Origin: a virus
Taxonomy: Duplodnaviria; Heunggongvirae; Uroviricota; Caudoviricetes
DNA length: 64,000 nt
Strand: one strand, 5' to 3'
Virus record (IMG/VR): IMGVR_UViG_3300013426_000020
Part shown: positions 1-64,000 of the stretch, piece by piece
Numbering within the stretch: the first letter of the stretch is position 1
Layout of the letters: every line of letters begins with the position of its first letter
Notes under the pieces: generated by a model
Databases searched by the model: none
What the model saw: the letters and a program-made list of their open reading frames with translations, nothing else
What the model was told of the DNA's origin: nothing
Translations under genes and position numbers: made by a program

Positions 1-427
1 TATATTTATTGTAATGAAGAAATTGAAGGACATACTTGAAGATGATGTTGATGTTTCTTATGACATAAATCCTGAACTTTTGAAGGGAGTCATAATGAAA
101 GATGAGACATATCCTGAATATGGTGTCATTGAAATACTGGGTTATGTGAAGAACAGAAAGAACCAGTCAAGAAGAATAATGTCTCCTGAAGGTGTGAGTC
201 CATGTCTTGCTGCCTTTACACATGGTTATGCACATGGTTATGTGAAGGATGGTGAAAGGATAAGAAGACATACCCCAAGAGAATTCTTCAGGTTGATGGG
301 ACTTGATGACAAGAACATTGATATGATACAGAATACAGGAATAAGTGAGACTCAGCAATATAAAATGGCTGGAAATTCAATAGTTATTGATGTGCTTGTT
401 GAAATTTTTGAAAAATTGTTTATGTAA
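1..427 (+). CDS. DNA (cytosine-5) methyltransferase, C-terminal part (gene starts upstream of window)
   Basis: The frame is open back to the window start. C5-MTase motifs are present: VIII-like QSRRIMSPEGVSPCL, IX-like RRHTPREFFRLMGL, X QQYKMAGNSIVIDVL. Confidence 0.8.
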   Translation, partial: IFIVMKKLKDILEDDVDVSYDINPELLKGVIMKDETYPEYGVIEILGYVKNRKNQSRRIMSPEGVSPCLAAFTHGYAHGYVKDGERIRRHTPREFFRLMGLDDKNIDMIQNTGISETQQYKMAGNSIVIDVLVEIFEKLFM

Positions 428-463
428 TTTAAAAAAGTTTGTTATATTTATAATGTTGAAACT

Positions 464-545
464 GGGAGTGCGGCAACGATGGTGAGTTGCACCAGACTGT
501 AAATCTGGTCTTTCGGGTTAGGGGGTTCGAATCCCTCCACTCCCA
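464..545 (+). tRNA. tRNA-Tyr (anticodon GTA), class II with long variable arm
   Basis: Cloverleaf by eye: acceptor gggagtg/cactccc, anticodon loop ctGTAaa, variable arm tctttcgggttagg, T-loop GGTTCGAATCC, discriminator A. Confidence 0.75.
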
Positions 546-640
546 CAAAAAAAAGTTCTTTGAAAATAAGAAACATAATCAGTCAATAACGTAATTACTC
601 TGCATAAGATCCTGGCAGTGAGAGAAGGGACGCTGATTTT

Positions 641-898
641 ATGACAACCATAAACCATTATTACATTGAATGTGATGATGTTTATCCTAGGAAATGGGTA
701 TCATTTATGAAACTCCAGATTGGGAAGGTCAAGTCAATGGAACGTGTCCGTCAGAATGATGTCTTTCGGGATTTCATCCTGCAACCTGAAGACAGGGGAG
801 TCCGTGAGGAGCGGTATGAGACAACACAACAGACGCATAAGAATGACGGAGATGTCTTTTATACCGTCAGTCCGGAAAATGGAAGCGACAGTCTGTAG
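641..898 (+). CDS. hypothetical protein (inside the tRNA cluster; uncertain)
   Basis: 85-aa ORF with no recognisable motifs; it lies between tRNA genes. Confidence 0.25.
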   Translation: MTTINHYYIECDDVYPRKWVSFMKLQIGKVKSMERVRQNDVFRDFILQPEDRGVREERYETTQQTHKNDGDVFYTVSPENGSDSL

Positions 899-1061
899 TT
901 CGTAAATCTGGTTGTCTTTTATATGACATCATTTTGCAGCCATAATAATCGGGACAATTGAAACCGAATCAGTGATGATGTCATCAGCAAGTTTTTCACC
1001 GGGGTTTCCTTGGTTCTTCAGGGTGTGAGTTTTGAAGAATAAAATAAATCTCGGTTTTTAT

Positions 1062-1133
1062 GCCTCTTTAGTATAAAGGTTATTATAACTGACTTGTAAT
1101 CAGTAGATATTGGTTCAATTCCGATAAGAGGCT
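1062..1133 (+). tRNA. tRNA-Thr (anticodon TGT)
   Basis: Acceptor gcctctt/aagaggc, anticodon stem actga/tcagt with loop ctTGTaa, T-loop GGTTCAATTCC. Confidence 0.7.
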
Positions 1134-1264
1134 CAAAAAAATGCAGACCCGTATAGTAAACTTGTAAGTTCTGGGTTTGGAGAAATCCATATAAGACCAT
1201 CTATAACACACTGGATAAAGTCGATTTTGGCATGCTCATAGGTTCAGTTGATGATGGAAACTGC

Positions 1265-1352
1265 ATTTTTTTTTGGAAGGTTGGGAGAGTTGGTTTATTC
1301 CAGAAGTCTTGAAAACTTCCGAACCTGTAAGGGTTCCGCAAGTTCGAATCTT
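1265..1352 (+). tRNA. tRNA-Ser (anticodon TGA), class II
   Basis: Acceptor ggaaggt/accttcc, discriminator G, anticodon loop ctTGAaa, long variable arm, T-loop GTTCGAATC. Confidence 0.75.
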
Positions 1353-1649
1353 GCACCTTCCGCAAAATAATCCCGGTGCAACAGGGATTGACAAGCAGGT
1401 TGCCAATAGGTAGGGGATAACCAATGATGTAATTTCGGTGTTTGATGCCTTTGAATGTCACCAAGTGTCTGTTTGAAGGAACAACATTGATGTAAATCCG
1501 GAGTGAATAATACGGCGGAAAAGTTCAGGTGGGGGTTTGTTGATGATGGTTTGTAGTACCTTGAACATTTGATTTTCCTCACAGAGAAATCCACTTCCCG
1601 GGCATTGTGTGGATGGAAAAATAGAGAACAGTTTCAAAAAACTACAATT

Positions 1650-1731
1650 ACCTGAGTGGGGGAATGGTAGACCCAGAACACTCAAAATGTTCCGCTCAAA
1701 AAGCATATGAGTTCGAATCTCATCTCAGGTA
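1650..1731 (+). tRNA. tRNA-Leu (anticodon CAA), class II
   Basis: Acceptor acctgag/ctcaggt, anticodon stem gaaca/tgttc with loop ctCAAaa, long variable arm, T-loop GTTCGAATC. Confidence 0.7.
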
Positions 1732-1746
1732 CAATTTATTATTGAT

Positions 1747-1929
1747 ATGAAAAAAGTTTGGTACAAAATTACAAATAAATTAGGATGGACAAAATATCAA
1801 TCTTTGGAAAGATATATTGAAGATCAGAAAGAATTTCATTATACACCTGTCAAGAAGATCATAAGAGTAACTGAAGAAGAGTTGTCAGAAGATATCATTG
1901 ATGATGTCAATAAACAAATTGGATGGTAA
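1747..1929 (+). CDS. hypothetical small protein (uncertain)
   Basis: 60-aa ORF sitting between tRNA-Leu and tRNA-Glu. Confidence 0.3.
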   Translation: MKKVWYKITNKLGWTKYQSLERYIEDQKEFHYTPVKKIIRVTEEELSEDIIDDVNKQIGW

Positions 1930-1969
1930 AATGAAAATACAATGATTTTTCAATTGATTTATCATATAT

Positions 1970-2043
1970 GCTCGGTTCATATAATGGTTTAGTATACAAG
2001 ATTTTCATTCTTGTCATGGTCGGTTCGACTCCGCCACCGAGTA
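1970..2043 (+). tRNA. tRNA-Glu (anticodon TTC)
   Basis: Acceptor gctcggt/accgagt (one G-U), anticodon stem caaga/tcttg with loop ttTTCat, T-loop GGTTCGACTCC. The D-arm is weak. Confidence 0.55.
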
Positions 2044-2087
2044 CTAATTTTTATTCTGTCAAATAAAAAAAAAATTATTACAAATTT

Positions 2088-2708
2088 ATGTCAAAATTTA
2101 TGAACACCGAAAAGAGAAACCAGATACTCAAGGAGTTGATGGTTTCTATAAGAAAGAACACACAGAAGTCAAGATGCATTGATGTTTTTGAAGATCTGTT
2201 GAACAACATTGATGACAAAAATGTAGTTGACATAGTCATAACAGATATGACTGTCTTTGTCAGTGAATTTTCAAGACTCTGCAAGGATATTGACAATATG
2301 AAGAACATTGACTTCATTTCAAGAATTCTCACAAAGGAATTCATCAAACCGGAAAAATGTTTCAGGGAATCTAAGGAAATTGCAAAACTTTATCTTGACT
2401 TGAGTGAGATTCTTCTTGGAAAATATACACATTTTCCTTATGTTCCTGAAAAACAGGTTATGTTGTCAAATTCAAACTGTCTCGGCAATCTTCAATACAA
2501 GGAAACATATACTCTTGATGACATTTTGAAGGTATCTAACTATTTCGGAGACTTAACTGACTTGTCAGTAGATGATTTCAAGAAAAAGTATGAACTTGCA
2601 AGGAAAGTTATACTTCTTTATAATTATCTTCCTGCTGTGGTGAAGGCATTCATCCAGACAAAACGAAGAAGTTTCAATCTGGATAGGAACTCGACAAAGT
2701 TCAAATAA
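2088..2708 (+). CDS. hypothetical protein
   Basis: 206-aa ORF; the first + strand gene after the tRNA array. Confidence 0.55.
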   Translation: MSKFMNTEKRNQILKELMVSIRKNTQKSRCIDVFEDLLNNIDDKNVVDIVITDMTVFVSEFSRLCKDIDNMKNIDFISRILTKEFIKPEKCFRESKEIAKLYLDLSEILLGKYTHFPYVPEKQVMLSNSNCLGNLQYKETYTLDDILKVSNYFGDLTDLSVDDFKKKYELARKVILLYNYLPAVVKAFIQTKRRSFNLDRNSTKFK

Positions 2709-2821
2709 ATTACATAAATAATTTGACATCACTCGGAGAGCGTATGTTCTGGTTGACCGCATTACCGTAAATGCGGTATTTTTATGTTTATTGAAGAAAT
2801 ATAATTTGTTATTTTTGAATT

Positions 2822-3871
2822 ATGAAAAAGTTTATTTTTATTTTATTGAGTCTGTTTATGGTACAGTCATGTTTTATAAATGACATAAGAACAGACTATG
2901 AAGGAAATCAGGTCATATCTTTTGAGCCTATTTCAAGAAAACAACACACAAGATCAACACCTTTATCAAAGTATGAATCTACAACAGGAGACTTTGCGGT
3001 CTTTTCATGGTATCAAAGGGGGACTGGAAGTTTTGATCCTGTCAATAATGATGTTGTACTTTATATGGACAATGTTGTATGTTCATATGATGAGATAAAT
3101 GGAAAAGGAACATGGATGCCTGTTACCACTTATTTTTGGCCAAAGAATGGAAAACTCACATTTTCTGCATATTATCCTGTTGGTGATGTGTTTGCTCCTA
3201 ATGTAAATGTGGATACAAAGACAGGATTGAAATTCAATGATTATAACATTGCAAATGCTGTTGATCAGAAGGATTTGATGTTCAGCTCAAGAACATATGA
3301 TAAATCTGCATCTATACATCCAGATGATTTTATTACAACTTATGATGGAGTTGATATATTGTTCAATCATGCTTTGTCAGCAATTTCTTTCACAGTGAAA
3401 TCAAGGGATGATTATAATGGTGTATTACTTTTGAAAAGAATTGAACTTATTGATGTGAAACACAAGGGTTCATTTGATGAGAATCTGACAGATGGATATG
3501 CAGTTAACAAGTCAGTCTGGTCTGTTGATGATGATAATGTTGATTATAAGATATATGAATCAACAGAAACATATGGAACAATAATTGATATGTCTGGTGT
3601 TGTATTCACAGATGCAAATACAGGTATAGTTCTTCCACAGGTTTTTGATGACAATGCAAAGATAAGAATTACATATTACATCAAATATGGTACAGACAAA
3701 TATCTTGAACAAGTCAATGATGTGAAGTTGAAGGATTTGAAGAAGGATGGACTTGTTTCACTTGATGCATGGGAAATGGGAAAATGGTACAAATACAATA
3801 TCACATTTGGTCTGGATCAGATTTATTTTGCACCTGCTATTGAAGAATGGATTGATGTAATTGTACGATAG
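2822..3871 (+). CDS. putative lipoprotein / secreted protein
   Basis: N-terminus MKKFIFILLSLFMVQSC is a signal peptide with a lipobox-like Cys; 349 aa. A TTTGTTATTTTT motif lies just upstream. Confidence 0.6.
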   Translation: MKKFIFILLSLFMVQSCFINDIRTDYEGNQVISFEPISRKQHTRSTPLSKYESTTGDFAVFSWYQRGTGSFDPVNNDVVLYMDNVVCSYDEINGKGTWMPVTTYFWPKNGKLTFSAYYPVGDVFAPNVNVDTKTGLKFNDYNIANAVDQKDLMFSSRTYDKSASIHPDDFITTYDGVDILFNHALSAISFTVKSRDDYNGVLLLKRIELIDVKHKGSFDENLTDGYAVNKSVWSVDDDNVDYKIYESTETYGTIIDMSGVVFTDANTGIVLPQVFDDNAKIRITYYIKYGTDKYLEQVNDVKLKDLKKDGLVSLDAWEMGKWYKYNITFGLDQIYFAPAIEEWIDVIVR

Positions 3872-3900
3872 TCATAAATACATAAAACAATTTATAAGTT

Positions 3901-4113
3901 ATGAACGAATTATCAAAGAATAATCTTATATGGTTCGGTAAGGTGCTTGCATTTGCACTGCCTGTATTCTTTGCAATAATCACATTTGCAGGAATTCTCA
4001 ATGGAATAGTTTCCGGTGGAATTGATTCCTTTTATGGATATGTGGCAGCTTTGAACATAGGTGTTGAAGGTTATTTGTTTTATAATCTTTATAGGAAGTT
4101 ATTCAAGAAATAA
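3901..4113 (+). CDS. small membrane protein
   Basis: 70 aa with two hydrophobic segments. Confidence 0.45.
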   Translation: MNELSKNNLIWFGKVLAFALPVFFAIITFAGILNGIVSGGIDSFYGYVAALNIGVEGYLFYNLYRKLFKK

Positions 4114-4121
4114 CTTAGTTT

Positions 4122-4211
4122 GGAAGATTACCCAAGTGGTGAAGGGGACGGTTTGCTAAACCGTTAGATCGGTCAATTACCGGTGCGGGGGTTCAAATCC
4201 CTCATCTTCCG
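4122..4211 (+). tRNA. tRNA-Ser (anticodon GCT), class II
   Basis: Acceptor ggaagat/atcttcc, discriminator G, anticodon stem acggt/accgt with loop ttGCTaa, long variable arm, T-loop GGTTCAAATCC. Confidence 0.75.
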
Positions 4212-4317
4212 CAAATTATACAATGTTTTTGGTTCAGGGAATGTATATGTCCCTTGAGTGTTCTTATGGACGCAAATGAATCGGAGACAGTTAAATACAA
4301 ATAAAATTTAATGAAGT

Positions 4318-5118
4318 ATGAGTTACAAAATTACAGAACAATTGGCGAAAATCGCCATCGCAAAAAGTCTTGTAAAGGAATACAGGACAAATGAATCAGG
4401 AAGAACAGTTTATTTGAACAATGGAACAGAATTCCAGATTTATCTCAAAAATCCTTATAGGAAACACATGGGTGTCAAGATTTATGTGAATGAACAGGAA
4501 ATAGGTGGTACACTTATCCTAAAACCTGGTCAGTCCTGTTGGCTTGAAAGGTTTATGAACAATGACAAGAAGTTTCTTTTTTCTACATATGAAGTTGAAA
4601 ACACACAGGAGATGAAAAACGCCATAAGTAATAATGGTAATATAAAGATAGAGTTCTTTATGGAAAAGGAAGTTGTTTATCATTATGAATGGAACAATAT
4701 CATAGACAACCCTATAAAACCATGGTCTCCTTATAACGATACAATAGTATGGTCATCCAGCAATCCTATAAACTGCAAGTTGACCAGTTTGAATATGGGT
4801 ACTTCAAATAGTTTGATACAAAGGGCTAATATTGTAGAAACATCTTGTTGCACAAAATATAATTCAAGTATACCATATCATAATGGTGTGATTGAGACTG
4901 GAAGAGTGGAGAGTGGATCAAAGTCAAATCAAAAGTTTGAAAACTGTGATATAGATCTTGAATATAATCCCTTCAAGGTGGAGGTCATCAAGATACTTCC
5001 TAATTCAAGAAAACAGGTTTCAGTCAATGAGACAAGACGGAAATATTGCGGGCAGTGTGGGAAGAAAGTAAGTCCAAAGGACAAATATTGTTCAAATTGT
5101 GGAACAAAACTGATATAA
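4318..5118 (+). CDS. hypothetical protein with C-terminal zinc ribbon
   Basis: C-terminus CGQCGKKVSPKDKYCSNCG is a CxxC-x9-CxxC pattern. Confidence 0.55.
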   Translation: MSYKITEQLAKIAIAKSLVKEYRTNESGRTVYLNNGTEFQIYLKNPYRKHMGVKIYVNEQEIGGTLILKPGQSCWLERFMNNDKKFLFSTYEVENTQEMKNAISNNGNIKIEFFMEKEVVYHYEWNNIIDNPIKPWSPYNDTIVWSSSNPINCKLTSLNMGTSNSLIQRANIVETSCCTKYNSSIPYHNGVIETGRVESGSKSNQKFENCDIDLEYNPFKVEVIKILPNSRKQVSVNETRRKYCGQCGKKVSPKDKYCSNCGTKLI

Positions 5119-5132
5119 AACAATACTGATAT

Positions 5133-5513
5133 ATGGTCATCAATGATGAAACAAAAATAGAATTCGGTGAGGAAAAACAGATAAATGACTATCAGTTTCT
5201 TCTTCCAGTTATAGTTGACGGTGAAGAAATGTCCGTTGATGATGTGAATTTCATCATTGAACCCCATAATGTAAGAGGGAAGTCATTATATCAGCCACAT
5301 ATCAAGATTGTTCCTAAATATCAACATCTGGGACTGGGTTATAAAATATTCAAGACATTTCTGTTCGAGTTCGGCAACATCTACTGCTGGAACTGGTGTA
5401 TTGTGAATAAACCTGTTATTTTCAAGATACTGGATAAACTGGGAAAGGAATCGGATGTGACCAGATTTAAAAAGACAAAGGACTACTATTATATATCTGT
5501 TGAAAATGACTGA
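5133..5513 (+). CDS. hypothetical protein
   Basis: 126-aa ORF followed by a terminator. Confidence 0.5.
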   Translation: MVINDETKIEFGEEKQINDYQFLLPVIVDGEEMSVDDVNFIIEPHNVRGKSLYQPHIKIVPKYQHLGLGYKIFKTFLFEFGNIYCWNWCIVNKPVIFKILDKLGKESDVTRFKKTKDYYYISVEND

Positions 5514-5536
5514 AGAAATTCAGTCATTTTTTTTTT
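5508..5536 (+). terminator. Rho-independent terminator
   Basis: Hairpin gactgaa...ttcagtc followed by T10. Confidence 0.6.
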
Positions 5537-5543
5537 GAATTTA

Positions 5544-5575
5544 TTTGGAAGTTTGAAATTTTGTTCATATCTTTG
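5544..5575 (+). promoter_or_regulatory. Bacteroidota sigma-A type promoter (class A cassette): -33 TTTG / 20 nt / -7 TATCTTTG
   Basis: TTTG at 5544, TATCTTTG at 5568, spacing exactly 20 nt. Confidence 0.55.
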
Positions 5576-5643
5576 CATCAAGAAAATAAAACATCAACTT
5601 TTTACTTCAAGTCCGGAAGGATAAATACAGGACAAAAGAAAAA

Positions 5644-6882
5644 ATGAACAGTAAGGAATTCATCAACAAGTATGGTTCAGAAGAACTGAAGGCGACAAGT
5701 AATTTTGCAACCAAGTCATTGGGAGTGAATTATGATGTCAAGGATGCATTTATTGAATTCGGTGATAATGCATATGACAGTAGAATCAAAAATTCAAGAC
5801 TTGAATTCAACATCAGTATTGATTCAGAAAAACACACTATCATATTTTATGACAATGGTTCCGGCATCAAGGATGATACCAAGCTCTTTCTTCTTGGTGG
5901 AACAAATAAGGAAAGCAATAAAAACAAGATAGGTAAATATGGTATAGGTGTTCCTGGTGCAACTGCTGCCATCGCAACACAGTGCAAGTTTGATAAAAAT
6001 GAAATTGTGGAAGCAATATTTGAATCTGCAAGTGATGGGAAGTCATTTATCAAACATACGGCATTTATGCCTAATGGTGAAATGATTAATGGCAAGACTG
6101 TTTATGGGACATGTGATAAGTCAAAACATTTCACAAGACTTACATTTACGAATGTCTCAATTGGTTCCACATCATCAATCATTGATTCGATGGAAGAAAT
6201 TTTTGAAATACCACTTCACAGAAATATGGACATCATTTTCAATGGAAGAAAACTGGGTATGTCAACCACACCTACATTTATAGGTGATGAAATTCCAAAG
6301 ACAATAATGGTTGGAAGTATTCCAGTTGAAGTGAAATATAGAATTATTGGAGGAAACAAATCTGATGATTCGCGTGCATTGAAGGAAGCAGGCTTGAGAA
6401 TTTATGACAAGAATAGTGGAAGACTTCTTGCAAAAAGTCAGGAATTGTGGAAATGGTTCTGCAACAAACAGGCATTTCAGGATATTTGCGGATGCCGTGC
6501 TGGAATATTCATTGACAGTACAATTGATGCATATAAAAAATTTGGTATCAAATCATCAAAGAATGGAGTAACATACAGATTGTATTGTCAGGATCCAGAC
6601 TTCAAAGATCTTGCAGATGAACTGAAAGTAATTTATGGTGTAGCATTATCAACAAATTGTAGCAACAGGATTTCAAATGTTGATGCTATTATAAAGGGAT
6701 CTAGAAAATTTCAGATTTCACCTTTGAAGATAAATGGTCTTTATCTTGAGGCATCAAAAAATGAATACATTATCAAGAAGAAATATTCACAGGATGAAAT
6801 TGTAGGTATGATAGATACCATCATTGATCTTCAGAATAAGTTGAACAGAAAAACAAAAAAGTCAAAAACAGCAGAAGCATGA
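5644..6882 (+). CDS. GHKL-superfamily (HATPase_c / MORC-like) ATPase
   Basis: Bergerat-fold motifs: N-box EFGDNAYDS, G1 YDNGSGI, G2 GKYGIGVPGA. Confidence 0.7.
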   Translation: MNSKEFINKYGSEELKATSNFATKSLGVNYDVKDAFIEFGDNAYDSRIKNSRLEFNISIDSEKHTIIFYDNGSGIKDDTKLFLLGGTNKESNKNKIGKYGIGVPGATAAIATQCKFDKNEIVEAIFESASDGKSFIKHTAFMPNGEMINGKTVYGTCDKSKHFTRLTFTNVSIGSTSSIIDSMEEIFEIPLHRNMDIIFNGRKLGMSTTPTFIGDEIPKTIMVGSIPVEVKYRIIGGNKSDDSRALKEAGLRIYDKNSGRLLAKSQELWKWFCNKQAFQDICGCRAGIFIDSTIDAYKKFGIKSSKNGVTYRLYCQDPDFKDLADELKVIYGVALSTNCSNRISNVDAIIKGSRKFQISPLKINGLYLEASKNEYIIKKKYSQDEIVGMIDTIIDLQNKLNRKTKKSKTAEA

Positions 6883-7589
6883 TGACATCTTTTTCAATAA
6901 CATCATCAAAAAAGGATGATGACTTGCTGACAACAGTAAGTGAAAACATATGCAAAGACTTGAAAGATAAATATCTTTCAAGTCTTCCAGAGACATGGAA
7001 TATTGAATGTGGAAACAAAAAACTCAATTTTGATGATATAAAAACTGCTCTGGTAGATTCAGGATTATCAGAAAATAAGGCATCAAAATACTATGGTCTT
7101 GCAAGTGGAATTGAGACAGATTCACATATAATATATCTCACCATCAAGAAAGGAGATAGAATCATCAAGAAACCATTGTTTATGGGAGAGATGAAAAAAC
7201 AGGGAACAAATGACAGAAGACTTGCAGAAGGAAAGTTAAAACAGGCCATAGGTAATGCCGCTGGAGACAGGGTTGCAAAGAATTTCCTGATTTCATCTGA
7301 TTATTGTTATACATGTGATAGGGAGTTTTTTCCATATAATGTATATCTTCATGGATGTGATTTCAATGAAGATATGACAAACACAATGAAGGCAAAACTA
7401 ACTCCCCTGTTTGGAACTTTGAATAGGATAAATCCATGGTTTGATAAGGATATGCTCATATATACTGCTGGACATAAAGGTGGGAGTTGTTTCTATCAGA
7501 ACAATGACTTCACATATAAGCAATTATATGATTTGTGTTATGAATGTTGCAGGATAGGTATTGAGCATTATCTTGAAAAATATAGATAA
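6879..7589 (+). CDS. Cys-rich protein, putative PD-(D/E)xK nuclease partner of the GHKL ATPase
   Basis: Its start overlaps the stop of the upstream gene (ATGA). Candidate D...ExK core: IIYLTIKKGD then 11 aa then GEMKK. Cys clusters CYTCD...HGCD and CYECC. The CDS itself is clear; the function is inferred. Confidence 0.5.
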   Translation: MMTSFSITSSKKDDDLLTTVSENICKDLKDKYLSSLPETWNIECGNKKLNFDDIKTALVDSGLSENKASKYYGLASGIETDSHIIYLTIKKGDRIIKKPLFMGEMKKQGTNDRRLAEGKLKQAIGNAAGDRVAKNFLISSDYCYTCDREFFPYNVYLHGCDFNEDMTNTMKAKLTPLFGTLNRINPWFDKDMLIYTAGHKGGSCFYQNNDFTYKQLYDLCYECCRIGIEHYLEKYR

Positions 7590-7631
7590 AAAAAAAAATC
7601 TCTGGATTATAAAATCCAGAGATTTTTTTTT
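7590..7631 (+). terminator. Rho-independent terminator
   Basis: A10, then hairpin atctctggatt/aatccagagat, then T9. Confidence 0.6.
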
Positions 7632-7856
7632 GGGAACGATATACCTGTTGGCAGCAGAAGTTCGTAAATATCCAAGATTGTTGGACTTTAAGAATCTGCT
7701 TTGATTATTCCGAGCTTCGTAAACCATGGACTGGTGTGTGATACACCCTGTTCTACACACCACGAGACTTCAGATGGGGCATTAGCGCATAAAATGGCGC
7801 GTTCCACACAAAAAAAAAAAATCATTGCCGACAGGTATATCATTTCTTTTTTTTTG
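7632..7856 (+). ncRNA. candidate structured ncRNA (about 225 nt), family unknown
   Basis: 17-bp closing helix 7638-7654 with 7825-7841, containing two G-U pairs that would be A/C mismatches on the opposite strand. Internal 8-bp hairpin ggtgtgtg/cacacacc, a small gcgc/gcgc hairpin, an A14 run, and a terminal U-run. No ORF. Confidence 0.4.
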
Positions 7857-7876
7857 TTATTTTTATTATAAACTTT

Positions 7877-9007
7877 ATGATGGAGAACAATTTTTTTCTC
7901 ACCGATCAGATAATAACATATATAGGAAACAAGCGGAAGCTTCTCAATGACATAAATCTGGAAGTTGAACACATACTCAAGGAACTTGGTATTCAAAAAG
8001 GAAAATTGTGTGATTTGTTTTCCGGAAGTGGAATTGTAGCCAGATCAGTGAAGAAATATTCAAACATGCTTTATGTGAATGATTTGGAAAAATACAGTTG
8101 CATAATCAATGACTGTTATCTTACAAATAAAGATGAGTTTGATGAAATAACATATAATACATATCTGGATAAGATTTTGGATTTTCCAGAAGTCGAAGGA
8201 ATAATAACAAAAAACTATGCTCCAGAAGATGATAATGACATAAAATATGGAGAAAGAGTATTTTACACACATGATAATGCTGTTATTATTGATACCATAC
8301 GTACTGCAATAGATGAATATGTTCCAGATGAATATAAGAAGTTCTATCTGGCTCCATTATTATATGAGGCATCAATACATACAAATACAAGTGGAATATT
8401 CAAAGGATTCTACAAGTCAAAGGAGACTGGTATAGGCAAATTTGGTGGTGATGGGGAGAATTCATTGTCCAGAATATGTGGAAAGATTTCATTGAAGAAA
8501 CCCATATTTTCAAATTATGACTGTAATAAGATTATCTTGAATGGGGATGCGAATACTGTGGCAAGAACATTAAAAAATCTTGACATAACATATCTTGATC
8601 CTCCATATAATCAACATCCATACAGTTCAAATTATTTTATGCTGAATACTATAATTGAGAACAAGATTGGTGATAATTTGAGTAAGGTTTCAGGTATTCC
8701 AGAAGACTGGAACAAATCAAGTTATAATAGAAAGAATAGTGCATTGAAATCTTTTGAAGATCTTATATCCAATCTTGATTCAAAATATATGATAATCTCA
8801 TATAACAATGAAGGAATCATATCATATGATGATATGTGTAATATGCTTTCAAAATATGGAACAGTGGAGATAAACAATATAGAATATAATGCTTTCAAGG
8901 GAAGTCGCAATTTGAATGGAAGAGACAAACACACAATAGAATATTTGTTTGTCTTAAAAAAAGACGGACCAAGAAGAATTATCATAAAAAATGAAGGACT
9001 TTTTTAA
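7877..9007 (+). CDS. N6-adenine DNA methyltransferase, Dam/D12 class
   Basis: Motif X YIGNKRKLL, motif I FSGSGIV, motif IV DITYLDPPYN, in the alpha-class order. Confidence 0.85.
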   Translation: MMENNFFLTDQIITYIGNKRKLLNDINLEVEHILKELGIQKGKLCDLFSGSGIVARSVKKYSNMLYVNDLEKYSCIINDCYLTNKDEFDEITYNTYLDKILDFPEVEGIITKNYAPEDDNDIKYGERVFYTHDNAVIIDTIRTAIDEYVPDEYKKFYLAPLLYEASIHTNTSGIFKGFYKSKETGIGKFGGDGENSLSRICGKISLKKPIFSNYDCNKIILNGDANTVARTLKNLDITYLDPPYNQHPYSSNYFMLNTIIENKIGDNLSKVSGIPEDWNKSSYNRKNSALKSFEDLISNLDSKYMIISYNNEGIISYDDMCNMLSKYGTVEINNIEYNAFKGSRNLNGRDKHTIEYLFVLKKDGPRRIIIKNEGLF

Positions 9008-9017
9008 TTTATAATTT

Positions 9018-10148
9018 ATGCAGATAATAGATAATGTGCAGTTGGATTTCAGCGATGTTTTGATAAGACCGAGAAGGTCAACCTTGGCATCAAGAAAGGA
9101 TGTTGATATTACAAGGGAATATAAGTTCAAATGGTGTCCCAAGGTCATCAGGGGGACAGGAATTATGCAGGCGAATATGGGAACCATAGGAAATTTTGAT
9201 GTAAGTGAGAGAATGCTTGAAAATGGATTGTTTGCCTGTCTTCACAAGCACCATGATATAGACAGTCTTATAGACTTTTATAAGAAACTTTTGACTTATG
9301 ATGATGACAGATGGATGAGATGTCTGTTGAGCATAGGTTTGAAGGACAATGGAGTGGAGAAACTTGAAAGAATATACAGGGAACTCAGTATTCAGGTGGG
9401 TATCAAGCTGGATGTTCCAAACGGATATATTCCGCAGGTAAAGGAGATGGTGGTCAAGTTGAGAGACCAGTTTCCGGAGATGCTGATTATGGTGGGAAAT
9501 GTAGTCACAGGAGACATTTCAGAAGATTTGATACTTTCCGGAGCAGACATAGTCGCAGAGGGGATCGGATCGGGTGGTCAATGTATTACTCGCAAGCAGA
9601 CCGGTGTAGGAAGACCACAGTTTTCTACAATAGTTGAAACAGCTGATGCAGTTCATCAGGTAGGTGGACTCATCTGTTCAGACGGAGGGATAACATGTGC
9701 AGGTGATGTGGGGAAGGCATTTGGCGCAGGAGCGGATTTCATTATGATAGGGGGACTGTTTGCAGGAACAGATGAAGCTGACGGGGATATCATAGAGAAA
9801 TACTACAATACTGGAGAACTGAACAGGACAGACAATGGAGACAGTTATATATATTCTCCTGTTATAGAGACAAAAAAATATAAGCTCTTTTATGGTATGA
9901 GTTCCACGCTTGCGCAGGAAAAATTTGGAAACGGAAAACCTAAATACAGGGCAAGTGAGGGGAGGGTGACACAGGTTCCTTATGTAGGATCGGTAAATGA
10001 TGTGGTTGAGGAACTTCTTGGTGGACTCAGATCAACAATGACATATATCGGTGCAAGAAGACTCAAGGACATACCGAAACAGTGCATCTTTTACAGGGTG
10101 AACAACCAGTTGAACAGAATGTTTGAAAACAATACAATAGGAAAATAA
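9018..10148 (+). CDS. guaC: GMP reductase (GuaC, IMPDH/GMPR family)
   Basis: Collinear similarity to E. coli GuaC: MQIIDNVQLDFSDVLIRPRRS, GIGSGGQCITRKQTGVGRPQFS, SDGGITCAGDVGKAFGAGADF, GMSS...YRASEG. Confidence 0.85.
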   Translation: MQIIDNVQLDFSDVLIRPRRSTLASRKDVDITREYKFKWCPKVIRGTGIMQANMGTIGNFDVSERMLENGLFACLHKHHDIDSLIDFYKKLLTYDDDRWMRCLLSIGLKDNGVEKLERIYRELSIQVGIKLDVPNGYIPQVKEMVVKLRDQFPEMLIMVGNVVTGDISEDLILSGADIVAEGIGSGGQCITRKQTGVGRPQFSTIVETADAVHQVGGLICSDGGITCAGDVGKAFGAGADFIMIGGLFAGTDEADGDIIEKYYNTGELNRTDNGDSYIYSPVIETKKYKLFYGMSSTLAQEKFGNGKPKYRASEGRVTQVPYVGSVNDVVEELLGGLRSTMTYIGARRLKDIPKQCIFYRVNNQLNRMFENNTIGK

Positions 10149-10152
10149 AAAA

Positions 10153-10178
10153 ATGGAGATGATAAATCATCTCCATTT
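10153..10178. terminator. bidirectional terminator between convergent genes
   Basis: Hairpin atggagatgat/atcatctccat flanked by A and T runs. Confidence 0.55.
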
Positions 10179-10180
10179 TG

Positions 10181-11080
10181 TTAAATTTCAATTTCATATG
10201 TAGAATCTGAAAAATCAATCACATGTGTCTTGTCGAATTCAGGTTTGTATGTACAATCCATCAATGGTTTGTCATCGGTGTCATAAATGACAATCCCTGT
10301 CTCGATAAGTTGTGGATATGCATCCTCATATGTCATAGACTCTGGTTCTGAAGGTTGATAGTAGTCTCCATTGAATCCGGCATAATATTTTGACTTGTGA
10401 TATTCAAATTCAAATGTAGGATAAAGTTCTATTTTATAATCATTGAATTTGAATTCAATAGAAGATTCATATGTGTTATTTATATCTTCTACATTTCTTT
10501 CATCTATAAAAATTTCAATACATCTGTCAAGTTCATCACAACATTCATCAATAAAGTCATCAAGAATACCCCGTTCATCAAAAAAGTTCTTGATATCATT
10601 AAAGTCTTCAATGTCCTTTTTGTGATTCTTTACGAATTCTTTTCTATGATTGAACTTCTTTTCGAATTTTGTAGGTTCAACTGTTTTTCTTTTTTTCCTG
10701 TCATTTCTTATATCATATAGATGATTGGACACATCTTTTTTATTGACTCTGCACACAAGATACTTTCCTGATTTCAAACCTATTATATAATCTTCAGTCA
10801 TATTGATTATTTCCCATGGTTTGGTGTCATCAATTTCAAAATCATCTCCACGCCGTTTATATCTAGGTTGTGCATCTATGGTTTCTATACCTGAATTGTT
10901 CAACATATCTTCCGCATCGTCCTTGCTGTCAGCCATACCTATGATATCATTTTCAGAAATTTGATTAAGTATGGATTTATCAATATCTGCATCAAATTCA
11001 CCGTCTTTGAATAACTTTGATATTGTTGGACTTTTGAAACTTTCATTTAAAGATATGAATTCATCAAATTTGAGTATCAT
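10181..11080 (-). CDS. acidic hypothetical protein (one of few minus-strand genes)
   Basis: 299-aa ORF, D/E-rich, convergent with guaC. Confidence 0.55.
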   Translation of the reverse strand: MILKFDEFISLNESFKSPTISKLFKDGEFDADIDKSILNQISENDIIGMADSKDDAEDMLNNSGIETIDAQPRYKRRGDDFEIDDTKPWEIINMTEDYIIGLKSGKYLVCRVNKKDVSNHLYDIRNDRKKRKTVEPTKFEKKFNHRKEFVKNHKKDIEDFNDIKNFFDERGILDDFIDECCDELDRCIEIFIDERNVEDINNTYESSIEFKFNDYKIELYPTFEFEYHKSKYYAGFNGDYYQPSEPESMTYEDAYPQLIETGIVIYDTDDKPLMDCTYKPEFDKTHVIDFSDSTYEIEI

Positions 11081-11116
11081 ATTTTGTTATCTTTATTATA
11101 TAAGTTATATATATTT

Positions 11117-12196
11117 ATGGATTATAATTTTTTACAAGATTTTTTATTGACTTACAGACCTACGGGATTTGAAAAATCTGCTGCTGAATATTTTGCATCA
11201 AGTGCAGTAAACATCAAAGATGTGAGACTTGACTTTATTGACAAGATGTGGAATGTATGTGCAAGTGTAGGAAGTGATGAACCTGATGCATTGAAGGTTT
11301 TGATTTCTGGACATTCGGACCAGAACTGTCTCATTGTTTCGGATATCACGAAGAATGGATTTCTGAAATACATCCCGCAGGGTGGATTTTCACCGAAGAC
11401 TGTGATAGACGGTGATATGTTCATTCTGACAAATTCAGGAAAGAACAAGGTCAAGTGTTTTTGTTCATACAAGGCAATTCATCTTGAAAAACCAGAGGAC
11501 AGAAAAAAATGTCCGGAACATAAGGATTTATATCTTGACTGCGGATGTTCTTCAAGAGAGGAAGTAGAGTCTCTGGGTATAAGGATAGGTGATCTTGTGG
11601 TGTTCAATAATTCAAGACTTGATATGGAATTCGGCAAGAACAAGAACTTCATAGTCGGTTCTGGACTTGATGATGGCATAGCCTGTGGGATTGCGTTCAG
11701 TGTGCTGGAAAACATTGACATTGAAAAACTCAAGAAAAATAATGTAAGACTTTATTGTGCCTGCATCACCAGTGAGGAGACCGGGTGCAGGGGTGCGGGA
11801 AATGTCGTGCGGAAAATCAGTCCGGACATCTCCATAGACATAGATGTGTGTCATGACTGCACCCCAGAGATAGGTAAGACTGAAGGAAGTCAGACACAGA
11901 TGGGAAAGGGTGTCGTAATAGAATACGGACCGGAGAAATACAGACCATTGAATGATGCACTGAAAGATATTGCGAAAAAGAATGTGAAATATCAGCTTGT
12001 CGCCGGAAAGGCCGGAGGAACAAACACAAACAATATACAGATGATGTCTGACAACTGTGCTTCCACATTGTTGAGCATCCCTTGCAGATATATGCACAGT
12101 GCCACACATGAGATGGTTGACAGGAATGATGTGGAGGCATGTGAGAAACTTGTGTGTCTGTTCATTGACGGACTGAAATATGACGAATGGAAATAA
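11117..12196 (+). CDS. M42-family metallo-aminopeptidase-like protein
   Basis: Metal-ligand pattern ISGHSDQ (HxD), GSGLDDGIA (DD), ITSEETGCRG (EE), RYMHSATHEM (terminal His). The listed ORF start at 11084 is a TTG; the first ATG is at 11117. Confidence 0.5.
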   Translation: MDYNFLQDFLLTYRPTGFEKSAAEYFASSAVNIKDVRLDFIDKMWNVCASVGSDEPDALKVLISGHSDQNCLIVSDITKNGFLKYIPQGGFSPKTVIDGDMFILTNSGKNKVKCFCSYKAIHLEKPEDRKKCPEHKDLYLDCGCSSREEVESLGIRIGDLVVFNNSRLDMEFGKNKNFIVGSGLDDGIACGIAFSVLENIDIEKLKKNNVRLYCACITSEETGCRGAGNVVRKISPDISIDIDVCHDCTPEIGKTEGSQTQMGKGVVIEYGPEKYRPLNDALKDIAKKNVKYQLVAGKAGGTNTNNIQMMSDNCASTLLSIPCRYMHSATHEMVDRNDVEACEKLVCLFIDGLKYDEWK

Positions 12197-12217
12197 ACAG
12201 TTTAAAAATATATAATT

Positions 12218-12550
12218 ATGATTAAATTAAAAAGCACTGGAGATTTATTTGAAACAGTTCAAGAGATGCTATTACATCTGGGACGGACTGGAAAAATCAA
12301 ATCTGATCCTACCATAAATGAAAATGGGGTTGATTTGAAATTATCATTTGTTGTGGATAATGATGACAAGAAGATTGAAAAAAGTCATATTGTCAAACTT
12401 ACAAATGAACAGTATGATTTTTATAAGTCTATGCCTTATTTTTATGAAAATATAATTCAAATTGACAATGAATTATGGGCACGAGAACTAATTGATGACA
12501 AGACAGTCAATCATTATATGGAAGGAAATGACCTTATTGTTGAACTATAA
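12218..12550 (+). CDS. hypothetical protein
   Basis: 110-aa ORF. Confidence 0.5.
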   Translation: MIKLKSTGDLFETVQEMLLHLGRTGKIKSDPTINENGVDLKLSFVVDNDDKKIEKSHIVKLTNEQYDFYKSMPYFYENIIQIDNELWARELIDDKTVNHYMEGNDLIVEL

Positions 12551-12610
12551 TTTGAAAAAGTCAGGAAACTATCCTGACTTTTGTTATCTTTATAAGAAAA
12601 GTTATAAATT

Positions 12611-13189
12611 ATGTCAAGACCGAACAAATGTATAAAGGATGAGACAGGGAAGGAATACTGGATTTCAAGATCTGTTGTGGTGATTCCTGTGGTGTTCAAA
12701 TATGATATTCAAAATGATGACATATATGCCCTTGTGGAGAGAAGGGGTCCTGCGGTGTCACATCCCGGAGAATGGTGCTGTCCGTGTGGGTATATAGACT
12801 GGGATGAGAGTCTTACGGAAGCATGTGTAAGGGAAGTACGGGAAGAAACAGGTCTTGTGCTTGACGAAGAAAGAATAAATCTGTTTGAAGTGAACAGCGA
12901 CAAGTACACAAAAAACCAGACTGTGGATTTGTGGTACGAGTGCTGGATACCCGAAGAGTCCGATTTTCATATGGACAAGATCGAGACGAAGACCGAGATT
13001 CTTGATGTGAGATGGCTGAAGGTGGCGCATATGGGAAATAATGATTCCGGAAAGAATATTCTGACCATATATAAGAAATCGATATATGACGGATACGGCA
13101 TATGGGCGTTCAAGTCTCATCATACACATGTCATAGATATGTTGAAGTCAAGGTTTTCAATGTGTGATATAAAGGAAGTTGATGAGTAA
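12611..13189 (+). CDS. Nudix hydrolase
   Basis: Nudix box GYIDWDESLTEACVREVREETGL. Confidence 0.7.
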   Translation: MSRPNKCIKDETGKEYWISRSVVVIPVVFKYDIQNDDIYALVERRGPAVSHPGEWCCPCGYIDWDESLTEACVREVREETGLVLDEERINLFEVNSDKYTKNQTVDLWYECWIPEESDFHMDKIETKTEILDVRWLKVAHMGNNDSGKNILTIYKKSIYDGYGIWAFKSHHTHVIDMLKSRFSMCDIKEVDE

Positions 13190-14669
13190 GAAAGGTTTAT
13201 ATAAGAATGTGCTTGACGGGGGTTATGAAATATGGCTTCCGTTTGTCTTGAATTCACAGCAGAAAGATGTCCTGAAACAGATTGACGACTTCATCAACTC
13301 GAAAACGGAATTCGCGATGACGGTTTCCGGATGGGCTGGAACAGGAAAGACCACCCTAATGGAGATTGTGAACAAAAGATACTGGATGGGACATACGATA
13401 CATTTCTGTGCGACCACCCACAAGGCGGCAGGAGTGTTGAGGGAAAAGGTGGGAAAGAGAGTGTCCACCGTCAATTCATTGTTCGGGATAATGATAGAGA
13501 CAGATATGGACAGGGAGAATTATGATGTCTCTTTCAAGTCCAGAAAGAAATCTGAAGACAAGGTGAAGAACAATTCCATAATCATCATAGACGAGGCGTC
13601 AATGCTGTCCATACAGAACTATATGGACGTGATATTGAAGGCAAGGGAAAGAAAGTGCAAAATCATATTCATAGGTGACTCCGCGCAGCTGTCCCCCGTA
13701 AATGAGGATGACATATCGGTCGTGTTCAGAAACACAGACCACAGGATAGTGGAACTCACGAAGGTGATGAGAACCGATGACAATGCCATATTGAATGAGT
13801 CCACATCAATAAGGACCGGAGAGGGGTTCACTTATGAGAGTAATGTAAATGAATCAGGAGAAGGTGTGAAGTTCATAGACAATGATGACTTTGCAGGTAT
13901 TATTGATGTGATAGACTCGCATATTGACGGATTGAAGACTGACCCGAATTATTTCAGAATACTCACATACACCAATGTCAATGTGGAGAAGTTGAACATG
14001 ATGGTCAGAAAGAAGTTAGGATATGACGGAATGCCACCGCAGACAGGTGAACCCTTGATGTCATATGCAAACTGGGGATATGATGGAATGGGAAAGACAG
14101 GTGTGAACTATAAAATCATAAACTCCGAGGCTTATATGTGTTGTGGCATAACAAACGAATATGACGAGAACATAAGGGAGATGATAACTTACAGACTTGA
14201 CAGATGTCCGGATGACTTCAATCTTCATATCATAGAGATTGAAATCGAGAATCCGTTGAAGGAAAGAATAACTGTTCCTTATATAGACGTGAAATATAAT
14301 GATCACAACAAGGAACTGGTGAAACTTCTCGCATATGAGAAAGTATATCAATGGGGAAAATACAGGGAATGTGAGAACAAGATGGACAAGTTCAAATGTC
14401 TTGAAAAGATAAACTCTATCGACGAGTTTCTTCTGGTGAATGACAATGTGTATGACGGATACGGAAATCTGATACAGGCGAAGGTGATTGACTATGGATA
14501 TGCACACACTATACACAAGAGTCAGGGGAGCACTTTCAGTAATGTCCTGATAAATGACAATGACATAGACAAATGTCTTGACAAAAGGGTGAAGAAACAG
14601 TTGAGATATGTGGCTTTGACCAGAGCGAGCAAGTCGGCAACAATTATAACATCACACAGAATTCAATAA
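13179..14669 (+). CDS. SF1 DNA helicase, Dda/RecD-like
   Basis: Walker A GWAGTGKTT, Walker B IIIIDEASML, C-terminal HTIHKSQGSTFSNV and ALTRASK. Confidence 0.7.
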   Translation: MMSKKGLYKNVLDGGYEIWLPFVLNSQQKDVLKQIDDFINSKTEFAMTVSGWAGTGKTTLMEIVNKRYWMGHTIHFCATTHKAAGVLREKVGKRVSTVNSLFGIMIETDMDRENYDVSFKSRKKSEDKVKNNSIIIIDEASMLSIQNYMDVILKARERKCKIIFIGDSAQLSPVNEDDISVVFRNTDHRIVELTKVMRTDDNAILNESTSIRTGEGFTYESNVNESGEGVKFIDNDDFAGIIDVIDSHIDGLKTDPNYFRILTYTNVNVEKLNMMVRKKLGYDGMPPQTGEPLMSYANWGYDGMGKTGVNYKIINSEAYMCCGITNEYDENIREMITYRLDRCPDDFNLHIIEIEIENPLKERITVPYIDVKYNDHNKELVKLLAYEKVYQWGKYRECENKMDKFKCLEKINSIDEFLLVNDNVYDGYGNLIQAKVIDYGYAHTIHKSQGSTFSNVLINDNDIDKCLDKRVKKQLRYVALTRASKSATIITSHRIQ

Positions 14670-14674
14670 TAATT

Positions 14675-15118
14675 ATGAGCAGATATAGAATGTACAGTCT
14701 TGTATTGAGACAGTTGAGTCCGATACAGAAGGGGGTGCAGACGGCACATGCTGTTGCGGAATATGGAAACACATGCAGCAAACTTGCGGAATACATCCAG
14801 TGGGTGAATGTTGACAAGACCATCATAATGCTTGACGGTGGGACTTATCCGGAGATGAAGGAATGCAGGGACTTCCTTACTGGAATGAAAGTTCCGAATG
14901 CATGCTTTTATGAGGATGATCTGGGAGGACTGTTGACAGCCATAACATTTATAGTTGATGACAGAGTATGGGACACAAAACTTTATCCGTCTTATGAGGA
15001 AGAACTGACAGACGATGTGATGTCCGCAAGTGAGAGCCCAATATGGTTGATAGAGATGGGTGGGTCTGAAAATCTCAAGTTGAGGAACTTCATCTTCTCA
15101 AAAAGATTGTCAATGTAA
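14675..15118 (+). CDS. PTH2-like (peptidyl-tRNA hydrolase 2 family) protein, tentative
   Basis: YSLVLRQLSPIQKGVQTAHAV resembles the PTH2 core M(I/V)LVVRxDLxMxKGKxAAQCxHA. This is a weak, by-eye match. Confidence 0.35.
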   Translation: MSRYRMYSLVLRQLSPIQKGVQTAHAVAEYGNTCSKLAEYIQWVNVDKTIIMLDGGTYPEMKECRDFLTGMKVPNACFYEDDLGGLLTAITFIVDDRVWDTKLYPSYEEELTDDVMSASESPIWLIEMGGSENLKLRNFIFSKRLSM

Positions 15119-15171
15119 TATGTTGAACTTCAAGATTTTATATTTTAAAGTTCAATTTTTTTATAAAAATA

Positions 15172-15203
15172 TTTGTTTTTCTTGAAACTTTGTTCTATCT
15201 TTG
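15172..15203 (+). promoter_or_regulatory. class A promoter (TTTG-N20-TATCTTTG)
   Basis: TTTG at 15172, TATCTTTG at 15196. Confidence 0.5.
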
Positions 15204-15217
15204 CAACAGAAACATAA

Positions 15218-15463
15218 ATGAATAGAATTATGAGAAAATGGAAGGCTACTTTGTATGATGATGACACATACAGGATTGATGAGGTGGAAAAAGAATATGT
15301 TACACCCGGAGATGAATGTATGTGCATCCGGAATGGAGTGTTCTTCATAAAGGACACAAGAGAAGAGGTTGTGAAAGTATTGAAACAATATATACAGAGA
15401 CAGATGCTTGAAATTGACTCAAAGTTGTTCAGCTTGAGAAATCTCATTGAAAGTATAAAATAA
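15218..15463 (+). CDS. hypothetical protein
   Basis: 81-aa ORF just downstream of a promoter. Confidence 0.5.
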   Translation: MNRIMRKWKATLYDDDTYRIDEVEKEYVTPGDECMCIRNGVFFIKDTREEVVKVLKQYIQRQMLEIDSKLFSLRNLIESIK

Positions 15464-15470
15464 AATCATT

Positions 15471-15698
15471 ATGGACATTACCGAAATAAAGAATGACTTC
15501 AATGTCATAACCGAGATGTTGAGAAAATACAACAGTTTCATCTGGGAAAATCAGGAAGGACAGGCAAGTCATTATGACAGTCAACCGAAGAATACAAGAC
15601 TGGCACTGGCGGACATAAGGACAGGACTGTTCATAACGAAGATGGCGATGAACAACATCATAGACAACAATACAATCATAACAGGAAAGGAGGAATAG
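15471..15698 (+). CDS. hypothetical protein
   Basis: 75-aa ORF. Confidence 0.45.
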   Translation: MDITEIKNDFNVITEMLRKYNSFIWENQEGQASHYDSQPKNTRLALADIRTGLFITKMAMNNIIDNNTIITGKEE

Positions 15699-15700
15699 AT

Positions 15701-16138
15701 ATGTATATAGCAAGGGACAAGAACAATGATCTGTTGGCATATATTGAAGAACCGCGGAGAGCAGATGAAATATTTTTCTCAGAAGGACACAATATGAAAC
15801 TTGATCCGGAAGAGTTCAAGGACGTGACATGGGAGAATTCCCCGAGATGCATCAAGTGCTGTCCGAGTTTGTCTGATCAGTTGAACTATCATTTTGACAC
15901 CACCCCGAAGGAGGAACTTGACAAGGAATTCGAGGAACTTGAACCACTGAACAATGTGGGTCCCACAGTTGATGAATATCTGGGAAATATCAATTATGCA
16001 GAAGTAAGGGTGAGTACTGCGGTATATACAATGGGTTCAATCATATCCGGAAAACAGGAACTTCCTGATCCGGAAACAACTGCGAACAAGGCCGTGGAAT
16101 ATGCTGATGCTCTGGTGAGCAGGCTCAGGAAAAGATAA
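15701..16138 (+). CDS. hypothetical protein
   Basis: 145-aa ORF. Confidence 0.5.
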   Translation: MYIARDKNNDLLAYIEEPRRADEIFFSEGHNMKLDPEEFKDVTWENSPRCIKCCPSLSDQLNYHFDTTPKEELDKEFEELEPLNNVGPTVDEYLGNINYAEVRVSTAVYTMGSIISGKQELPDPETTANKAVEYADALVSRLRKR

Positions 16139-16155
16139 TTTGTTATTTTTACATT

Positions 16156-16401
16156 ATGAAGATAGTTTTCACAAAAGAATATGACCATACCACCAACATT
16201 ACTGTTAATGGTGAGAATGCTGAGGATATCACGAATGCGGAAATCCGTGATGTAATAGAACAGGTGTTGAGAACTGTGAAGGACAAGAAGAAACTCATAT
16301 CATTTCTTGTAGATATAACACAGTCGGTTGGTGAGTTCAGTCCGTTATCGGATCATCAGGAACTCAAAACCGATGCATATAAATTTGAAATAGAAATATA
16401 A
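16156..16401 (+). CDS. hypothetical protein
   Basis: 81-aa ORF. Confidence 0.45.
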   Translation: MKIVFTKEYDHTTNITVNGENAEDITNAEIRDVIEQVLRTVKDKKKLISFLVDITQSVGEFSPLSDHQELKTDAYKFEIEI

Positions 16402-16404
16402 GAT

Positions 16405-16725
16405 ATGGATATCGAAGAACTCAAATCATTGACATATCAATATGTGATAGATTTGTTGAACTATGAGGAATACCACAGTTTCGGAAGCCCAGAGAAGTTT
16501 CATGAATGGGTGGACAAGAATTATGAACCGGTAAGAAAATCGGAACTTGTCAAAGGGCAGACTTATGACGGTATTTGCAGGAATGCACATAAGGCAATCT
16601 GGGACGGAAATGAGTTTGTTTATGAAAGGACAAAATTCGGGATGACTTATGACGAGACGATAAATCACTATGAAGATGACAATGAATACGGATATGACGT
16701 ATTCGTGCCTATAAGAAGAAAATAG
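16405..16725 (+). CDS. hypothetical protein
   Basis: 106-aa ORF. Confidence 0.5.
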   Translation: MDIEELKSLTYQYVIDLLNYEEYHSFGSPEKFHEWVDKNYEPVRKSELVKGQTYDGICRNAHKAIWDGNEFVYERTKFGMTYDETINHYEDDNEYGYDVFVPIRRK

Positions 16726-16727
16726 TT

Positions 16728-17147
16728 ATGGGAGAGATTATAAGAAATATAGACGGAGAGATAAGGTTCATAAACACTGAACCACTTGAAATCATAAAGG
16801 ATCTGACATCATCGGTAGAATGGTTGCAGAACAGTTATGACAATGCAAAGGAGACCATCAAGAAGATGAAGGAAGATACTTATAAGGATGAGGAACTTGT
16901 GAAGTTGAAGGAAGAGAACACCAGACTTGCAGATGAGATGAGATACGGATTTCCCGTTTCAAAGGAGGAGAATGATGCAATCAGAAAATGGATGCAAGAC
17001 TGGTTTGACAGAAAAAGAAACGGAGACACTTATATGGGAGCGATTGCCGGAGGGTTTGTCTATCAGTTTCATCCCACATCCATAGGAATAATAGCGAAGG
17101 TGATTGCCCCCGACGGGGAGGAATTTGAATTCAGGAATGACTTATGA
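16728..17147 (+). CDS. hypothetical protein
   Basis: 139-aa ORF. Confidence 0.5.
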   Translation: MGEIIRNIDGEIRFINTEPLEIIKDLTSSVEWLQNSYDNAKETIKKMKEDTYKDEELVKLKEENTRLADEMRYGFPVSKEENDAIRKWMQDWFDRKRNGDTYMGAIAGGFVYQFHPTSIGIIAKVIAPDGEEFEFRNDL

Positions 17148-17222
17148 TTTGTCCTTATTTGAATGAAGAATGCAGATATGATTTTATGTCCGATATTTGC
17201 CAGAATTGCAGACATATAACTT

Positions 17223-17600
17223 TTGACGAAATTTCAAGACAACAGAAACATGAAAGAGACAAGAAAACAGATTGTCGAACAGACAAGAAATGATGTCGCA
17301 AGACAGTACAATGCACAGATTTCAAGACTTCAGGAAAGGATAAAGGATCTTGCGGAAGATTATAACACAGAAAGAAGAAAGAGAATCGAGTGTCAGGAGA
17401 AGGTGGATGAACTTCAGGAGAAGGTGAACCAGTATGAGGACTGGATAAGGAGACTTCAGGAGTTTATGGACATGCCAGATAACCAGAGGGAACAGTATAT
17501 GGTTCATATTCAGGAAAAAGAAAAATCAGACAGGGTATTGTCGGGACTGTGTGATTTGATGAAAAAGACAGGAATGTTTGACTTATATAATTTGATATAG
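17223..17600 (+). CDS. coiled-coil hypothetical protein
   Basis: 125-aa ORF with a heptad-like, E/K/R/Q-rich sequence. Confidence 0.5.
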   Translation: MTKFQDNRNMKETRKQIVEQTRNDVARQYNAQISRLQERIKDLAEDYNTERRKRIECQEKVDELQEKVNQYEDWIRRLQEFMDMPDNQREQYMVHIQEKEKSDRVLSGLCDLMKKTGMFDLYNLI

Positions 17601-17602
17601 TT

Positions 17603-17971
17603 ATGTGTGAGTTTCTTATTTTGATTTTATTGTTATTGATTGGAATCTTCAGTGGATTCGGGACAGGAGTGAGGTACGGGTTTTTGAACACTGAACAGGA
17701 TGAAGATGATCTTGAAGACACCAAAGTGGTGAAATTCTACAGGAACAGGTTCATAAATGTGATGATTTCATTATTTTTATTTCCAATCTGTGTGTGTATC
17801 CTTATGTTCTTTTTTCTTGTGGGGGTATGTTTCTTCCCTTATCTTCTTTTTGACTCATTGACTCCGGATGTCATTGACTTTATATTCAGATGTGTGCTCG
17901 CATTGCTTGCTGGACAGATTGTGGCATACGGATTTGGAATGAGATACAATCAAAGGCATCTGAAGAAATGA
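17603..17971 (+). CDS. membrane protein
   Basis: 122 aa with three or more hydrophobic segments. Confidence 0.5.
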   Translation: MCEFLILILLLLIGIFSGFGTGVRYGFLNTEQDEDDLEDTKVVKFYRNRFINVMISLFLFPICVCILMFFFLVGVCFFPYLLFDSLTPDVIDFIFRCVLALLAGQIVAYGFGMRYNQRHLKK

Positions 17972-18312
17972 GAACGTATACACAGAAGGGCATATGCGGA
18001 TACGGGACCGTGTATGTGATGGAAAGGATAGAGGACTTTGACGAATATGAGAAGATTCTGGGAAGAGAGTATATAGAAAGGTTCAATCCCAACTTTTATG
18101 AGTTCAAGAAGGAATTCGAGGAAAGAATAGGGACATGGTGGGAGGATAGGAAGCAGTTGAGATATATGTATAACGGGAAACCCGTATATGTGAGATATAA
18201 AATCATAGGTCTTGAGGACAACAATCCGTTTATGGACTGGTACTGGATTGTGCAGAACGAGGACGATCCGAGAGATGTGAGATACATAAACTGCAATGAT
18301 CCAGATTTTTGA
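17968..18312 (+). CDS. hypothetical protein
   Basis: Internal ATG of ORF 17890..18312; it overlaps the stop of the upstream gene (ATGA). Confidence 0.45.
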   Translation: MRTYTQKGICGYGTVYVMERIEDFDEYEKILGREYIERFNPNFYEFKKEFEERIGTWWEDRKQLRYMYNGKPVYVRYKIIGLEDNNPFMDWYWIVQNEDDPRDVRYINCNDPDF

Positions 18313-18609
18313 TTGAGAAGAACTGATATAAATAATTTATCAGTTCTTCTTTTTTTGTTATCTTTATTTCAAAATTATAATTATGAAAAAACCGGATATA
18401 GAGAAGATTATGATAGGTGGATATGTCACGGACTTTGATTTCAAGTCCGGAAATATGAAAGATTTCAATGCATGACAGATCATTGAGATGCCAGTGAACA
18501 TATGGACTCGTGAAAAAAATATATGGAACATACAAGGCATTGTCATATATGCAATATCTGGAATGTCTGAAAGAAAAGGACAAATTTTTGAAATAAATTA
18601 TTCTTATAT

Positions 18610-19557
18610 ATGGATGCTGTTATAACATTTGTAGATTCATCCGATGAAGTATGGATGAGAAATATGCTGAAAGGATACACACAGGAAGGTAATACATCAA
18701 ATCATGTACTCGCAACATTTACAAACAAGGGAAACTCAATGAGATACAATTTCTTCTATGATTATGGTACACTAAAATATGTATTAAGGGGTATAGATAA
18801 GTTTATACCATATGTGAAGAATGTTTTTCTTGTAGTGAGTAACATAGAACAGATACCGGAATATGTTGATTTGTCAAAAGTCATTCCTGTATTACATAAG
18901 GATTTCATTCCTGAAAAGTTTCTTCCCACATATAACTCAACAACAATAGAGATGTTCCTGAACAGGATACACGGTCTTGATGATGAATTTGTATATTTCA
19001 ATGATGACATGATTCCTGTGAATCCCATAGAATATAATGAACTCTTCAGAGATGGAATCCCATGCATAAATTTTGAGGAGAACAATAGAGATCCCCATTA
19101 TATGACATACAGACACTGCAATATATCATTCGGTGAAGCGAGGAACAGTGTTGAGATGACAGGAAAAGATATTGATTATTCCGGTCCGGTGATGATACCT
19201 GTACATAGTCCAGTGTCGATGTTGAAATCTGTAATGGATGAATATGCTAATCAGGAAAGATTTTCAAGTATGCTCGACTTCTACATAACATCCACACGTC
19301 AAGGAAGAAATCTCACACAGTATTACTGGAGTGACATTCTTTTCTTCCTAAAGAAATATGTTCAAAATGATAACCTGACATTGAAATATGTCTGGACATA
19401 TGACCTTGACAACTTTAATGCAGGTGATATAGGTGACTGTAAATATCTGTGCATAAATGATTCGGCAAGAAAGAACAAACCATTGAGTGAGACAGAGACC
19501 GAGATACAGAATATGATGAACAGAATATTACCTGAAAAGAGCAGATATGAGAAATGA
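18610..19557 (+). CDS. Stealth-family (CR1/CR2) putative hexose-/polyol-phosphate transferase
   Basis: CR1-like DAVITFVDSSDEVW and CR2-like YFNDDMIPVNP. Confidence 0.45.
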   Translation: MDAVITFVDSSDEVWMRNMLKGYTQEGNTSNHVLATFTNKGNSMRYNFFYDYGTLKYVLRGIDKFIPYVKNVFLVVSNIEQIPEYVDLSKVIPVLHKDFIPEKFLPTYNSTTIEMFLNRIHGLDDEFVYFNDDMIPVNPIEYNELFRDGIPCINFEENNRDPHYMTYRHCNISFGEARNSVEMTGKDIDYSGPVMIPVHSPVSMLKSVMDEYANQERFSSMLDFYITSTRQGRNLTQYYWSDILFFLKKYVQNDNLTLKYVWTYDLDNFNAGDIGDCKYLCINDSARKNKPLSETETEIQNMMNRILPEKSRYEK

Positions 19558-20515
19558 TATGATGACTGACTGGGATGTGAAGAAGGCATATCAGGAAACT
19601 GTCAAACCCATCTTCTTTCCCGTAATATTCATAGACCGATACTGGGACTACTATATGAAGTTGTTCGGTCAGGAAAAAAAGTATAAGGAATTCAAGGAAA
19701 TGTTTAAGTCTGGGGGGTTCACATATTGTTCATATATGGATGAATATAATGACACCACATACAGATGTGCGGAAAAACAGTTGACAGAAAATCAGTCCAC
19801 AGTTCATAATATGATAAAATCCTATGTTGACAGAAACATAACCGAAAATACCGGAAATCTGTTTCCAAAACTGAACAGTTATGACTTTCCTGACGGAAGA
19901 TACTTGCAGGTGGATTTGCACAATGCATTTGATGAAGCATTGAAGAATGTGGGTGTGTTCAATCCAGACTATGAATCAACGGATGAAATCATAGATGATG
20001 TCTCGAAATATGACATATTCAAAAATATGAAGAAGTTGAGGTTATCGGTATATGCATATAACAACTCCACACAAATGAAGGAACTGTTCTGTATATGTTC
20101 AGATGAAATACTGAAGAAAGTATATCTGTCTGAAGATGACCTTATGAAACATTTGCGGGAAAGATATCATAAAGGTGTGAGAAGTTCAGGAGATATGTAT
20201 ATGTATGAGATAGGTTATGACTGTGTAGATGAAATCACAGGAGACCATATGATTGACGGTATATCTGTAAATATGTCAGTGGTTGAAATAAAGACTGTAT
20301 ATCTGTTCGGGAACAGATGCAAGATTCAATTTATACCGGGTTCATCATTGACTGACTATGTACTCGGATGGTCAAGACACAATATACTCCCCCCGGAACT
20401 GTCTCCACTGCTGTTGAGAATAGGAAGAAATGAAGAACCGACAAAAATGGATCTTGCCATAGGGAATGAGGACAAGATCTACTTTCACCTAAATAAAAAT
20501 GATTATAAGATATGA
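19547..20515 (+). CDS. hypothetical protein, tandem paralog A
   Basis: 322 aa. Shares N-terminal (...DRYWDYYMKLFGQ...) and C-terminal (EMDLAIGNEDKIYFHLNKNDYKI) blocks with the next gene. Confidence 0.55.
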   Translation: MRNDMMTDWDVKKAYQETVKPIFFPVIFIDRYWDYYMKLFGQEKKYKEFKEMFKSGGFTYCSYMDEYNDTTYRCAEKQLTENQSTVHNMIKSYVDRNITENTGNLFPKLNSYDFPDGRYLQVDLHNAFDEALKNVGVFNPDYESTDEIIDDVSKYDIFKNMKKLRLSVYAYNNSTQMKELFCICSDEILKKVYLSEDDLMKHLRERYHKGVRSSGDMYMYEIGYDCVDEITGDHMIDGISVNMSVVEIKTVYLFGNRCKIQFIPGSSLTDYVLGWSRHNILPPELSPLLLRIGRNEEPTKMDLAIGNEDKIYFHLNKNDYKI

Positions 20516-21468
20516 AGAAAATATTGACTATGACAAACTATATGTCCAAGGTTTCATATGCCGCGGTGAATTATCCTCTCGGTTTTCCGATGATTCTCGC
20601 GGACAAATACTGGGACTATTATATGAGTCTTGTAGGACAGACAGACAAATGGAACAGGTTTATGAACCTGTGGAATGAGGAGGGATTTGAAACCTATGAC
20701 CAGTTCATAACAGAATTCAATGAAGTTGCAAAAAAGTCTGCAATGTTGATGTTCAATGGTTCGGTGGATGAATCCGTAAAGAAATTACATGAATATGCAG
20801 AAAATTCAAAGGAATGGGAATTCCCGACAAAAATACAGAATAATCTCAAACCAGGAAAATATATAAAGGTTGATATACATTCATCAGTGGATTATGTCCT
20901 GAAGGAGATAGGTATATTCAATGATAAATATGATTCTCTTATGGAAATAATAAATGGTCAATCAAAATATGAAATATTCAAAGATATAAAACTGATGAAA
21001 TTCAGAACACTGAAGTTCAATGGAATAAATAATCATCCGGATATAAAAAAAATATCAAGAAGTATAATATTGAAGAAGATATATGAATCAGGTCTTCCTG
21101 AAATAGATATATTCAACAAGTCTTGCAGAAATGTATTTGTGTCAGGGAATGATATGTATCTGTATGAACTTGATAATCCGGATGAATTTGAATATTTGTG
21201 TGGGGATTATATTACGGATAATGGCATAAGTTTCAACATTTCAATGTTCAAAAATATGTGTGTTCAAATTATGGACAGTCAATATAATTTCTCAATAAAT
21301 TTGTCAAAGAAATATGTAGATTATGATTTGAGAAATTATCCGAAATATTTTATACCACTTATGATAAGACTTATAAAGGGTGAACATCCTACAGAAATGG
21401 ATCTTGCCATAGGTTATGAGGATCAAATATTCTTTCATCTGAATGAAAATGACTATAAAATCCTGTAG
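20512..21468 (+). CDS. hypothetical protein, tandem paralog B
   Basis: 318 aa. Contains ...DKYWDYYMSLVGQ... and ends EMDLAIGYEDQIFFHLNENDYKIL. Confidence 0.55.
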   Translation: MKKILTMTNYMSKVSYAAVNYPLGFPMILADKYWDYYMSLVGQTDKWNRFMNLWNEEGFETYDQFITEFNEVAKKSAMLMFNGSVDESVKKLHEYAENSKEWEFPTKIQNNLKPGKYIKVDIHSSVDYVLKEIGIFNDKYDSLMEIINGQSKYEIFKDIKLMKFRTLKFNGINNHPDIKKISRSIILKKIYESGLPEIDIFNKSCRNVFVSGNDMYLYELDNPDEFEYLCGDYITDNGISFNISMFKNMCVQIMDSQYNFSINLSKKYVDYDLRNYPKYFIPLMIRLIKGEHPTEMDLAIGYEDQIFFHLNENDYKIL

Positions 21469-21491
21469 AATTTGTTATTTTTATAAGCGAT

Positions 21492-21650
21492 TATGAAGAT
21501 TTACAGATACAAGAGAATCAAGAGTACAAAGCAGCTCGACGAGACAAAGCTCAATGAGTTCGGCAGGAGGGGATATGAGATGTGCGGACTGACGGATGAC
21601 GAGTTCGGTTACACATATTACTTCAAGATTGAAACAGAGTCAAATGGCTA
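21492..21650 (+). CDS. small hypothetical ORF coupled to tdk
   Basis: 52-aa ORF whose TAA stop overlaps the tdk ATG (ATGGCTAA). A TTTGTTATTTTTAT motif lies upstream. Confidence 0.3.
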
Positions 21651-22219
21651 AGCTTACTTACATATATGCATGTATGGGGGCGGGAAAGACCACCCAGATG
21701 CTCACAATGTTCGACCAGTACAAGAGAAGGAAGAAGAAACCGGTCATAATAAAGCCTTGTCTGGACACCAGGGAAGGAACTTTCGCCGGATGGGGAATCA
21801 CCAAGTCCAGAATAACCAGAAACGACGAGCCCACATACTATTATCATGACCTGAAGACTGAACTGTCGAACCTTGATTTCGGGGTGCTGTTTGTGGACGA
21901 GTGTCAGTTTCTGTCAAGGGATGACGTGATGACTTTGTGTGACGTCTGCGACGACAGGAACATAGATGTCTTCTGTTTCGGACTGAAGACGGACATCAAC
22001 GGGAATCTTTTTGAAGGTTCAAGCCATCTTCTTGCCCTTGCCGACAGGATAGAGGAAATCAGGACACCATGTGAGATAGAGGGATGTGACTGTAATGCGG
22101 TGTGTCATATAAGGTATGTGGATGGAAAAAGAATAACCGACGGGAATTCCGTTGCGATAGAGTCCGGGAACATCACATACAAGTCGGTTTGCAGAAAGCA
22201 CTGGAAGGAAATTTTATAA
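21644..22219 (+). CDS. tdk: thymidine kinase
   Basis: P-loop MGAGKTT, VDECQFL, FGLKTDINGNLF, and C-terminal SVCRKHWKEIL, collinear with E. coli Tdk. Confidence 0.9.
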   Translation: MAKLTYIYACMGAGKTTQMLTMFDQYKRRKKKPVIIKPCLDTREGTFAGWGITKSRITRNDEPTYYYHDLKTELSNLDFGVLFVDECQFLSRDDVMTLCDVCDDRNIDVFCFGLKTDINGNLFEGSSHLLALADRIEEIRTPCEIEGCDCNAVCHIRYVDGKRITDGNSVAIESGNITYKSVCRKHWKEIL

Positions 22220-22230
22220 ATTATAGAATT

Positions 22231-22443
22231 ATGAATAAAATTATTGACTGCAAGTTTGATCTTGACGAATTGAGAATCATATCGTATGCCTTGAAATTCT
22301 TGAAAAACAGTCAGGGAGGAATTGACTTCATCAGACCCTTGTATGATGAGAATGACAATCTGACGGATGATGAAATCAAGACAGATCTCATCAAAATCAG
22401 GGGAATGATTTCAGGTTTCGAAAGACTGTCATCAGACAAATAA
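22231..22443 (+). CDS. hypothetical protein
   Basis: Internal ATG of ORF 22102..22443, lying after the tdk stop. Confidence 0.4.
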   Translation: MNKIIDCKFDLDELRIISYALKFLKNSQGGIDFIRPLYDENDNLTDDEIKTDLIKIRGMISGFERLSSDK

Positions 22444-22452
22444 GATGAAAAA

Positions 22453-22484
22453 TGCAGGAAATGAATTTCCTGCATTTTTTTTTT
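22453..22484 (+). terminator. Rho-independent terminator
   Basis: Hairpin tgcaggaaat/atttcctgca followed by T10. Confidence 0.6.
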
Positions 22485-22491
22485 GATTTTA

Positions 22492-22523
22492 TTTGGAAGT
22501 TTGAAATAATTGTCGTATCTTTG
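22492..22523 (+). promoter_or_regulatory. class A promoter with conserved leader
   Basis: TTTGgaagTTTGaaataattgtcgTATCTTTGtatcaacaaataaaaacaaagacatttATG. Confidence 0.55.
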
Positions 22524-22550
22524 TATCAACAAATAAAAACAAAGACATTT

Positions 22551-22838
22551 ATGAAACTCAGTGAACTCAATTATGACAAGGTTTGTTCAATGTTGAACAA
22601 GAATAATTTCAGTATGCACTATGATGCATCAGACTGTTTGAGGGACATATACACGGAAAAGGGATTTGAAGAAGTCAAGTCTCAAATCATGGGTAGATAT
22701 GGAGATGTGGAGATATCGGTCAACCCCGGATCATACTGGTGGAATGAGGTGAAGATAGAGGACAAGAAATGGAATGATGACATGGATGTATTCAATAAGG
22801 AGAAACAGGCATGGTGCAGCAAATATGGATGTGATTAA
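22551..22838 (+). CDS. hypothetical protein
   Basis: ATG sits at the end of the conserved leader; the listed ORF start at 22452 lies inside the terminator. Confidence 0.5.
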   Translation: MKLSELNYDKVCSMLNKNNFSMHYDASDCLRDIYTEKGFEEVKSQIMGRYGDVEISVNPGSYWWNEVKIEDKKWNDDMDVFNKEKQAWCSKYGCD

Positions 22839-22856
22839 TGTAAAAATAAACATATT

Positions 22857-23366
22857 ATGAAAAGATTTTTTATTATTTTTGTTATGGTGATTATGTCAGT
22901 ATCATCTGCATTTTCACAGACTTATTCAGGACTTGAACCAAAATGGATCGAAAAGATTGTTCCTGCGGATGAACTGAAAGGAAATGATGAGTATACATTA
23001 TATTTTTATATGAACAGGAAAGATGAATATAGTGTAATGTATAGAGGAAATGATGAAAAGTACAGACTCATTTCAGTTCATTCTTATGAAGGTATCTTTG
23101 ATGCAAATTATAAAAATGAAATAGATAATGTTTTAATAGGATTTTATAGGGATGGTGAAATGAAATCAAAGATTTCTTTGACTGTCAGTACTTCAAAAGA
23201 CTATGAGGCATTGTTTATTCATGGAATGGATGGTTTGACAGTTATAACATGGCTTGAACATGGAGGAGATGTGAGAATAATTGCACCAAGATATAATAGG
23301 TCAAGTCTTGATGTCATGATTCCACATAGACTTGAGGACACAAAACCAGAGATTATAAATCAATAG
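22857..23366 (+). CDS. secreted protein
   Basis: Signal peptide MKRFFIIFVMVIMSVSSAFSQ. Confidence 0.55.
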   Translation: MKRFFIIFVMVIMSVSSAFSQTYSGLEPKWIEKIVPADELKGNDEYTLYFYMNRKDEYSVMYRGNDEKYRLISVHSYEGIFDANYKNEIDNVLIGFYRDGEMKSKISLTVSTSKDYEALFIHGMDGLTVITWLEHGGDVRIIAPRYNRSSLDVMIPHRLEDTKPEIINQ

Positions 23367-23369
23367 ATT

Positions 23370-23663
23370 ATGGAATTCAAACTGCCTGAGACATTGACGG
23401 TCGGAGGAATAGACTACGATGTCAAACAGAAAGACACCGGCAGGAATGGAGACTTCGGTTTCTGGGAATGCACAGGACACATAGAGATAGCGGACTCGAT
23501 TGCCGGAGAGAAGGTGTCGGAGTCCAGAAAGAGACAGAGCTTCTGGCATGAGCTGACACATGCCGTTCTTCACCAGATGGGGGAATATGATTTGTGCGAT
23601 GACGAGAAGTTCGTCAATACATTTTCATCGTTTCTTTCGGGAGCGGTGGACAGCATGAAATAA
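23370..23663 (+). CDS. small HExxH protein (DUF955/ImmA-like metallopeptidase motif)
   Basis: FWHELTHAVLHQMGE. Confidence 0.4.
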   Translation: MEFKLPETLTVGGIDYDVKQKDTGRNGDFGFWECTGHIEIADSIAGEKVSESRKRQSFWHELTHAVLHQMGEYDLCDDEKFVNTFSSFLSGAVDSMK

Positions 23664-23677
23664 AAAATAAAAAGATT

Positions 23678-23926
23678 ATGGATAGAGTATTATTTGAAAA
23701 GGCTGTCAAACTTGACAGGGACATAAACATATTGAAGAAGATTCAGGAGGATATTAGAAAATCTTCAAAATCCCATCTCAACTGGTGCGACTATAAAGAA
23801 AAACCCATATTGTCCGAATTCCAGAGGGACTTCATAAAGGACATACTGGAAAAACATGACATGCTGATGAGAGAGGAGATACAGGGTGAAATCAACAGAC
23901 TGGAGAACAAGATAAAGATGTTATGA
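23678..23926 (+). CDS. hypothetical protein
   Basis: 82-aa ORF. Confidence 0.45.
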   Translation: MDRVLFEKAVKLDRDINILKKIQEDIRKSSKSHLNWCDYKEKPILSEFQRDFIKDILEKHDMLMREEIQGEINRLENKIKML

Positions 23927-24282
23927 CAAGGGATGAAATCATAAGGGAATGCGAACTCGCATATCAAAGAAGGTTTCTTGAACTGACCGGACATAAGGAA
24001 GGGGACAAGGTGGATGTTCTGTTCCTGTCATATCATGGAACATCAAAGGAATGCAACAGTTCTTATGTAAGGGGGACCGGGACGATAGTTCTCACTGATG
24101 AAGGATATAAAATCAGGTCTGACAATGAATATCCCCAGCTTTGTGTGAAGAGAATGTATCCCAATAGCGTCGTGAATTTCAAGACATATAATGTTTATGA
24201 ACCGAAGACAGTTTATGCCGATATAACAGAAATGATCAGTTATAGAAATGTTGCCGAGAATAAGGAGAACGAAAGGATTTGA
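23923..24282 (+). CDS. hypothetical protein
   Basis: 119 aa; start overlaps the stop of the upstream gene (ATGA). Confidence 0.5.
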   Translation: MTRDEIIRECELAYQRRFLELTGHKEGDKVDVLFLSYHGTSKECNSSYVRGTGTIVLTDEGYKIRSDNEYPQLCVKRMYPNSVVNFKTYNVYEPKTVYADITEMISYRNVAENKENERI

Positions 24283-24572
24283 AAGGACATACGGAAAATA
24301 TGTAGTCTGCGATGATATTGTCATGACTTTCATGGATGCATTGAGATACTGGCTGTGGCATATGGGGGTGAACCCGAGAATTGCATTTTATAAATTCAAA
24401 AGGAAATGAAAATGAACAATATAGTCATAAGGAAATCTTCCGGATGGGAGAGGGACTACGGAAAATATATGGTCATCGACAATATGAATCTTACTGCGGA
24501 GTCTGTGGACAGTATTCCCGGTATGATGAGACTGTTGATAAGCAAGTTGAAGTTTATAAAAAATATTGAAAG

Positions 24573-24797
24573 ATGTTGCAGGTGATTGCGGAAATTGTGG
24601 CATGGATCGCAACCGTGTTCAGGGGAGCGGGAATGCTGATGAAGAATGCGGATATGGTGAAATATCTGGTCAGTGCCGGAAATCTGGGATGGCTGATCAA
24701 CGGGGCACTGACAGGAAATGTCCCGCTGATGGTCAGCAATGGATTCTGTCTGCTGGTGATGATGTATGAAATAATAATAAAAAAGATAAGGAAATGA
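24573..24797 (+). CDS. small membrane protein
   Basis: 74 aa with two transmembrane-like segments. Confidence 0.4.
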   Translation: MLQVIAEIVAWIATVFRGAGMLMKNADMVKYLVSAGNLGWLINGALTGNVPLMVSNGFCLLVMMYEIIIKKIRK

Positions 24798-25147
24798 AGG
24801 AACAGATGGGATACAAATGCGACTTCTGCGGAAAGATGTCATCGAGCAGAAGTGCAATGATGAGACATGAACAGGCATGCAGGAAGAATCCTGAAAATCT
24901 GTCAATGTGCGCGAGATGCAAGTTTCTCAGGAGGGATGAGGACTTCAGTTATAATTATCATGGTGAGCCTGTGAAGATGACAAGGATGATCTGCACATCA
25001 ACGGGGGACAGTCTTTATCACAACAGAGTGTTGAGGTTCGTCAACAAGGACATCACATATGAAATAGTGAAGCATTCCGACAGAAAGATGCCGAACATCA
25101 ATGAAGGATGCAGATATTTCAAACAGTATAATCCGGATGAGAAATGA
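24794..25147 (+). CDS. zinc-finger-like hypothetical protein
   Basis: YKCDFCGK...HEQACRKN is a C2H2-like pattern. Confidence 0.45.
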   Translation: MKEQMGYKCDFCGKMSSSRSAMMRHEQACRKNPENLSMCARCKFLRRDEDFSYNYHGEPVKMTRMICTSTGDSLYHNRVLRFVNKDITYEIVKHSDRKMPNINEGCRYFKQYNPDEK

Positions 25148-25341
25148 GCAGGACCATAAAACATCAGGACATATATGATGTCCTGCATGGAAGAAAAGTT
25201 TCTTACAGAAAGAGAATGAAAATATATAAATGGTTTGACAGAGTGAACTTTTGGGATCCCGACTTCAAGATAAACTACAGAAAGAGAAAGGACTGGAGAC
25301 ATGGCGGAATGTCCCGGATAAAGGCAAGGAGATACAAATGA
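25144..25341 (+). CDS. hypothetical basic small protein
   Basis: 65 aa, K/R-rich. Confidence 0.4.
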   Translation: MSRTIKHQDIYDVLHGRKVSYRKRMKIYKWFDRVNFWDPDFKINYRKRKDWRHGGMSRIKARRYK

Positions 25342-26063
25342 TTACATCAAGGGAGCACAGAATAGAGATATTGAATGAGAACATCAATATCTGCAATGAC
25401 AAGAATTTGAAACCAGAATTCCGGGGTGGACTGGTGTTTGGACCTACACATGTAGCATGTGCGGAAAATTTCATCAGGGAGGATGGTGATGAATATGACA
25501 GGTCGAGAGTCATATTCGAGCAAACCGACACGATAACATCCGCACTGAAATACAGAAGAAAAACAGGTGTTGACTTTCTTGTGTTCGCATCGTCCAGACA
25601 CTATGGCGGCGGGGTGTGGAACGGATCAAAGGCACAGGAGGAGGACATTTTTCTCTGCACCGATCTCTGTATGAATCATAAGGATGCACAGGAGAAATTC
25701 TATCCGTTGAACGGATGTATGACAATGGACTGTCATATCATCAGGGACTCGAATTTTGAAGTTCTGAAATATCCTGTCAATGCAAGGGCTTTCTTCTGTC
25801 CGGCACCAAATCTCAACTTGACAAATTCTGGTCATGACTTCTGGACAAGGATGTGTACATTTTCTGATACGACTTTTGACTATGCGAAGGGGGAATGTCT
25901 GGTGATAGGCGCATGGGGATGCGGAGTGTTCAAAAACAATCCTGAAGAAGTTGCGGATATGTTCAGGAAATCAATGTCCATGTTTCTGGAAGACTACAGG
26001 AATGTGGTTGTGTCCATACCTGATGAAAATATGTTAAACATATTCAAGAAAAAATTATCATGA
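25338..26063 (+). CDS. bacterial-type poly(ADP-ribose) glycohydrolase-like macrodomain (DUF2263/TIGR02452)
   Basis: PARG signature GGG-X8-QEE (HYGGGVWNGSKAQEEDIF) plus GAWGCGVFKNNPEEVA. Internal ATG of ORF 25251..26063. Confidence 0.65.
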   Translation: MITSREHRIEILNENINICNDKNLKPEFRGGLVFGPTHVACAENFIREDGDEYDRSRVIFEQTDTITSALKYRRKTGVDFLVFASSRHYGGGVWNGSKAQEEDIFLCTDLCMNHKDAQEKFYPLNGCMTMDCHIIRDSNFEVLKYPVNARAFFCPAPNLNLTNSGHDFWTRMCTFSDTTFDYAKGECLVIGAWGCGVFKNNPEEVADMFRKSMSMFLEDYRNVVVSIPDENMLNIFKKKLS

Positions 26064-26509
26064 AACACAGTTCAATAATAACAGACATAAAGATATGGCA
26101 TGAATCATATGATGATTACTGTCCGTTCTATCTTCACACAAGAAAGGGTGATGAATATATGACATGGGAATGGGAATTTCTTGGAATTTTCAGGATGGAG
26201 AAGAAGAAACATATTGCAGATCAGGATATGTTCGCATGCAAATGGTGGTCGGAAGGAAGATTGTATACAAACAATGAGTTAGAATTTGAGAATGATAAGT
26301 ATGAATACAGGAATGGAAAGTTCATCAGTCTGGCACATATGAGATTCTTGACCGGAGACGGAAAAACACATGTCTTATGGTTTCACAATGACAAGGATTG
26401 TTCAAGGGCATATGAATGGTTGAACGGAATATTGAAATCATATGGACTCAAGGACATAAATGACATCAAAAAATTCCTGAAGGATGAATTCGGTGCCATA
26501 GAATTATAA
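26060..26509 (+). CDS. hypothetical protein
   Basis: 149-aa ORF. Confidence 0.5.
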   Translation: MKHSSIITDIKIWHESYDDYCPFYLHTRKGDEYMTWEWEFLGIFRMEKKKHIADQDMFACKWWSEGRLYTNNELEFENDKYEYRNGKFISLAHMRFLTGDGKTHVLWFHNDKDCSRAYEWLNGILKSYGLKDINDIKKFLKDEFGAIEL

Positions 26510-26670
26510 AAGTTGTTATCTTTGTATATGATGAGACACATTTATTTTATTATAAACAACTTCACAGGATCAAGATATGGATGTTGGAGTTCAATAGAAG
26601 AGGCAGAATGTTACAGAAACATGCTTGATGACTGGATGAACTGGGATATAGGAATGGAAGAAAATTATTT

Positions 26671-28002
26671 TTGAAAATGAATAAACTGACACTTGAGAAC
26701 ATAAGGATAGAAGACCACAAGATTTATGACACTGACGGAAACTTTGTGGGTGAGATACTGTATGAGTATATTCGTGGTTCACGTTTATACAATATAAATC
26801 TTGAAGGATTCGATTCTGACGGCAATCCGCTTTCGGATGAAGATCATGGCGGAGTCTATATAATGACCGACAACAGGAAACTTGGTCTGGGACTTGACTA
26901 CCAGAACGAGATAAAGGATGAGAAGAATGACAACTGTCTATGGGAACTGGGCAGGTTTATGGAGCTTGCACTGACTTCCAACCCGACCGTTCTTGAAGCT
27001 TTGTTCGTTCCGGATGACAAGGTGATATATGAACATCCTGTGATGAAGGAGTTGAGGAGTCACAGGAATGAGTTTGTCTCGAAGGCGTGTTTCAAGCCTT
27101 ACTATATGTACTCTAAGAGTCAAATTTCCAAATCCAGAGGACAAAACAAGAAGATTCACTGGGACATCGAACAGATGAAGAGAAAGACTCCATTGGACTT
27201 CTGTTATACTTTCAAAGGTCAGGGATCCCAACTCATATCCGACTGGCTTGATGAGAATGGACTTGAACAGAGAAACTGTGGACTGGTGAATGTCCCGAAC
27301 ATGCCTGATATGTATGGAGTATATTATGACTGGGGTCAACATTTCAGGTTGAATGATATTGATATGATGAAATTCAGGGACAGTGACGAATATGAGAAGA
27401 TGAGACATTTCATTTCTTGTTTTTATTTTGACGGATATGCAGATGACTACAGTCTGGAGATATGGTACGAGAAGAATTCTGTCCCGAAGGGAGGATATAC
27501 AGGTATCATATCTCAAAATGAGGACTCCAACACCATAAGATACTGTTCTATTCCTGATAAGAATGAAAGACCGGTATGTTATATGTCATACAATGCCAAT
27601 GGATACGCGACACATTGCAGAAAATACAAAGAATATCTTGATTGGAAGAACCACAGGAACAAGGCGAGATACGAGTCGAATCTTGAAGGAGAGAAGTCCG
27701 GAAATCCGGATCTCATGTATGACTCCAAGAACATGATGCACTGTTTCAGGATGATTTCCATGGCGAAGGAGATTGCGGAAGGAAAGGGAATAATACTCGA
27801 CAGGACAGGAATCGACAAAGATTTCCTTATGGATGTGAGAATGAGAAGGTACGGTTATTCCGAACTGATGAAGAGACTTGAAAAGATGTCAAGAGAAATG
27901 GATGAGTCCATATGGAACTCAGTAATCAAAGAAAACATTGATCCGGAATTTGTGAACAATCTTCTGCTTGATATAAGAAAACAATGGAGGAAAAATATAT
28001 GA
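26671..28002 (+). CDS. putative pol-beta-superfamily nucleotidyltransferase-fold protein
   Basis: N-terminal RGSRLYNINLEGFDSD matches hG[GS]-x9-13-DxD. 443 aa. Confidence 0.35.
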   Translation: MKMNKLTLENIRIEDHKIYDTDGNFVGEILYEYIRGSRLYNINLEGFDSDGNPLSDEDHGGVYIMTDNRKLGLGLDYQNEIKDEKNDNCLWELGRFMELALTSNPTVLEALFVPDDKVIYEHPVMKELRSHRNEFVSKACFKPYYMYSKSQISKSRGQNKKIHWDIEQMKRKTPLDFCYTFKGQGSQLISDWLDENGLEQRNCGLVNVPNMPDMYGVYYDWGQHFRLNDIDMMKFRDSDEYEKMRHFISCFYFDGYADDYSLEIWYEKNSVPKGGYTGIISQNEDSNTIRYCSIPDKNERPVCYMSYNANGYATHCRKYKEYLDWKNHRNKARYESNLEGEKSGNPDLMYDSKNMMHCFRMISMAKEIAEGKGIILDRTGIDKDFLMDVRMRRYGYSELMKRLEKMSREMDESIWNSVIKENIDPEFVNNLLLDIRKQWRKNI

Positions 28003-28181
28003 TTTGCAAATTCAACGACGGATACGGTGCGGTATTATGCTCAAGATGTGGAAAGATAGTGTATTTGGGATCGCAAATCCCAAGTGCCATACAAAAACTC
28101 ATAATGAACAGCAAGGACACATCAGAACTTCCTGATATTTTTTGTCCTGAATGTTCGGATGAACTTGACCATATTTTATAA
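27999..28181 (+). CDS. small zinc-ribbon protein
   Basis: CSRCGK...CPECSDE. Confidence 0.4.
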   Translation: MICKFNDGYGAVLCSRCGKIVYLGSQIPSAIQKLIMNSKDTSELPDIFCPECSDELDHIL

Positions 28182-28212
28182 TTTGTGAATTCTCCAGATT
28201 TCTTCAAGAAAA

Positions 28213-28244
28213 TTTGGAGAAATCATTTTTATATGCTATTTTTG
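28213..28244 (+). promoter_or_regulatory. class A promoter (variant -7 TATTTTTG)
   Basis: TTTG at 28213, 20 nt, TATTTTTG, then leader tatcaacaaataaaac. Confidence 0.45.
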
Positions 28245-28269
28245 TATCAACAAATAAAACAACATCATT

Positions 28270-28668
28270 ATGGACTATGGTTTTTACATTATTGAAAGAC
28301 ATGAAGATTATCTTGTAGTTTCAAAAACTCCTGCCGGGCACAATCGGAAAATGATGGACATGGAATATGTGAACAGGAACTTCAGGATTTGCGGAGACAG
28401 ACTGGAAATAAAACCGAGAGTCGAGGCAAGAATGAAGAAGATTTCAAAACTTCTGGACAAGGCGGTCATGACCTTCATTCTTATGGTTGTCATGAAGTCG
28501 GATACCGAAAAGGAAGTACTGAAAAAGGAGCTGATGAAGAATGCGGGGAAGATATCTGTGCTGACCGGAAAGAATATGAATGAAGTGCTTTCCATAATAA
28601 GGGATTATGCTGTAGAAATATCTGGGAAAAACATGACACATGAGTCAAACAATACGGAGAAACAATAA
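28270..28668 (+). CDS. hypothetical protein
   Basis: 132-aa ORF. Confidence 0.5.
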   Translation: MDYGFYIIERHEDYLVVSKTPAGHNRKMMDMEYVNRNFRICGDRLEIKPRVEARMKKISKLLDKAVMTFILMVVMKSDTEKEVLKKELMKNAGKISVLTGKNMNEVLSIIRDYAVEISGKNMTHESNNTEKQ

Positions 28669-28697
28669 ATAATGATATAAGCAAACAAACATTTATC

Positions 28698-29126
28698 ATG
28701 GGAATTATTATTGTAACGACATTGTTCTTCATAGGGATAATGTTCTTTGACTTCTGGTATTGCAGGAAGATGGAGATAATGAAATACATAAGCATCGGCA
28801 TAACCCTTGCCATATTGAAGACATCATTGATGTTTCTTCTTCTTATACCGAAACATGGAGTCATAGACCAGAAGGACTATCTGTCCGCATTGGGTGCCAA
28901 GACTTTCATAGAAACCGAACAGATACTCACACAGGATGACCTTGATATGTTCAGACTGTCCATAAGGGAGATAAACGAATATCACAGTCAGAGGAAGGAC
29001 ATAGAGAACAGACATGAAAGATTCTGGGATGGACTGTTCTATAGTGAGAAGTCTCTTGAGAAGTATCCGGACATATCAGTGGACAATATGAGAATACACA
29101 AGGACATAGACAGCATATGCGAGTAG
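28698..29126 (+). CDS. membrane protein
   Basis: 142 aa with two N-terminal transmembrane segments. Confidence 0.5.
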   Translation: MGIIIVTTLFFIGIMFFDFWYCRKMEIMKYISIGITLAILKTSLMFLLLIPKHGVIDQKDYLSALGAKTFIETEQILTQDDLDMFRLSIREINEYHSQRKDIENRHERFWDGLFYSEKSLEKYPDISVDNMRIHKDIDSICE

Positions 29127-29629
29127 TGTTCCTTGACATAGACGGTGTTCTCAACTACACTAAATGGTATATTGATGACAGGAATCCCGGAAATCTTTAT
29201 GGACAGGAAGGCGACATAGACCCATTGTGCATAGAAAGGGTGATGAAAATCTGCAATCTCACAAATGCGAAAGTTGTCGTGTCGTCGGACTGGAGAATAG
29301 ACTGGGAAGGAACAAAAAAGAGACTTTCAAGAATGGGTCTGGATGAAAACTATGTGATTGACAAGACTCCGGAATTCATCTGGAACAATCTGAATGATCC
29401 GGAATATCTTGAGGATGACTATGATACTGTATATGAATATACCAGAGGTGCAGAGATAGACGAATGGCTGAAACATAATGAAGTTGAAAATTATGTGATC
29501 CTCGACGACAGGACAGACTTCACAAAGGAACAGTATGGGCATTTCATCCATATTGATCCTTATGAGGGACTGACTGACAAGGATGTTGAACGGGCAATAA
29601 AGATATTGAATTATGACAATTGCGGTTGA
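29117..29629 (+). CDS. HAD-superfamily phosphatase
   Basis: Motif I VFLDIDGVLN. Confidence 0.5.
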   Translation: MRVVFLDIDGVLNYTKWYIDDRNPGNLYGQEGDIDPLCIERVMKICNLTNAKVVVSSDWRIDWEGTKKRLSRMGLDENYVIDKTPEFIWNNLNDPEYLEDDYDTVYEYTRGAEIDEWLKHNEVENYVILDDRTDFTKEQYGHFIHIDPYEGLTDKDVERAIKILNYDNCG

Positions 29630-29990
29630 TTTTGACGGGACGGTAGTAACACATGAATATCCCAGAACAGGAAAGGACATAGGTGCCGTGCCGGTATTGA
29701 AGAAGATGTCTGATGATGGACACAAGATTGTACTCAACACCATGAGATCAGGTCAGGAACTGATGAATGCCATGAACTGGTTCTATGACAACAATATACC
29801 GTTATATGGTGTCAATCATACTCCAGGACAGGAGAAATGGACAAGATCACCCAAGGTCTATGCACATCTCTATATAGATGACTGTGCTCTGGGCTGTCCA
29901 GTATTGACGGACGAAAACGGAAAGAAATATGTGGACTGGAGAAAGGTGTCAGAAATTATGGGTTATGATTATGATGAACTTATAAAATAA
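29613..29990 (+). CDS. HAD-like phosphatase (second, adjacent)
   Basis: Motif I IAVDFDGTVV. Confidence 0.45.
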   Translation: MTIAVDFDGTVVTHEYPRTGKDIGAVPVLKKMSDDGHKIVLNTMRSGQELMNAMNWFYDNNIPLYGVNHTPGQEKWTRSPKVYAHLYIDDCALGCPVLTDENGKKYVDWRKVSEIMGYDYDELIK

Positions 29991-30000
29991 AAAATACATT

Positions 30001-30408
30001 ATGAAAAAGATATTAAAATTCAATGACTTTGTGAATGAATCGTTGAATGTTGATGCAAGAACAAACATTTACAACATATTCTTCATTATGTTGAGGATCA
30101 TCGACAGGAAGGAGTCAAGATATCATCTCACCGGTGGTCCAATGATTGATGAAGACAGACTTCCGGATGAGGATGATCTCCAGTTGTGGATGGACTATGC
30201 AGATTCAGAAAGCAATGATGGAAGCATAAGGTTCAAAGTCATGAACATCGGAGAAGAAGACATGAATGAAATCAGGGAGAAGTATCTTGACTATATTCCG
30301 GGGGTGGAATATGACGATGACGACTATTCAATGTTCTCTGTTATGGTCAACAGTTTCATCAGGAACTATGATGACATAAGGGACTGTTTCGACTGGATGA
30401 CTTTGTAA
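30001..30408 (+). CDS. acidic hypothetical protein
   Basis: 135-aa ORF. Confidence 0.5.
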   Translation: MKKILKFNDFVNESLNVDARTNIYNIFFIMLRIIDRKESRYHLTGGPMIDEDRLPDEDDLQLWMDYADSESNDGSIRFKVMNIGEEDMNEIREKYLDYIPGVEYDDDDYSMFSVMVNSFIRNYDDIRDCFDWMTL

Positions 30409-30457
30409 TGAAGTTCACAGAAATCAAAAAAAAAATCTTCAAATTCTTGACAAAAGA

Positions 30458-30489
30458 TTTGGAGATTTCATTTTTTTGTCGTATCTTTG
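30458..30489 (+). promoter_or_regulatory. class A promoter
   Basis: TTTG at 30458, 20 nt, TATCTTTG at 30482. Confidence 0.5.
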
Positions 30490-30515
30490 TGTCAGGAAAT
30501 AAAACAAGAGACATT

Positions 30516-30686
30516 ATGAAAGCAAAGGAACTTGCCGAAAGGCTTATGGAACATCCGGACTTTGAAGTCGAATTCAGATGGTTTGACTGTTTTGAAGGAG
30601 GATGCAGAACATTTACTGATATAGGGATAGATGACATAGGATATTCCGATAAGGTGATAGTGCTTGACGGGGAACTTGAACAATAA
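30516..30686 (+). CDS. small hypothetical protein
   Basis: ATG at the end of the conserved leader; internal start of ORF 30408..30686. Confidence 0.4.
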   Translation: MKAKELAERLMEHPDFEVEFRWFDCFEGGCRTFTDIGIDDIGYSDKVIVLDGELEQ

Positions 30687-30704
30687 CAATAAAAATACAA
30701 AATC

Positions 30705-30947
30705 ATGGGATCATCAAAGAAACAGATTATATCGTCCATAAGAAAGACGATGACAGAAATGGAAGGAATTGAAATCAAGGGTATGGAGATAGACGGGGAG
30801 AAGATAGGAGGACTTGTCATGGATGAAGGAGAACCTGGCCTGACGAATACGGACGGTAACTGGTTCTTCCCTCTGGAAGAACTGACAGTCAATGAACTGA
30901 AGACAGTCAAGACCATGCTGAACAAAGTGAAGGAACTCGGTTTATAA
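30705..30947 (+). CDS. hypothetical protein
   Basis: 80-aa ORF. Confidence 0.45.
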   Translation: MGSSKKQIISSIRKTMTEMEGIEIKGMEIDGEKIGGLVMDEGEPGLTNTDGNWFFPLEELTVNELKTVKTMLNKVKELGL

Positions 30948-30962
30948 AGATATAAAAAAATT

Positions 30963-31148
30963 ATGGAAGACAAGAAATTGTTTATTGAAGTCTACAACAG
31001 ACTGAAATCACAGTACAAAAGACTGGACATGTCAGGTACACTGGTATACTGGGATGGAGAAGCGATGTTCAACATCGAGGGATACAATCTGGGATACAAC
31101 ATCTACAGACTGGGCAAACTTCTCAATGACAAGGGTGAATTCGAATAG
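30963..31148 (+). CDS. hypothetical protein
   Basis: 61-aa ORF. Confidence 0.4.
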   Translation: MEDKKLFIEVYNRLKSQYKRLDMSGTLVYWDGEAMFNIEGYNLGYNIYRLGKLLNDKGEFE

Positions 31149-31150
31149 AT

Positions 31151-31369
31151 ATGAAAAAGATAATAAAACTGAATCTTGAAGGAGAAGATATAAGATATCT
31201 CAATCCGTCATGCATAAAGGAAGTGAAGAAGAACAAATCAAAATACAACAATGATATTTGCGTCACACTTGTTTTACAAGATGACAACATCATCACCAGA
31301 TTATATGATAATAACAAGGATGCAGACATGTTTGTCGATTATGTCATCGAATGCATAGAAAGTTCATAA
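31151..31369 (+). CDS. hypothetical protein
   Basis: 72-aa ORF. Confidence 0.4.
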   Translation: MKKIIKLNLEGEDIRYLNPSCIKEVKKNKSKYNNDICVTLVLQDDNIITRLYDNNKDADMFVDYVIECIESS

Positions 31370-31372
31370 GAT

Positions 31373-31597
31373 ATGGAGACGATACGGATACTTGAAGAAA
31401 ATGGATGCACAAGAGTGTTCAATCCCATATATGTGAAGGACATTGGGCTGATACCTCCGGATGCAAATGACATCTACTGGACTGTGTTGCTGAACTTCAA
31501 TGACGGTGGGACAGTCGTAAGACAGTTTCCGTCAAGGGACAAGGCCGAAGTCTTCTTCAGGTATGCAGACAAGTGTGTAAAGTCAATAGGAAAATAA
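31373..31597 (+). CDS. hypothetical protein
   Basis: 74-aa ORF. Confidence 0.4.
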   Translation: METIRILEENGCTRVFNPIYVKDIGLIPPDANDIYWTVLLNFNDGGTVVRQFPSRDKAEVFFRYADKCVKSIGK

Positions 31598-31604
31598 AAA
31601 AGAA

Positions 31605-32414
31605 ATGAAAGGATTTTTGAAGATTTTTATGGTCATTATGACCGCAATGATAATTTCTTCCTGTTATTCCGTGACTCCGGGAGCGGGGGAAGAAGGAATT
31701 TTGATAGACAAACCGTTGTTGTTCGGTCATGGTGGAGTAAGGGAGAAGACCGTGGAACCCGGCAGGAAATGGGTATGGTTCACCACCGAATATGTAATCA
31801 TCAAAACGGTTCCGGTGAGATATGACATAGAATTTGATGACATAATGTCGAATGACAACACCCCATTGGACTATGCGACATACATAACCTTACAGATAGA
31901 CAAGGGAAAGGCACCTATGCTTCTACAGAACTATGGAGAAGACTGGTTCTCCAATAATGTTGAGGCAAAATACAGGAACTTTGTGAGAGAGGAAGTGTCA
32001 AAGTATGATCCATTTGACCTGATGTCCAACAGGGAGGTGATAACTGATATCGACAGACAGGTGAAGAAAAAAATTGACACATATTTCGGTGAACTGAACT
32101 CAAAGTCTGAGTTTCCCGTGACATGTACAGAAATCATCACCGGCAGGGCAAAACCGAATCAGCTCCAGCTCGACGAGATGAACAAGACTGCGGCAGCTAT
32201 TCAGGCGAAGCAGACTCAAGAAAGGACAGTGGAGATGGAGCAGGCCAGAGAGAAGGCGGAACGACAAAGGGCACTTGCAGACAAGGCATATATGAAAGAG
32301 ATGAACCTGTCACAGGATCAGTTCATCATGCTGAAGATTGTAGAGAAATCAAATCCGAACATCGATGTGGTAATGGGTGGAAGTGCAAGCTCGATGTGGA
32401 ACATAAGAAGATAA
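31605..32414 (+). CDS. lipoprotein, possible SPFH/band-7-like domain
   Basis: Signal plus Cys (MKGFLKIFMVIMTAMIISSC); C-terminal coiled-coil ERTVEMEQAREKAERQRALADKAY. Confidence 0.35.
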   Translation: MKGFLKIFMVIMTAMIISSCYSVTPGAGEEGILIDKPLLFGHGGVREKTVEPGRKWVWFTTEYVIIKTVPVRYDIEFDDIMSNDNTPLDYATYITLQIDKGKAPMLLQNYGEDWFSNNVEAKYRNFVREEVSKYDPFDLMSNREVITDIDRQVKKKIDTYFGELNSKSEFPVTCTEIITGRAKPNQLQLDEMNKTAAAIQAKQTQERTVEMEQAREKAERQRALADKAYMKEMNLSQDQFIMLKIVEKSNPNIDVVMGGSASSMWNIRR

Positions 32415-32489
32415 TCATGACTCTTGAATGTAGAAATCCTCAACGGATAGGTGAGATCCTGAAAGAAATCATGGACAATTTGAAACCAG

Positions 32490-32756
32490 ATGACTATGTG
32501 CAGGATAAGGATAAGACACTATTATGATCCAGAACTGAAAAGGACTGTCATTGACGGAAGATATACATGCGACATATATGAGGAAGTCAATGGACATGTG
32601 ATGAAACTGAAGACCGTTATCGACAAGGACTATAAAAAGCTGATGAGATTTGTCCATAGAGAAATTGTGTATCTTGATCATGAAAGACATGATTTATCAC
32701 TATGGGGATATATGAAATGGATTTATAAATATAAGAGATTATGTTTGAAAGGATAA
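32490..32756 (+). CDS. hypothetical protein
   Basis: 88-aa ORF. Confidence 0.4.
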   Translation: MTMCRIRIRHYYDPELKRTVIDGRYTCDIYEEVNGHVMKLKTVIDKDYKKLMRFVHREIVYLDHERHDLSLWGYMKWIYKYKRLCLKG

Positions 32757-33049
32757 GGGAAACTCTGATCATATTGGGGAGACTGATTATGGTTATGATT
32801 GTATTCGTGCCTGCCGTTATGTTGATGATTTTCGGTGGAATAGGTGTGGTGATAGTATCCGGAATCATAGCCACTATCAGTACTCCATGTCTGATAGTTG
32901 AGTCTGCGGCTATGTACATCAAATGGCTGATGACTGGAAGGACATGGTCGGATATGGTGATGATCAGATATAACTGCAAGATGTGGTCATTGGTACCATG
33001 GACAGTCTGGTTTGAACTTGTCAATGGAACTATTGACAAGGTACTGTGA
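32741..33049 (+). CDS. membrane protein
   Basis: 102 aa with two or three transmembrane segments. Confidence 0.45.
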   Translation: MFERIRETLIILGRLIMVMIVFVPAVMLMIFGGIGVVIVSGIIATISTPCLIVESAAMYIKWLMTGRTWSDMVMIRYNCKMWSLVPWTVWFELVNGTIDKVL

Positions 33050-33147
33050 AAACTTTGTTATATTTATTGTGAATGCAGGAAGAACCTGCGCATAATGTTG
33101 TTTGTTTTGATTTTTTGACACCATTGGTTTGACGGGCGGGTGTCGTG

Positions 33148-33189
33148 CGGAGAGAATGTCGTGATGATATTCTCTCCGTTTTTTTTTTG
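33148..33189 (+). terminator. Rho-independent terminator
   Basis: Hairpin cggagagaat...attctctccg followed by T11. Confidence 0.6.
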
Positions 33190-33207
33190 AAAAAAGTTTG
33201 ATTTTTG

Positions 33208-33239
33208 TTTGGAAGTTTGAAATAATTATCTTATCTTTG
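33208..33239 (+). promoter_or_regulatory. class A promoter
   Basis: TTTG at 33208, 20 nt, TATCTTTG at 33232. Confidence 0.5.
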
Positions 33240-33265
33240 TATCAACAAATAAAGGCAATGACATT

Positions 33266-33490
33266 ATGAAGAAAGTAATTTATCTCAAGTCTTTTGAAGA
33301 CGGAAGAGTGATAAAGAGAGAAAAGACCTGCAAGGACTTTGTTGATCTTGCAAGGACATTTGATGAATGTGTAGGAAGTTTCAGGGACTTCTGTGAAAAA
33401 TATGGAGACTTTCAGGAAGATGACCTTTGTTATGTCGAAGGACATGCATTGGGAATGAACTTTAAGGTGATGGTTATTGAAGAAAAATAA
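33266..33490 (+). CDS. hypothetical protein
   Basis: 74-aa ORF. Confidence 0.45.
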   Translation: MKKVIYLKSFEDGRVIKREKTCKDFVDLARTFDECVGSFRDFCEKYGDFQEDDLCYVEGHALGMNFKVMVIEEK

Positions 33491-33496
33491 AACATT

Positions 33497-34144
33497 ATGG
33501 CGGCAATAGACTCATGTTTCATAGACAACTGGAAGGACTACTGTGATCTCAGGGACTTTCTCAAGGGAAAGAAGTTCAAAACCCCGAGAGGAGTGGAGAT
33601 TGATCTTTCATATCTTGTGTATGACTGCTGGAAAGAGGATGACTTCAAGGACGAGAATGGAAATCCGCAGGAGAGAAAGGTGTTCAATTCTCCAGTATAT
33701 ATAGACAACTGGCTTTATCACAACTGCAATCTTCCATGCATACAGGAATGGCTGAAGTCCAGATATCTGGAAGGTGGATACTGCAAGGGTTGTCCGGAGG
33801 ACATCACCGAAGACTTGAAGATACCAGAATATGAACCATGCATGAAGGTGAAGGTCATAAGAAAAGGACTGACGCGGCACGGATATGGATTCTGGAGTAT
33901 GGATGTTTCTATGCCTGATACGGATTATCCGGAATACAGGAACTATCTGCATTACAATGAGAATCATGACTTCTGGGTGCTTCCTTATGAAAATGATGTA
34001 TGGACAATCTCCGGTCCATTCCTGCGGATTTCTGTGCGGGCGATCATAAGAAAGATACTGAAGAAATGGAAACTCCCGAAAGGATGCAAGATTGAATTGC
34101 AGGGGAGATACATGGGAGACGAATGGATACTGGAAACAAGATAA
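33497..34144 (+). CDS. Cys-rich hypothetical protein
   Basis: 215-aa ORF with many Cys residues. Confidence 0.5.
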   Translation: MAAIDSCFIDNWKDYCDLRDFLKGKKFKTPRGVEIDLSYLVYDCWKEDDFKDENGNPQERKVFNSPVYIDNWLYHNCNLPCIQEWLKSRYLEGGYCKGCPEDITEDLKIPEYEPCMKVKVIRKGLTRHGYGFWSMDVSMPDTDYPEYRNYLHYNENHDFWVLPYENDVWTISGPFLRISVRAIIRKILKKWKLPKGCKIELQGRYMGDEWILETR

Positions 34145-34168
34145 AATCAAAAAAAAAACATCAATAAA

Positions 34169-34906
34169 ATGAAAAAGTTTATTACATTTATTTTTATTAT
34201 GGTGACTGGACTCACAATGATGTCCTGTCATAAGATGAAAAACCCTGTAGAATGTACTATTGTCAAATTCAGTTACAGGATGGTAGAAAGCAATTCAATG
34301 GTGAAATCATCAAGCGACAATGAAATTGTGGAATTCATCAACAGTCTTCTTCCGGAGAAGATTACCGTCACACTCAAGTCATTGACAGATGGAAACAGTT
34401 ATACCTGTGAAACTGGCAAAACTGTGACACTTCCTGTGGGAGAATATAGTGTACAATATGAAGAAAAAGGAAACCAATATATATCTTCAACACCTATGTT
34501 CAAAATAAAACAGAACATCACTATTTCAAAAGATATTTCAAATTATGATCTTGATGCAATATATACATGTTGTGGGATAATTTATGATATGAAAGAAGTG
34601 AAATCAGCATCAATACATTATATAAATGATTCATCCCACAGTTATACTTGTAGTGGAAAGATTTTTGGAACAAATGAAAATATATTTTTTTATAAACCTG
34701 AAACACGCACATATGTTCTAGAACTTACAGTATATCCTGATGATCCAGATTTTGTATCAACCAAAATTGTACTCACATCAACATACAATAAGGAAAATTT
34801 GTTTATAGAAACTGGAAAATACTATTATGTCCATCCTAATACTGTCACAAAAACTGACAATACCATCAACATAAAGTATCCAGAATGGGAGAAAGGTATA
34901 ATCTAA
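34169..34906 (+). CDS. lipoprotein
   Basis: MKKFITFIFIMVTGLTMMSC signal plus Cys. Confidence 0.55.
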   Translation: MKKFITFIFIMVTGLTMMSCHKMKNPVECTIVKFSYRMVESNSMVKSSSDNEIVEFINSLLPEKITVTLKSLTDGNSYTCETGKTVTLPVGEYSVQYEEKGNQYISSTPMFKIKQNITISKDISNYDLDAIYTCCGIIYDMKEVKSASIHYINDSSHSYTCSGKIFGTNENIFFYKPETRTYVLELTVYPDDPDFVSTKIVLTSTYNKENLFIETGKYYYVHPNTVTKTDNTINIKYPEWEKGII

Positions 34907-34918
34907 ACTGAAATTATT

Positions 34919-35293
34919 ATGAAATTCAATGTTTTCGAGTATGCGGCAAAAGAGGAAAGACTCTTTGAGGTCAATGTTGAACAGACAGGTTATAAAAGAC
35001 TTACGACCTTCTATTCGGACTTGTCCATAGCGGAATGGTATAATCCAGATTCAATCAAGAAGACTTATGAAACAGTCTGCAAGGAATGGATCAATGACTA
35101 CAAGTATTTCACTGAATTCGTGATGTGCCTCAATCTCAAGGCATGGGAACATGATGCAAGGGGAAACAACAATCTGTCAAGTCTTTATTCAGATCTCTAT
35201 TATCAGGCAATGGACTTGTTCTATGACCACTATAAGGGAAATGATAAGACAGACAAGGAAGCAAGGGACTATTTTTTCAACACAACGGACTAA
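34919..35293 (+). CDS. hypothetical protein
   Basis: 124-aa ORF. Confidence 0.5.
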   Translation: MKFNVFEYAAKEERLFEVNVEQTGYKRLTTFYSDLSIAEWYNPDSIKKTYETVCKEWINDYKYFTEFVMCLNLKAWEHDARGNNNLSSLYSDLYYQAMDLFYDHYKGNDKTDKEARDYFFNTTD

Positions 35294-35305
35294 ATAAAAA
35301 TCATT

Positions 35306-35713
35306 ATGCAGAAATTCAACGGGAACTATCACAAGATGAGAATGATTGACGAGAAGTTCATCGTCAATGAAAAACAGGGAATTGTCGTATGCATGCAGAA
35401 ATATGAAACAGGATACATATACAACCAGAAAATCAGTGCGGTTAACTATGAAATTGACAGGAAATCTTTCACTGTAACTGGAATTGCCAGATGTTCAGAA
35501 GACGACAAATTCGACAAGAAGACTGGAATGATGATTGCGCAGACGAAAGCGAACATCAAGGCATATAAAAAATACGAGAAATGGGCAAGAACAGTCTTCA
35601 TTGAAATCAAGAAGCTTATGGAGACCATCACCAACACGGTTTTCGTGGCGGAGGACTTCGGTAAACATGAACGGGAAAAGATTGATAAACTTTCTGAAAG
35701 TTCAGTCGAATAG
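35306..35713 (+). CDS. hypothetical protein
   Basis: 135-aa ORF. Confidence 0.5.
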   Translation: MQKFNGNYHKMRMIDEKFIVNEKQGIVVCMQKYETGYIYNQKISAVNYEIDRKSFTVTGIARCSEDDKFDKKTGMMIAQTKANIKAYKKYEKWARTVFIEIKKLMETITNTVFVAEDFGKHEREKIDKLSESSVE

Positions 35714-35773
35714 ACCATCAAAATTCAAATCATAATCATATTTCCGGAACATTTAAATTCTTTCAAAAAAAGA

Positions 35774-35805
35774 TTTGGATGTTTCGGTTTTTTGTTGTAT
35801 CTTTG
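35774..35805 (+). promoter_or_regulatory. class A promoter
   Basis: TTTG at 35774, 20 nt, TATCTTTG at 35798. Confidence 0.5.
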
Positions 35806-35828
35806 TATCAAGAAAACAAATACAAGTT

Positions 35829-36233
35829 ATGAAAAGGTTGTTTGTTATATTTTTTATATTGTGTTTTCCTTTAATCATGAATTCAAAGGAAATATCAAGA
35901 AATCCGGACACTGGTCTGATATTGACAGAAAATGCAGGGATCTATTCATTGAAGTCATCCACTGGGGTGATGGTGCTGGGAGATCTCAAGGAGTCAAGAG
36001 ACATAATGAACACAATGAATGTCTGTTTCATGAAAGAGAAGATATCTGAAGTGATCAGTTGCGGTGAACAGAAATACAAGGTGAAGAAGGACGATGATGG
36101 GATGTATATAATGAGAGTAGGTCTGGGTGCAGTGAAAGTGAGAGCAACGGACTCCGCATTGTTCTTCACTGTTCTTGAAGGGAAGATAATGAAAGACAAG
36201 GGAGAGAAGATATGGAAAGTTATAAAGGAATAG
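35829..36233 (+). CDS. secreted protein
   Basis: Signal peptide MKRLFVIFFILCFPLIMNS. Internal ATG of ORF 35775..36233. Confidence 0.5.
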   Translation: MKRLFVIFFILCFPLIMNSKEISRNPDTGLILTENAGIYSLKSSTGVMVLGDLKESRDIMNTMNVCFMKEKISEVISCGEQKYKVKKDDDGMYIMRVGLGAVKVRATDSALFFTVLEGKIMKDKGEKIWKVIKE

Positions 36234-36235
36234 AT

Positions 36236-36877
36236 ATGAATTTTATGAAAAAGAAAATCATTTATATAGTCTGCGGAATAGTCGCAGGAATAGTTCTGGC
36301 AGTAGGAATCAGTTATATGGTTATGGAGAACAGAAACCATACGCTTGATGTATACAGACAGAGACTGGAACTGAAGTATTACGGCACGAAGGACACACTG
36401 GTGTCTGCCGTAGATGGATACATCCAGAAGATTGCACCCGGAAGTTGTCTCAATGGACTGACCGTAGTAAATGAATGTGAGAAACATGAAATCGACCTGC
36501 CGTTCGTTCTCGCACAAGGAAAGGTGGAGTCTCATTTCGGGACAAAGGGGATAGCCGGGAAGACACACAGTGTGTTCAATGTGTATTCATATGACGGGAA
36601 GTCTGCGGAAGAGATAAGGAGTGCAGGACATGCATACAATCATCCAGACGAGTCGGTTGAACCTTATATAAAACTGTTGAAGAAACATTATCTCAATGAT
36701 GGAAAGACCGAGATGGATCTTCTTGACAAATATGTGAATAGTGAAGGAAAGAGATATGCGACTGACAAGAATTACGAGAGCAAGCTCATCTCCACATACA
36801 GGGACATACATGACTCGACATCAATAGACGAGCTGTGGGAACAGCTTATGAAATACAAGATGCTGGCGAAGAAATAA
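36236..36877 (+). CDS. endolysin, GH73 N-acetylglucosaminidase domain with N-terminal TM anchor
   Basis: N-terminal transmembrane segment IIYIVCGIVAGIVLAVGISYMV. GH73-like LAQGKVESHFGTKG and YATDKNYESKL. Confidence 0.55.
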   Translation: MNFMKKKIIYIVCGIVAGIVLAVGISYMVMENRNHTLDVYRQRLELKYYGTKDTLVSAVDGYIQKIAPGSCLNGLTVVNECEKHEIDLPFVLAQGKVESHFGTKGIAGKTHSVFNVYSYDGKSAEEIRSAGHAYNHPDESVEPYIKLLKKHYLNDGKTEMDLLDKYVNSEGKRYATDKNYESKLISTYRDIHDSTSIDELWEQLMKYKMLAKK

Positions 36878-36883
36878 AGGGAT

Positions 36884-37072
36884 ATGGACAGAACTTTGGC
36901 AGGACTTTATACACTGATTGTACTCATAGTGATAATAGCGATTGGTCTCCTTATTACATGGACAGGAAAAAGATATGGACAGAAACTTGTGGACAGAAAG
37001 ATAATTACTGTTGAGGAATTTTATGAAGTCGGATATATAGGTTGGTTTTTTATAATGATTTTCGGGATATGA
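36884..37072 (+). CDS. small membrane protein (holin/spanin candidate)
   Basis: 62 aa with two transmembrane segments; sits in the lysis cluster. Confidence 0.4.
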   Translation: MDRTLAGLYTLIVLIVIIAIGLLITWTGKRYGQKLVDRKIITVEEFYEVGYIGWFFIMIFGI

Positions 37073-37293
37073 AGAAGATTTTGATCTCATTACTCGCACT
37101 GGTTTCACTGGTGGGATGCAAGACTACGTATTACATGTACTATGAGGTGGAGAGTCCAGAGGATGCCACATGTGTCTCCAGAATCGACGGAAATCTGGTG
37201 AGAAACAGGAAGTCTCCAACCAGATGTATGCAGAGTTATGTTGACTCGACCGGTCATAGAGTCTATCTTATGGAGACAAAAATGAAGGAATAA
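37042..37293 (+). CDS. lipoprotein (o-spanin-like candidate)
   Basis: MKKILISLLALVSLVGC. Confidence 0.4.
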   Translation: MVFYNDFRDMKKILISLLALVSLVGCKTTYYMYYEVESPEDATCVSRIDGNLVRNRKSPTRCMQSYVDSTGHRVYLMETKMKE

Positions 37294-37333
37294 TTTTTTT
37301 GTTATATTTTATTGAAATAAAGGTGAAAAAGAT

Positions 37334-37495
37334 ATGAAGAAGTTTTTTGTTTTGATGATTGCAGGTATGTTTCTGCTGTCATCTTGCGGAACACGAACCG
37401 CAAAGAAATCAGATGAGACTGTAAAGGACACGACAGAGACAGTTTCTGTGGACAGTACTACAGTTGTGGTTGAGGACACAGTAGTTCTTGAGTAG
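37334..37495 (+). CDS. small lipoprotein (not in ORF track, 53 aa)
   Basis: MKKFFVLMIAGMFLLSSC; hand-translated. Confidence 0.35.
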   Translation: MKKFFVLMIAGMFLLSSCGTRTAKKSDETVKDTTETVSVDSTTVVVEDTVVLE

Positions 37496-37497
37496 TT

Positions 37498-37707
37498 ATG
37501 GAGAACTGGATACAATTCATACTTGTACTGGTCATATCGGTATGTCTGACATTCTTCTGGGCATGGATTATCATGCTCCTGTGGAACATACTGATGCCTA
37601 TGATATTCGGACTTCCGGTATTGACTTACTGGCAGGTTCTTGGTTTGAAAGTTCTGATTGATCTTTTGATTAGGTCATCTGTATCGTTCAAGGACTTGAA
37701 AAGGTAA
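37498..37707 (+). CDS. small membrane protein (holin candidate)
   Basis: 69 aa with two transmembrane segments. Confidence 0.4.
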   Translation: MENWIQFILVLVISVCLTFFWAWIIMLLWNILMPMIFGLPVLTYWQVLGLKVLIDLLIRSSVSFKDLKR

Positions 37708-37790
37708 TGGTCGTTTTTTGACGGTGCGATTGACGTATTGTTCATTTTAGTTGTTTTTATTGTTGAAACCATCAAATTTTTTCAAAAAAG

Positions 37791-37823
37791 TTTGGTGGTT
37801 TCATTTTTTTTGGTGTATCTTTG
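37791..37823 (+). promoter_or_regulatory. class A promoter
   Basis: TTTG at 37791, 21 nt, TATCTTTG at 37816. Confidence 0.45.
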
Positions 37824-37878
37824 CAATGTGGTTAGGATAATCACAAGGCAACATGTCAGCCTATATGAATGACACAAT

Positions 37879-38100
37879 ATGATTTATATCATGAAAAACA
37901 GGATTTCAATTTTTGACTTCAGTTTTATGCCTGCGGGATTCGGACACTACAAGGTAACATACACCAGTCCGGTGACATTTAAGAAATGGACATGTGTCAC
38001 ACCAAATATGATGCTGATAGATGCAACCAAGAATGCAGACAGTCCAAAGGTGAAGGATCTCAATGAGTTGAAGAGGATCTGCAAAAATTCACTCAAATAA
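37879..38100 (+). CDS. hypothetical protein
   Basis: 73-aa ORF. Confidence 0.4.
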   Translation: MIYIMKNRISIFDFSFMPAGFGHYKVTYTSPVTFKKWTCVTPNMMLIDATKNADSPKVKDLNELKRICKNSLK

Positions 38101-38114
38101 AAATGATACAAAGA

Positions 38115-38146
38115 TTTGGATAATTCAATTTTTATCCTTATCTTTG
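38115..38146 (+). promoter_or_regulatory. class A promoter, 'ggataattcaatttttatcc' subfamily (copy 1 of 3 tandem cassettes)
   Basis: TTTG at 38115, 20 nt, TATCTTTG at 38139. Confidence 0.5.
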
Positions 38147-38193
38147 TATCAAGAAATAAAAACAAAGTCAAACAATAAAAAAACACACAGATT

Positions 38194-38520
38194 ATGAAAG
38201 CGATTGAAATCAAGCACAATTCTTCAGTCTATGGTACATCTTTCCATGGAAGTGAATTCAAGGCAACAGTCAATGAACTCAGGGAACTCTTTGGAGAAGA
38301 AGACTGCACAGGGGATGAATATGACAAGTCCCAGCATGACTGGGGAATTGAAGGGAAGATGGATGACGGAGAGACATACGAATTCTCGTTCTATGACTGG
38401 AAGGAATACAGGGAATATGGTGATGATGAAACAATCAGCTGGCACATAGGGGGAACAAACAAGGAACTGACGGAGGCGGTTCGTGTCAAGGTTGAGGAAA
38501 TGCTTGCAGGGATAAGATAA
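38194..38520 (+). CDS. hypothetical protein
   Basis: 108-aa ORF. Confidence 0.5.
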   Translation: MKAIEIKHNSSVYGTSFHGSEFKATVNELRELFGEEDCTGDEYDKSQHDWGIEGKMDDGETYEFSFYDWKEYREYGDDETISWHIGGTNKELTEAVRVKVEEMLAGIR

Positions 38521-38547
38521 AAAAATTTGAAAAAGTTGATGCAAAGG

Positions 38548-38579
38548 TTTGGATAATTCAATTTTTATCCTTATCTTTG
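38548..38579 (+). promoter_or_regulatory. class A promoter (copy 2)
   Basis: About 80 nt nearly identical to copy 1. Confidence 0.5.
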
Positions 38580-38605
38580 TATCAAGAAATAAAAACAACA
38601 AGATT

Positions 38606-38764
38606 ATGGACTACATCATTTTGACAAAGAACGAGTCGAACGGGACTCACACAATCAAGACATTCTCCGATGGGACAATCCCTTTCTATCATGATAGGGA
38701 TGAGGCCATAGCCGATATGGGAAAGGATGACAGGCTGTTCAAGATTGAGGAAGAATACTTATAA
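38606..38764 (+). CDS. small hypothetical protein (52 aa, not in track)
   Basis: ATG at the end of the leader; hand-translated MDYIILTKNESNG... Confidence 0.35.
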   Translation: MDYIILTKNESNGTHTIKTFSDGTIPFYHDRDEAIADMGKDDRLFKIEEEYL

Positions 38765-38786
38765 ACAACATAAAATAACTGTTAAT

Positions 38787-39050
38787 ATGAAATCATCAAT
38801 CATTATGGAAGGAAAGACAGAAAAAATATTTATTCTGTTAAATGCAGGAAATGAATATGCTGTAACTAAGCTTGTTTTGACGGACGAAGAAATCCGTAAT
38901 AATGCACTGAATGACTATGAGATATATGCAGATGACGAATATCGTATGAGAAAGTCATATGGAACACCATCAAACAGATATATAACTGACCTTGAAGTGG
39001 GTGATGAGGTTGAGATTGATGATAAACTCTATCTGTTGAGAATTGCATAA
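38787..39050 (+). CDS. hypothetical protein
   Basis: Internal ATG of ORF 38727..39050. Confidence 0.45.
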   Translation: MKSSIIMEGKTEKIFILLNAGNEYAVTKLVLTDEEIRNNALNDYEIYADDEYRMRKSYGTPSNRYITDLEVGDEVEIDDKLYLLRIA

Positions 39051-39075
39051 AAAGTTTGAAAAAATGATGCAAAGA

Positions 39076-39107
39076 TTTGGATAATTCAATTTTTATCCTT
39101 ATCTTTG
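39076..39107 (+). promoter_or_regulatory. class A promoter (copy 3)
   Basis: Nearly identical to copies 1 and 2. Confidence 0.5.
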
Positions 39108-39132
39108 TATCAAGAAATAAAAACAAAAACAA

Positions 39133-39447
39133 ATGATTATGAAAAGGACAATTACAAAGGACGAACTGATGAAGAGACTCGGGAACTTCATTTCAGTCAA
39201 AAATCTTCCTTCAAGGAATGGACAGGGAAAGGCACCAAACCAGTTTGAGTTGAAATTCGAGAATGGAAGAGTGTTCCAGTCCTATGAATCTCTCATCGGT
39301 GCAATACTCTATACCGGGGAAGTCTGTTTCACCGACAAACATGACTATTCAAACACCACGGTTCTTCATTGTAATCATTGGTCTCACACAAACACTGCAC
39401 AGAGAAGGACAGGACTTGAGTCTGGAGAATTCATCAACATAATATAA
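39133..39447 (+). CDS. hypothetical protein
   Basis: 104-aa ORF. Confidence 0.5.
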   Translation: MIMKRTITKDELMKRLGNFISVKNLPSRNGQGKAPNQFELKFENGRVFQSYESLIGAILYTGEVCFTDKHDYSNTTVLHCNHWSHTNTAQRRTGLESGEFINII

Positions 39448-39461
39448 GGGAGAACAGAGAT

Positions 39462-39878
39462 ATGAACAAGAGTATTTGCAGATCAGAACATTTCAGTAAT
39501 GAAGATGATGCTATCATGTATGTCATCGAACATGCATTGAAGGCGAACTCCAGAGACCGTGCGGTGACTCTTCCGCAGATTATAGATATGGGCATCAAAA
39601 GACACTGTTGCTGGAAAAGACCGAGGGATGGGAAGTCTGGTCATCCATGGTCGCCGAGAATATCAGTGATGATGGGTGTGGGAACTCCAGCACAGACCAG
39701 GAACAGGGAGAACATCCACCTGTTCAGAGAAAAAAGGATGTATAAAGGAAAACAGACTTACTATTACTGGGTGGATCAGTATCATGACCACAATGACATA
39801 CAGACACCCGAGAAGAAGAGTCAGATAATGACTTTCTTTGAAAGGTTCAAGAAATATGGAAACATATTCGGAAAATAA
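39462..39878 (+). CDS. hypothetical protein
   Basis: 138-aa ORF. Confidence 0.5.
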   Translation: MNKSICRSEHFSNEDDAIMYVIEHALKANSRDRAVTLPQIIDMGIKRHCCWKRPRDGKSGHPWSPRISVMMGVGTPAQTRNRENIHLFREKRMYKGKQTYYYWVDQYHDHNDIQTPEKKSQIMTFFERFKKYGNIFGK

Positions 39879-40151
39879 ATGAAGTTCAACAATAAAAAAT
39901 CTACAATCATGAAAAAGAACAGGACAGTGAGGACCATAGTCCTCGACTATGTGGAGAACAATGGTCCGCAGAGCTGGACGGATTTACACAAGGTGGTATT
40001 GATGGCGGCTTCACAGCCTATGTGGAGAAGGAACTACGGATCAAGCTATCTTGATCAGGTGTCTTACTCATCAGTGTGCTTCCCAACGAAGAACGAGAGA
40101 CGGTATCTGGTGAGATGCAATGATGGTCTCTACAGGATTACGGAGGCATAA
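39879..40151 (+). CDS. hypothetical protein
   Basis: 90-aa ORF. Confidence 0.45.
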   Translation: MKFNNKKSTIMKKNRTVRTIVLDYVENNGPQSWTDLHKVVLMAASQPMWRRNYGSSYLDQVSYSSVCFPTKNERRYLVRCNDGLYRITEA

Positions 40152-40202
40152 TTGAAGAATGGGAGACAATGAAAAATATGTCCCCTGTATAAAAAAGAAA
40201 AT

Positions 40203-40370
40203 ATGACAAAAATATGTTTCGTGTCCATCGCTGTTCTTATCCTGTTAAGGATTTCCGGTCTGATGAACATAGACTGGATATGGATACTGTCTCCATTATG
40301 GATAAGGGAACTTGTATGGATGATGAAATATATGATTGTCATTATTATGGAAGAAATACACCATAGGTAA
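40203..40370 (+). CDS. small membrane protein (55 aa, not in track)
   Basis: Hand-translated MTKICFVSIAVLILL... Confidence 0.3.
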   Translation: MTKICFVSIAVLILLRISGLMNIDWIWILSPLWIRELVWMMKYMIVIIMEEIHHR

Positions 40371-40374
40371 GATC

Positions 40375-40797
40375 ATGAAAGAAAACAAAGGGTTCAAGTC
40401 ATTTGATGAAGTGGATGAATATCTCAAGTCAGGCGGAGTGATAGGAGATTTCTATGGATTTGATGGAGAAGACGACCACAGCAACAACTTCATTGTGTAT
40501 GACGGGGAGAATGATGAGTATCTCCATAGAAGGGAAATATATGAAGACTTTTCAATAGATGGAAAGATGGAGACAAGAAGACTGAAGTTGCCAGAATTCA
40601 GGAACTGGGTGATGAATCTTGAGAATTTCAAGGACAATAAAGGCAACATCCAGACAAGTCTTTTCCACAAGAATTTTGACTGTGATATTACAGACACAAT
40701 TGAAATCTGTGAATGTAACCATGATGTTTCAGAAATGAAACCAGTGGATATGGGGTTGGTTGTTAACCCTGAAAGAATCAAGTTGTTGAATGTTTGA
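40375..40797 (+). CDS. hypothetical protein
   Basis: Internal ATG of ORF 40336..40797. Confidence 0.45.
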   Translation: MKENKGFKSFDEVDEYLKSGGVIGDFYGFDGEDDHSNNFIVYDGENDEYLHRREIYEDFSIDGKMETRRLKLPEFRNWVMNLENFKDNKGNIQTSLFHKNFDCDITDTIEICECNHDVSEMKPVDMGLVVNPERIKLLNV

Positions 40798-40841
40798 TAA
40801 TTTGACTGCTTTCAAACCAGATTTTTATTATTTTTATTTAT

Positions 40842-41099
40842 TTGGATACAATAAAGGTTATGAAAAAAGGTTGCGGAATAGAGTTCCCGTTGTGGGCAAG
40901 ATATCCGGACGCAAAGTGCATAGACGGACTGCTGTATGACATGGACAGTTGGGACAATGACCTGCAAGGATACACATCCGGAGGAGACGAGATGTGTCCG
41001 GTCTGTCATCCGGAATACTGGCTTGAATCCTGCGAGACGGAGGACGAGAGAAAAAGATGTCTCGAATGGATTGAGGGACTGAAGAAGGCATATTTGTGA
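40842..41099 (+). CDS. Cys-containing hypothetical protein
   Basis: 85 aa with CPVCHPEYW...C. Confidence 0.4.
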   Translation: MDTIKVMKKGCGIEFPLWARYPDAKCIDGLLYDMDSWDNDLQGYTSGGDEMCPVCHPEYWLESCETEDERKRCLEWIEGLKKAYL

Positions 41100-41135
41100 T
41101 GTTGTCATAATTTGTTTGTTATTTGTTTTTGTTGT

Positions 41136-41174
41136 GTTGAGGGTCTTGAGAAAAAGATCCTCAACTTTTTTTTG
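41136..41174 (+). terminator. Rho-independent terminator
   Basis: Hairpin gttgagggtcttgag...gatcctcaac followed by T9. Confidence 0.6.
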
Positions 41175-41191
41175 AAAAAGTCTGACTTTTA

Positions 41192-41223
41192 TTTGCATGT
41201 TTGAAATAATTGTTGTATCTTTG
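41192..41223 (+). promoter_or_regulatory. class A promoter
   Basis: TTTG at 41192, 20 nt, TATCTTTG at 41216, plus the canonical leader. Confidence 0.5.
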
Positions 41224-41363
41224 TATCAACAAATAAAAACAAAGACATTATGAAAAAGGTTAACATTACAATCAACACATCATCAGACAAAATGATTGAA
41301 TCACTCCGGAATCTGGCGGACTTCATAGAGGAGAATATGGAGATGTAATAGATTAAACATAAA

Positions 41364-41726
41364 ATGAATAACATGAAAATTTTTATAATCATACTGCTGG
41401 CAATCCTCGCCGGAATTGTAATAGGATTGAAGCTTGACCATATCCATCACAGAAACCAGGTTCTCGATAAGACTTTCGGTGTCAGACTGCTCGGATTCTT
41501 GCAGGACTTTCATAAGGATGCCGGACAATGGTCTCAAATGGATCAGGAGGAATATGAGTATCTCTGTATCTCAGCCATCAATGAAATAGAGAATGATTTT
41601 GATGACATCAGCAACTGGTGGTATTTCCAGAATATGGTGAAGGGATGCACTACATATACCGAATTTATAGAGAAGAAATACGATGCGGACTTTGTCAGGT
41701 TCCTGCACAACATAAGAAAGTTCTGA
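41364..41726 (+). CDS. hypothetical protein with N-terminal TM
   Basis: 120-aa ORF. Confidence 0.5.
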   Translation: MNNMKIFIIILLAILAGIVIGLKLDHIHHRNQVLDKTFGVRLLGFLQDFHKDAGQWSQMDQEEYEYLCISAINEIENDFDDISNWWYFQNMVKGCTTYTEFIEKKYDADFVRFLHNIRKF

Positions 41727-41728
41727 TT

Positions 41729-42229
41729 ATGGAAATGAAAGAAATGTGGATCTTCGTTGAATTCGGCGACAACGATTTCGCAAAGAATATGGAATATGCA
41801 GGAGACAAGTATGCCGATACATACAACAATGTCATCTTGAGAATGAAACGACTTCCGGAGATGGAGACTATGGACACAAGACTTTCAATGAAAGAATGTG
41901 TGAAAAGGATGACGGACACGGAATGCATCAAGAACATACTTGAGAATGGATATGTGATGTCATGTATCAATGACAATCTGTCTGGATACTACCCTATTCT
42001 GAAAGTTGATGATGTGATACAAAATTCAAGGACTGAGCTTGAATGCCTCGATTTGAACGGCAAGATACATATATTTGACAATGAAGATGACTGTCTGACT
42101 TACATAGTCTCACATTTTGCATCATTGCAGGACAAGGATTATGATGGAAGTTTCAATAAACTCCAGTGCAATGGCGAATGTCTCGTGATGTGGACTGACA
42201 ATGGATGGATGAGATCAAAAGTGATATAA
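41729..42229 (+). CDS. hypothetical protein
   Basis: Internal ATG of ORF 41618..42229. Confidence 0.45.
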   Translation: MEMKEMWIFVEFGDNDFAKNMEYAGDKYADTYNNVILRMKRLPEMETMDTRLSMKECVKRMTDTECIKNILENGYVMSCINDNLSGYYPILKVDDVIQNSRTELECLDLNGKIHIFDNEDDCLTYIVSHFASLQDKDYDGSFNKLQCNGECLVMWTDNGWMRSKVI

Positions 42230-42750
42230 TTTTCTTGTTCATATTTTTATTTTGTTCAGATGACCGGTGAAAGTTGATTTCACTGGTCATCTCTTTTGTC
42301 TACCAGAAGACTGATTTCATATATACCCCTGTTTGTCATTTTCAGGGGTAATACAGACACTTTCAGGTGAAAATGGTATAATTACTCATCTTGATGATTT
42401 GAACTGAAAATAGACAGGTTTCTGTGAGTTTTCTGTTTCTGACAATCAAGACTGACAAAAATGTCAATATAAAAATGAATATACTGACAAAATGTCAAAA
42501 ATAATAACTTATTGATTATCAATATTTATAACAATGATGTTTCATTTTTCATAAATTGTTATGTTATTGATTATGAATAAGATAAATTCAAAAAATGGCT
42601 CGTTTGTTATATTATATAATATATAGAATAATAATAAAATTTCTAGTTAACTATAAGAAAATAAATTATTTAAAAGAATTTTATTAAGAATTTTTTAATA
42701 GAGTTTAACAGCGGAGCTAACAGAAAATGATGATCATTTTGTCAGTTTTA

Positions 42751-42782
42751 TTTGTCAATGTCATTTTTTATTCTTATCTTTG
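42751..42782 (+). promoter_or_regulatory. class A promoter
   Basis: TTTG at 42751, 20 nt, TATCTTTG at 42775. Confidence 0.45.
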
Positions 42783-42810
42783 CATCAAGAAAAAAGAAAA
42801 AAGAAAAGAT

Positions 42811-43260
42811 ATGGGAATATTGAATGACATAGTGAAACGGGATTTGAATGGTGGTGTCAAAAAAGAAGATGAATTTGAGGTGTATTTCCCGAACAATAAC
42901 CACGGAAAGTGTATGAGACTTCTCAAGAGAGAAGAATATCATGGTGTCAATTACACTATAATGACTTCCGGAGACTATCCGTTCATCGATATTACCGTTA
43001 TGGGTGGAAATGTCGGGACAGATAATTATGTCGAGATGAATATCCGTGACCGTATGGGTCGCATAAGGACAGTGCATGTTAAGAGAATTGAAGAGTTTGG
43101 TGGATATGACAACTGGAAGATTGTATATAACTCATATTGGGACTACATTCCAAGAGTTGTGAATGGACAGGTGCATACTGTGGAAAGTCTTACGGAGGAT
43201 GCGGAATCATATATAGATCAGATTCTGCAAAAAAAGTTTGAAATTTGTTTGGAAGTTTGA
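42811..43260 (+). CDS. hypothetical protein, 'MGILxDIxxRDLxGG' N-terminal family member 1
   Basis: N-terminus MGILNDIVKRDLNGGVKKED. Confidence 0.5.
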   Translation: MGILNDIVKRDLNGGVKKEDEFEVYFPNNNHGKCMRLLKREEYHGVNYTIMTSGDYPFIDITVMGGNVGTDNYVEMNIRDRMGRIRTVHVKRIEEFGGYDNWKIVYNSYWDYIPRVVNGQVHTVESLTEDAESYIDQILQKKFEICLEV

Positions 43261-43279
43261 AATTTTTGTAGTATCTTTG
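43248..43279 (+). promoter_or_regulatory. class A promoter
   Basis: TTTG at 43248, 20 nt, TATCTTTG at 43272. Confidence 0.5.
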
Positions 43280-43311
43280 CATCAAGAAAAACAAATAAAA
43301 CAGACAAGATT

Positions 43312-43563
43312 ATGAAAGTTTACATTGCAAAGACATTGGTTGAGACTCCGGACGGTAACAGCTGTTCAGTCGAGATGTTCAAGACAAGAAGTTCCGCGAA
43401 CGAGTGGGCGTCGAATGAGATAGACACCTATGCGCAGGACTATGATGAACCGGAGATTACGAAGCATGAAGACTTCTACAGGATGTTCAACAACAAATGG
43501 GATATTTTCGGTGCGGACACGTATGTCACCATAGAGATAGAGGAAAAGGAACTTGACTTATAG
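43312..43563 (+). CDS. hypothetical protein
   Basis: 83-aa ORF. Confidence 0.5.
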   Translation: MKVYIAKTLVETPDGNSCSVEMFKTRSSANEWASNEIDTYAQDYDEPEITKHEDFYRMFNNKWDIFGADTYVTIEIEEKELDL

Positions 43564-43576
43564 GGAGGAAATCATT

Positions 43577-44098
43577 ATGAAGGCAATAAGGGCAACTAAC
43601 ATAGAATGGGACTGTGTGGATGACAGTCTCCCGAAATTCAAGGGATTCATAGTCAAGGACAACTTTGATACACCTGCAAGGGTTCCGGAAATGTTGATGA
43701 AGAAATATGGTCACAATGTGATTTCTTTGAACTTTGACGAATTCCACATAGCGGACAATATGGATGAACTGTTGAAGATAGGAGGAAGGGAACTCAAGGA
43801 AAAGGATCTTTACAAGGCTGACGGAAAGCTGTCGTCCTACGGAAAGAAATGCAGGTCTGGACTTGAAGGACTGATTGCTGAAAGGTTGAGGATGGAGTTT
43901 GAGAACATGCCGGAGGAGACCATGCCGAATATTCTCAATGAGGTGGTGCTGGGATACAGGAATGTGACTGGAAAGGAATGGGAAAAGAAGTCAGTCAAGG
44001 AACTGATGAAGTGCATAGACATGAAACTGAAGGACATGACATATGTCAATCTCAAGGATGATGAGATTGAGGAAGAGGATGAAGAAGATGAAGAATAA
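43577..44098 (+). CDS. hypothetical protein with poly-acidic C-terminus
   Basis: Ends DDEIEEEDEEDEE. Confidence 0.5.
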   Translation: MKAIRATNIEWDCVDDSLPKFKGFIVKDNFDTPARVPEMLMKKYGHNVISLNFDEFHIADNMDELLKIGGRELKEKDLYKADGKLSSYGKKCRSGLEGLIAERLRMEFENMPEETMPNILNEVVLGYRNVTGKEWEKKSVKELMKCIDMKLKDMTYVNLKDDEIEEEDEEDEE

Positions 44099-44113
44099 TA
44101 AAATGAAATAATT

Positions 44114-44719
44114 ATGGATAACTGGAAAGAATCAATAAACGGAAATAAGATAGACACCGATTATTTTATCGACTGTCTGGTGAGGGAAATTATGTCCGGA
44201 AAAGGAAGAGGTGAGATTATTTCTGGAATAGAGAAGGAATATGACTATATGACCAGACCTTATGTTGAGGCACTAAATCAGTGGGAGGAAAAACTCAAAT
44301 ATCTGGAGAACATACAGGAGGATGAAATCCACAGGGAATACGACAAATGGATCGCCCGCAGGATGAAGTCTTATGAAGAGACACTGAAGGAGAACAGAAA
44401 GACCATGAGAGATTCGAAGAATCTTCTTGAAAGGATTTCAGGAAAGGAAGTCAGCAAGGATTTCAGGGATGTGTTCTCACATATACTGGATGAATTACAG
44501 ACATTGACACGCAAGAACGAGTATATCACCGAGCAGAGAGACAGACTTGCTGGAGGGAAACTTGAGTACGATGAGACATATGAATGGTTCAAGGATGCAA
44601 AGTTCAATGAGGTCAATCATAGAGTAGACAGACTGAAGAAGGACATATCTGATTATGGGAGGATAAAGGATGATAAGATACGACTCATCAATAAGATATT
44701 TGATGAACTGAAACTGTAA
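44114..44719 (+). CDS. hypothetical protein
   Basis: 201-aa ORF. Confidence 0.5.
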   Translation: MDNWKESINGNKIDTDYFIDCLVREIMSGKGRGEIISGIEKEYDYMTRPYVEALNQWEEKLKYLENIQEDEIHREYDKWIARRMKSYEETLKENRKTMRDSKNLLERISGKEVSKDFRDVFSHILDELQTLTRKNEYITEQRDRLAGGKLEYDETYEWFKDAKFNEVNHRVDRLKKDISDYGRIKDDKIRLINKIFDELKL

Positions 44720-44758
44720 TTTTTTGTTATTTTTATTCAAAGCACAATTCTATTGGAT

Positions 44759-45388
44759 ATGAATTTTGAAAAAATAAAGGAGATACTGGGAGAAGATGGA
44801 TACAGGGATCTTGTATATGGATGTTTGCAGACTCTGGGATATATCTCACCAAAGACAGAGACAGGATACAACAGCATAGAGTATCTCACCGATACGATAA
44901 AAAGAACTATGAACACGGATGTCTCGAATATAGACGGGCAGATTTGCATACTGGAGAAGAGAATTGCCGAATATGATGACGAGTCATATGCCAGATCACA
45001 GTTTGAGTCTTTCATCAAACAGAAAAGGATATCATTGACGGGATGGAGGGATGATGTGCAGCAAAGACTGGACATCATCAACAAGTCCATCAAAAGGTTC
45101 GAAAACTGGGACTGTCCGGAGAAAGAACTCAAACAGGTTGCAGTTGAGGAGTTGAAGGAGTCATTGCCTGATGTTCAAAAGAAATGTGATGAAATAAAAG
45201 ACTTCGATTCAAGGTTCAGTAATCCAGAGAAAAAGGAAAAGGAGTTCATACAATATAAGAGAAATCTTATTGATGGATTCAAGACAAAGCTTGACACATA
45301 CAGGAAGGAAAAGGAGAGACTTGTGCTGAAGGGAGAGACAGAAATAGAATTCATAGAGAAATTCGGTGAGTTATTGAAGACATTATAA
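44759..45388 (+). CDS. hypothetical protein
   Basis: The listed ORF start at 44753 is a TTG; the first ATG is at 44759. Confidence 0.5.
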   Translation: MNFEKIKEILGEDGYRDLVYGCLQTLGYISPKTETGYNSIEYLTDTIKRTMNTDVSNIDGQICILEKRIAEYDDESYARSQFESFIKQKRISLTGWRDDVQQRLDIINKSIKRFENWDCPEKELKQVAVEELKESLPDVQKKCDEIKDFDSRFSNPEKKEKEFIQYKRNLIDGFKTKLDTYRKEKERLVLKGETEIEFIEKFGELLKTL

Positions 45389-45401
45389 AAAAGTTTATAT
45401 T

Positions 45402-45608
45402 ATGAAGAATAGATTTGTAGCTGCGGTGTTTGCATGGTTTCTGGGTGGAATTGGGATCAACAGTTTTTATACAGGTCATACAGTGAGAGGTGTGGTGGAC
45501 ATTCTTTTCTGCTGGACTGGAATTCCCGCACTGGTGAATCTGATCAGAGCATGTTGTTATCTCTGGCAGGACAATGATGAGGAGTTCAACCGAAAATACT
45601 GCATATAG
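45402..45608 (+). CDS. small membrane protein
   Basis: 68-aa ORF. Confidence 0.4.
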   Translation: MKNRFVAAVFAWFLGGIGINSFYTGHTVRGVVDILFCWTGIPALVNLIRACCYLWQDNDEEFNRKYCI

Positions 45609-45666
45609 GATTTTCCTGCGGAGACGGATGCGGAGAAAAAGAAATTGAAAGAAATTCAAAGTTTTT

Positions 45667-45698
45667 CTTGGAAGTTTGAAAAAATTGTTGTATCTTTG
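45667..45698 (+). promoter_or_regulatory. class A promoter (-33 variant CTTG)
   Basis: cTTG at 45667, 20 nt, TATCTTTG at 45691. Confidence 0.45.
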
Positions 45699-45724
45699 TA
45701 TCAACAAATAAAAACAAAGACATT

Positions 45725-45901
45725 ATGAAGACAATAATTTTTATACTTCTTGGGGTACTGACAGGAATAGGTTGCATCAATTTCTTTATCTCCGCAATCG
45801 CTTCATTGCTCGTTTTCTCCATAGGTGGACTGCTGATAAACGGACTTCTGTGCTATGCATCCGGTCTGTTGACAAAGAAGATGTTTGAAAATGCAAAATA
45901 G
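45725..45901 (+). CDS. small membrane protein (58 aa, not in track)
   Basis: Hand-translated MKTIIFILLGVLTGIGCINFF... Confidence 0.35.
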   Translation: MKTIIFILLGVLTGIGCINFFISAIASLLVFSIGGLLINGLLCYASGLLTKKMFENAK

Positions 45902-45907
45902 ATTCTT

Positions 45908-46321
45908 ATGCAGGAACTGGACACATATCAGCTGATGGAACAGCTGATGAGAAAATCAAAGGATGAGGTGGAAAATGTGATTCTGCATCTGATGCTGAAT
46001 CCGGATAAAACAAAGCGAATAGACTCCCACAGGATTCTTGATCTCTATATGAAATCCATAGAAATCCAGATTATGGACATAAAGGACAGACTGACGGAAA
46101 GCAATTCGTGTATTCTGGATCTTCTCCTCAACTTCAAGAAGGAGACTGAAAACAATTCAAAGTCCATTCACAGGGCATTGCATGATCTCAATGAGTCGAG
46201 ACAGTTCAATATGAAGAGTCTCAACGAGAAGTACGGATATGACAGGGAAAAGGACAGGTCTTTGTCATGGTATGAAAAGGAAAAGGAATATAAGGAATTT
46301 CAGTTTGACTATGATGAATAA
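45908..46321 (+). CDS. hypothetical protein
   Basis: 137-aa ORF. Confidence 0.5.
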   Translation: MQELDTYQLMEQLMRKSKDEVENVILHLMLNPDKTKRIDSHRILDLYMKSIEIQIMDIKDRLTESNSCILDLLLNFKKETENNSKSIHRALHDLNESRQFNMKSLNEKYGYDREKDRSLSWYEKEKEYKEFQFDYDE

Positions 46322-46841
46322 TGATTTTGACAAGATGTTCCTCGATTCATTGAAGATGGAACTCAACACACAGGACTGTTATGGACAAATGCAGCCATGT
46401 TATTGGATTGTGATGGAACACAGACATGTGCCGGCAAGATCATGTGATGCTGATGAATATAGAATATTTGATGACAGCACCGCATATGATGTGCAGGAAT
46501 TCATATGCAAGATAAAAGATGAAGTCTATCCGCAATTTACGGATTCGCAGAAGAAGGAATGGAATACAATCATTGATGAAGATTATCTTTGCATGGAGGA
46601 TGACATGGTTGATTTTCTCAATGGTACTGAATTTTATAGTGATTTGCAGGTTGTTCCTTATATGGAGAAGGACATTGAGAACTATGACGGTGGAATCTTT
46701 CTTACGGAGAAGGACTGTGCCGACTGGATAAAGAGAAACAAGCACAATCTGGTGGAACCGAGACCTTATGCGAAGACGATGCACGACAATCCTGTGATGT
46801 CCAGACTTATTGACATAGTGAGAAAGACCGACTGGCTTTGA
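46311..46841 (+). CDS. hypothetical protein
   Basis: Internal ATG of ORF 46239..46841. Confidence 0.45.
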   Translation: MMNNDFDKMFLDSLKMELNTQDCYGQMQPCYWIVMEHRHVPARSCDADEYRIFDDSTAYDVQEFICKIKDEVYPQFTDSQKKEWNTIIDEDYLCMEDDMVDFLNGTEFYSDLQVVPYMEKDIENYDGGIFLTEKDCADWIKRNKHNLVEPRPYAKTMHDNPVMSRLIDIVRKTDWL

Positions 46842-46869
46842 ACTGAAATCAAATGAAATATAGAGACTT

Positions 46870-47112
46870 ATGGGAAGATTCAAGAAAGGAGATATAGTGG
46901 TCAATCTATGGACAGAAAAGAAAAGTCCTGTACACAAAGGTGTATACATAGGAAACGGAACGGTGATGTTCCCTTATAAGTTTCACAGGTCTGATTTCGG
47001 TATGGACAGACTTGAGAACGATATGGAACATTTTGTGAAGGTGGGACATTGTCCTGTTGAGGATTTGTTCAAGGAGATGCTGGAACATTATACTGACAAC
47101 AAGGAGATATAG
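46870..47112 (+). CDS. hypothetical protein
   Basis: 80-aa ORF. Confidence 0.45.
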   Translation: MGRFKKGDIVVNLWTEKKSPVHKGVYIGNGTVMFPYKFHRSDFGMDRLENDMEHFVKVGHCPVEDLFKEMLEHYTDNKEI

Positions 47113-47116
47113 AAAC

Positions 47117-47302
47117 ATGATGACTTTATTGATTATACTGATGTGTCTTGTGCTTGTCCTGCTTTTGACAGGACTCAAGATATCTGATGGAATTCTGGGA
47201 ACAATTATACAGATTCTGGTAATCATACTTGCATTGACTTTCATCATCATGTTCATAGGAATGATTATGTTCATGTTTTGTTTGATATTCACATTGTTTT
47301 GA
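47117..47302 (+). CDS. small membrane protein
   Basis: Internal ATG of ORF 47057..47302. Confidence 0.4.
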   Translation: MMTLLIILMCLVLVLLLTGLKISDGILGTIIQILVIILALTFIIMFIGMIMFMFCLIFTLF

Positions 47303-48020
47303 ATTCATAATTTTTGTTTTTGTTTGCATGGAAGATCAGGAAGTGATTCTTGATCTTCTTTTTTATACACAACAGGATACAACAAACCGGGACTGACTCA
47401 AATCATTTGAAAAAAGACTGAACCAGACCAGAATTCACCGGTCAATAAACCAGAAGCAAGTATGTGATTATAAACTATTTACTGGAAAAACTGTAATTGA
47501 CTATGAAAAACTGTAATCAAGTTATGATATTTGATATCAAGAAATCAAACTATATGACTTTATTTTTGACTTGTATGAAAACTGAATGACGATTATGAAA
47601 CTCACATATGATTATATGAAACTATGATGATTATAAAGATCATATACACTATGTAACTCACACAAAAGATTTTGACTAACAAAACTTATATGGACTATAA
47701 ACTATGTTGCGATGCGAAACTTACGGAAAAACTATATGACTGAAAAATGAACCGATTGATTATACTATATAACTGATGCAAATAAACTTCATTGACTTAC
47801 AAACCGACTATATCGACTATCATACTGATGTATATAAACTTTCCGTTCAACTATTATATTTATGTGATCGACATTTTCAGTTTTTCATATTTTCTTTGAA
47901 TGTTTCAAAACAGACATTTTTCACATTTCAAGAATTTTTTCCTAAAGGGATTTTTCAAAAATGGTCAGTCAAGAGTGTACTAAAAGGGACATTTCATATA
48001 TTTCATAAAAAAGTTCATCA
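47303..48020. repeat. non-coding AT-rich region with short direct repeats (iteron-like)
   Basis: gaaaaactgtaat occurs twice (about 47480 and 47504), aaactatatgact occurs twice (about 47548 and 47730), and there are many tatgaaa/ctatat units. No ORF. Confidence 0.4.
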
Positions 48021-48024
48021 AAAA

Positions 48025-48056
48025 TTTGGAAGTTTGAAATAATTGTTGTATCTTTG
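48025..48056 (+). promoter_or_regulatory. class A promoter
   Basis: TTTG at 48025, 20 nt, TATCTTTG at 48049. Confidence 0.5.
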
Positions 48057-48082
48057 TATCAACAAATAAAAGCAAAGACATT

Positions 48083-48238
48083 ATGGAAGAGACAAAGACA
48101 ATTACTGTGAGGTTCAAGGAAACCTATATGACACATCCTGTGGAGAGAACCTGCACGAACATGACAAGGGATCAGGTCATGGACATCTACAATCTTGATG
48201 ATCCGGACATAGAGTGGTATGAATTCATAAGGGGATAA
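48083..48238 (+). CDS. small hypothetical protein (51 aa, not in track)
   Basis: Hand-translated MEETKTITVRFKETYMTHPVERTCTNM... Confidence 0.3.
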   Translation: MEETKTITVRFKETYMTHPVERTCTNMTRDQVMDIYNLDDPDIEWYEFIRG

Positions 48239-48242
48239 GGTT

Positions 48243-48530
48243 ATGTGGTATATAGAGGAATGGACTGATATGATTGGAAATGGTCATACATCAATCCTTA
48301 CAGAAGACGAGCACTCCACATTGATGTGTTCCTCAACTGTGGTCTTCAAGTCAAATGACTATAATGAGGTGAAAAAGAGATATGACGGAATGACGGAATC
48401 TGTCAAGTCAAGGACAAGAAAGGAGATACTTGAAAAGATGAGAAAGTTGAGAGACAACTCCATTGAAAGAAATGAGATACTGAATGATCTCAACAGGATA
48501 TTGAAGAAATATGAAGAAATTCTCAAATAA
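48243..48530 (+). CDS. hypothetical protein
   Basis: 95-aa ORF. Confidence 0.5.
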   Translation: MWYIEEWTDMIGNGHTSILTEDEHSTLMCSSTVVFKSNDYNEVKKRYDGMTESVKSRTRKEILEKMRKLRDNSIERNEILNDLNRILKKYEEILK

Positions 48531-48531
48531 A

Positions 48532-48563
48532 TTTGGAAGTTTGAAATAAAAGCGTTATCTTTG
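48532..48563 (+). promoter_or_regulatory. class A promoter
   Basis: TTTG at 48532, 20 nt, TATCTTTG at 48556. Confidence 0.5.
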
Positions 48564-48605
48564 TATCAACAAAAAGAAAGTCAAACAAATAAAAAATAAA
48601 GAATT

Positions 48606-49175
48606 ATGAAAGTTTATGAGATTGTCTATGTAAAGGCAAACGGAGAAATCACCACGGAGATTTTCAAGAACTTGAAAGCTGCAAGGGAAAGGATGTTGAG
48701 AATAGGAAGATGCACGGAGGAAATTGTTCGTAATGCATATAATGCTGCATCGGTCAAGATTGAAGACAACAAATACACCGTCAAGGGTTTCAATGACGAC
48801 AAAAAGACTGTCGTGGAAATCACAGTCAATGAGAAGGAAGTCAAGGAAGTAAGCAGATATGTCGTAAGAGTTCCCGTGAAGACCTATGTCGATGTACAGG
48901 TGGATGCGATGGATGAGAGTGAGGCAAAGAAGATTGCACAGGATTCCGGACTGTGGGATGAGGATCAGCTGTTGCTGAACTGTGAACCGAGTGGAGAACC
49001 AGAGATGGTGAAGACAAGAAAGGTTGAGGTTGAATGGGATGTGGATGACGAGGATGAACTTGATGATCTTCCGGAGGTTGTCGATGTTCCGGAGGACATA
49101 TGCGAGGACGATGTGGCGGACTGGCTGTCTGACAATTATGGATATTGTGTGAGTGACTGGGGATATATGGAATAA
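48606..49175 (+). CDS. hypothetical protein, acidic C-terminus
   Basis: 189-aa ORF. Confidence 0.5.
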   Translation: MKVYEIVYVKANGEITTEIFKNLKAARERMLRIGRCTEEIVRNAYNAASVKIEDNKYTVKGFNDDKKTVVEITVNEKEVKEVSRYVVRVPVKTYVDVQVDAMDESEAKKIAQDSGLWDEDQLLLNCEPSGEPEMVKTRKVEVEWDVDDEDELDDLPEVVDVPEDICEDDVADWLSDNYGYCVSDWGYME

Positions 49176-49187
49176 AGAAATAAGCAG

Positions 49188-49284
49188 ACTGATATGGGTC
49201 TAATGGAATAAGACCACGAGACGGATGCATACGTCTATGTCTCTATATGAGACCGGGATACAGGTTCGAGTCCTGTTGTCAGTC
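49188..49284 (+). tRNA. tRNA-like gene with non-canonical (8-nt) anticodon loop and long variable arm; identity unresolved
   Basis: Acceptor actgata/tgtcagt (one U-G), U8, D-stem ggtc/gacc, anticodon stem agacg/cgtct with loop gatgcata, variable stem gtctc/gagac, T-arm acagg-TTCGAGT-cctgt. T-run downstream. Confidence 0.4.
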
Positions 49285-49461
49285 CTATACGTTCATAATC
49301 AGTTTTTTTTGACGGGACGGAAATGTTCCGCAATGGAATGAAGTCCGTCCCTTTATGTTGAAAATATCTTTTATTCATTAAATATTAATATTATAATTTG
49401 ACATTGTCTCCCGTATGTTGTGAAATATGTGGGAGATTTTTTATATAAAAATATGAAAAAA

Positions 49462-49493
49462 TTTGCATATATGAAATGATTGGTGTATCTTTG
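49462..49493 (+). promoter_or_regulatory. class A promoter
   Basis: TTTG at 49462, 20 nt, TATCTTTG at 49486. Confidence 0.45.
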
Positions 49494-49522
49494 TGATACA
49501 AAACAAATAAACAAACAAGGTT

Positions 49523-50131
49523 ATGAAAAAGATTATCATTCCTATGATGATTATTATGTCATCATGTTCAGTGCAGAGAACATTCACATCTACAATAAGA
49601 TGCACAGGAGATATTGTGTGGATGAACGATTCCGGAGATGAAGTGATGAGATGGGAGAATTCTGTGATTGACAGTACTGTGTTGCAGACATATGATTTTT
49701 ATGATGGTTCAAGGACAAGCAAAGTCATAAAGAATTCTTTGGATAGAAATGATGGTGAGTTTGTCAAATTCACATCTGGAGGGAAGACAATGATGATTTC
49801 CGGAGGTATGATATTGATAAGCAATATAAGATCAGAAAGTACTGAAATGAATATGCAGAAACAATCTATTTATAAGGAAATAGATGATTTTGTTTATGAA
49901 CAGACAGGAATAAGATATGTGGATACATCCTATGATTATGCATTGATAGATATATATGTGCTTGCGGGAAAGAAACTGAATATAGTGGAGTTCATCAAAG
50001 AGTTTGAAAAAAGGTTTGATATAGTCACACGGTACAGACATGTCCCACAGATGACTTCAACCATATATGATCTTTATGATATTGTAATCTGGTGTAAGTT
50101 GTTTCCAGAGACGGAAACATACGAAAAATGA
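49523..50131 (+). CDS. secreted/lipoprotein
   Basis: MKKIIIPMMIIMSSCS signal plus Cys. Confidence 0.5.
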   Translation: MKKIIIPMMIIMSSCSVQRTFTSTIRCTGDIVWMNDSGDEVMRWENSVIDSTVLQTYDFYDGSRTSKVIKNSLDRNDGEFVKFTSGGKTMMISGGMILISNIRSESTEMNMQKQSIYKEIDDFVYEQTGIRYVDTSYDYALIDIYVLAGKKLNIVEFIKEFEKRFDIVTRYRHVPQMTSTIYDLYDIVIWCKLFPETETYEK

Positions 50132-50336
50132 TCAAAAGGTGTTTATTTTCCACATCCATTGAAAAATTCTGTATACAGATCTTTCAAAACTTATGATCCA
50201 TTTTACTCTTTTTTGACATTTCAAGAGTTTTTTGTTATCTTTATATAAAACATATACATTATACATTATTATAATCATCAAGTCTGGTCAGTCGTGAGAT
50301 TCATCAGACTTTTTATAAAAAAATCAAAAAAAAAAG

Positions 50337-50368
50337 ATTTGGATATTTCATTTTTTATCCTTATCTTT
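50337..50368 (+). promoter_or_regulatory. class A promoter ('ggata...tttttatcc' subfamily)
   Basis: TTTG at 50337, 20 nt, TATCTTTG at 50361. Confidence 0.5.
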
Positions 50369-50412
50369 GTATCAACAAAAGAAACAAGATAAACATATAA
50401 AAACAAAAGATT

Positions 50413-50667
50413 ATGAAGACAAGAAAGATTGACATCGATGAACTCAAGGAACTTCTCAAGAATGGAGAGGTCAAGTTCGAGTATCTCAAAAAGGACGGCA
50501 CGGTCCGCACCGCAAGGGGAACAATGAAGTCTGACATCATCACACCGAGACTGAAAGGAGGAAAATCCACTGTGGGTGATTCCGGATACACGGTCTATTA
50601 TGACCTTGACAAGGATGCTTTCCGTTGTTTCGCAGAATCTAGACTTGTGGGTGTGGTTGAGGAATAA
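50413..50667 (+). CDS. hypothetical protein
   Basis: 84-aa ORF. Confidence 0.5.
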   Translation: MKTRKIDIDELKELLKNGEVKFEYLKKDGTVRTARGTMKSDIITPRLKGGKSTVGDSGYTVYYDLDKDAFRCFAESRLVGVVEE

Positions 50668-50696
50668 GTAAAACAAGGAAACTATGAATCTTCTTC

Positions 50697-50945
50697 ATGG
50701 TTTCCATAAATGAAATCAATATGAAAGTTTGTGAACTCATAGACAAGTTGCGGGAATTCAATCCTACAGCTGAAGTATTTGTCCGTGCGGACGACAGACG
50801 TATCTTGGTGTCCGGAATATATTCATGGTCATCTGCTCCCGGGGATAACCCTAGGGACTATAATATGGCAAAATCAAAGATGCACACACCGAGAGTCACC
50901 CTTGAAACGGACGGAAACGATTATGAAGTCATATGCAATGACTGA
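50697..50945 (+). CDS. hypothetical protein
   Basis: 82-aa ORF. Confidence 0.45.
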   Translation: MVSINEINMKVCELIDKLREFNPTAEVFVRADDRRILVSGIYSWSSAPGDNPRDYNMAKSKMHTPRVTLETDGNDYEVICND

Positions 50946-51144
50946 AAATTATACAAAAGGTAGAATTTTTCATCTTCAAGTCAGTGAACTGACTTTGACT
51001 GAAATTATACAAAAAGGAGTATTTTTTCTTTGACTGAAATTTTTTCTGTACACTTTTTCAAAACATCAAGAAAAAATTATACAAAAAGGAGTATTTTGAC
51101 ATTTTTGACATTCAACTGAAAATTATTCAAAAGGTAGAATTTTT
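50941..51144. repeat. array of four ~26-nt direct repeats AAATTATACAAAARGKAGWATTTT (iteron-like)
   Basis: Copies at about 50945, 51001, 51074 and 51119; in addition tttgactgaaatt occurs twice. Confidence 0.5.
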
Positions 51145-51242
51145 TATTTTTAAATATCATTTGGGTCTATTATTTTTTGTTCCGGGTTCTGTTGTGAAAC
51201 AAAATCCGGAAAACTTTTTTTTTCAAATTTTCTTCAAATAAA

Positions 51243-51274
51243 TTTGCATATATGAAATAAAAGCTGTATCTTTG
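51243..51274 (+). promoter_or_regulatory. class A promoter
   Basis: TTTG at 51243, 20 nt, TATCTTTG at 51267, plus the canonical leader. Confidence 0.5.
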
Positions 51275-51300
51275 TATCAACAAATAAAAACAAAGACATT

Positions 51301-51543
51301 ATGAACATCATCACAACATTATTCAATTACTTCATTTTCTTCTTCATAGGAATAGTGGCGACCTGCATATTCGTCCAGACAAACAAGGAACTCTGGGACG
51401 AGGTGGGAAAGGAAGCGACACATGACCTTATAGTAAAGATGAGGGAACTGACGGTCAAGTCATTGGACGTAATCGTCTCGTTGCTCAGCAAGGCAAGATT
51501 GACATTGTGGAAGACAAGGAACAGACTTTCAAGGGAAATCTAA
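51301..51543 (+). CDS. small membrane protein
   Basis: 80 aa with an N-terminal transmembrane segment. Confidence 0.45.
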   Translation: MNIITTLFNYFIFFFIGIVATCIFVQTNKELWDEVGKEATHDLIVKMRELTVKSLDVIVSLLSKARLTLWKTRNRLSREI

Positions 51544-51989
51544 TATAATCTAATATAATTCTTAAATATTTTTCTTTTCAACAGGGAACAGATGTGATAT
51601 CTCTTCCCTGTCTTTTTATGTATTCGTCTCCACAGTTCGCTTCCGTCTCGTCAATTAGTATCTCATATAGGAAGACCGATGGACAGACAGGGAAGGAAAC
51701 TTGAGGATCCTGGTCACCATGGTCTGATCCTGGAGGAAGACATTTACCGGTCCAGTTATCCTGTTGAGACACAGCAGGTTGAGTCATGAATGTCAGGTCA
51801 GGAGATGGGATATTGACAGAACCATGGACACATGCAGTCATGATCATGTACACTGTGTATACTGTATACATGATTATTGGACATAACTGGACAGAGATGA
51901 CTGATGACAATGCGCATTTTTCTCCGCGAGATGAAACCTTTCATAGAAAAAACTTTGACAAGTTTATGATGAATCATATTGATATGGGG

Positions 51990-52520
51990 AGATGTAATGG
52001 AGATCTGTGAAATTTTACTGGAAAATTTTACTGGAAAAACTGTAAGATGCTGAAAAAACAGTAAAATATTGGGAATTTCTTTATATTGAAAAGAAGGAAT
52101 ATGGAAAATATGGACAAAATTCATATATGAAGAAAATGCAGAAATATAAAAAAATTGTGAAAACTGAAAAAACAGGAGAATAGGTATTTTTCCTGCGGAG
52201 ACGGAAAATGGAGAAAATGACGGAAAATGGAGATATGAGAAATATGGAAAATATGGATATATGACAAAATGCAGCATGATCAGGAAATGGGAAAATGGAG
52301 ATATATGGGGAACTGGTTGAAAATGTGCCGATTCTGGAAATAGGGAAATTTCTGCATTTGGGAAAATTGGAAAATAAGCAAATTTGGTCATTTTGGAGAA
52401 AATGGTGAATTTTGGTCTATTTTGACCTATTTTGGCATTTTTGGAGAAAATGGTGAATTTTGGCAAATTTGGTGATTTTGGGAATGTGGTGGAAATTGCA
52501 CAAATTATGAACACATGTTT
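51990..52520. repeat. degenerate GGAAAAT / TTTTGG short-period repeat region
   Basis: Many ggaaaat(g/a) units. Exact 23-nt direct repeat ttggagaaaatggtgaattttgg at about 52393 and 52441. No credible ORF. Confidence 0.5.
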
Positions 52521-53003
52521 GATCTTGCTCACATTTTTGCGGATTCCCCGGGACTTGTGCCGGACGGAGTGATTTTCATACAAAATACGGTTCATATATA
52601 TTCATAACCATTATATTCAGTCATAAGACTTGTGTATCAATAACTTATATATAACTTATTGATTGTCTTGAACTATATGTTTATATGATTTTGATAAAAT
52701 ATGTCTCGGATGTCGGGAATATGTCAATAGGTCTGTCATATATTCATACTTTCCTGCTCCTTATGGGCACAGAAGGACGGTCTTGGACAATGACTATCAA
52801 TCCATATTGTAAGAAGTGATATGCATTGAAGAAATAGGAATCCGGACAATATGCCGGTATGTCGGAATGTATGACAAGTGTATCATTTAATACATCTGCA
52901 AGATGTTATTTAACATTCATTTGGTTAAACAATATTGGTAGATGGTTATATTATGCAAACAGCCTTGTATAAGCATAAATAAATTCATAAACATTCATTC
53001 ATA

Positions 53004-53501
53004 ATGAGAAAATTAAGCAAGATAACGGAAGGAATTCTCGGTGATATTGCAAGGAGGGATTTGTCGGGAAAGACCAAAATAGAAGACAATGTAAATAATA
53101 TGTCGTTCGAAGACCTCTATTATTATATACTTGATCACTATGAGGTGAAGAACAACCAGTTTGAAATTACTCTTTCAAAAAGACATATTGATGATGTGCA
53201 ATATATTGTTTTTCCTGTCATAAAATTCCGGATGAAGGATATCACCGGCAAAAACAATAAGGAGTCATATATGCAGATGACTCTTGTGGATGAGAAACAT
53301 TTTGTAAGCATAAATAATGATATCCTTTCGTATTGTCCAGACTTTGAAGTGAAGATGGGAAACGGTTATGAATGTGATAATGGGGTAATTGCGATTAAGA
53401 TTCATCCGAAAAACAATAAACTGGACAACAGAACAAGACTTGAACTGATGGACAAGGTCATAGAAGTTCTGGGAGACGACTGCATATTGAAGAAGAAGTA
53501 G
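53004..53501 (+). CDS. hypothetical protein, 'GILGDIARRDLSG' family member 2
   Basis: N-terminus MRKLSKITEGILGDIARRDLSGKTK. Confidence 0.5.
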   Translation: MRKLSKITEGILGDIARRDLSGKTKIEDNVNNMSFEDLYYYILDHYEVKNNQFEITLSKRHIDDVQYIVFPVIKFRMKDITGKNNKESYMQMTLVDEKHFVSINNDILSYCPDFEVKMGNGYECDNGVIAIKIHPKNNKLDNRTRLELMDKVIEVLGDDCILKKK

Positions 53502-53503
53502 TT

Positions 53504-54067
53504 ATGGGGATACTGGGAGACATAGCAAGAAGAGACTTGTCAGGAGGAAAGGCAAAGGAAAGGATATTGCATCCTGAAAATATGAATGAGTTGAGAGAGA
53601 TCATAAGGGGTGAGATAGAGAAACAGGGCAAAAATGTTGATTTGAGACATGTGGTGATTCCTCAAGGATTGAATAAGATGGACTATCTGTTTTTGAACCA
53701 GCATACAGTGGAATCTCTTGATCTTACCGGATGGGATATGACAGATGTAAGGACATTCACAGGAATGTTTGACGGATGCACAAACTTGAAGTCTATAAGG
53801 GGTATTGAAGACTGGAATGTGAATGATGCATATAATTTCTATGAAATGTTTAATGAATGCAGGAGTCTTGAGACGATTGACTTGTCTGGATGGAAGATAG
53901 ACTTTGAACATCCATTTCTGGTTGTTGATGGGATGTTCGCCGGATGCAGGAACCTGAAACTGATAAAGGGGATGATTCACTGGATTCTGTCACAGAAGGA
54001 ATTGCAGGAAATCGGAAGAGGATGTCCCGGGATTCATAGAACTTCGGGAGAGGTCAAATATAAATAA
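53504..54067 (+). CDS. hypothetical protein, 'GILGDIARRDLSG' family member 3
   Basis: N-terminus MGILGDIARRDLSGGKAKE. Confidence 0.5.
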   Translation: MGILGDIARRDLSGGKAKERILHPENMNELREIIRGEIEKQGKNVDLRHVVIPQGLNKMDYLFLNQHTVESLDLTGWDMTDVRTFTGMFDGCTNLKSIRGIEDWNVNDAYNFYEMFNECRSLETIDLSGWKIDFEHPFLVVDGMFAGCRNLKLIKGMIHWILSQKELQEIGRGCPGIHRTSGEVKYK

Positions 54068-54155
54068 ATTAGAGATTGAAATCGAGAAATATTATATGTG
54101 ATGAACATCGAGAGATACATCTTCTCGATGTTTGTTATTTTTATATAAAAAGTTT

Positions 54156-54584
54156 ATGGACAGATATTTCAAGGTGGATGCGGGAGTGAGATACTGGGAG
54201 GATGGGGTTATAAATGGCAAGGAAGACGATAATGCACATCCAGAAATGCCCTTTGTTGAATTGAGAGATGATGAATACAGGTGGAGACCGGTGATTGATC
54301 TCAAAACCGGTCATATAGTGAACTGGCCTGATGGATTAAGGACACACATTCATTACAAGGTATGTGATGACGGTATTTATTCTCTTCTTGATGAAAATAT
54401 GAAGATGATATGTTCATATGAATGCTATGTCCCTAAAATACTTGCATTCAATGACAGTGTATATTATGAATTTGGAGACTATATAGTGTTTGATGTAGAC
54501 GAGACTGGTCATATAGTGAATTGGCCTAATGATGAGATTGTTCAGGAACTTATTGATGATTTTAAGAAAACAAAGGGGTTTTGA
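54156..54584 (+). CDS. hypothetical protein
   Basis: Internal ATG of ORF 54132..54584. A terminator hairpin and a TTTGTTATTTTTAT motif lie upstream. Confidence 0.45.
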   Translation: MDRYFKVDAGVRYWEDGVINGKEDDNAHPEMPFVELRDDEYRWRPVIDLKTGHIVNWPDGLRTHIHYKVCDDGIYSLLDENMKMICSYECYVPKILAFNDSVYYEFGDYIVFDVDETGHIVNWPNDEIVQELIDDFKKTKGF

Positions 54585-54588
54585 AAAT

Positions 54589-54963
54589 ATGGTTTATAAA
54601 ATTTATTACAGAAAAAAAGATGATGTAAGACCAAGAAGAGTATTGTTCGACATTGAAATATATCTGGTGCAGGATGATCATAGATCAGACAAATGGTATA
54701 CAGAACTTCATTCATCATCATTTGTGTCAGGCGTGACGGCATACCTTTTTGATAAGTTCAATGAAGGGGGTTTTGATATTTCACAATTCAATATGGATTG
54801 TGAGGACATCGAGGAATTGAGAGGATGGATATGGGAAGTCTGCGACAACAGGCCCATAATCAAAGATAGTGCAAGGTCAAGAATGGAGATTGAGACAGAA
54901 GAGATTGATCAAAGAATCAGAACATTTGCTGACAAATATGGACTTGAAATAAGCACCGACTGA
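54589..54963 (+). CDS. hypothetical protein
   Basis: Internal ATG of ORF 54529..54963. Confidence 0.45.
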   Translation: MVYKIYYRKKDDVRPRRVLFDIEIYLVQDDHRSDKWYTELHSSSFVSGVTAYLFDKFNEGGFDISQFNMDCEDIEELRGWIWEVCDNRPIIKDSARSRMEIETEEIDQRIRTFADKYGLEISTD

Positions 54964-54995
54964 TTATTTGTTATCTTTTTTATAAAAGTTTCATT

Positions 54996-55238
54996 ATGAA
55001 GTGGTTTCTTGACAATTTGGTTTATTTTGTGTGGGTGGGTATATTTCTGCTTTTGACAGGAATCTTCATTGACAGTGCATTTCTTTTTCTTACAGGTTTT
55101 ATAGGGTTCTATCTCGGTGTGATATTTGAGGAATTTCCTTATCTGTTCAGGAACGGAAAAAATGAAAATAAAACATTAATTGACATACATATACATACAA
55201 TAAGACATGAAAAGAATTTTGACATACGGAACATTTGA
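54996..55238 (+). CDS. small membrane protein (overlaps tagD start by 32 nt; uncertain)
   Basis: 80 aa with two transmembrane segments. Confidence 0.35.
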   Translation: MKWFLDNLVYFVWVGIFLLLTGIFIDSAFLFLTGFIGFYLGVIFEEFPYLFRNGKNENKTLIDIHIHTIRHEKNFDIRNI

Positions 55239-55614
55239 TCTCCTTCACCCCGGACATATAAATATATTAAGAAAAGCTCGAGAAATGTGTGATGAACTAT
55301 TTGTGGGAGTTTCTACAGATGAATTTTGTATTCAAAAGGGTAAAAGGACAATCCTGAATTATGAACAGAGAAAAAATGTGGTTGAGTCCATAAGGTATGT
55401 GGATTTTGTATTTCCAGAAATGTCTCTGATTGATGACAAGATTTTGGATGGTCTGAACTATGATGCAAATATGTTTGTCTGGGGCAATGACTGGGAAGGT
55501 ACATTTGACTTCTTGAATGATTATGGATTTGAGGTCAAATATTTACCGAGAACCCCCGGGATATCTACTACAGAGATAAAGAACAATATATACAATATAA
55601 AAGATATAGAATAA
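55207..55614 (+). CDS. tagD: glycerol-3-phosphate cytidylyltransferase (TagD-like)
   Basis: TYGTFDLLHPGH (HxGH), VSTDEF, RYVDFVFPE, GNDWEGTFDFLND, YLPRTPGISTTEIK; collinear with B. subtilis TagD. Confidence 0.85.
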   Translation: MKRILTYGTFDLLHPGHINILRKAREMCDELFVGVSTDEFCIQKGKRTILNYEQRKNVVESIRYVDFVFPEMSLIDDKILDGLNYDANMFVWGNDWEGTFDFLNDYGFEVKYLPRTPGISTTEIKNNIYNIKDIE

Positions 55615-55615
55615 T

Positions 55616-56773
55616 ATGGTTGAATTGAAAAATATAAGTCTTCCTGACAATTTCTTTGAAGCAGAGAATAGAAATGATTTTTTAATAGACAGGAAAAAAA
55701 AAGAAGTTTGGGCGGTGCAGTTGGATATTCTTGACTTCTTGAAAAAAATATGTGAGAAATATGATATCGAATGGTTTATCTATGCTGGATCATTACTTGG
55801 ATGTGTAAGAGATGGTATGATAATCCCATGGGATGATGATATTGATGTGTGTATGATCAGAAAAAACTATGACAAGTTTACTGATATTCTGAAGAAAGAG
55901 ATAAAACCCCCGTTTGCTATGGCAGACAAAAGACATGGAAAGTTTTTGAGGATTGTCAGAGAAGACACTATGATGTATTCATCCACATGTATATATGATG
56001 GTATTAAAGGGGGTATATTCATTGATGTGTTTCCACTCGACAATATTCCTGATGACAAGGATGAAAGAAAAGATTATATTGACTCAATATTGAAATATAA
56101 GGGGTCTTATACACCTGATGAGTTTGATGAAATCATGAGAAAATATGATGAAGAGAATACTGATGAACTTATGGATTCTGCAATGATAAGTAAAAATCAT
56201 ATTGATGATATGGTCTACGAAAGGGAGTGGTTTAATGATATGAAGGTGATGAACCTGTCCGGACTTGATGTGAATGTACCTATAGGTTATGAAAAAATAC
56301 TTGAAAAAAAATATGGGATGGATTGGATGACACCCCAGATGAAGAAATCATTTCATGGAAATCAATTCTATGATACAGAAAATTCATACAAGTGTTATTA
56401 TAAGATACCAGATTATGGCAATATTATATTGGTCGATAAGTTTGTGGAGATGATACGAAATGTAAATTCAGTTGTGTATACAGGAAAATTGTTCAAAGAT
56501 TCTGGAAATATTATAATTCCTATGAGTTGTCATTTTGATGACATTAATACATGGCTTTCTAAACTTCCTGAACCATATTCAAAGTTCTTAAATGTCTATT
56601 ATAAAGGAAATAATGAATATGAATATGACATAATGAATAAGAATGGAGACATACTAAAAAAATCCACAAAGGTTCAGGATAAATGTCTTGTTGAATATGA
56701 TGCAATAAATGATGCACTGAATCTTATATTGTCTGATTTTCTTGAAAAAGGAAATATTGACACAGACAATTAG
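55616..56773 (+). CDS. LicD-family phosphotransferase (fukutin-like)
   Basis: YAGSLLGCVRDGMIIPWDDDIDVCM, the LicD signature. Confidence 0.6.
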   Translation: MVELKNISLPDNFFEAENRNDFLIDRKKKEVWAVQLDILDFLKKICEKYDIEWFIYAGSLLGCVRDGMIIPWDDDIDVCMIRKNYDKFTDILKKEIKPPFAMADKRHGKFLRIVREDTMMYSSTCIYDGIKGGIFIDVFPLDNIPDDKDERKDYIDSILKYKGSYTPDEFDEIMRKYDEENTDELMDSAMISKNHIDDMVYEREWFNDMKVMNLSGLDVNVPIGYEKILEKKYGMDWMTPQMKKSFHGNQFYDTENSYKCYYKIPDYGNIILVDKFVEMIRNVNSVVYTGKLFKDSGNIIIPMSCHFDDINTWLSKLPEPYSKFLNVYYKGNNEYEYDIMNKNGDILKKSTKVQDKCLVEYDAINDALNLILSDFLEKGNIDTDN

Positions 56774-56808
56774 GATAGGAAAATGAATAATTTTTTTATT
56801 TGTGATTT

Positions 56809-57159
56809 ATGAAAGATGATAATGTTTATTTGAAGAATGACAATGGAAGATATATACCTTATGGGGTATGTTATCAACCTGAATATCTTCCTGATGGTAT
56901 TTGGTATGTGAGACATACTGATTATGGAAAATCCACAACTTCTGTGAAATATCTTGAAGGTCTTTATAAGATGGGAGATGCAAAGTCCATTGATTTGACT
57001 GAACTCTGTGGAATGGAAGACTTGTGTGATTATATAACCAGATCAAAAGAATTCAAGGAACTTATGAATTCAAAGACTGGATTTTCACCTAATGATATTG
57101 TTCATATCTGTGTGAAGAAACTTGTTGAGAAGGTACAGGATGAAAAAGTTGAGAAATAG
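56809..57159 (+). CDS. hypothetical protein
   Basis: 116-aa ORF. Confidence 0.5.
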   Translation: MKDDNVYLKNDNGRYIPYGVCYQPEYLPDGIWYVRHTDYGKSTTSVKYLEGLYKMGDAKSIDLTELCGMEDLCDYITRSKEFKELMNSKTGFSPNDIVHICVKKLVEKVQDEKVEK

Positions 57160-57197
57160 TTCTCAACTTTTGTTATTTTTATTTCAAATCAACAATT

Positions 57198-57812
57198 ATG
57201 AAAGATTATATTGATTATATTAAGGATGCTCAAAATAAACAAAGTGAATGGTATTATAATCAAAAGAATGAATGGTGGAAAGATGAATGTCTTAAAGAAA
57301 AAATGGACATAAAGGGAGACTATCTTGAAACTGTTAAACTCAAATCAAATGATGAAAGGAATGATGTGTCCTTATTCACAAACCATACAAATGTGAAGAA
57401 CAGTGAGTGGTGTGTTCTTTTTTATGCACTTGGTCAACATCTTATTGACTGGTGCATATCCCATAAGAAGAATGTTTATAGTTGTCTGGTGAAGATAAAC
57501 AGGACTATGGATGGTCTTGATGATGTGTATGACATCAATGTTTCTGTAACTGCCAGAGATATGGATGATGTTATATTTGAGTGGAAACATATTGATGATC
57601 CTGAATTCAATCTTTATGGAGAAGAAGTATGTGATATGTTTGACAGGTTCATAACTGCACATAAGAATGATATTCCGATTGACTGGAATTATTTTGCTTT
57701 CAGTCTTGATTGCCTTGATGACAGTTGTGAATACGGGGCTGCATCGGATGGATGCATGATGTTGGGAAATATTGAAGGAACAGAATATGATGAATATGTT
57801 TATTGCATGTAG
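57198..57812 (+). CDS. hypothetical protein
   Basis: 204-aa ORF. Confidence 0.5.
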   Translation: MKDYIDYIKDAQNKQSEWYYNQKNEWWKDECLKEKMDIKGDYLETVKLKSNDERNDVSLFTNHTNVKNSEWCVLFYALGQHLIDWCISHKKNVYSCLVKINRTMDGLDDVYDINVSVTARDMDDVIFEWKHIDDPEFNLYGEEVCDMFDRFITAHKNDIPIDWNYFAFSLDCLDDSCEYGAASDGCMMLGNIEGTEYDEYVYCM

Positions 57813-58007
57813 TTATAAATATAGTATATAAAAATTTGAAATCATATGTCTCCTGAAAACCTTTGTCTCAAATGTCACAAGTGTAAGAAATTTGAAGAAA
57901 ACCTGTGTGATGACTTCACTGTTCTTGATTGTCTTGATTCTGATCTTGATGTCAATTTTGTGGAAAATGAAAAAATGGATAAATAATCCATTTTTTTTTT
58001 GATTTTG

Positions 58008-58039
58008 TTTGGAAATTTGAAATTTTGTTGTTATCTTTG
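58008..58039 (+). promoter_or_regulatory. class A promoter
   Basis: TTTG at 58008, 20 nt, TATCTTTG at 58032. Confidence 0.45.
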
Positions 58040-58059
58040 CAGAAATAAAAATAAAGGTC

Positions 58060-64000: not shown

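What the first reader, a model, noticed from the sequence alone, without database searches (positions are those of the whole stretch)
5644..9007. GHKL/MORC-like ATPase + Cys-rich PD-(D/E)xK-like protein + structured RNA + Dam-family MTase cluster
The first gene has all three Bergerat ATPase motifs. It is translationally coupled (ATGA) to a 236-aa Cys-rich protein with a plausible D...ExK core. This is followed, after a roughly 225-nt structured non-coding element, by an alpha-class N6-adenine MTase. Prokaryotic MORC-like GHKL ATPases are known from comparative genomics to associate with restriction-type nucleases and R-M systems. The arrangement could therefore be a phage-carried restriction/defence-like or superinfection-exclusion module, with the MTase protecting self. 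The intervening ncRNA is an unusual extra component.
Basis: partly seen in the sequence, partly recalled or inferred. Interest (0 to 1): 0.6.

Follow-up and report, generated by a model that had tools for sequence, protein, structure and literature searches.

The report
Phage restriction-modification module with MORC-like ATPase
A gut-type phage carries a three-gene DNA-cutting and DNA-marking system: an EcoRI-like restriction enzyme always paired with a MORC-like ATPase, plus a protecting methylase. This family is uncharacterised and seen only in uncultured phage contigs, and the 'structured RNA' between the genes is an unrelated insertion.

Summary

The order ATPase-nuclease-methylase holds in nine lineages, down to 33%/37%/65% identity. 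The ATPase and nuclease always abut or overlap; the methylase always has its own upstream gap. The ATPase family has about 70 clusters. Every member examined with enough flank lies next to this nuclease.

Neither protein matches 50,697 GenBank phages. No close nuclease relative was found in 185,579 species genomes. Distant bacterial EcoRI-like genes form ordinary two-gene systems.

The "ncRNA" is a terminator (7590-7631) plus a 215-nt insertion with inverted ends (7632-7846). That insertion is absent from a relative with 97% nuclease identity and from all other lineages.

Best reading: a phage-borne, probably ATP-gated, type II-like restriction-modification module. It is a new variant of the predicted MORC/paraMORC-linked systems.

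The parts
5544..5575 (+). Bacteroidota-type promoter-like site (TTTG-N20-TATCTTTG) upstream of the ATPase gene. It follows a terminator-like hairpin at 5502-5531.
   Evidence: The pattern TTTG-N17-21-TAnnTTTG occurs 22 times in the window against 2.2 expected, and this is one copy. It belongs to repeat family D1. Promoter function is inferred from the published Bacteroides consensus (own knowledge).
5644..6882 (+). MORC-like GHKL ATPase with a GHKL domain, an S5-like transducer domain, a small beta domain and a Lys-rich C-terminal helix.
6879..7589 (+). EcoRI-family type II restriction endonuclease. Its start overlaps the ATPase stop (ATGA).
   Evidence: The 72 homologue clusters are nearly all annotated PF02963. 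The family profile hits EcoRI in the PDB at E=1e-5 over the catalytic and recognition core. The AF2 model has pLDDT 90.2. The top Foldseek PDB hits are EcoRI 1qri and 1qrh, E about 1e-7, TM 0.64-0.68. D81, E104, K106, GNAxxDRxxKN and FPYxxxLHGCDF are conserved.
7590..7631 (.). Bidirectional intrinsic terminator (A9, 10-bp stem, T9) that closes the ATPase-nuclease transcription unit.
   Evidence: Terminator scan: 19 pairs, followed by a T-run. A hairpin at the same position is kept in L001, L002 and L069.
7632..7846 (.). 215-nt inserted element with imperfect terminal inverted repeats (GATATACCTGTTGGCA at 7638-7653 and its complement at 7826-7841). It is flanked by T9G decamers at 7623-7632 and 7847-7856. 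It is not part of the module.
   Evidence: It is present in L070, L071 and L072 (L072 has 32 extra internal nt). It is absent from L069, L001-6, L007 and L009. There is no Rfam hit, no second copy in the window and no match in IMG/VR or JGI metagenomes.
7852..7872 (+). Promoter-like motif TTTGTTATTTTTATTATAAAC just upstream of the MTase start. It is a different motif class from the ATPase promoter.
   Evidence: It belongs to repeat families D10 and D13, whose other copies lie just upstream of other genes. It is conserved in L069 and L001 directly after the terminator. Function is inferred.
7877..9007 (+). Alpha-class (D12) N6-adenine DNA methyltransferase, the presumed cognate modification enzyme.
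   Evidence: PF02086 E=1.5e-18. PADLOC MTase_II PDLC03257 E=5e-115 over the full length. It is 65-69% identical across lineages in which the ATPase and nuclease fall to 33-37%.

Best explanation
This is a phage-borne three-gene restriction-modification module.

Shown: an EcoRI-family endonuclease is co-transcribed and translationally coupled with a MORC-like GHKL ATPase. An alpha-class D12 N6-adenine methyltransferase follows as a separate transcription unit. The trio is inherited as a block across deeply diverged phage-like contigs.

Inferred: the methylase marks the phage genome at the nuclease's site. That site probably has an AATT core, because the EcoRI segment GNA..(D/E)R that reads AATT is conserved. 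The nuclease cuts unmethylated DNA, either the host chromosome or co-infecting phages. The ATPase is an obligate partner. It would act as an ATP-driven dimeric clamp that binds the nuclease and DNA and licenses or restrains cleavage, much as MutL activates MutH. That would make this an ATP-gated relative of the classic ATP-independent EcoRI.

The 215-nt structured segment between nuclease and methylase is a recent insertion with inverted ends and has no role in the system.
For: Nuclease identity: (EcoRI profile and fold; catalytic D/E/K and recognition motif conserved).

ATPase identity and competence.

MTase.

Obligate linkage:
- The same gene order occurs in 9 lineages with different flanking genes, down to 33% (ATPase), 37% (nuclease) and 65% (MTase) identity. 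The ATPase-nuclease junction ranges from -17 to +21 nt, and all motifs are kept.
- An exhaustive HMMER search of 1.84 billion representatives found only 19 with E<1e-30. Beyond those, only the generic N-terminal ATPase domain matches.
- Distant bacterial EcoRI-like homologues (26-37% identity) sit next to small N6_Mtase genes without this ATPase.

Natural decay variants fit restriction-modification logic. L090 carries an in-frame ATPase::nuclease deletion fusion with an intact MTase. In L085/L086 the ATPase N-terminal domain is deleted and the MTase is split by an IS607-like element, yet the nuclease ORF is intact. That is what one expects if the nuclease is harmless without the ATPase.

Separate transcription units: promoter-like site and terminators.

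Phage setting: tRNA cluster, PIF1 helicase, GMP reductase and many small ORFs; no close relative in 185,579 species genomes.

Precedent: GHKL/MORC-type ATPases were predicted as restriction-modification components (PMC2292703). A GHKL domain is required for a nuclease defence protein, VcSduA (PMC12137116).
Against: Nothing biochemical was tested. ATP dependence, ATPase-nuclease contact, the recognition site and cognate specificity of MTase and nuclease are all inferred.

The window nuclease alone scores below the Pfam EcoRI threshold (13.7 against 22 bits). Membership rests on the family profile and the fold.

No NAATTN palindrome is avoided in the window, and GAATTC is slightly over-represented at 63 against 48 expected. 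This is uninformative for a self-methylating phage and gives no support for the proposed site.

The L085/L086 argument rests on one lineage, and loss of the promoter could equally silence the nuclease there.

A close MTase relative occurs as an orphan, so the MTase can function alone.

That the contigs are phages is inferred from gene content, not shown.
Confidence: 0.7

Rival explanations
1. This is an ordinary ATP-independent type II R-M system (EcoRI-like nuclease plus D12 MTase). The GHKL ATPase is a neighbour with a separate job, for example a chaperone-like, rIIA-like or topoisomerase-like phage function.
For: EcoRI and its known relatives need no ATPase (own knowledge; review PMC4081073). 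Distant bacterial homologues are two-gene systems. The viral structure library shows GHKL+transducer proteins with other roles, such as rIIA and topoisomerase II.
Against: The ATPase overlaps or abuts the nuclease in every lineage down to 33% identity, amid otherwise unrelated flanks. ATPase and nuclease identities fall in step: 50/65, 52/62, 49/53, 45/52, 43/45 and 33/37. No full-length ATPase relative was seen in any other setting.
Confidence: 0.12
2. This is a MutL-MutH-Dam-like strand-discrimination or nicking system for phage replication or repair. The D12 MTase marks parental strands, the EcoRI-like enzyme nicks the unmethylated strand of hemimethylated sites, and the GHKL ATPase activates it.
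Against: There is no MutS-like gene in the module or among the large ORFs of the window. The nuclease is EcoRI family, not MutH/Sau3AI. No MutL C-terminal domain was found, and MORC and SMCHD1 score higher than MutL. The decay variants and the orphan MTase look like R-M turnover.
Confidence: 0.07
3. The MTase is primarily an anti-restriction (host-evasion) methylase. The ATPase-nuclease pair is an independent toxin-like, abortive or host-takeover nuclease that the MTase does not counteract.
For: The MTase has its own promoter-like motif and sits after a terminator. Its family is much larger than the other two, with at least 8000 hits at E<=1e-20. It also occurs alone.
Against: The MTase follows the nuclease in all nine intact lineages. 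EcoRI-family enzymes are sequence-specific and methylation-sensitive (own knowledge). The MTase stays near 65-69% identity in all six diverged lineages (L007 to L100), which fits a fixed shared specificity.
Confidence: 0.06
4. The structured 215-nt element is a functional RNA that regulates the switch between nuclease and MTase expression.
For: It folds strongly (z=-6.1) and lies between the two transcription units.
Against: It is absent from a relative with 97% nuclease identity and from every other lineage. It lies downstream of the terminator. It folds about as well on the opposite strand. It has inverted ends and flanking T9G repeats like an insertion, and no Rfam match.
Confidence: 0.03

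Closest known systems
EcoRI / RsrI / MunI family of type II restriction endonucleases (Pfam PF02963; PDB 1qri, 1ckq)
   Same: The fold matches (TM 0.64-0.68). The catalytic residues correspond: D81/E104/K106 to EcoRI D91/E111/K113. The 'AAGNAIERSHKN' recognition segment corresponds to 'AIGNAAGDRVAKN', and FPYVLFLEGSNF to FPYNVYLHGCDF.
   Different: Sequence identity is only about 16-17%. The protein is shorter (236 against 277 aa). It has conserved Cys/His residues (H158, C204, C223, C224) that EcoRI lacks. It is paired with a D12 alpha-class MTase rather than an EcoRI-type methylase. It is always preceded by a GHKL ATPase. Its recognition site is unknown.
MORC / paraMORC GHKL ATPases predicted in restriction-modification operons (Iyer, Abhiman & Aravind 2008, PMC2292703)
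   Same: A GHKL+S5 ATPase is encoded in an operon with a restriction-fold nuclease and a DNA methylase. The proposed role is ATP-driven reorganisation or looping that links recognition to cleavage.
   Different: There is no SFII helicase partner, which is present in about 70% of MORC neighbourhoods. No MORC-specific sequence signature or Morc S5 Pfam hit was found. The partner is a small EcoRI-family type II enzyme. The family is isolated in sequence and was seen only on phage-like contigs. None of these systems, as far as the searched literature shows, has been characterised biochemically (PMC8011034).
MutL-MutH-Dam of methyl-directed mismatch repair
   Different: There is no MutS and no MutL C-terminal domain. 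The nuclease family is different, and the setting is a phage accessory region.
GHKL-nuclease defence proteins such as VcSduA (Shedu with an N-terminal GHKL ATPase; PMC12137116)
   Same: A GHKL ATPase is coupled to a PD-(D/E)xK nuclease. ATPase and nuclease mutants both abolish defence.
   Different: VcSduA is a single fused polypeptide with a DUF4263 nuclease and no methylase. It is bacterial, not phage-borne.
NTP-dependent restriction systems with a separate motor or regulator subunit (CglI/NgoAVII, McrBC). Own knowledge, not checked here.
   Same: A sequence-specific nuclease subunit needs a separately encoded NTPase subunit for cleavage.
   Different: Those NTPases are SF2-helicase-like or AAA+, not GHKL. 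Their nucleases are not EcoRI family.
Virus-encoded type II R-M systems (chlorovirus R-M, prophage-borne R-M). Own knowledge, not checked here.
   Same: A virus carries its own nuclease and protecting methylase. These are thought to degrade host DNA or exclude competitors.
   Different: No ATPase partner is known for those systems.

Membership tests
EcoRI-family type II restriction endonuclease (PF02963) | Significant sequence-profile match to the EcoRI family | tested here: met
   The window protein alone is sub-threshold (E=0.034, 13.7 against 22 bits). The family profile hits EcoRI PDB chains at E=1e-5. Nearly all 72 homologue clusters carry a precomputed PF02963 hit. A distant homologue, L077, scores E=3.9e-12.
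EcoRI-family type II restriction endonuclease (PF02963) | PD...(D/E)xK catalytic residues equivalent to EcoRI D91, E111 and K113 | tested here: met
   D81 is invariant, E104 nearly invariant and K106/K107 conserved. They align to EcoRI D91/E111/K113 and are kept in 9 lineages.
EcoRI-family type II restriction endonuclease (PF02963) | EcoRI fold | tested here: met
   The AF2 model has pLDDT 90.2. The only significant Foldseek PDB hits are EcoRI 1qri and 1qrh (E 1e-7 and 2e-7, TM 0.64-0.68).
EcoRI-family type II restriction endonuclease (PF02963) | Site-specific, methylation-sensitive double-strand cleavage (GAATTC or a related AATT-core site) | not testable with these tools
   Only the conserved GNA..DR..KN segment suggests AATT-core reading. 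Site counts in the window are uninformative.
Classical type II (IIP) R-M system | Adjacent nuclease and methyltransferase genes | tested here: met
   The MTase lies 56-287 nt downstream of the nuclease in all 9 intact lineages.
Classical type II (IIP) R-M system | Nuclease acts alone (Mg2+ only, no NTP, no accessory subunit) | not testable with these tools
   The strictly conserved, translationally coupled GHKL ATPase argues against this. No biochemistry was possible.
MORC sensu stricto | GHKL ATP-binding motifs I-III | tested here: met
   ExxxNAxD, DxGxG and GxxGxG are invariant. They align to MORC3 motifs.
MORC sensu stricto | GHKL plus S5-fold transducer module resembling MORC structures | tested here: met
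MORC sensu stricto | MORC-specific sequence signature or Morc-type S5 profile | tested here: not met
   Only HATPase_c_3 (27.8 bits) and sub-threshold HATPase_c were found, with no MORC S5 family hit at E<=0.1. phmmer against MORC3 gives E=0.62. The protein is therefore filed as MORC-like or paraMORC-like, not as a MORC.
MORC/paraMORC-linked R-M systems (Iyer 2008) | Conserved operonic association of the GHKL ATPase with a restriction-fold nuclease and a DNA methylase | tested here: met
MORC/paraMORC-linked R-M systems (Iyer 2008) | Associated SFII helicase (about 70% of MORC neighbourhoods) | tested here: not met
   No helicase lies next to the trio in any lineage. The PIF1 helicase at 13179-14669 in the window is not conserved with the module.
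D12-class (alpha) N6-adenine DNA methyltransferase | PF02086 match above threshold, with the AdoMet motif (DLFSGSG) N-terminal to the catalytic DPPY | tested here: met
   PF02086 E=1.5e-18, 67.9 against 22 bits. The translation shows DLFSGSG before YLDPPYNQ.
Dam (GATC) orthologue | TIGR00571 score above its cut-off | tested here: not met
   26.3 bits against a cut-off of 114.85.
MutL-MutH-Dam mismatch repair | MutS partner, MutL C-terminal dimerisation domain and MutH/Sau3AI-family nuclease | tested here: not met
   No such domains occur in the module or in the large ORFs of the window. The nuclease is EcoRI family.
Structured ncRNA as a component of the system | Conservation with the module in relatives | tested here: not met
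   It is absent from L069, L001-6, L007, L009 and the other lineages. No Rfam match.

The most novel reading that the evidence does not exclude
This clade of EcoRI-like nucleases has become strictly dependent on a MORC-like GHKL ATPase. The ATPase would be an ATP-gated clamp that licenses cleavage of unmethylated DNA. Large virulent phages would use the pair to destroy host or rival-phage DNA while their own genome is methylated. If so, this would be the smallest natural two-protein system in which the long-unanswered question of what a prokaryotic MORC-type ATPase does to a nuclease can be tested directly.
Probability: 0.4. Interest if true: 0.75.

Novelty: new variant of a known kind. Interest (0 to 1): 0.55.

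Why it matters
EcoRI is the textbook ATP-independent restriction enzyme, so a sister clade always coupled to a MORC-like ATPase would be a distinct mechanistic class. Comparative genomics predicted in 2008 that prokaryotic MORC/paraMORC ATPases work in restriction-modification. A 2021 paper still calls the bacterial MORCs poorly understood, and searches of the held library found no biochemical study of such a system.

This module is compact: a 412-aa ATPase, a 236-aa nuclease and a 376-aa methylase. Both enzymes give confident structural models, which makes the module a tractable test case.

It is also an example of phages, not bacteria, carrying a complete restriction system. That bears on host-DNA degradation and phage-phage exclusion in gut communities.

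Tried and rejected
1. Rfam scan of 5000-10500 at E<=1. It gave only weak hits on the terminator hairpin and none on the 215-nt element.
2. Search for further copies of the element. The terminal-repeat pattern in IMG/VR gave 57 single hits, taken as chance matches because none has two ends within element distance. An internal 24-mer gave nothing in IMG/VR or JGI metagenomes. There is no second copy in the window. The origin of the element remains unknown.
3. DNA and protein searches of 50,697 GenBank phages. There was no DNA match and no tblastn match for the ATPase or the nuclease. The MTase hits are only 24-34% identical (FokI-, HpyI- and LlaI-type annotations), so they say nothing about specificity.
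4. Palindrome statistics, to guess the site. NAATTN words are not avoided, so this is uninformative.
5. Stop-codon reassignment as an explanation for the scarcity of long ORFs after 14.7 kb. Not supported.
6. PDB sequence searches with single proteins. There were no significant hits for the nuclease, the MTase or the ATPase. Profiles and folds were needed.
7. PADLOC. No model matches the ATPase, and the nuclease gets only a weak REase_II hit.
8. BFVD fold search of the ATPase. It returned only generic GHKL+transducer proteins such as topoisomerase II, rIIA and Hsp90.
9. The MunI structure paper (PMC1171646) is not held. Statements about MunI and EcoRI base contacts therefore rest on my own knowledge.


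Full report
**Observation**

The three ORFs exist exactly as described: 5644-6882 (412 aa), 6879-7589 (236 aa) and 7877-9007 (376 aa). The first two overlap by ATGA. A GMP reductase gene (9018-10148) follows.

The window is AT-rich (about 31-42% GC in 2-kb windows) and nearly all coding is on the + strand. It carries six tRNA genes at 464-4212. The Bacteroidota-type promoter consensus TTTG-N17-21-TAnnTTTG occurs 22 times against 2.2 expected.

**The nuclease**

Alone, the 236-aa protein gives only sub-threshold hits: Pfam EcoRI E=0.034 and a PADLOC type II REase model E=0.005.

A search of 5.8 billion proteins found 72 homologue clusters (44-97% identity). Nearly all carry a precomputed PF02963 EcoRI hit.

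A profile of 29 members hits EcoRI chains in the PDB at E=1e-5. The alignment covers the catalytic and recognition core:
- D81 corresponds to EcoRI D91.
- E104-x-K106 corresponds to E111-x-K113.
- 'AIGNAAGDRVAKN' corresponds to 'AAGNAIERSHKN'.
- 'FPYNVYLHGCDF' corresponds to 'FPYVLFLEGSNF'.

The AlphaFold model is confident (pLDDT 90.2). Its only significant PDB neighbours are EcoRI 1qri and 1qrh (E about 1e-7, TM 0.64-0.68).

So the 'Cys-rich PD-(D/E)xK-like protein' is an EcoRI-family restriction endonuclease. From my own knowledge, the GNA..ER segment of EcoRI reads the inner AATT, and that segment is shared with MunI (CAATTG). Its conservation here suggests an AATT-core site, but this is inference. 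Word counts in the window show no avoidance of any NAATTN word.

**The ATPase**

Pfam HATPase_c_3 is above threshold. In 39 homologues the ATP-site residues are invariant: E38/D41/N42/D45, D70/G72/G74 and G97/G100/G102/G105. So is K306-N307 in the second domain.

No MORC-specific profile is matched. I therefore call it MORC-like or paraMORC-like, not a MORC. PADLOC has no model for it. The viral structure library returns only generic GHKL+transducer proteins.

**The methylase**

PF02086 (D12 class) scores E=1.5e-18. A PADLOC type II MTase model matches over the full length at E=5e-115. The AdoMet motif DLFSGSG precedes DPPY, which is the alpha-class order. It is not a Dam orthologue: TIGR00571 scores 26 against a cut-off of 115 bits.

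**Linkage**

Gene neighbourhoods were fetched for nine lineages. All have ATPase-nuclease-MTase in this order, and the surroundings differ. Neighbours include DnaB and a 5'-3' exonuclease, NrdD, ClpB, an MGS-like gene with RlaP, and another D12 MTase.

| Locus | ATPase % id | Nuclease % id | MTase % id |
|---|---|---|---|
| L069 | 99 | 97 | 99 |
| L001 | 92 | 89 | 87 |
| L007 | 50 | 65 | 66 |
| L009 | 52 | 62 | 69 |
| L096 | 49 | 53 | 68 |
| L087 | 45 | 52 | 66 |
| L088 | 43 | 45 | 67 |
| L100 | 33 | 37 | 65 |

Identities are to the window proteins.

- The ATPase-nuclease junction ranges from a 17-nt overlap to a 21-nt gap. The nuclease-MTase spacer is 56-287 nt.
- All catalytic motifs are retained in every lineage. 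The L100 nuclease, which has no Pfam hit, still matches the family profile with hhalign probability 100.
- ATPase and nuclease diverge in step, while the MTase plateaus near 65-69%.
- An exhaustive HMMER search of 1.84 billion representatives finds only 19 with E<1e-30. Beyond these, only the generic N-terminal domain matches. The most distant full-length member found there still sits in the trio.

**Where it lives**

Neither the ATPase nor the nuclease has a tblastn match in 50,697 GenBank phage records. A motif scan of one genome per 185,579 bacterial and archaeal species found no close nuclease relative.

That scan found only 26-37% identical homologues in alphaproteobacterial and Mycoplasmatota MAGs. 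Four of these (L080-L083) lie next to small N6_Mtase genes as ordinary two-gene systems, and none of the ten carries this ATPase.

The carrying contigs (46-371 kb) are dense in small unknown ORFs and phage-type replication and nucleotide genes. The window's PIF1 helicase is nearest to a crAss-like phage, at 33% identity. I infer that the module circulates among large uncultured phages, here one of a Bacteroidota host. This is inference from gene content and promoters.

**Decay variants**

L090 carries an in-frame fusion of ATPase residues 1 to about 165 with nuclease residues about 147 to 236, and the MTase is intact.

In L085/L086 only the C-terminal part of the ATPase remains (profile positions 235-403). 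The MTase there is split by an IS607-like element (serine recombinase plus TnpB), while the nuclease ORF and its catalytic residues are intact. This fits a nuclease that is harmless without its ATPase. It is one lineage only, and loss of the promoter would explain it too.

A 66%-identical MTase occurs as an orphan in abundant contigs of about 100 kb. The MTase family is far larger than the other two.

**Transcription**

A terminator-like hairpin at 5502-5531 and a consensus promoter-like site at 5544-5575 precede the ATPase. A strong bidirectional terminator at 7590-7631 follows the nuclease. The MTase is preceded by a different repeated motif, TTTGTTATTTTTAT at 7852-7872, which recurs just upstream of other genes. 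ATPase+nuclease and MTase are therefore separate units. Their timing is unknown.

**The 'structured RNA'**

The 287-nt spacer consists of the terminator plus a 215-nt segment (7632-7846). That segment has about 20-nt imperfect inverted ends and is flanked by identical T9G decamers. It folds well (z=-6.1), and nearly as well on the other strand (z=-5.0).

It is present in contigs with the identical nuclease (L070, L071, and L072 with 32 extra internal nt). It is absent from L069 (97% nuclease identity) and from all other lineages. In those, the terminator is followed directly by the MTase promoter motif.

It has no Rfam match, no second copy in the window, and no match in IMG/VR or JGI metagenomes. 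It is best read as a small insertion, possibly MITE-like, and not as a component of the system.

**Mechanism**

- Shown: an EcoRI-fold nuclease with intact active site, a catalytically competent-looking MORC-like ATPase encoded in strict tandem with it, and a D12 MTase.
- Inferred: the MTase methylates an adenine in the nuclease's site on phage DNA. The nuclease attacks unmethylated host or rival DNA.
- Inferred: the ATPase is an obligate partner that, on ATP-driven dimerisation, clamps DNA and licenses or restrains the nuclease. This follows the MutL-MutH precedent and the model proposed for MORC/paraMORC R-M systems (PMC2292703). It also resembles the GHKL-nuclease defence protein VcSduA, where both activities are required (PMC12137116).

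I put about 0.85 on 'cognate phage R-M module with a functionally linked ATPase' and about 0.4 on ATP-gated cleavage specifically.

**Comparison and novelty**

The general association of MORC-type GHKL ATPases with R-M operons was predicted in 2008. As of 2021 the bacterial proteins were still described as poorly understood (PMC8011034).

I did not find this trio described in the held library. It combines a sequence-isolated GHKL family, an EcoRI-family nuclease and a D12 MTase, has no helicase, and appears phage-restricted. It is a new variant of a known (predicted) kind, not a new category.

Noticed in passing
window 7632-7846 (also L070, L071; L072 with 32 extra nt): A 215-nt element with about 20-nt inverted ends, flanked by T9G repeats, is inserted between the terminator and the MTase promoter motif in one sublineage only. 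It is richer in G+C than its surroundings (by eye, not computed). It has no Rfam match and no copies elsewhere in the collections searched, so its nature (MITE-like or small RNA gene) is unresolved.
   Followed up: partly
window 464-4212: A cluster of six tRNA genes (Tyr, Thr, Ser, Leu, Glu, Ser) lies just upstream of the module region, interleaved with a fimbrillin-like (Mfa_like_1) gene at 2822-3871.
   Followed up: no
window, 22 sites, e.g. 5544-5575, 22492-22523, 38115-38146, 48025-48056: A highly repeated promoter-like block matches the Bacteroidota consensus TTTG-N17-21-TAnnTTTG, with extended conservation (TTTGGAAGTTTGAAAT...TATCTTTGTATCAACAAATAAAAACAAAG). There are 22 copies against 2.2 expected. 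Twenty of them are on the + strand, spaced about 0.4-11 kb apart.
   Followed up: partly
L002-L005 (about 7924-10568 in L002): In the 89%-identity relatives the GMP reductase (IMPDH-family) gene is split into 289-aa and 228-aa parts by a 341-aa ORF with a faint NUMOD3 hit. This looks like an intron or homing-endonuclease insertion. It is absent from the window.
   Followed up: no
L069 6565-8042: The closest relative without the 215-nt element carries two extra genes after the M42 peptidase gene: a GmrSD_N+HNH protein (type IV restriction-like) and an EcoRI_methylase-family (PF13651) gene. This is a variable defence or counter-defence spot.
   Followed up: no
L085 / L086: An IS607-like element (MerR-HTH serine recombinase plus TnpB) is inserted in the module's MTase, together with deletion of the ATPase N-terminal domain, while the nuclease ORF stays intact.
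   Followed up: partly
L090 162-905: An in-frame deletion fuses ATPase residues 1 to about 165 to nuclease residues about 147 to 236 (cluster P0067, 5 member sequences), leaving an intact MTase. This is a natural restriction-minus variant. The contig has low coverage, so an assembly artefact is not excluded.
   Followed up: partly
L081 5816-8353: In a Rhodobacteraceae MAG, an 846-aa protein with HATPase_c_3 and a C-terminal HATPase_c lies directly downstream of a distant EcoRI-like two-gene R-M system. It resembles the paraMORC-derived HEF_HK proteins described near R-M systems (PMC8011034).
   Followed up: no
window, whole: The short palindromes TTAA (69 against 210 expected), CATG (215 against 408), GATC (158 against 264) and CTAG (8 against 31), and CTGCAG (1 against 15.5), are strongly under-represented. 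This suggests pressure from host restriction systems. GAATTC is slightly over-represented (63 against 48).
   Followed up: no
window 14700-64000: There are very few ORFs of 250 aa or more (17 in 64 kb). Reading TAG or TGA as sense does not give a coherent improvement. The region seems to encode many small proteins plus accessory genes: Stealth_CR2 at 18610, PARG-like at 25251, RlaP at 26671, SPFH at 31605, LicD at 55616 and DUF2828/DUF7788 at 59371.
   Followed up: partly
L091-L095: An abundant orphan D12 MTase (listed in 148 blocks of the collection), 66% identical to the module's MTase, sits in phage-like contigs of about 100-119 kb without the ATPase or nuclease. TnpB/IS elements lie nearby.
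   Followed up: no

Follow-up and report, generated by a model that had tools for sequence, protein, structure and literature searches.

We analysed a 64,000-nt stretch of phage DNA (the window) and found 21 copies of a promoter-leader motif, which are likely the Bacteroidota counterpart of the PeSL (promoter-early stem-loop) cassettes of T4-type phages (Arbiol et al. 2010, PMC2839356; Comeau et al. 2014, PMC4122927), that is, compact terminator/promoter/leader expression units. The cassettes are real and tidy; the principle is already known from T4-like phages and is not new. The source is a large gut phage of Bacteroidota with a genome of at least 119 kb, whose host is probably a Prevotella-like Bacteroidales bacterium, and the window covers its long + strand block of ORFan-rich genes with non-structural roles. 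No cassettes were found within 7 kb 5′ of the window or in the 10-kb downstream block of − strand genes, which encodes large collagen-like products and a 1264-aa product. For nearly all genes downstream of cassettes, Pfam matches were absent.

Promoter motif and placement of the cassettes

Searching for TTTG-N20-TAYYTTTG returned 19 exact matches, on the + strand only (expected from shuffles, 0.17 ± 0.38). Site 37791, with its 21-nt spacer, was recovered once N19–22 was permitted, and site 45667, with CTTG in place of TTTG, is the 21st. The general form is (T/C)TTG-N20/21-TA(T/C)(C/T)TTTG, on the + strand in 21 of 21 cases and with a spacer of exactly 20 nt in 20 of them. These counts bear out the first-pass annotation, which had reported 21 sites, all but one with a 20-nt spacer and the last with 21 nt; its −7 box positions were all correct to within 1 nt. 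The cassettes are as follows, with recombination junctions given relative to related metagenomic phages (comparison set L036 and L040–L044).

Cassette 1, 5502..5643, + strand: hairpin ~5502-5531 and T10 (z −3.9); −33 box 5544; −7 box 5568-5575; 68 nt from box to ATG 5644, start of a 412-aa HATPase_c_3 protein
Cassette 2, 15125..15217, + strand: weak AU-rich hairpin 15125-15153 and T-run (z −2.6); −33 box 15172; −7 box 15196; 14 nt from box to ATG 15218
Cassette 3, 22447..22550, + strand: subfamily A, canonical leader; hairpin 22447-22480 and T10 (z −4.6); −33 box 22492; −7 box 22516; ATG 22551, heading ~14 ORFs
Cassette 4, 28186..28269, + strand: type II; hairpin 28186-28225 (dG −15.5, z −3.7) with −33 TTTG 28213 in its 3′ arm; T-run in spacer; −7 box TATTTTTG 28237; ATG 28270; the L036 orthologue forms a perfect stem of 15 bp
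Cassette 5, 30433..30515, + strand: type II; hairpin 30433-30468 (dG −12.8, z −2.8) overlapping −33 box at 30458; T7 in spacer; −7 box 30482; ATG 30516
Cassette 6, 33147..33265, + strand: subfamily A; terminator 33147-33179 and T10 (z −5.6); −33 box 33208; −7 box 33232; ATG 33266
Cassette 7, 35744..35828, + strand: type II; hairpin 35744-35787 (dG −18.1, z −4.5) holding −33 box at 35774; T6 in spacer; −7 box 35798; ATG 35829
Cassette 8, 37764..37878, + strand: type II, 21-nt spacer; hairpin 37764-37803 (dG −20.3, z −5.8) holding −33 box at 37791; T8 in spacer; −7 box 37816; divergent 55-nt leader; ATG 37879
Cassette 9, 38105..38193, + strand: subfamily B; 46-nt palindrome 38105-38150 spanning −41..+1 (dG −20.9, z −8.5); −33 box 38115; −7 box 38139; ATG 38194
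Cassette 10, 38538..38605, + strand: subfamily B; palindrome 38538-38583; −33 box 38548; −7 box 38572; ATG 38606
Cassette 11, 39066..39132, + strand: subfamily B; palindrome 39066-39111; −33 box 39076; −7 box 39100; ATG 39133 of a DUF8033 protein
Cassette 12, 41136..41249, + strand: canonical leader; terminator 41136-41165 and T8 (z −4.7); −33 box 41192; −7 box 41216; ATG 41250; junction versus L041
Cassette 13, 42751..42810, + strand: without terminator; TGTCA motifs in −33 box and spacer; −7 box 42775; ATG 42811; junction versus L041 and L042
Cassette 14, 43248..43311, + strand: subfamily A; upstream hairpin ~43200-43229 without T-run; −7 box 43272; ATG 43312; junction versus L041
Cassette 15, 45667..45724, + strand: subfamily A, −33 variant CTTG, canonical leader; −7 box 45691; ATG 45725; junction versus L041
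Cassette 16, 48025..48082, + strand: subfamily A, canonical leader with 1 mismatch; −7 box 48049; ATG 48083; junction versus L041
Cassette 17, 48532..48605, + strand: mosaic, subfamily A beside −33 box and AAAAGC beside −7 box; −7 box 48556; 42 nt from box to ATG 48606
Cassette 18, 49406..49522, + strand: subfamily C (GCATATATGAAAT); terminator 49406-49437 (z −4.1); −33 box 49462; −7 box 49486; ATG 49523
Cassette 19, 50280..50412, + strand: B-like variant; hairpin ~50280-50311 then TTTTTAT (z −3.8); weaker palindrome 50333-50368; −33 box 50338; −7 box 50362; ATG 50413 of a WYL_2 protein
Cassette 20, 51180..51300, + strand: mosaic of subfamily C spacer and canonical leader; hairpin 51180-51211 and T9 (z −3.3); −33 box 51243; −7 box 51267; ATG 51301
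Cassette 21, 57969..58059, + strand: subfamily A-like; hairpin 57969-57997 and T10 (z −1.9); −33 box 58008; −7 box 58032; 20 nt from box to ATG 58060

The Bacteroidota primary-sigma consensus has TTTG at −33 and TAnnTTTG at −7, in −7 numbering with the G at −5 (Baez 2019, PMC6847099). The cassettes agree with it in the letters of the boxes, in their spacing and in how they are oriented and placed ahead of genes, as had been proposed, and sigma-70-type promoters were not enriched in the window (88 vs 75.6 ± 8.4 in shuffles). The cassette promoter is near-consensus for the host primary sigma factor, and is predicted to be active: this factor would read TTTG, 20 nt, TATCTTTG and the AT-rich stretch upstream (AT fraction 0.81 over the 24 nt 5′ of the −33 box vs 0.63 in the whole window). 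Of TATCTTTG itself there are 23 copies on the + strand, 20 of them in cassettes, and three on the − strand. Sigma-A (Bfr) promoters have the same two boxes 19–21 nt apart and H at both n positions; they also carry AT-rich tracts around −18 and −28, and their transcripts are leadered. The phage copies, however, are far more uniform than the consensus requires (TATCTTTG in 20/21, exactly 20 nt in 20/21) and share an extra TTTGGA, subfamily spacers and yATCAA at the predicted start.

Multi-copy sequences of 60–100 nt with sharp borders that take part in rearrangements could also be what is left of a MITE-like element, small and mobile or duplicated, without expression function, but we regard this as barely credible. 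All 21 copies lie in gene orientation and end 14–68 nt before an ATG, in every case the start of an ORF of 32 codons or more; the letters that never vary coincide exactly with the promoter boxes, with −20..−13 variable; and the hairpin stems differ in sequence between cassettes and keep their structure. Relatives with 70–90% identity moreover keep cassettes at orthologous positions, and neither terminal inverted repeats nor target duplications were seen.

The same architecture in other genomes

An unrelated IMG/VR lineage carries 1.7–2.7 such cassettes per kb, and near-identical promoter-leader strings occur in a pig-gut microvirus and in Prevotella Lak phages, both of which share AAATAATTGTTGTATCTTTGTAT with the window cassettes. 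A Parabacteroides genome bin has the extended motif ahead of tRNA-Met, and two Prevotella genome bins also contain it. For the Bf12P1 phage, promoters with −33/−7 elements have been predicted. Alternatively, a phage-encoded RNA polymerase or sigma factor could read the motif, its likeness to the host consensus being coincidence or mimicry. Crass-like phages encode a virion RNA polymerase used for early genes, and the nearest match to the helicase of our phage is from a crAss-like phage (33% identity), so part of the genome may be transcribed by a phage polymerase. As an account of the cassettes, a phage-encoded reader is nonetheless very improbable: both boxes and their spacing agree with the host consensus, the motif stands in the bacterial bins and in a microvirus that encodes no polymerase, and there was no sigma or RNAP domain among the Pfam matches seen for the window and its flanks, where coverage was incomplete.

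Leader and translation start

Transcription is predicted to start at the A of tatcA, 5 nt past the box, leaving a 5′ UTR of ~22 nt that is ~63% A and 10% G, unstructured (−0.1 to −0.2 kcal/mol for leader plus CDS start) and without a Shine–Dalgarno (SD) sequence. An SD-like motif was detected in only 1/21 cassettes. Across the 21 cassettes, A reaches 86–90% at −14..−12 and 67% at −3, and the A count over 22 nt is higher in cassette genes than in other genes (13.9 vs 10.3, p = 2e-7). The tested positive determinants of SD-independent initiation in Bacteroidota are A-12, A-13 and A-3 (Baez et al. 2019, PMC6847099), and the A-tract at −14..−11, the A at −3, the low structure and the lack of SD are common to cassettes and to these initiation regions; at −6, in contrast, only 52% of cassettes have A. 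The T preference at −1 and −2 (76–81% of cassettes), not described in that study, is also found in 58–70% of this phage's non-cassette genes. The earlier proposal of an SD-less translation leader fits these data, and such a 5′ UTR would support SD-independent initiation. Its description of a near-identical leader in most copies holds for yATCAAsAAA, found immediately 3′ of the box in 16/21, but not for the full 26-nt leader, which occurs within 3 mismatches at only six sites (22524, 33240, 41224, 45699, 48057 and 51275).

Terminator-like hairpins and predicted transcription units

Intrinsic-terminator-like hairpins are present at 13/21 sites (z −1.9 to −5.8), four of which were confirmed by an independent terminator scan. 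In four of the 13 (type II), the −33 box is part of the 3′ arm and the T-run falls within the promoter spacer; only if these are counted does the claim that most copies follow a hairpin and T-run stand. Eight cassettes lack a convincing terminator, and three further sites, beyond the 13, are 46-nt palindromes. Identical 32-mers are indeed shared by the subfamily B sites 38115, 38548 and 39076, whereas the fourth proposed member of this subfamily, at 50338, is a variant, GGATATTTCATTTTTTATCC. From their folding we infer terminator activity: a hairpin and T-run upstream of, or built into, the promoter would stop transcription arriving from upstream. The expected result is strong, insulated expression of operons of 1–14 small genes by the host RNA polymerase, probably in early or middle infection. 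The units headed by cassettes comprise 1–14 ORFs (median ~5) and are mostly operons; the idea of single-gene cassettes applies to only 5/21.

Mosaicism and homogenisation of the cassettes

Relative to the window, L036 and L040–L044 are mosaics, in which orthologous genes bear different or tandem cassettes and whole cassettes have been swapped between orthologues. In three of ~16 rearrangements, both junctions lie in cassettes and the alignments overlap (41271/43230, 45717/48026 and 42737/35822; chance p ~0.03); ~13/16 have junctions at ordinary gene boundaries. Because the share of junction ends in cassettes (~19%) equals that of gene boundaries with a cassette (20%), the enrichment rests on the three both-ends events. 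Cassette homology probably allows gene modules to be inserted, deleted, translocated or replaced, with the cassettes as junctions, as for PeSL cassettes. That cassettes act as recombination junctions, and that a terminator may be built into the promoter, had been missed in the first-pass annotation.

Within the genome, the copies are homogenised. The −4 base is T in 15/21 window cassettes and C in every cassette of the divergent relatives, including eight orthologous pairs, and the window copies combine promoter segments with leaders independently. Leaders of orthologous cassettes are 65–81% identical, compared with 64–82% for adjacent coding DNA. Since leaders diverge like coding DNA and cassettes are exchanged, recent copying or gene conversion is a better explanation of the identical window copies than a strict regulator site is, and the suggestion that the exact leader is special as such a site was not upheld, its sequence being under no special constraint. 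Recombination or gene conversion between cassettes probably keeps the copies near-identical.

More broadly, the conserved parts outside the boxes (subfamily spacers, the 46-nt subfamily B palindrome and the leader) could be sites for phage regulators and the subfamilies regulons, with temporal classes set by a dimeric repressor or activator, or with the leader as target of a RegA-like translational repressor. We consider this unlikely, although several observations are in its favour. Orthologues preserve the spacer half beside the −33 box (GAAGTTTGAAAT and others), in contrast to the variable −20..−13, and a two-box promoter model alone leaves this preserved half unexplained. The subfamily B palindrome folds far more stably than shuffles do and persists in L041, one of its pairs showing the series A-U / G-U / G-C, but its covariation is non-significant (174/500 shuffles reach the observed score). 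The TGTCA motifs of cassette 42751 recur as TGACA-N4-TGTCA palindromes 250–300 nt upstream. Against it, besides the divergence and swapping described above, type II spacers are already accounted for as terminator 3′ arm and T-run, the presence of AAATAATTGTTGTATCTTTGTAT in the unrelated microvirus and Lak phages suggests an optimum for the host polymerase and not an operator peculiar to one phage, and no candidate regulator was identified.

Comparison with known cassettes

The PeSL cassettes, the closest known system and our preferred parallel, likewise form dozens of small units, each combining a stem-loop terminator with a host primary-sigma consensus promoter and its AT-rich upstream DNA, a translation signal and a start codon. 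They too fall into subclasses by the place of the stem-loop relative to the promoter boxes (including overlap with the upstream box or a position between boxes), cluster ahead of ORFans in plastic parts of the genome, and recombine between copies to give indels and module swaps among related phages. Unlike PeSL, which have sigma-70 −35/−10 promoters, the window cassettes use Bacteroidota −33/−7 elements and an A-rich leader without SD as translation signal, and their phage is not T4-like. Cassette-to-cassette rearrangements are clear here in only 3 of ~16 cases, and the cassettes are known from sequence alone. P_BfP1E6, a B. fragilis phage promoter with its native RBS used as a synthetic-biology part, is also a phage promoter plus leader and gives very strong constitutive expression across Bacteroides species; likened by function, not by sequence or genomic context, it offers a functional precedent for such cassettes.

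A cassette array with predicted Bacteroidota-type promoters

The cassette array is real and statistically overwhelming: TTTG-N20-TAYYTTTG has 19 matches in the window, every one of them on the + strand, whereas dinucleotide-preserving shuffles of the window predict 0.17 ± 0.38. Allowing spacers of N19-22 added one site, 37791, with a 21-nt spacer, and site number 21, 45667, has CTTG replacing TTTG. Together with this CTTG variant, the pattern count bears out the first-pass annotation, which had listed 21 sites, 20 of them with an exact 20-nt spacer, at coordinates that proved correct to within 1 nt. The −33 TTTG is present in 20 of the 21 sites, and the −7 box reads TATCTTTG in 20 and TATTTTTG in one, TAnnTTTG (TAHHTTTG) being satisfied by all 21. 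Every cassette lies on the coding strand, with 14–68 nt between the box and an ATG that opens an ORF. The description of the sites as single-gene cassettes did not hold, as only five of the 21 head a lone ORF and the units span 1–14 ORFs. Promoter, terminator and leader are used here for predicted functions.

Aligned on the −7 box, the cassettes yield the consensus aTTTGgA..TtTgAaaTttTtgt..TATCTTTGtATCAA.AAAtaAAAa.Aaa.acAt.at. In Bacteroides promoters, about 19–21 nt separate the −33 TTTG from the −7 element. Baez et al. (2019, PMC6847099) give the Bacteroidota consensus as TTTG / TAnnTTTG, with T-12, A-11, T-8, T-7, T-6 and G-5, n positions that are never G, and tracts rich in A+T around −18 and −28. 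The cassettes agree with every one of these features, and the earlier reading of host-type promoters joined to a translation leader was right in essence. Sigma-70-type promoters were not enriched in the window. Published numbering would put transcription initiation ∼5 nt past the −7 G, on the A of tatcA; counted from this predicted start, the 5′UTR has a modal length of 22 nt. A+T makes up 81% of the 24 nt ahead of the −33 box, compared with 63% overall.

Across the window, the + strand has 23 copies of TATCTTTG, 20 of them within cassettes, and the − strand has three. Two isolated −7-type boxes were seen, possibly promoters that are weaker or under different regulation:
26517: TATCTTTG without a −33 TTTG, 3 nt ahead of the ATG at 26528
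63460, − strand: TATGTTTG without a −33 TTTG, ahead of − strand genes at 61.9-63.5 kb

Leader and translation start

An A-rich leader devoid of Shine–Dalgarno (SD) character runs up to the ATG, with a composition of 63% A and 10% G and an SD-like motif in only one of the 21 cassettes. It had been described as near-identical at most sites; the full 26-nt leader (≤3 mismatches) was found at six only, whereas yATCAAsAAA does follow the box in 16 of 21. The frequency of A is 86, 90 and 86% at −14, −13 and −12, 67% at −3 and 52% at −6. In Flavobacterium johnsoniae, A-12, A-13, A-3 and A-6 are experimentally supported positive determinants of initiation (PMC6847099). Mean folding energy was −2.0 kcal/mol for the cassettes vs −3.2 kcal/mol for the other genes (p = 0.065), and the leader with the first codons is essentially unfolded (−0.1 to −0.2 kcal/mol). 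In A positions, SD absence and weak structure, the cassettes thus fit a Bacteroidota SD-less initiation region. Since the non-cassette genes of the window share a weaker version of the pattern, including T at −1 and −2, the cassette leader appears to be an intensified form of the general translation start of this phage and no separate element.

Two divergent leaders, 37828-37890 and 5580-5655, showed no significant structure (z −1.1 and −0.8). The 55-nt divergent leader of cassette 37791 (37824-37878) contains G and is kept in L041, a related metagenomic phage contig.

Predicted terminators and promoters share bases

By folding and sequence, a hairpin with a T-run is present at 13 of the 21 sites, nine upstream of the −33 box and four overlapping it. 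Terminator-like hairpins had been proposed before most sites; the tally of 13 in 21 leaves 'most' overstated, and four of the hairpins had gone unrecognised. The layouts fall into three types.

Predicted terminator and palindrome layouts of the cassettes
Type I, nine sites: G+C-containing hairpin followed by 5–10 T, the −33 box about 10–25 nt further
Type II, 28213, 30458, 35774 and 37791: 12–18-bp hairpin with the −33 TTTG in its 3′ arm, the T-run forming the promoter spacer
Type III, subfamily B (38115, 38548, 39076; weaker at 50338): 46-nt palindrome from −41 to +1

The stems of type I all differ in sequence while their structure is maintained. Type II hairpins have dG values of −12.8 to −20.3 (z −2.8 to −5.8), and one was also found by an independent terminator scan; their T-run doubles as the spacer, which is why these spacers read '...TTTCATTTTTTT'. 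In this compact design, the predicted terminator and the next promoter use the same bases. The palindrome of type III, in the subfamily B group of between-box sequences, has the form GATACAAAGAT-TT-GGATAA-N8-TTATCC-TT-ATCTTTGTATC (dG −20.9, z −8.5), with no T-run downstream. Covariation in it was limited to one A-U/G-U/G-C pair among the copies and a relative, and was not significant. The other five cassettes comprise four with no evident hairpin and one (−7 box 43272) whose hairpin lacks a T-run.

Genomic setting

The window has ∼37% G+C, a GC skew that is positive almost throughout, and genes nearly all on the + strand. Within 22-52 kb, which holds 17 of the 21 cassettes, genes are small and almost all without Pfam hits, and this region is the most rearranged part relative to related phages. 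Exact-protein look-ups placed this phage on numerous metagenomic contigs of up to 119 kb. Scanning these flanks, we found no cassettes either in the 7 kb preceding the window or in the 10 kb downstream, where a − strand block encodes large collagen-like and 1264-aa products; we read this block as structural genes. Features recognised at the ends of the window were:
464-4212: tRNA cluster of six genes (Tyr, Thr, Ser, Leu, Glu, Ser), at the window's start
2822-3871: Mfa-like fimbrillin gene, listed after the tRNA cluster
about 58880-59325: SmpB homologue (tmRNA partner)
about 59371-60951: TROVE/DUF2828 protein, adjoining SmpB

Recognised products also include a Dda-like helicase, a D12 methyltransferase, an IMPDH/GMP-reductase-like enzyme, an M42 peptidase, the Stealth and LicD glycan-modification enzymes, an RlaP nucleotidyltransferase and a TROVE-like protein. 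With PARG-like and Band_7 proteins encoded elsewhere, as are RlaP, LicD and Stealth, the auxiliary set is unusual.

Palindromes of two kinds, TGACA-N4-TGTCA (two copies, at ∼42453 and ∼42485) and TTGATTATCAA-type (at ∼42510 and ∼42566), lie in a non-coding, very AT-rich stretch of ∼450 bp (42300-42760), and cassette 42751 contains TGTCA motifs that match. The stretch is 69–89% conserved in relatives, at a different genomic position in two of them (L041/L042), and could be an origin-like or operator region.

Comparison with PeSL cassettes

The promoter-early stem-loop (PeSL) cassettes of T4-type myoviruses number about 50 composite units per genome, each with an AT-rich upstream stretch, an early promoter of sigma-70 consensus, and a stem-loop terminator upstream of, between or overlapping the boxes, followed by an SD and start codon; they lie chiefly ahead of ORFans, within hyperplastic regions, and mediate the shuffling of modules, and encapsidated mini-circles form (Arbiol et al. 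2010, PMC2839356; Comeau et al. 2014, PMC4122927). By folding and sequence, the window cassettes likewise combine a host primary-sigma promoter and a terminator hairpin in one short unit, with an AT-rich upstream stretch (AT fraction 0.81) and a translation signal reaching the ATG, and they are concentrated in a plastic region before genes mostly lacking Pfam hits. Unlike PeSLs, they use a Bacteroidota promoter and an SD-less leader, their phage is not T4-like, and direct evidence for cassette-to-cassette recombination is only modest.

Judged from sequence, the window cassettes would behave like PeSLs in the respects examined and are not members by descent, because megablast of 35 kb of the window gave no nucleotide match among catalogued phages and the best match of the helicase was an uncultured crAss-like phage at 33% identity. 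A protein-based IMG/VR locus search with the helicase gave no match. The units are best described, by analogy, as promoter-terminator-leader cassettes resembling PeSLs. This would extend the PeSL idea, that regulatory cassettes double as recombination substrates shuffling accessory genes, beyond T4-like phages and sigma-70 hosts; it does not overturn current understanding. Promoters with −33/−7 elements were predicted earlier in a B. fragilis phage, and a B. fragilis phage promoter, taken together with its RBS, is in standard use as a part for strong expression. In our incomplete coverage of the literature, we found no description of arrays of this kind for Bacteroidota or crAss-like phages.

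The same architecture elsewhere

A second IMG/VR lineage (L007, L010, L011, L023, L030 and L004) follows a like plan at 1.7–2.7 cassettes per kb: a hairpin and T-run, TTTG-N20-TA(T/C)CTTTG, a ∼17-nt leader of 70% A, and the ATG. Nearly every small gene there has its own cassette, with the lineage's own conserved spacer TTTGcaagttaaatttatttcatt, and the fetched stretches had no protein similarity to the window. The 21 curated natural near-consensus promoter-leader units, with many more from relatives and this lineage, come from a phylum whose expression signals depart from the E. coli paradigm; they could help to annotate the transcription units of Bacteroidota phages and supply parts for engineering Bacteroides or Prevotella.

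When one cassette was compared by BLAST with catalogued phages, matches were mostly to phages of Bacteroidota hosts. A pig-gut microvirus (Microviridae MG945337.1, 1514-1575; L056) has TTTGGATATATCAAATAATTGTTGTATCTTTGTAT...ATTATG in common with the cassette, and Prevotella Lak phages (e.g. Lak-B3, L057) hold much of this string. The microvirus and Lak strings (AAATAATTGTTGTATCTTTGTAT...ATTATG) are very close to window cassettes of subfamilies A and C. The likeness may reflect either convergence among phages of one host group or exchange. The exact cassette-plus-leader 37-mer had no IMG/VR match. We rejected a match to Chryseobacterium phage MA9V-1, which consists of a −7 box and A-rich leader with no −33 TTTG; a 45-kb stretch of that genome contained no cassettes.

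The extended subfamily A motif, TTTGGAAGTTTGAAAT-N8-TATCTTTG, was found in three of about 185,000 bacterial species genomes, in bins of Prevotella and Parabacteroides, and is thus too rare in bacteria to be a common host promoter form. At the gathering threshold, Rfam recognised nothing but tRNAs in the window and in six loci carrying the extended motif. Taken together, these phage and bacterial occurrences would favour an optimum for the host polymerase rather than a phage-specific operator, and they hint at a Prevotella-like host. The extended motif, as TTTGGAAGTTTGAAA(T/A) with TATCTTTG, lies directly upstream of tRNA genes in a 256-kb IMG/VR contig (L033/L034) and right before tRNA-Met in a Parabacteroides bin (L037); the motif is also in L035.

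Rearrangement and homogenisation among relatives

Pattern scans recovered one related IMG/VR contig (L032/L036) and five related metagenome contigs (L040-L044), which are strongly mosaic and match the window at 70–98% identity in patches. We distinguished ∼16 rearrangements, mostly whole-gene indels at ordinary gene boundaries. In three of the ∼16, both junctions fall in cassettes and the alignments overlap (p ∼0.03 under a null model placing junctions at random gene boundaries):
41250-43247: lost between cassettes 41192 and 43248
45667: cassette fused to the gene of cassette 48025
42327-42737: translocated, junctions in cassettes 42751 and 35774

Orthologous genes sometimes have a cassette of another subfamily, or two in tandem. 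Between orthologous cassettes, leader identity is 65–81% vs 64–82% for adjacent coding DNA, and the spacer half adjoining the −33 box is more constant. At −4, 15 of the 21 window cassettes have T, and all cassettes of the divergent relatives have C, eight orthologous pairs included; in the relative L042, T at −4 occurs only within a 1.6-kb stretch sharing 98% identity with the window. The window copies also combine −33-side block, −7-side block and leader in all combinations. These patterns point to concerted evolution of the cassettes through recombination or gene conversion, which would most simply account for the 26-nt leaders being identical. Alternatively, the −4 base may be under lineage-specific selection. 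A MITE-like nature was rejected, as cassette orientation and position contradict it.

Given the conserved −33-side spacer half and the subfamily B palindromes, we allow a minority chance that regulation is subfamily-specific. We think it improbable that the cassettes form a combinatorial regulatory code, in which subfamily spacers and the 46-nt subfamily B palindromes would act as phage-factor operators or RNA hairpins setting subfamily-specific timing, with active within-genome gene conversion keeping the classes uniform and moving promoter-plus-gene modules among phages that share a host. On that reading, the near-identical promoter-leader of the gut microvirus would hint that such exchange might reach across phage families.

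Tandem cassettes 54–70 nt apart precede single genes in two relatives (L041 2574/2628 and 4656/4726; L042 3053/3109), and include a subfamily, CTTGGAATTGTCAAATAACTTCC, that is absent from the window. In L042, identity to the window is 98% over 1-1619 and 71–84% over 1680-4242, a drop that suggests recent recombination between diverged phage lineages.

Follow-up and report, generated by a model that had tools for sequence, protein, structure and literature searches.

What would a phage do with an enzyme that removes ADP-ribose, and from which molecule would it remove it? The question is raised by an open reading frame in a 64,000-nucleotide stretch of viral DNA (hereafter the window, meaning the whole stretch that was analyzed), for which the initial annotation had proposed a bacterial-type PARG macrodomain. 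The reading frame has the boundaries first given to it, and its main features are as follows.

Plus strand, 25338-26063: coding sequence of a microbial-type PARG, 241 aa, with ATG at 25338 and TGA at 26061-26063.
Plus strand, 25605-25643: catalytic loop GGG-X7-QEE, residues 90-102 (Q100/E101/E102), GGGVWNGSKAQEE.
Plus strand, 25908-25931: diphosphate-binding loop GAWGCGVF, residues 191-198.

The original assignment had been made from two short motifs, and it is borne out by HMM searches in which the protein exceeds both curated cut-offs of the microbial-type PARG family (Pfam PF10021/DUF2263, NCBIfam TIGR02452). A Pfam scan of the 241-aa protein gave 46.4 bits for PF10021 PARG_cat_microb (cut-off, 23.5), the only other match being a weak one to PF05028, and TIGR02452 scored 74.2 bits (cut-off, 50), with residues 56-237 aligned to profile positions 56-265/266. 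Among sequences of solved structures, the PARGs of D. radiodurans and T. curvata were recovered at E values of 1.3e-11 and 5.5e-9, respectively. The similarity greatly exceeds what chance would give and extends past the two motifs. Because PHROGs contained no significant family (best E 0.023), that database provided no annotation for the protein.

The catalytic signature had been recorded as GGG-X8-QEE; both its ends are present, but the spacer between G90-G92 and the QEE has seven residues (VWNGSKA) rather than eight, which falls within the published range of GGG-X6-8-QEE. This loop aligns with the pgggflggaqaqee stretch of the D. radiodurans PARG, and G90, G91, G96, A99, Q100, E101 and E102 are invariant across 56 homologues, as are G191, A192, W193, G194, G196, V197 and F198 of the second glycine-rich loop. 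The latter, GAWGCGVF, is present as originally noted and reads the same in D. radiodurans. The published diphosphate-loop motif is a G-[A/V]-[aromatic] hydrophobic patch with Phe or Tyr (PMC7050489), whose place is taken by W193, as it is in the active D. radiodurans enzyme.

An AF2 model (pLDDT 94.5, pTM 0.91) adopts a macrodomain fold with an N-terminal helical extension (helices 5-21 and 36-49 precede the core) and a C-terminal helix at 230-240, nearest to the solved microbial PARGs. In a Foldseek search, the top 13 PDB matches were all PARGs of T. curvata or D. radiodurans (best, 3sih/3sig and 5zd* entries), and generic macrodomains came after. The microbial-type prototype from T. curvata (PDB 3SIG/3SIH/3SIJ) was the best match (E 5e-13, TM 0.69) and has the same macrodomain, helical extension and GGG-X6-8-QEE catalytic loop, but it is only 22% identical; it is a strict exo-glycohydrolase by virtue of its C-terminal 'ribose cap'. 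The D. radiodurans enzyme DRB0099 (PDB 5ZDA-5ZDG; TM ~0.70), for which endo-activity has been reported, belongs to the same Pfam and TIGR families and has identical QEE and GAWGCGVF motifs, but is ~24% identical and is cellular rather than viral. HMM scores, conservation and the high-confidence model together make it very probable that the reading frame encodes a full-length poly(ADP-ribose) glycohydrolase of the bacterial type, a PARG/DUF2263 macrodomain whose catalytic signature is intact. As such it is predicted to be catalytically competent, and it would bind a terminal ADP-ribose, after which E102, by homology the second Glu of GGG-X7-QEE, would protonate the leaving group to release free ADP-ribose.

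Because there are no structural genes in the 64-kb window, we infer that its source is a phage from other properties: it comes from an IMG/VR viral contig of which there is a syntenic copy that is 94% identical, Lak megaphages and one crAss-like phage provide its best phage matches, and the window has a tRNA array and a dense, co-directional layout of mostly unannotated reading frames. These phage matches exist at the protein level only, as a megablast search of 12 kb against known phages returned nothing. Recoding of stop codons has been reported for Lak-type megaphages. Here, stop-codon statistics and the TGA stop of the PARG, which agrees with where the family profile ends, show code 11 to be adequate, and an alternative genetic code was rejected. 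The window carries six tRNAs, SmpB, a Band-7 protein and a TROVE-like protein, and the phage therefore possesses an RNA- and translation-related gene repertoire. The genes of the window that lie apart from the PARG and bear on its interpretation are the following.

12611-13189: Nudix protein, 12 kb from the PARG and homologous to a Nudix protein of the viral locus L021.
29117-29629: HAD_SAK_2 protein, the only kinase/phosphatase-type candidate near the PARG.
31605-32414: Band-7 protein, 5.5 kb from the PARG and outside its gene string.
59371-60951: TROVE-like DUF2828 protein, 33 kb from the PARG and outside its gene string.

No ART, PARP, Tpt1/KptA, RNA ligase or polynucleotide kinase was detected in the window; for ligases, the precomputed Pfam hits of its genes included no such family, and phmmer searches with two Deinococcus ligases found nothing. 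Family-specific naming of the Nudix proteins yielded generic, sub-threshold matches only.

The genes nearest to the PARG form a co-directional string (24573-28181) in which some neighbors overlap and no gap between the others exceeds 19 nt.

Plus strand, 25144-25341: upstream 65-aa reading frame with no family match, whose stop overlaps the PARG start (ATGA, 25338-25341).
Plus strand, 26060-26509: downstream 149-aa reading frame, whose start overlaps the PARG stop (ATGA, 26060-26063).
Plus strand, 26528-26674: conserved 48-aa reading frame between the PARG and RlaP, homologous to 10753-10899 of the related locus L006.
Plus strand, 26677-28002: RlaP-family (PF10127) Pol-beta nucleotidyltransferase.
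Plus strand, 27999-28181: small Cys-rich reading frame, 60 aa as called (65 aa from 27984), which overlaps the end of RlaP and is the last gene of the string.
Plus strand, 28190-28221: terminator-like hairpin (consensus match) with a 12-bp stem and a T-rich tail, which closes the string.

The RlaP assignment (PF10127, 56.3 bits; phrog_388 nucleotidyltransferase in PHROGs, E 1.7e-34) is accompanied by 64% identity to the RlaP of L006, and its best phage matches are in Lak megaphages (43.7%). The 48-aa reading frame and its L006 homologue have an AEC-RNM-DDW motif in common, whereas the 149-aa reading frame is absent from L006 and matches nothing in Pfam, PHROGs, NCBIfam or PADLOC; the Cys-rich product has sub-threshold zinc-ribbon matches only. 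RlaP begins 613 nt downstream of the PARG with no terminator-like site in between, and the hairpin at 28190-28221 is the sole such site on the plus strand between 23616 and 29500. Judging from the spacing and from this consensus hairpin, the PARG is most likely co-transcribed with RlaP. Enzymes of the RlaP type extend damaged 3' ends of RNA by one or two NMPs (PMC12776372), and RlaP may be the functional partner of the PARG. The initial annotation had missed this neighbor.

The two genes also occur together elsewhere. At L006 and L094, where the PARG is 49% identical, the order PARG, 48-aa reading frame, RlaP is kept, with Thg1 and HD genes nearby, and in lineages whose PARGs are ~30% identical the linkage takes other arrangements: RlaP and the start of the PARG share 4 nt (L022), the order is CCA-adding enzyme, PARG and, at 822 nt, RlaP (L032/L034), or an AAA_33+HD kinase/phosphatase is followed by RlaP, DHH and the PARG (L076). 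Ligases lie beside the PARG in L065 (a PF09414 RNA ligase directly upstream), L076 and L096, and PNK-like genes are near it in L025, L065, L076 and L096. Among bacteria, RlaP lies within 10 kb of the PARG in 10 of 80 loci, and the locus of Deinococcus yunweiensis, a relative of the DRB0099 cluster that includes RlaP as the phage string does, encodes RlaP, a PF09414 RNA ligase, PARG, a Pnkp-kinase-like protein, an Rnl5 RNA ligase and an RlaP-like protein. The phage string likewise resembles RNA-repair clusters, which combine a ligase, a nucleotidyltransferase, an end-healing kinase or phosphatase and a scaffold or cofactor module of the Band-7/SPFH or TROVE kind, in having an RlaP-type nucleotidyltransferase; it differs from them in that no RNA ligase, whether RtcB or ATP-dependent, was detected in the window.

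This linkage is nevertheless patchy. Of 40 viral lineages, only 6 have RlaP within 10 kb of the PARG, and the linkage is variable inside lineages; in Lak megaphages and LR756502 the two genes do not adjoin, over 200 kb lying between them. In a census that compared the Pfam families within 2 kb of the PARG with those beyond 6.5 kb in 40 lineages, RNA-repair families showed no clear enrichment near it (near vs. far: RNA_ligase, 2 vs. 2; Band_7, 2 vs. 2; NUDIX, 2 vs. 2; TROVE, 2 vs. 0), and de novo clustering of neighbors at 80 viral loci produced no family present in more than 10 loci, those loci being closely related contigs. Given the lack of clear enrichment in the census and the patchy linkage, the proximity of the PARG and RlaP may partly reflect a tendency of auxiliary genes to cluster in jumbo phages generally. 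For this reason we claim recurrent adjacency to RlaP and not a general operonic rule.

The reading that we favor, with a probability of roughly 0.45, is that the phage PARG acts as an RNA-directed ADP-ribose eraser within a translation and RNA-protection repertoire; the RNA substrate, the role and co-transcription are what we infer. RNA is a more likely target than DNA because the PARG lies in the same gene string as an RNA-repair enzyme, and it is the link to RlaP, taken together with the published activity of PARGs on ADP-ribosylated RNA, that points to RNA rather than to DNA or protein. Two PARGs of the bacterial type, SCO0909 and DRB0099, reverse the 2'-OH ADP-ribosylation of RNA by RhsP2 as well as ADP-ribosylated 5'-phosphate ends, and both protect E. 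coli from RhsP2 (PMC11833690). SCO0909, from S. coelicolor, acts as an 'immunity' enzyme and is the functional model proposed here, although its gene stands alone on the chromosome of an actinomycete, and DRB0099 sits in an operon of an RNA/DNA ligase, PARG and HD/PNK (PMC11833690), whereas the phage PARG has no adjoining ligase or kinase. By analogy, the phage enzyme would strip 2'-OH-linked marks from structured RNAs such as tRNA, or remove 5'-phosphate ADP-ribose caps, and in this way might keep the translation RNAs of phage and host usable, or make damaged ends repairable, under attack by an ADP-ribosyltransferase toxin or defense. More tentatively, and with the odds against it, the PARG and RlaP could constitute a phage module in which ADP-ribose is first removed from RNA attacked by an RNA-targeting ART and the trimmed 3' end is then rebuilt. 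Our search of the literature found no assays of a phage PARG.

A rather unlikely alternative is that the PARG is an eraser of protein or poly(ADP-ribose) marks, which would trim PAR or reverse the protein modifications made by phage or host ARTs or PARPs. Hydrolysis of PAR is the activity on which the family was founded, as described for the T. curvata and D. radiodurans enzymes (PMC8120803, PMC7050489), and among the genes of jumbo phages ARTs are numerous and PARPs occasional (PMC7824862). Such an enzyme might adjust the modifications by which the phage itself takes over its host, or undo a host toxin. In the window, which is only part of the genome, there is no detectable ART or PARP, and none of the conserved PARG neighbors that we found is an ART. 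The initial annotation had suggested that the enzyme could reverse modifications like those of Alt and Mod; the marks made by ARTs of this type are arginine-linked, a linkage that PARG-class enzymes are not known to cleave and that is no described PARG substrate, so that this suggestion fits poorly.

Hydrolysis of soluble ADP-ribose-derived host immune signals or toxic metabolites containing a ribose-ribose or ribose-ester bond (e.g., 1''-2' gcADPR, O-acetyl-ADP-ribose or ADP-ribose-1''-phosphate, with free ADP-ribose passing to Nudix enzymes and NAD salvage) is likewise unlikely, and slightly more so. Several neighborhoods are suggestive in this respect: at L021 the PARG is flanked by a Nudix hydrolase, to which the Nudix protein of our window is homologous, and by a YAcAr SLOG-domain protein, and L034 has an NMNAT-Nudix gene at a distance of 5 kb. 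A signal or metabolite role has been proposed for Macro and NADAR domains in a survey of jumbo phages (PMC7824862), and the 1''-2' glycosidic bond of gcADPR would be chemically equivalent to the linkage in PAR. Against this, our literature search found no PARG-type activity on gcADPR and no paper containing both terms, Nudix genes were as frequent far from the PARG as near it in the census, and that of the window is itself 12 kb distant. In addition, the processing of Appr1p and OAADPr is a function of MacroD/Poa1-type macrodomains.

The counter-defense role first suggested for this gene was the removal of ADP-ribose from phage DNA bases modified by host DarT toxins. The general idea of a phage eraser that counters defense is reasonable, since phage-encoded ADP-ribose hydrolases that neutralize DarTG are known, namely AdfN, a NADAR (PMC11825919), and AdfM, a DarG2-like macrodomain from jumbo phages (PMC13309987), and the PARG is, by sequence and fold, an intact ADP-ribose hydrolase. 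The proposed target, however, is weakly supported, and we regard it as quite improbable. The marks made by DarT are base-linked, and base-linked DNA ADP-ribose is the substrate of AdfN and AdfM. Thymidine-linked ADP-ribose is removed by macrodomains of the DarG/TARG1 type, and in a fly panel said to include Parg, Targ1 and Targ3 alone were active (PMC12879935); guanosine-linked ADP-ribose is removed by NADARs alone, the macrodomain hydrolases tested being inactive (PMC11833690). The phage protein differs from both kinds of enzyme. AdfN, which with DarG1 belongs to the NADAR erasers, has a NADAR fold, and the Pfam scan of the PARG revealed no NADAR domain (PF08719); AdfM belongs to another class of macrodomains, with catalysis by an Asn/Lys pair (N22/K80 in T. 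aquaticus DarG), whereas the PARG has the QEE loop and its predicted mode of catalysis. No DarG structure is among the top 50 PDB fold matches of the model, no PADLOC family, DarG models included, matches the protein at E <= 0.1, and its conserved neighbors are RNA enzymes, not DNA enzymes. PADLOC also returned no match for the Band-7 protein, a sub-threshold reverse-transcriptase match for RlaP, and a weak match of the Nudix protein to the candidate system PDC-S07 (E 5.6e-07); no result places the PARG in a known defense system.

The phage PARG is a further member of a known family that jumbo phages and giant viruses commonly carry, with a strong bias toward very large viral genomes. Its relatives are encoded on 356 IMG/VR stretches, contigs of at least 200 kb supply 30 of the best 80 IMG/VR loci, and none of the 19 complete phage records with a match is smaller than 497 kb. 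Bacillus phage G gp114, the Lak megaphage and LR756502 proteins and the 'microbial-type PARG' proteins of giant viruses have the same family and fold but are only 27-33% identical. The PARG itself falls in a clade of ~20 proteins (44-95% identity) that is confined to phage-like contigs and in which every catalytic residue is invariant. Cellular homologues are at most ~38% identical across a partial local segment, and ~27-32% identical across long matches (Streptomyces, ~25-31%), and the acquisition of the gene is therefore old. Comparison with L014, between two phage variants, yields a dN/dS of 0.14, and the PARG is under purifying selection. That the gene is a passenger, recently obtained from bacteria and merely tolerated, is consistent with the patchy distribution of the family and its diverse neighborhoods across viral lineages, but is very improbable given this constraint, the invariant catalytic residues, the distance to cellular homologues, the overlap of both its ends with adjoining reading frames and the number of viral relatives.

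Bacterial-type PARGs are widespread, yet most bacteria have no PARPs, and the natural substrates of these enzymes are largely unknown, erasure from RNA having been demonstrated only in 2025. An intact phage-only clade, a gene string with RlaP and a bias toward large viruses offer a concrete and testable setting for the idea that some of them act on RNA, and suggest that phages may be under selective pressure from RNA ADP-ribosylation. If the PARG and RlaP do form such a module, it would provide the first case of a phage gene whose product erases ADP-ribose from RNA, and ADP-ribosylation of RNA at 2'-OH groups or phosphate ends would be in wide use as a weapon against jumbo phages and megaphages. 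If confirmed, PARGs would become a third class of enzymes, after NADARs and DarG-like macrodomains, in the ADP-ribose counter-defense of phages, and one that protects RNA rather than DNA.

Every testable defining feature of microbial-type poly(ADP-ribose) glycohydrolases (PARGs) is found in the protein encoded at 25338-26063, which therefore belongs to that family. The initial annotation had located the ORF exactly, and its DUF2263/PARG assignment was borne out when profile searches were run: The protein scored 46.4 bits with PF10021 (PARG_cat_microb, formerly DUF2263; gathering cut-off 23.5) and 74.2 bits with NCBIfam TIGR02452 (cut-off 50). Both motifs that it had named are present, but the spacer of the catalytic signature is X7, not X8, and seven residues fall inside the published GGG-X6-8-QEE range (PMC8120803; PMC7050489).

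Features of the window: tRNA array, PARG motifs and the gene string around PARG
464-4212, +, six-tRNA array (Tyr-GTA, Thr-TGT, Ser-TGA, Leu-CAA, Glu-TTC, Ser-GCT)
String gene 1, +, 74-aa ORF, membrane-like
String gene 2, +, 117-aa ORF, sub-threshold zinc-finger matches
String gene 3, +, 65-aa ORF directly before PARG
String gene 4, 25338-26063, +, PARG (ATG at 25338, TGA at 26061-26063, 241 codons)
PARG residues 90-102, catalytic loop GGGVWNGSKAQEE, GGG-X7-QEE
PARG residues 191-198, diphosphate loop GAWGCGVF
String gene 5, 26060-26509, +, 149-aa ORF directly after PARG
String gene 6, 26528-26674, +, 48-aa ORF between PARG and RlaP
String gene 7, 26677-28002, +, RlaP (PF10127) nucleotidyltransferase, 441 aa
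String gene 8, +, small Cys-rich ORF, 60 aa as called, 65 aa read from 27984
28190-28221, +, terminator-like hairpin directly after the string, the region's only one on the + strand

Similarity extends beyond the motifs. A likeness confined to the short signature, which the initial annotation had named as grounds for doubt, was clearly not what we found: the TIGR02452 alignment spans PARG residues 56-237 and profile positions 56-265 (of 266), and the structural matches are PARG-type. The closest solved structures by sequence, the Deinococcus radiodurans (E 1.3e-11) and Thermomonospora curvata (E 5.5e-9) PARGs, align with the window protein at both loops. Across 56 aligned homologues, G90, G91, G96, A99, Q100, E101, E102, Y122, A156, G191, A192, W193, G194, G196, V197 and F198 are invariant, and the AlphaFold2 model built from this alignment (mean pLDDT 94.5, pTM 0.91) retrieved T. 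curvata or D. radiodurans PARG as all of its top 13 Foldseek matches in the PDB (TM ~0.7), followed by generic macrodomains (YmdB, coronavirus Nsp3, PARP14). A PADLOC search with the protein, DarG models included, returned no match. A DarG-like or NADAR eraser was rejected as its identity.

As far as sequence and fold tell, the window PARG works like DRB0099 of D. radiodurans and SCO0909 of Streptomyces coelicolor. In this family, the macrodomain cleft holds ADP-ribose, with the distal ribose strained by the diphosphate loop; protonation of the leaving group by the catalytic QEE glutamate gives an oxocarbenium intermediate and then, with water, free ADP-ribose (PMC7050489). In published work, bacterial-type PARGs act on PAR termini, on the RNA mark made by the toxin RhsP2, and on ADP-ribose caps at 5'-phosphate RNA or DNA ends (PMC11833690). 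The RhsP2 mark has a C1''-O2' linkage chemically identical to that of PAR; among the hydrolases assayed, PARGs alone reversed this 2'-OH RNA mark, and SCO0909 and DRB0099 shielded E. coli from RhsP2 (PMC11833690).

Because structural genes are absent from the 64-kb window, we infer its phage status rather than observe it, and that inference is well supported. Nearly all of its ORFs are short, tightly packed, on the + strand and mostly without a Pfam match, a six-tRNA array is present, and an IMG/VR viral contig has a syntenic copy of the locus. The window RlaP is closest to those of the Prevotella Lak megaphages (43.7% identity), the helicase is closest to a crAss-like phage helicase, and relatives of the DUF2828 protein occur on 711 phage records; megablast against 50,697 phage records found no close nucleotide relative. 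Genetic code 11 is adequate for the window, and four of the six tRNA genes pass the Rfam gathering score. The + strand is TGA-rich, and GC skew is strongly positive and near constant (cumulative skew climbs monotonically to 6.8), flipping only in the final 2 kb, where genes move to the - strand.

A GMP reductase gene (9018-10148; NF003470, 406.9 bits, cut-off 397) lies near genes for an EcoRI-like endonuclease (weak match), a D12-class adenine methylase (PF02086) and a PIF1-type helicase. The Nudix hydrolase at 12611-13189 is homologous (E 1.5e-17) to that at 2456-2983 of another PARG-bearing viral locus, L021, where the Nudix gene is 14 nt upstream of PARG and a YAcAr SLOG-domain protein gene follows, a group that looks like an ADP-ribose-metabolism cluster. 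Family-level searches gave the Nudix proteins only generic, sub-threshold matches. Downstream of PARG, at a distance of 5.5 kb, is a Band-7/SPFH gene (31605-32414); modules of this kind are proposed scaffolds for RNA repair, paired with a tRNA-like RNA. An SmpB homologue (58873-59325; NF003843, 183 bits) is encoded directly upstream of a TROVE/Ro60-like DUF2828+DUF7788 protein (59371-60951), and a scan of the window with ARAGORN yielded no tmRNA gene.

The nearest relatives of the window PARG form a clade of ~20 metagenomic proteins (44-95% identity), followed by a gap to ~35%. Among 185,579 species representatives, no cellular homologue exceeded ~38% identity (a partial local segment), and matches spanning most of PARG were ~27-32% identical. 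Only 19 complete phage records have a PARG match, every one at least 497 kb: Lak phages, the huge uncultured phages LR756502 and LR756511, and Bacillus phage G (gp114). Relatives are encoded on 356 IMG/VR stretches; among the best 80 of these loci, 30 are on contigs measuring 200 kb or more and two belong to giant-virus MAGs. In BFVD the fold, already labelled 'microbial-type PARG', occurs in Tupanvirus, Orpheovirus, Marseillevirus, Pandoravirus and Bodo saltans virus. Given these records in phage databases, IMG/VR and BFVD, viral microbial-type PARG is not new as a database fact; we found no study of any phage PARG in the searchable literature, and a jumbo-phage comparative survey mentions Macro and NADAR domains, never PARG (PMC7824862). 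What is new is modest: a PARG clade that to date is known only from phage-like contigs and lacks close relatives in cells, the family's strong preference for very large viral genomes, and a recurrent physical link of PARG to RlaP that, as far as we found, had not been pointed out before. On one contig (L095), PARG is 35% identical to the window's, and that PARG occurs on contigs as long as 444 kb; close to it are aminoacyl-tRNA synthetase genes (3533-4849 and 10100-11004), one of which, tRNA-synt_2, is in two pieces (165 aa + 45 aa). Either stop-codon recoding or a pseudogene may account for the split.

Across 24573-28181, neighbouring + strand genes either overlap or are separated by no more than 19 nt; PARG shares an ATGA at its start with the stop of the 65-aa ORF and another at its stop with the start of the 149-aa ORF. 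The latter has no match in Pfam, PHROGs, NCBIfam or PADLOC and, since it is absent from the related viral loci L006 and L094, looks like a lineage-specific insertion. Both loci keep the order PARG, 48-aa ORF, RlaP (PARG 49%, RlaP 64% identical to the window's), with Thg1 and HD genes near. The 48-aa ORF has no family match, but its homologue at L006 10753-10899 has the AEC-RNM-DDW motif in common with it, even though the PARGs are only 49% identical. This arrangement reflects shared ancestry and is not independent evidence.

Independent evidence for the link is supplied by lineages whose PARG is only ~30% identical. In L022, RlaP is directly upstream of PARG with a 4-nt overlap, the reverse of the window's order; L032 and L034 encode, in order, CCA-adding enzyme, 112-aa ORF, PARG, 176-aa ORF and RlaP, and an NMNAT-Nudix gene follows 5 kb further on; and L076 has genes for an AAA_33+HD kinase/phosphatase, RlaP and a DHH phosphoesterase upstream of PARG, and one for an Rnl5-like ligase 8 kb downstream. 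Also among these lineages, a PF09414 RNA ligase gene is immediately upstream of PARG (L065) and a homologue of the window's Band-7 gene is 1.7 kb downstream (L028). In cellular genomes, our RlaP profile had a match no more than 10 kb from PARG at 10 of 80 loci (Deinococcus, Kitasatospora, Streptomyces), where random placement in multi-megabase genomes predicts well under one. The Deinococcus yunweiensis chromosome (L096 8351-14430) encodes RlaP, PF09414 RNA ligase, PARG, a Pnkp-kinase-like protein, Rnl5-type RNA ligase and an RlaP-like protein, thereby extending by two RlaP genes the ligase-PARG-HD/PNK operon published for D. radiodurans (PMC11833690).

The linkage is recurrent, not universal. 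RlaP is within 10 kb of PARG in only six of 40 viral lineages (delimited at 60% PARG identity), some members of the six are without it, and hundreds of kilobases separate the two genes in Lak phages and LR756502. In the 64-kb window, no RNA ligase, polynucleotide kinase, Tpt1 or ADP-ribosyltransferase was detected. A Pfam census that set 144 ORFs lying no farther than 2 kb from PARG against 142 ORFs more than 6.5 kb away showed no clear enrichment near PARG (RNA ligase 2 vs 2, Band-7 2 vs 2, Nudix 2 vs 2, TROVE 2 vs 0), and part of the PARG-RlaP signal may therefore mirror a general tendency of large phages to group their auxiliary RNA and nucleotide genes.

We put at roughly 45% the probability that the window PARG is an RNA-directed ADP-ribose eraser acting together with RlaP, a reading placed first, and the others in the order given here, by the published specificities and the absent PADLOC match. 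An eraser of PAR or protein marks, PAR termini being accepted by its relatives, is rather improbable; it would be paired with an unseen ART or PARP. A hydrolase that acts on soluble ADP-ribose derivatives and feeds Nudix and NAD salvage is suggested by the gene contexts at L021 and L034 and is likewise improbable. The anti-DarT role proposed in the initial annotation is disfavoured and very unlikely: In published panels guanosine-ADPr is removed only by NADARs (PMC11833690) and thymidine-ADPr by DarG/TARG1-type macrodomains (PMC12879935), and the phage erasers known to counter DarT are AdfN, a NADAR (PMC11825919), and AdfM, a DarG2-like macrodomain that uses Asn/Lys catalysis (PMC13309987). 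Least probable is a functionless passenger gene: PARG has a dN/dS of 0.14 relative to a 94% identical copy on an IMG/VR contig (L014) and is thus under purifying selection.

RlaP, the 'RNA ligase-associating Pol-beta' enzyme, extends the 3' ends of damaged RNA by one or two nucleotides, and over-trimmed tRNA requires it to regain aminoacylation (preprint PMC12776372). An RNA-directed PARG and RlaP might then form a two-step module, in which ADP-ribose would be erased first and the RNA rebuilt afterwards, countering RNA-targeting ADP-ribosyltransferases. This fuller proposal is doubtful, but such an 'erase then rebuild' module would, if true, be of clear interest.

Follow-up and report, generated by a model that had tools for sequence, protein, structure and literature searches.

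The window, as we call the whole 64,000-nucleotide stretch of gut-phage DNA analysed here, contains a tRNA-like RNA gene (Table 1) that is probably a functional phage-encoded tRNA mimic, an RNA that copies the tRNA body and does not read codons. The cloverleaf itself is real and under selection. It is the comparative evidence that decides this point, the single-sequence case being weak, with an MFE z-score for the element of only -1.6. A full cloverleaf had already been drawn at this place in an earlier, sequence-only reading, and all of the features named there are present: the 7-bp acceptor stem with one U-G pair, U8, the D arm, the AGACG/CGUCU stem, the GUCUC/GAGAC hairpin and the T arm, with the helices now supported by covariation. 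The 8-nt loop (GAUGCAUA) is present as well, and the loop has this length in every homologue. The 6-nt spacer described before the T stem also exists, but its first two bases are paired with the linker ACG, which that reading had missed.

Fold and covariation of the element

The pairing between spacer and linker (C49217-G49255 and G49218-C49254) gives a 2-bp junction helix that closes a branched "anticodon" module. The remaining GGAU of the CGGGAU segment forms a 4-nt variable loop whose terminal U is invariant. In the D arm, an extra pair (U49201-A49211) is possible at the end of the stem and the loop carries G18-G19. Position 14 of the element is U rather than A, and therefore the canonical U8-A14 contact is impossible. 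When the whole window was searched with the covariance model R1, which scored 114.9 bits at the known copy, no second copy of the element was found.

Table 1. Positions in the window of the tRNA-like element, its parts and its neighbours
Feature	Position	Strand	Remarks
Promoter-like motif TATCTTTG	48556..48563	+	Before the 189-aa ORF; likely start of the element's transcript
Upstream acidic 189-aa ORF	48606..49175	+	Ends 11 nt upstream of the element; conserved beside it in most relatives
Whole tRNA-like RNA gene	49187..49285	+	Position -1 G, cloverleaf, N73 (C49284) and invariant C49285
Rfam RF00005 match within the element	49188-49284	+	29.7 bits
Acceptor stem, 5' strand (ACUGAUA)	49188-49194	+	Partner UGUCAGU (49277-49283); one U-G pair
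U8 and G9	49195 (U8), 49196 (G9)	+	
D arm	49197..49215	+	GGUC (49197-49200) pairs with GACC (49212-49215)
Linker ACG	49216..49218	+	From the D arm to the 5-bp stem
Anticodon-like hairpin	49219..49236	+	AGACG (49219-49223) pairs with CGUCU (49232-49236)
Apical loop, 8 nt (GAUGCAUA)	49224-49231	+	
Side ("variable") hairpin (GUCUC-UAUAU-GAGAC)	49239..49253	+	GUCUC at 49239-49243, GAGAC at 49249-49253
"Spacer" CGGGAU	49254..49259	+	Bases 1-2 pair with the linker
T arm (ACAGG-UUCGAGU-CCUGU)	49260..49276	+	Canonical T loop
Acceptor stem, 3' strand (UGUCAGU), N73 (C) and invariant C	49277..49285	+	CCA not encoded
Trailer hairpin (GGGACGG...CCGUCCC), then UUUAUGUU	49314..49351	+	Sequence conserved in closer relatives only
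Intrinsic-terminator-like hairpin and U tract	49406..49447	+	Closes the transcription unit before the next TATCTTTG (49486)
Ro-like DUF2828/vWA protein gene	59371-60951		10 kb from the element

Homologues of the element were found in metagenomic contigs of related phages, including some from pig gut, as seven distinct full-length versions and one truncated copy (L026), and all occupy the same genomic slot. Across the seven full-length versions, the proposed pairs are kept in 98.0-99.5% of alignment cells and 13-14 pairs have changed on both sides, a count made on variants of a single phage clade, whose relatedness can inflate the apparent number of independent events. In the control comparisons, slid alignments were paired in 28-43% of cells and none of 500 shuffles equalled the observed covariation. 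RNAalifold, applied to the homologue alignment, independently gave the same structure.

Compensatory change was seen throughout the fold. All seven pairs of the acceptor stem are retained (98% of cells paired), and three of them are doubly changed (U-A to C-G, A-U to G-C and U.G to A-U). The D stem, the 5-bp anticodon-like stem, the side hairpin and the T stem are each paired in 100% of cells, with one G-C to A-U replacement in the D stem (in L032), changes on both sides in three of the five pairs of the anticodon-like stem and in three of the five of the T stem, and two doubly changed pairs in the side hairpin (U-A to C-G and C-G to G-C). The junction helix is paired in all seven homologues, C-G being replaced by U-A in L032, and it is still contiguous in the truncated, distant copy, from which the side hairpin is absent. 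Among the unpaired elements, the T loop reads UUCGA(A/G)U in 7/7 homologues, the D loop contains GG in six of seven (UG in L020), and C49285 is invariant. The pair G49187-C49284 co-varies loosely (G-C in four sequences, A-U in one and A.C in two), and in the assemblies L005 and L007 the T loop or stem is one C longer. The extra C in these two assemblies, the UG of L020 and the loss of the side hairpin in L026 may mean that some copies are impaired, or that the constraints are looser than those on a tRNA. Identity to the homologues is 73-88% for the element, compared with 54-82% for the flanking DNA, whose identity drops to about 55-59%, and values down to 34% for the upstream protein.

The family is small, consisting of seven variants in one phage clade, and is absent from the IMG/VR and GenBank phages searched. 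Exact or degenerate DNA patterns of the element gave chance matches or none in IMG/VR, and protein-guided scans of the same database with both neighbours recovered no relatives. In GenBank phages, searches with the DNA and the neighbouring protein returned generic T-arm matches only and no relative. Literature searches on phage tRNA-like RNAs with expanded loops and on pseudo-tRNAs turned up no description of the element.

Transcription, maturation and proposed role

The promoter-like motif TATCTTTG occurs 23 times on the + strand of the window and 3 times on the - strand, and it lies 30-50 nt ahead of the starts of both ORFs that flank the element. None is found between the upstream ORF and the element. 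Since the element has no promoter motif of its own, its transcription would start ahead of the upstream 189-aa gene, and the element would form the tail of that gene's mRNA. At the place of the trailer hairpin, L019 and L032 carry different hairpins. The neighbouring 189-aa and 202-aa proteins could not be assigned to any Pfam or PHROG family, nor could the other nearby ORFs; for the 189-aa protein, AlphaFold gave a poor model (pLDDT 64.6) that had no PDB match at E<=0.001. The neighbourhood thus offers no hint of the element's function. The phage ORFs look contiguous under table 11, and an integrase family was not seen among the neighbouring ORFs scanned, which were a subset of the ORFs.

The element and all six of the genuine tRNAs in the window have a common 3' layout, in which N73 is followed by C and CCA is not encoded. 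We expect the 5' end to be cut by RNase P and the 3' end to be produced by trimming enzymes, a route to which the 7-bp acceptor stem, the invariant C behind N73 and the lack of a separate promoter motif point indirectly. Because the encoded N73-C end is the same as that of the phage tRNAs, CCA is predicted to be added as it would be for the phage's own tRNAs. The mature RNA would take an L shape. In the conserved fold a three-way module, made of the 2-bp junction helix, the side hairpin and the 5-bp hairpin with its 8-nt loop, stands in for the anticodon arm.

Phage tRNA genes have usually been seen as codon-usage helpers and, lately, as replacements for host tRNAs destroyed by defence nucleases. 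A gene that keeps the features used by tRNA enzymes and has its decoding end swapped for another conserved module would represent a third use of phage tRNA-like genes, namely mimicry without translation. With low confidence, we propose that the RNA exerts its effect when it is bound instead of a tRNA. Towards a host factor directed at tRNA, such as a tRNA-cleaving defence nuclease, it could serve as a decoy or competitor; alternatively, and just as tentatively, it might be the RNA partner of the phage's RlaP, SAK-type HAD phosphatase and Ro-like DUF2828 protein. The conserved apical loop might then offer a specific contact surface, a suggestion that we also make with little confidence. The phage encodes RlaP, HAD_SAK_2 and a DUF2828 "RNA-binding protein" as well as an array of six tRNAs, and its RNA-repair genes suggest a role for the element in a conflict over tRNA. 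Should the RNA turn out to be a decoy or a cofactor of RNA repair, the struggle between phage and host over tRNA would gain a participant made of RNA. The roles of RNA-repair genes in tRNA repair during this conflict have been reviewed (PMC7824862), and RlaP has been characterised (PMC12776372).

Apical loop, tRNA finders and alternative readings

The loop follows the consensus G-R-U-R-Y-A-Y-A, and within this pattern its sequence varies: the window has GAUGCAUA, most relatives have GGUAUACA and one relative has GAUAUACA. A shared anticodon triplet was not found among the homologue loops, the would-be anticodon being UGCA or GCA here versus UAUA or AUA in relatives. Furthermore, no numbering of the loop places a U at 33 and a purine at 37 at the same time. 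A 2+4+2 reading puts A or G at position 33 and U or C at position 37, and a purine at the former or a pyrimidine at the latter is exceptional for decoding tRNAs.

The check with ARAGORN and Rfam that had been proposed with the sequence-only reading gave a divided result. Default ARAGORN made no call on the element in the window, nor in six of the seven homologue loci scanned. The Rfam tRNA model reached a borderline score (29.7 bits vs a gathering score of 29) and did so with permissive filters only. Of the homologues, L013 scored 28.6 bits and no match was reported for L014, L020, L024 and L032; the Rfam alignment skips the entire middle of the RNA as a 35-37-nt insertion. Several alternative assignments were considered and rejected. 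ARAGORN in intron mode proposed a tRNA-Arg(tct) that contains a 9-nt "intron" and has GAGAC/GUCUC as its stem. This stem has A.C mismatches in three of six sequences, and the model was rejected because its helix is paired in 89.7% of cells, against 100% for the hairpin model. The relaxed mode gave a tRNA-Ile(gat) with a mismatched stem that is not conserved, and the tRNA-Pro(agg) called by default ARAGORN in L032 likewise has a mismatched stem and is not conserved elsewhere. A tRNA-His-like identity, G-1:C73, occurs in four variants; the remaining ones carry A.C or A-U there, so that the pair is not conserved as an identity element. A practical lesson is that standard tRNA finders miss such genes or mislabel them, as with the L032 call.

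These results bear directly on the proposal that the element is a true, aminoacylated tRNA whose 8-nt loop reads a four-base codon or promotes +1 frameshifting or suppression in phage genes, a reading that we consider very unlikely. A loop of 8 nt is typical of the classical frameshift-suppressor tRNAs, none of the acceptor, D and T arms is disrupted, the 3' end looks like those of the genuine phage tRNAs, and the Rfam tRNA score is above its threshold, if barely. Set against this, the would-be anticodon differs within the family, any numbering leaves a purine at 33 or a pyrimidine at 37, the arm is both branched and two base pairs longer than a normal anticodon arm, and default ARAGORN is silent in the window and in most homologue loci. 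The frameshift or suppressor tRNA of the sequence-only reading is thus unlikely, given that it has no conserved anticodon, the wrong flanking positions and a branched arm. An aberrant anticodon region could also mark a decaying tRNA pseudogene or an attP-type remnant of a host tRNA with no RNA function, and the extra C in the T arm of one strain, the side hairpin lost in one relative and the G18 lost in another would fit such decay. This explanation appears extremely unlikely, however, as there are compensatory changes in every helix and the element has diverged less than its flanks among phages in which the neighbouring protein is only 34% identical. The element is also full length and not a 3' fragment. 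In a set of 185,579 GTDB species genomes (exact pattern, one genome per species) the D-arm pattern had 0 matches, and the pattern of T arm plus 3' acceptor had one, an unrelated chance match in an Acidimicrobiales MAG at a site where no tRNA was found. The attP-type or host-tRNA fragment suggested earlier is therefore unsupported, since the element is full length, co-varies and matches no GTDB host tRNA. It is possible, if unlikely, that the element is instead an mRNA processing or stability signal, a fold that lets RNase P cut after the stop codon of the 189-aa gene and leaves the small RNA as a by-product. The cut would set the 3' end of the mRNA, as the mascRNA element does for MALAT1. The short distance of 11 nt from the stop codon, the lack of a promoter-like motif in between, the terminator-like hairpins downstream and the conservation of the upstream ORF as a neighbour in most relatives are all consistent with such a signal. 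However, an acceptor and T domain would suffice for it, yet conservation or covariation is seen in the 5-bp apical stem, the 8-nt length and sequence pattern of the loop, the side hairpin and the junction helix. The association with the upstream gene can also be broken in both directions: the L019/L023/L024 lineage has a short ORF in place of the full-length upstream gene and keeps the element, and L015 has a homologue of the 189-aa protein without the element.

Two further readings give the RNA a partner. According to one of them, it is a Y-RNA-like partner of the phage DUF2828/vWA protein that lies outside the YrlA family and tethers or gates the protein during RNA repair or decay. Phage databases label this DUF2828/DUF7788/vWA protein "RNA-binding protein", RNA-repair genes are present in the same phage, no other candidate RNA was found in the region searched around the gene of this protein (57800-62000), and Ro/TROVE proteins are known to partner with a tRNA-like RNA (PMC4201824, PMC7824862). 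[quoted passage not shown] Every testable defining feature of a YrlA mimic failed here. No Y RNA or YrlA covariance model matched at E<=10 in 49000-49500, in the whole window or in 57800-62000 beside the Ro-like gene. The module order is acceptor-D-middle-T-acceptor, which is that of a normal tRNA and not the permuted T-acceptor-D; the free ends form just a 7-8-bp acceptor stem and no long end stem, and GNCGAA is absent from the element. Pfam finds DUF2828, DUF7788 and a weak VWA_2 in the Ro-like protein and no TROVE domain (E<=0.01), and the element lies 10 kb from its gene, whereas known YrlA RNAs adjoin theirs. A partnership of this kind outside the YrlA family seems to us quite unlikely on the same grounds. 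The other reading sees the element as an undescribed class of tRNA mimic whose loop contains, between a G and an A, a self-complementary hexamer (AUGCAU here and GUAUAC in most relatives), through which two copies would form a kissing dimer that serves as an anti-defence decoy or a scaffold. Retroviral dimerisation hairpins, which pair loop to loop, are the model for it. The two loop types differ at four positions and are both palindromic all the same, which favours a kissing dimer. Against it, the computed self-duplexes reach just -6.9 and -6.8 kcal/mol, the 11th percentile of all G-N6-A loops, and the loop of L020 breaks the palindrome (-0.6 kcal/mol). We regard this reading as rather improbable. 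A restriction or methylation site behind the palindrome was considered too, and this explanation at the DNA level was rejected because ATGCAT (35 in the window vs 39.7 expected) and GTATAC (13 vs 9.1) are neither avoided nor enriched. Of the functions suggested in the sequence-only reading, only mimicry of a tRNA or a decoy role, taken broadly, survives. A tRNA mimic that does not decode is the reading we prefer.

Comparison with known systems

The element resembles phage tRNAs (RF00005) in its 7-bp acceptor stem, U8, D arm with GG, UUCGARU T loop and N73-C end. It differs from them in having a loop of 8 and not 7 nt, no conserved anticodon and no combination of U33 with R37, as well as in its 3-nt linker, its junction helix, the side hairpin off the anticodon arm and U14. 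The frameshift-suppressor tRNAs are similar to it in carrying an 8-nt loop on a 5-bp stem within an otherwise tRNA-like body. However, suppressors of the sufD type and engineered quadruplet decoders retain U33, purine 37 and an anticodon of four defined bases, whereas the element has these flanking positions reversed or lacking and a loop that differs between close relatives.

Several tRNA-like RNAs that do not serve bulk translation are also instructive. The "tRNA-Other" of Bacillus cereus is a chromosomal tRNA-like RNA whose anticodon region is non-standard and whose role is regulatory rather than one in bulk translation. The non-standard anticodon region is what it shares with the element, but it belongs to another organism, is not carried by a phage and has an unrelated sequence, and we know of no branched anticodon module or 8-nt loop described for it. 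YrlA is likewise non-coding, has tRNA-like T and D arms and, as here, is found in genomes with a Ro-like vWA protein and RNA-repair genes; the maturation of M. smegmatis YrlA by RNase P and CCA addition is the very route proposed for the element. The permuted order, the end stem with GNCGAA and the adjacency to rsr belong to YrlA, and the element has none of them. Finally, mascRNA from MALAT1 and the tRNA-like RNAs of murid herpesvirus 4 (MHV68) are non-decoding cloverleaf look-alikes that are processed by tRNA enzymes and CCA-tailed. Like the element, they are part of a longer transcript, in an internal or terminal position, with further hairpins after them. They differ in being eukaryotic or herpesviral, in being Pol II or Pol III products and in their unrelated sequences. 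Their anticodon loops are also unconserved, whereas in the phage element the loop pattern is conserved and the arm that bears it is branched.

A conserved cloverleaf with weak single-sequence support

The cloverleaf proposed in the sequence-only reading can indeed be drawn on the + strand at 49187-49285, with acceptor, D and T arms and the side ("variable") hairpin all present (see table). A 3-nt linker, ACG (49216-49218), absent from that description, separates the D arm from the 5-bp stem. The same cloverleaf is the minimum free energy fold of the single sequence, with a z-score of only -1.6, and the evidence for the element from the window sequence alone is weak.

We therefore rely on A4, an alignment of seven distinct full-length element sequences, in which the cloverleaf was 98.0% paired and 14 of the 29 pairs had changed on both sides, values that none of 500 shuffles reached. 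Both-side changes were found in the acceptor (3/7 pairs), the D stem (1/4), the anticodon-like stem (3/5), the side hairpin (2/5) and the T stem (3/5). Sliding the partners by 1-3 columns gave 30-43% pairing and 0-1 pairs with both-side changes, and unguided RNAalifold returned the same structure. Between lineages, identity is 73-88% for the element and 54-82% for the flanking DNA, and for the upstream protein it falls to 34%. Covariation in every helix, together with conservation above the flanks, rules out a decaying pseudogene and indicates that the element is a functional structured RNA.

Some details depart from the canonical fold. Position 14 is a U, which removes the usual U8-A14 contact; pairing of this U with A21 may lengthen the D stem to 5 bp. 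Position -1 may extend the acceptor stem to 8 bp in some lineages by pairing with N73 (G-C in four of the seven homologues); a tRNA-His-type signature at these positions was rejected, as the pair is not conserved (A.C in two homologues, A-U in one). Within 49219-49253 a second helix can form, between GAGAC (5' strand, apical stem region) and GUCUC (5' strand, side hairpin). Across the homologues it is 89.7% paired, and it may reflect mere strand similarity or hint at an alternative conformation.

Features of the element and of the window
Feature	Position	Strand	Description
Element	49187-49285	+	tRNA-shaped RNA gene
Acceptor stem		+	ACUGAUA/UGUCAGU, one U-G pair
U8, G9		+	directly 3' of acceptor 5' strand, before D stem
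D stem		+	GGUC/GACC; D loop with GG
Anticodon-like stem		+	5 bp, AGACG/CGUCU; 8-nt loop GAUGCAUA
Side hairpin		+	GUCUC/GAGAC
Spacer	49254-49259	+	six bases, CGGGAU, between side hairpin and T arm
T arm		+	canonical, ACAGG-UUCGAGU-CCUGU
TATCTTTG examples	48556-48563, 49486-49493, 50362-50369		from motif scan of window
PARG-like protein	25251-26063		RNA-repair/ADP-ribose-type cluster (25251-32414)
RlaP	26671-28002		same cluster
HAD_SAK_2	29117-29629		same cluster
Band_7/SPFH protein	31605-32414		same cluster
NUDIX	12611-13189		outside cluster, further away
DUF2828/DUF7788/vWA protein	59371-60951		further from cluster; "RNA-binding protein" in phage databases
D12-class adenine methyltransferase	7877-9007		
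C5 cytosine methylase	14-427		fragment

Departure from decoding tRNAs

Default ARAGORN called six ordinary tRNAs in the window (464-4212) and left the element uncalled, and Rfam at the gathering threshold with default filters missed it. With permissive filters the Rfam tRNA model scored 29.7 bits against a threshold of 29, in an alignment that needs the whole middle of the element as a 35-nt insertion; no Y RNA, YrlA, tmRNA or ribozyme model came near a match. At the gathering score Rfam recovered four of the six tRNAs; Ser(tga) (1275-1363) and Leu(caa) (1650-1732) were not reported. The intron mode of ARAGORN offered a tRNA-Arg with a 9-nt intron, which we rejected because half of the sequences show A.C mismatches in its helix. 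One diverged copy (L032, 1715-1810) is called tRNA-Pro(agg) by default ARAGORN, with an A.A mismatch in an anticodon stem that is unconserved in the family, and illustrates the risk of mis-annotating such elements.

The comparison of homologues indicates that the middle of the element is not an anticodon arm, because the loop sequence is not shared, a branched helix joins linker and spacer, and position 14 is a U. The loop has 8 nt in every copy and follows the pattern G-R-U-R-Y-A-Y-A. It reads GAUGCAUA in the window and GAUAUACA in L020, and five lineages, the distant L026 and L032 among them, share GGUAUACA. In all seven sequences the linker's last two bases are paired with the two that open the spacer, with one C-G to U-A exchange, so the side hairpin is an insertion into a lengthened stem, forming a small three-way junction. 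The remaining GGAU of the spacer matches an ordinary 4-nt variable loop. A distant copy (L026, 1-62), whose 5' part is lost at the edge of its contig, retains the T arm and the GGUAUACA loop; the 16-nt side hairpin is missing and the stem closes up. In L032, a close relative of L026, the hairpin is present.

Occurrence, transcription and maturation

No relative of the window was found among GenBank phages, and neither five pattern scans nor two protein-guided scans found the element in IMG/VR. Exact-protein look-ups of both flanking ORFs reached about 30 near-identical contigs among ENA assemblies; the element is identical in these save in L005 and L007 (3582-3681 in each). These two assemblies, of an otherwise near-identical phage, carry one extra C in the T loop/stem (TTCGAGTCCCTGT), equivalent to window 49271/49272. 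Their 3' trailer hairpin differs as well, by an inserted T and a C-to-T change. The extra C is either tolerated or marks an impaired allele. Starting from homologues of the flanking proteins and from one pattern scan of metagenomes, we reached diverged phage contigs that have the element at the same genomic position (L013, L014, L020 and L022, also L016, L019, L023, L024 and L032-L034, and, as the truncated copy, L026). Two sample names indicate pig-gut metagenomes. A Bacteroidota host is suggested by promoter-like TAnnTTTG motifs, judged by the known Bacteroides promoter consensus, and by two proteins encoded by the phage, one fimbrillin-like and one of the BspA-type repeat kind.

The octamer TATCTTTG occurs 23 times on the + strand of the window vs. 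3 times on the - strand, and the two instances checked (48556 and 49486) lie 30-50 nt upstream of the starts of ORFs flanking the element. It is likely to be a phage promoter motif of the Bacteroidota TAnnTTTG (-7) type. None lies between the stop codon of the upstream ORF (49173-49175) and the element. Two terminator-like hairpins lie 3' of the element. In 49286-49352, the trailer UUCAUAAUCAG is followed by a U8 run (49303-49310) and a hairpin (49314-49351). Trailer and hairpin are conserved in sequence, beyond structure, in the closer relatives L013, L014, L020 and L022 and replaced by other hairpins in L019 and L032; in some lineages a 3' extension may remain on the mature RNA.

The 3' end is N73-C, and all seven homologues share this C. 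The six tRNAs of the phage likewise end in N73 and one C, after which the DNA is A-rich; CCA is not encoded. All six tRNAs have U at position -1, and the first pair of tRNA-Leu(caa) is A1-U72. Given this tRNA-like end, no promoter motif of its own and the terminator-like hairpins downstream, the element would probably be transcribed as the tail of the upstream gene's mRNA, cut free by RNase P and by trimming of the 3' end, and completed by a CCA-adding enzyme.

Candidate roles and known tRNA look-alikes

We consider it very probable that the element is a functional, non-decoding, tRNA-shaped RNA. Decoding tRNAs carry U33 and a purine at 37, and the earlier suggestion of a frameshift or suppressor tRNA is unlikely here, since the loop holds no shared anticodon and any numbering places a purine before the triplet or a pyrimidine after it. 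A YrlA mimic, also proposed, finds no support either: no model matches, the order is unpermuted, the RNA ends form no stem, and there is no GNCGAA and no adjoining TROVE gene. Nor does the element look like an attP site or host tRNA remnant, as neither half has an exact pattern match in 185,579 GTDB genomes, one per species, save for one unrelated chance hit, and its full length and covariation also count against such an origin. It is possible that the element acts in part as an mRNA-processing signal for the upstream gene. However, a pure signal would leave the conserved apical module unexplained, and the element is retained where a short ORF replaces the full-length upstream gene.

The flanking 189-aa and 202-aa proteins matched no family in Pfam or PHROG, and a low-confidence structure model of the upstream protein gave no PDB fold match. 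The upstream protein (48606-49175) is very acidic. Its conserved C-terminal motif, DWLSDNYGYCV..W, persists even where overall identity is as low as 32-38%, and the final residues of the motif reappear in L019, in the short ORF that stands in place of the gene. Further upstream, 47113-48082 (~970 nt) carries no called gene in most related contigs, with a 61-aa call in some, and holds an 88-aa ORF in the window (47776-48042). Many 6-bp palindromes are strongly avoided in the window (CTGCAG, 1 vs. 15.5 expected; GTGCAC, 0 vs. 6.1; GTCGAC, 0 vs. 5.7), a pattern consistent with restriction avoidance.

The phage encodes an RlaP nucleotidyltransferase, a "Swiss Army Knife" HAD phosphatase, a Ro-like DUF2828/vWA protein and a tRNA array. 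Homologues of the DUF2828 protein occur in 705 GenBank phage records, and an Rfam scan beside its gene found no RNA. Gene sets of this kind have been read as serving to repair tRNAs that host nucleases have damaged (PMC7824862, PMC12776372), and for this reason we propose a mimic bound in place of a tRNA. A host tRNA-directed factor would bind the element as a decoy or, alternatively, the phage's own RNA-repair proteins would bind it as a partner, with the conserved loop as a specific contact surface. This decoy or partner role is our best explanation, held with low confidence.

Both main loop types hold a self-complementary hexamer between G and A (AUGCAU, GUAUAC), and the four positions at which they differ do so symmetrically, a likeness to kissing-loop dimerisation hairpins. 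With self-duplex energies of -6.9 and -6.8 kcal/mol, the two loops rank only at the 11th percentile among all G-N6-A loops. The palindrome is broken in L020, loop positions 2 and 7 could instead pair within the loop (A-U to G-C), and the hexamers are neither enriched nor avoided in the window DNA. Dimerisation through the loop seems distinctly improbable.

Several tRNA look-alikes are already known, among them YrlA, mascRNA, herpesviral tRNA-like RNAs and bacterial pseudo-tRNAs. The element belongs to no Rfam family apart from the borderline tRNA match, and its own family is small, confined to one phage clade. What distinguishes it from these known look-alikes is the conserved, branched module that replaces the anticodon arm.
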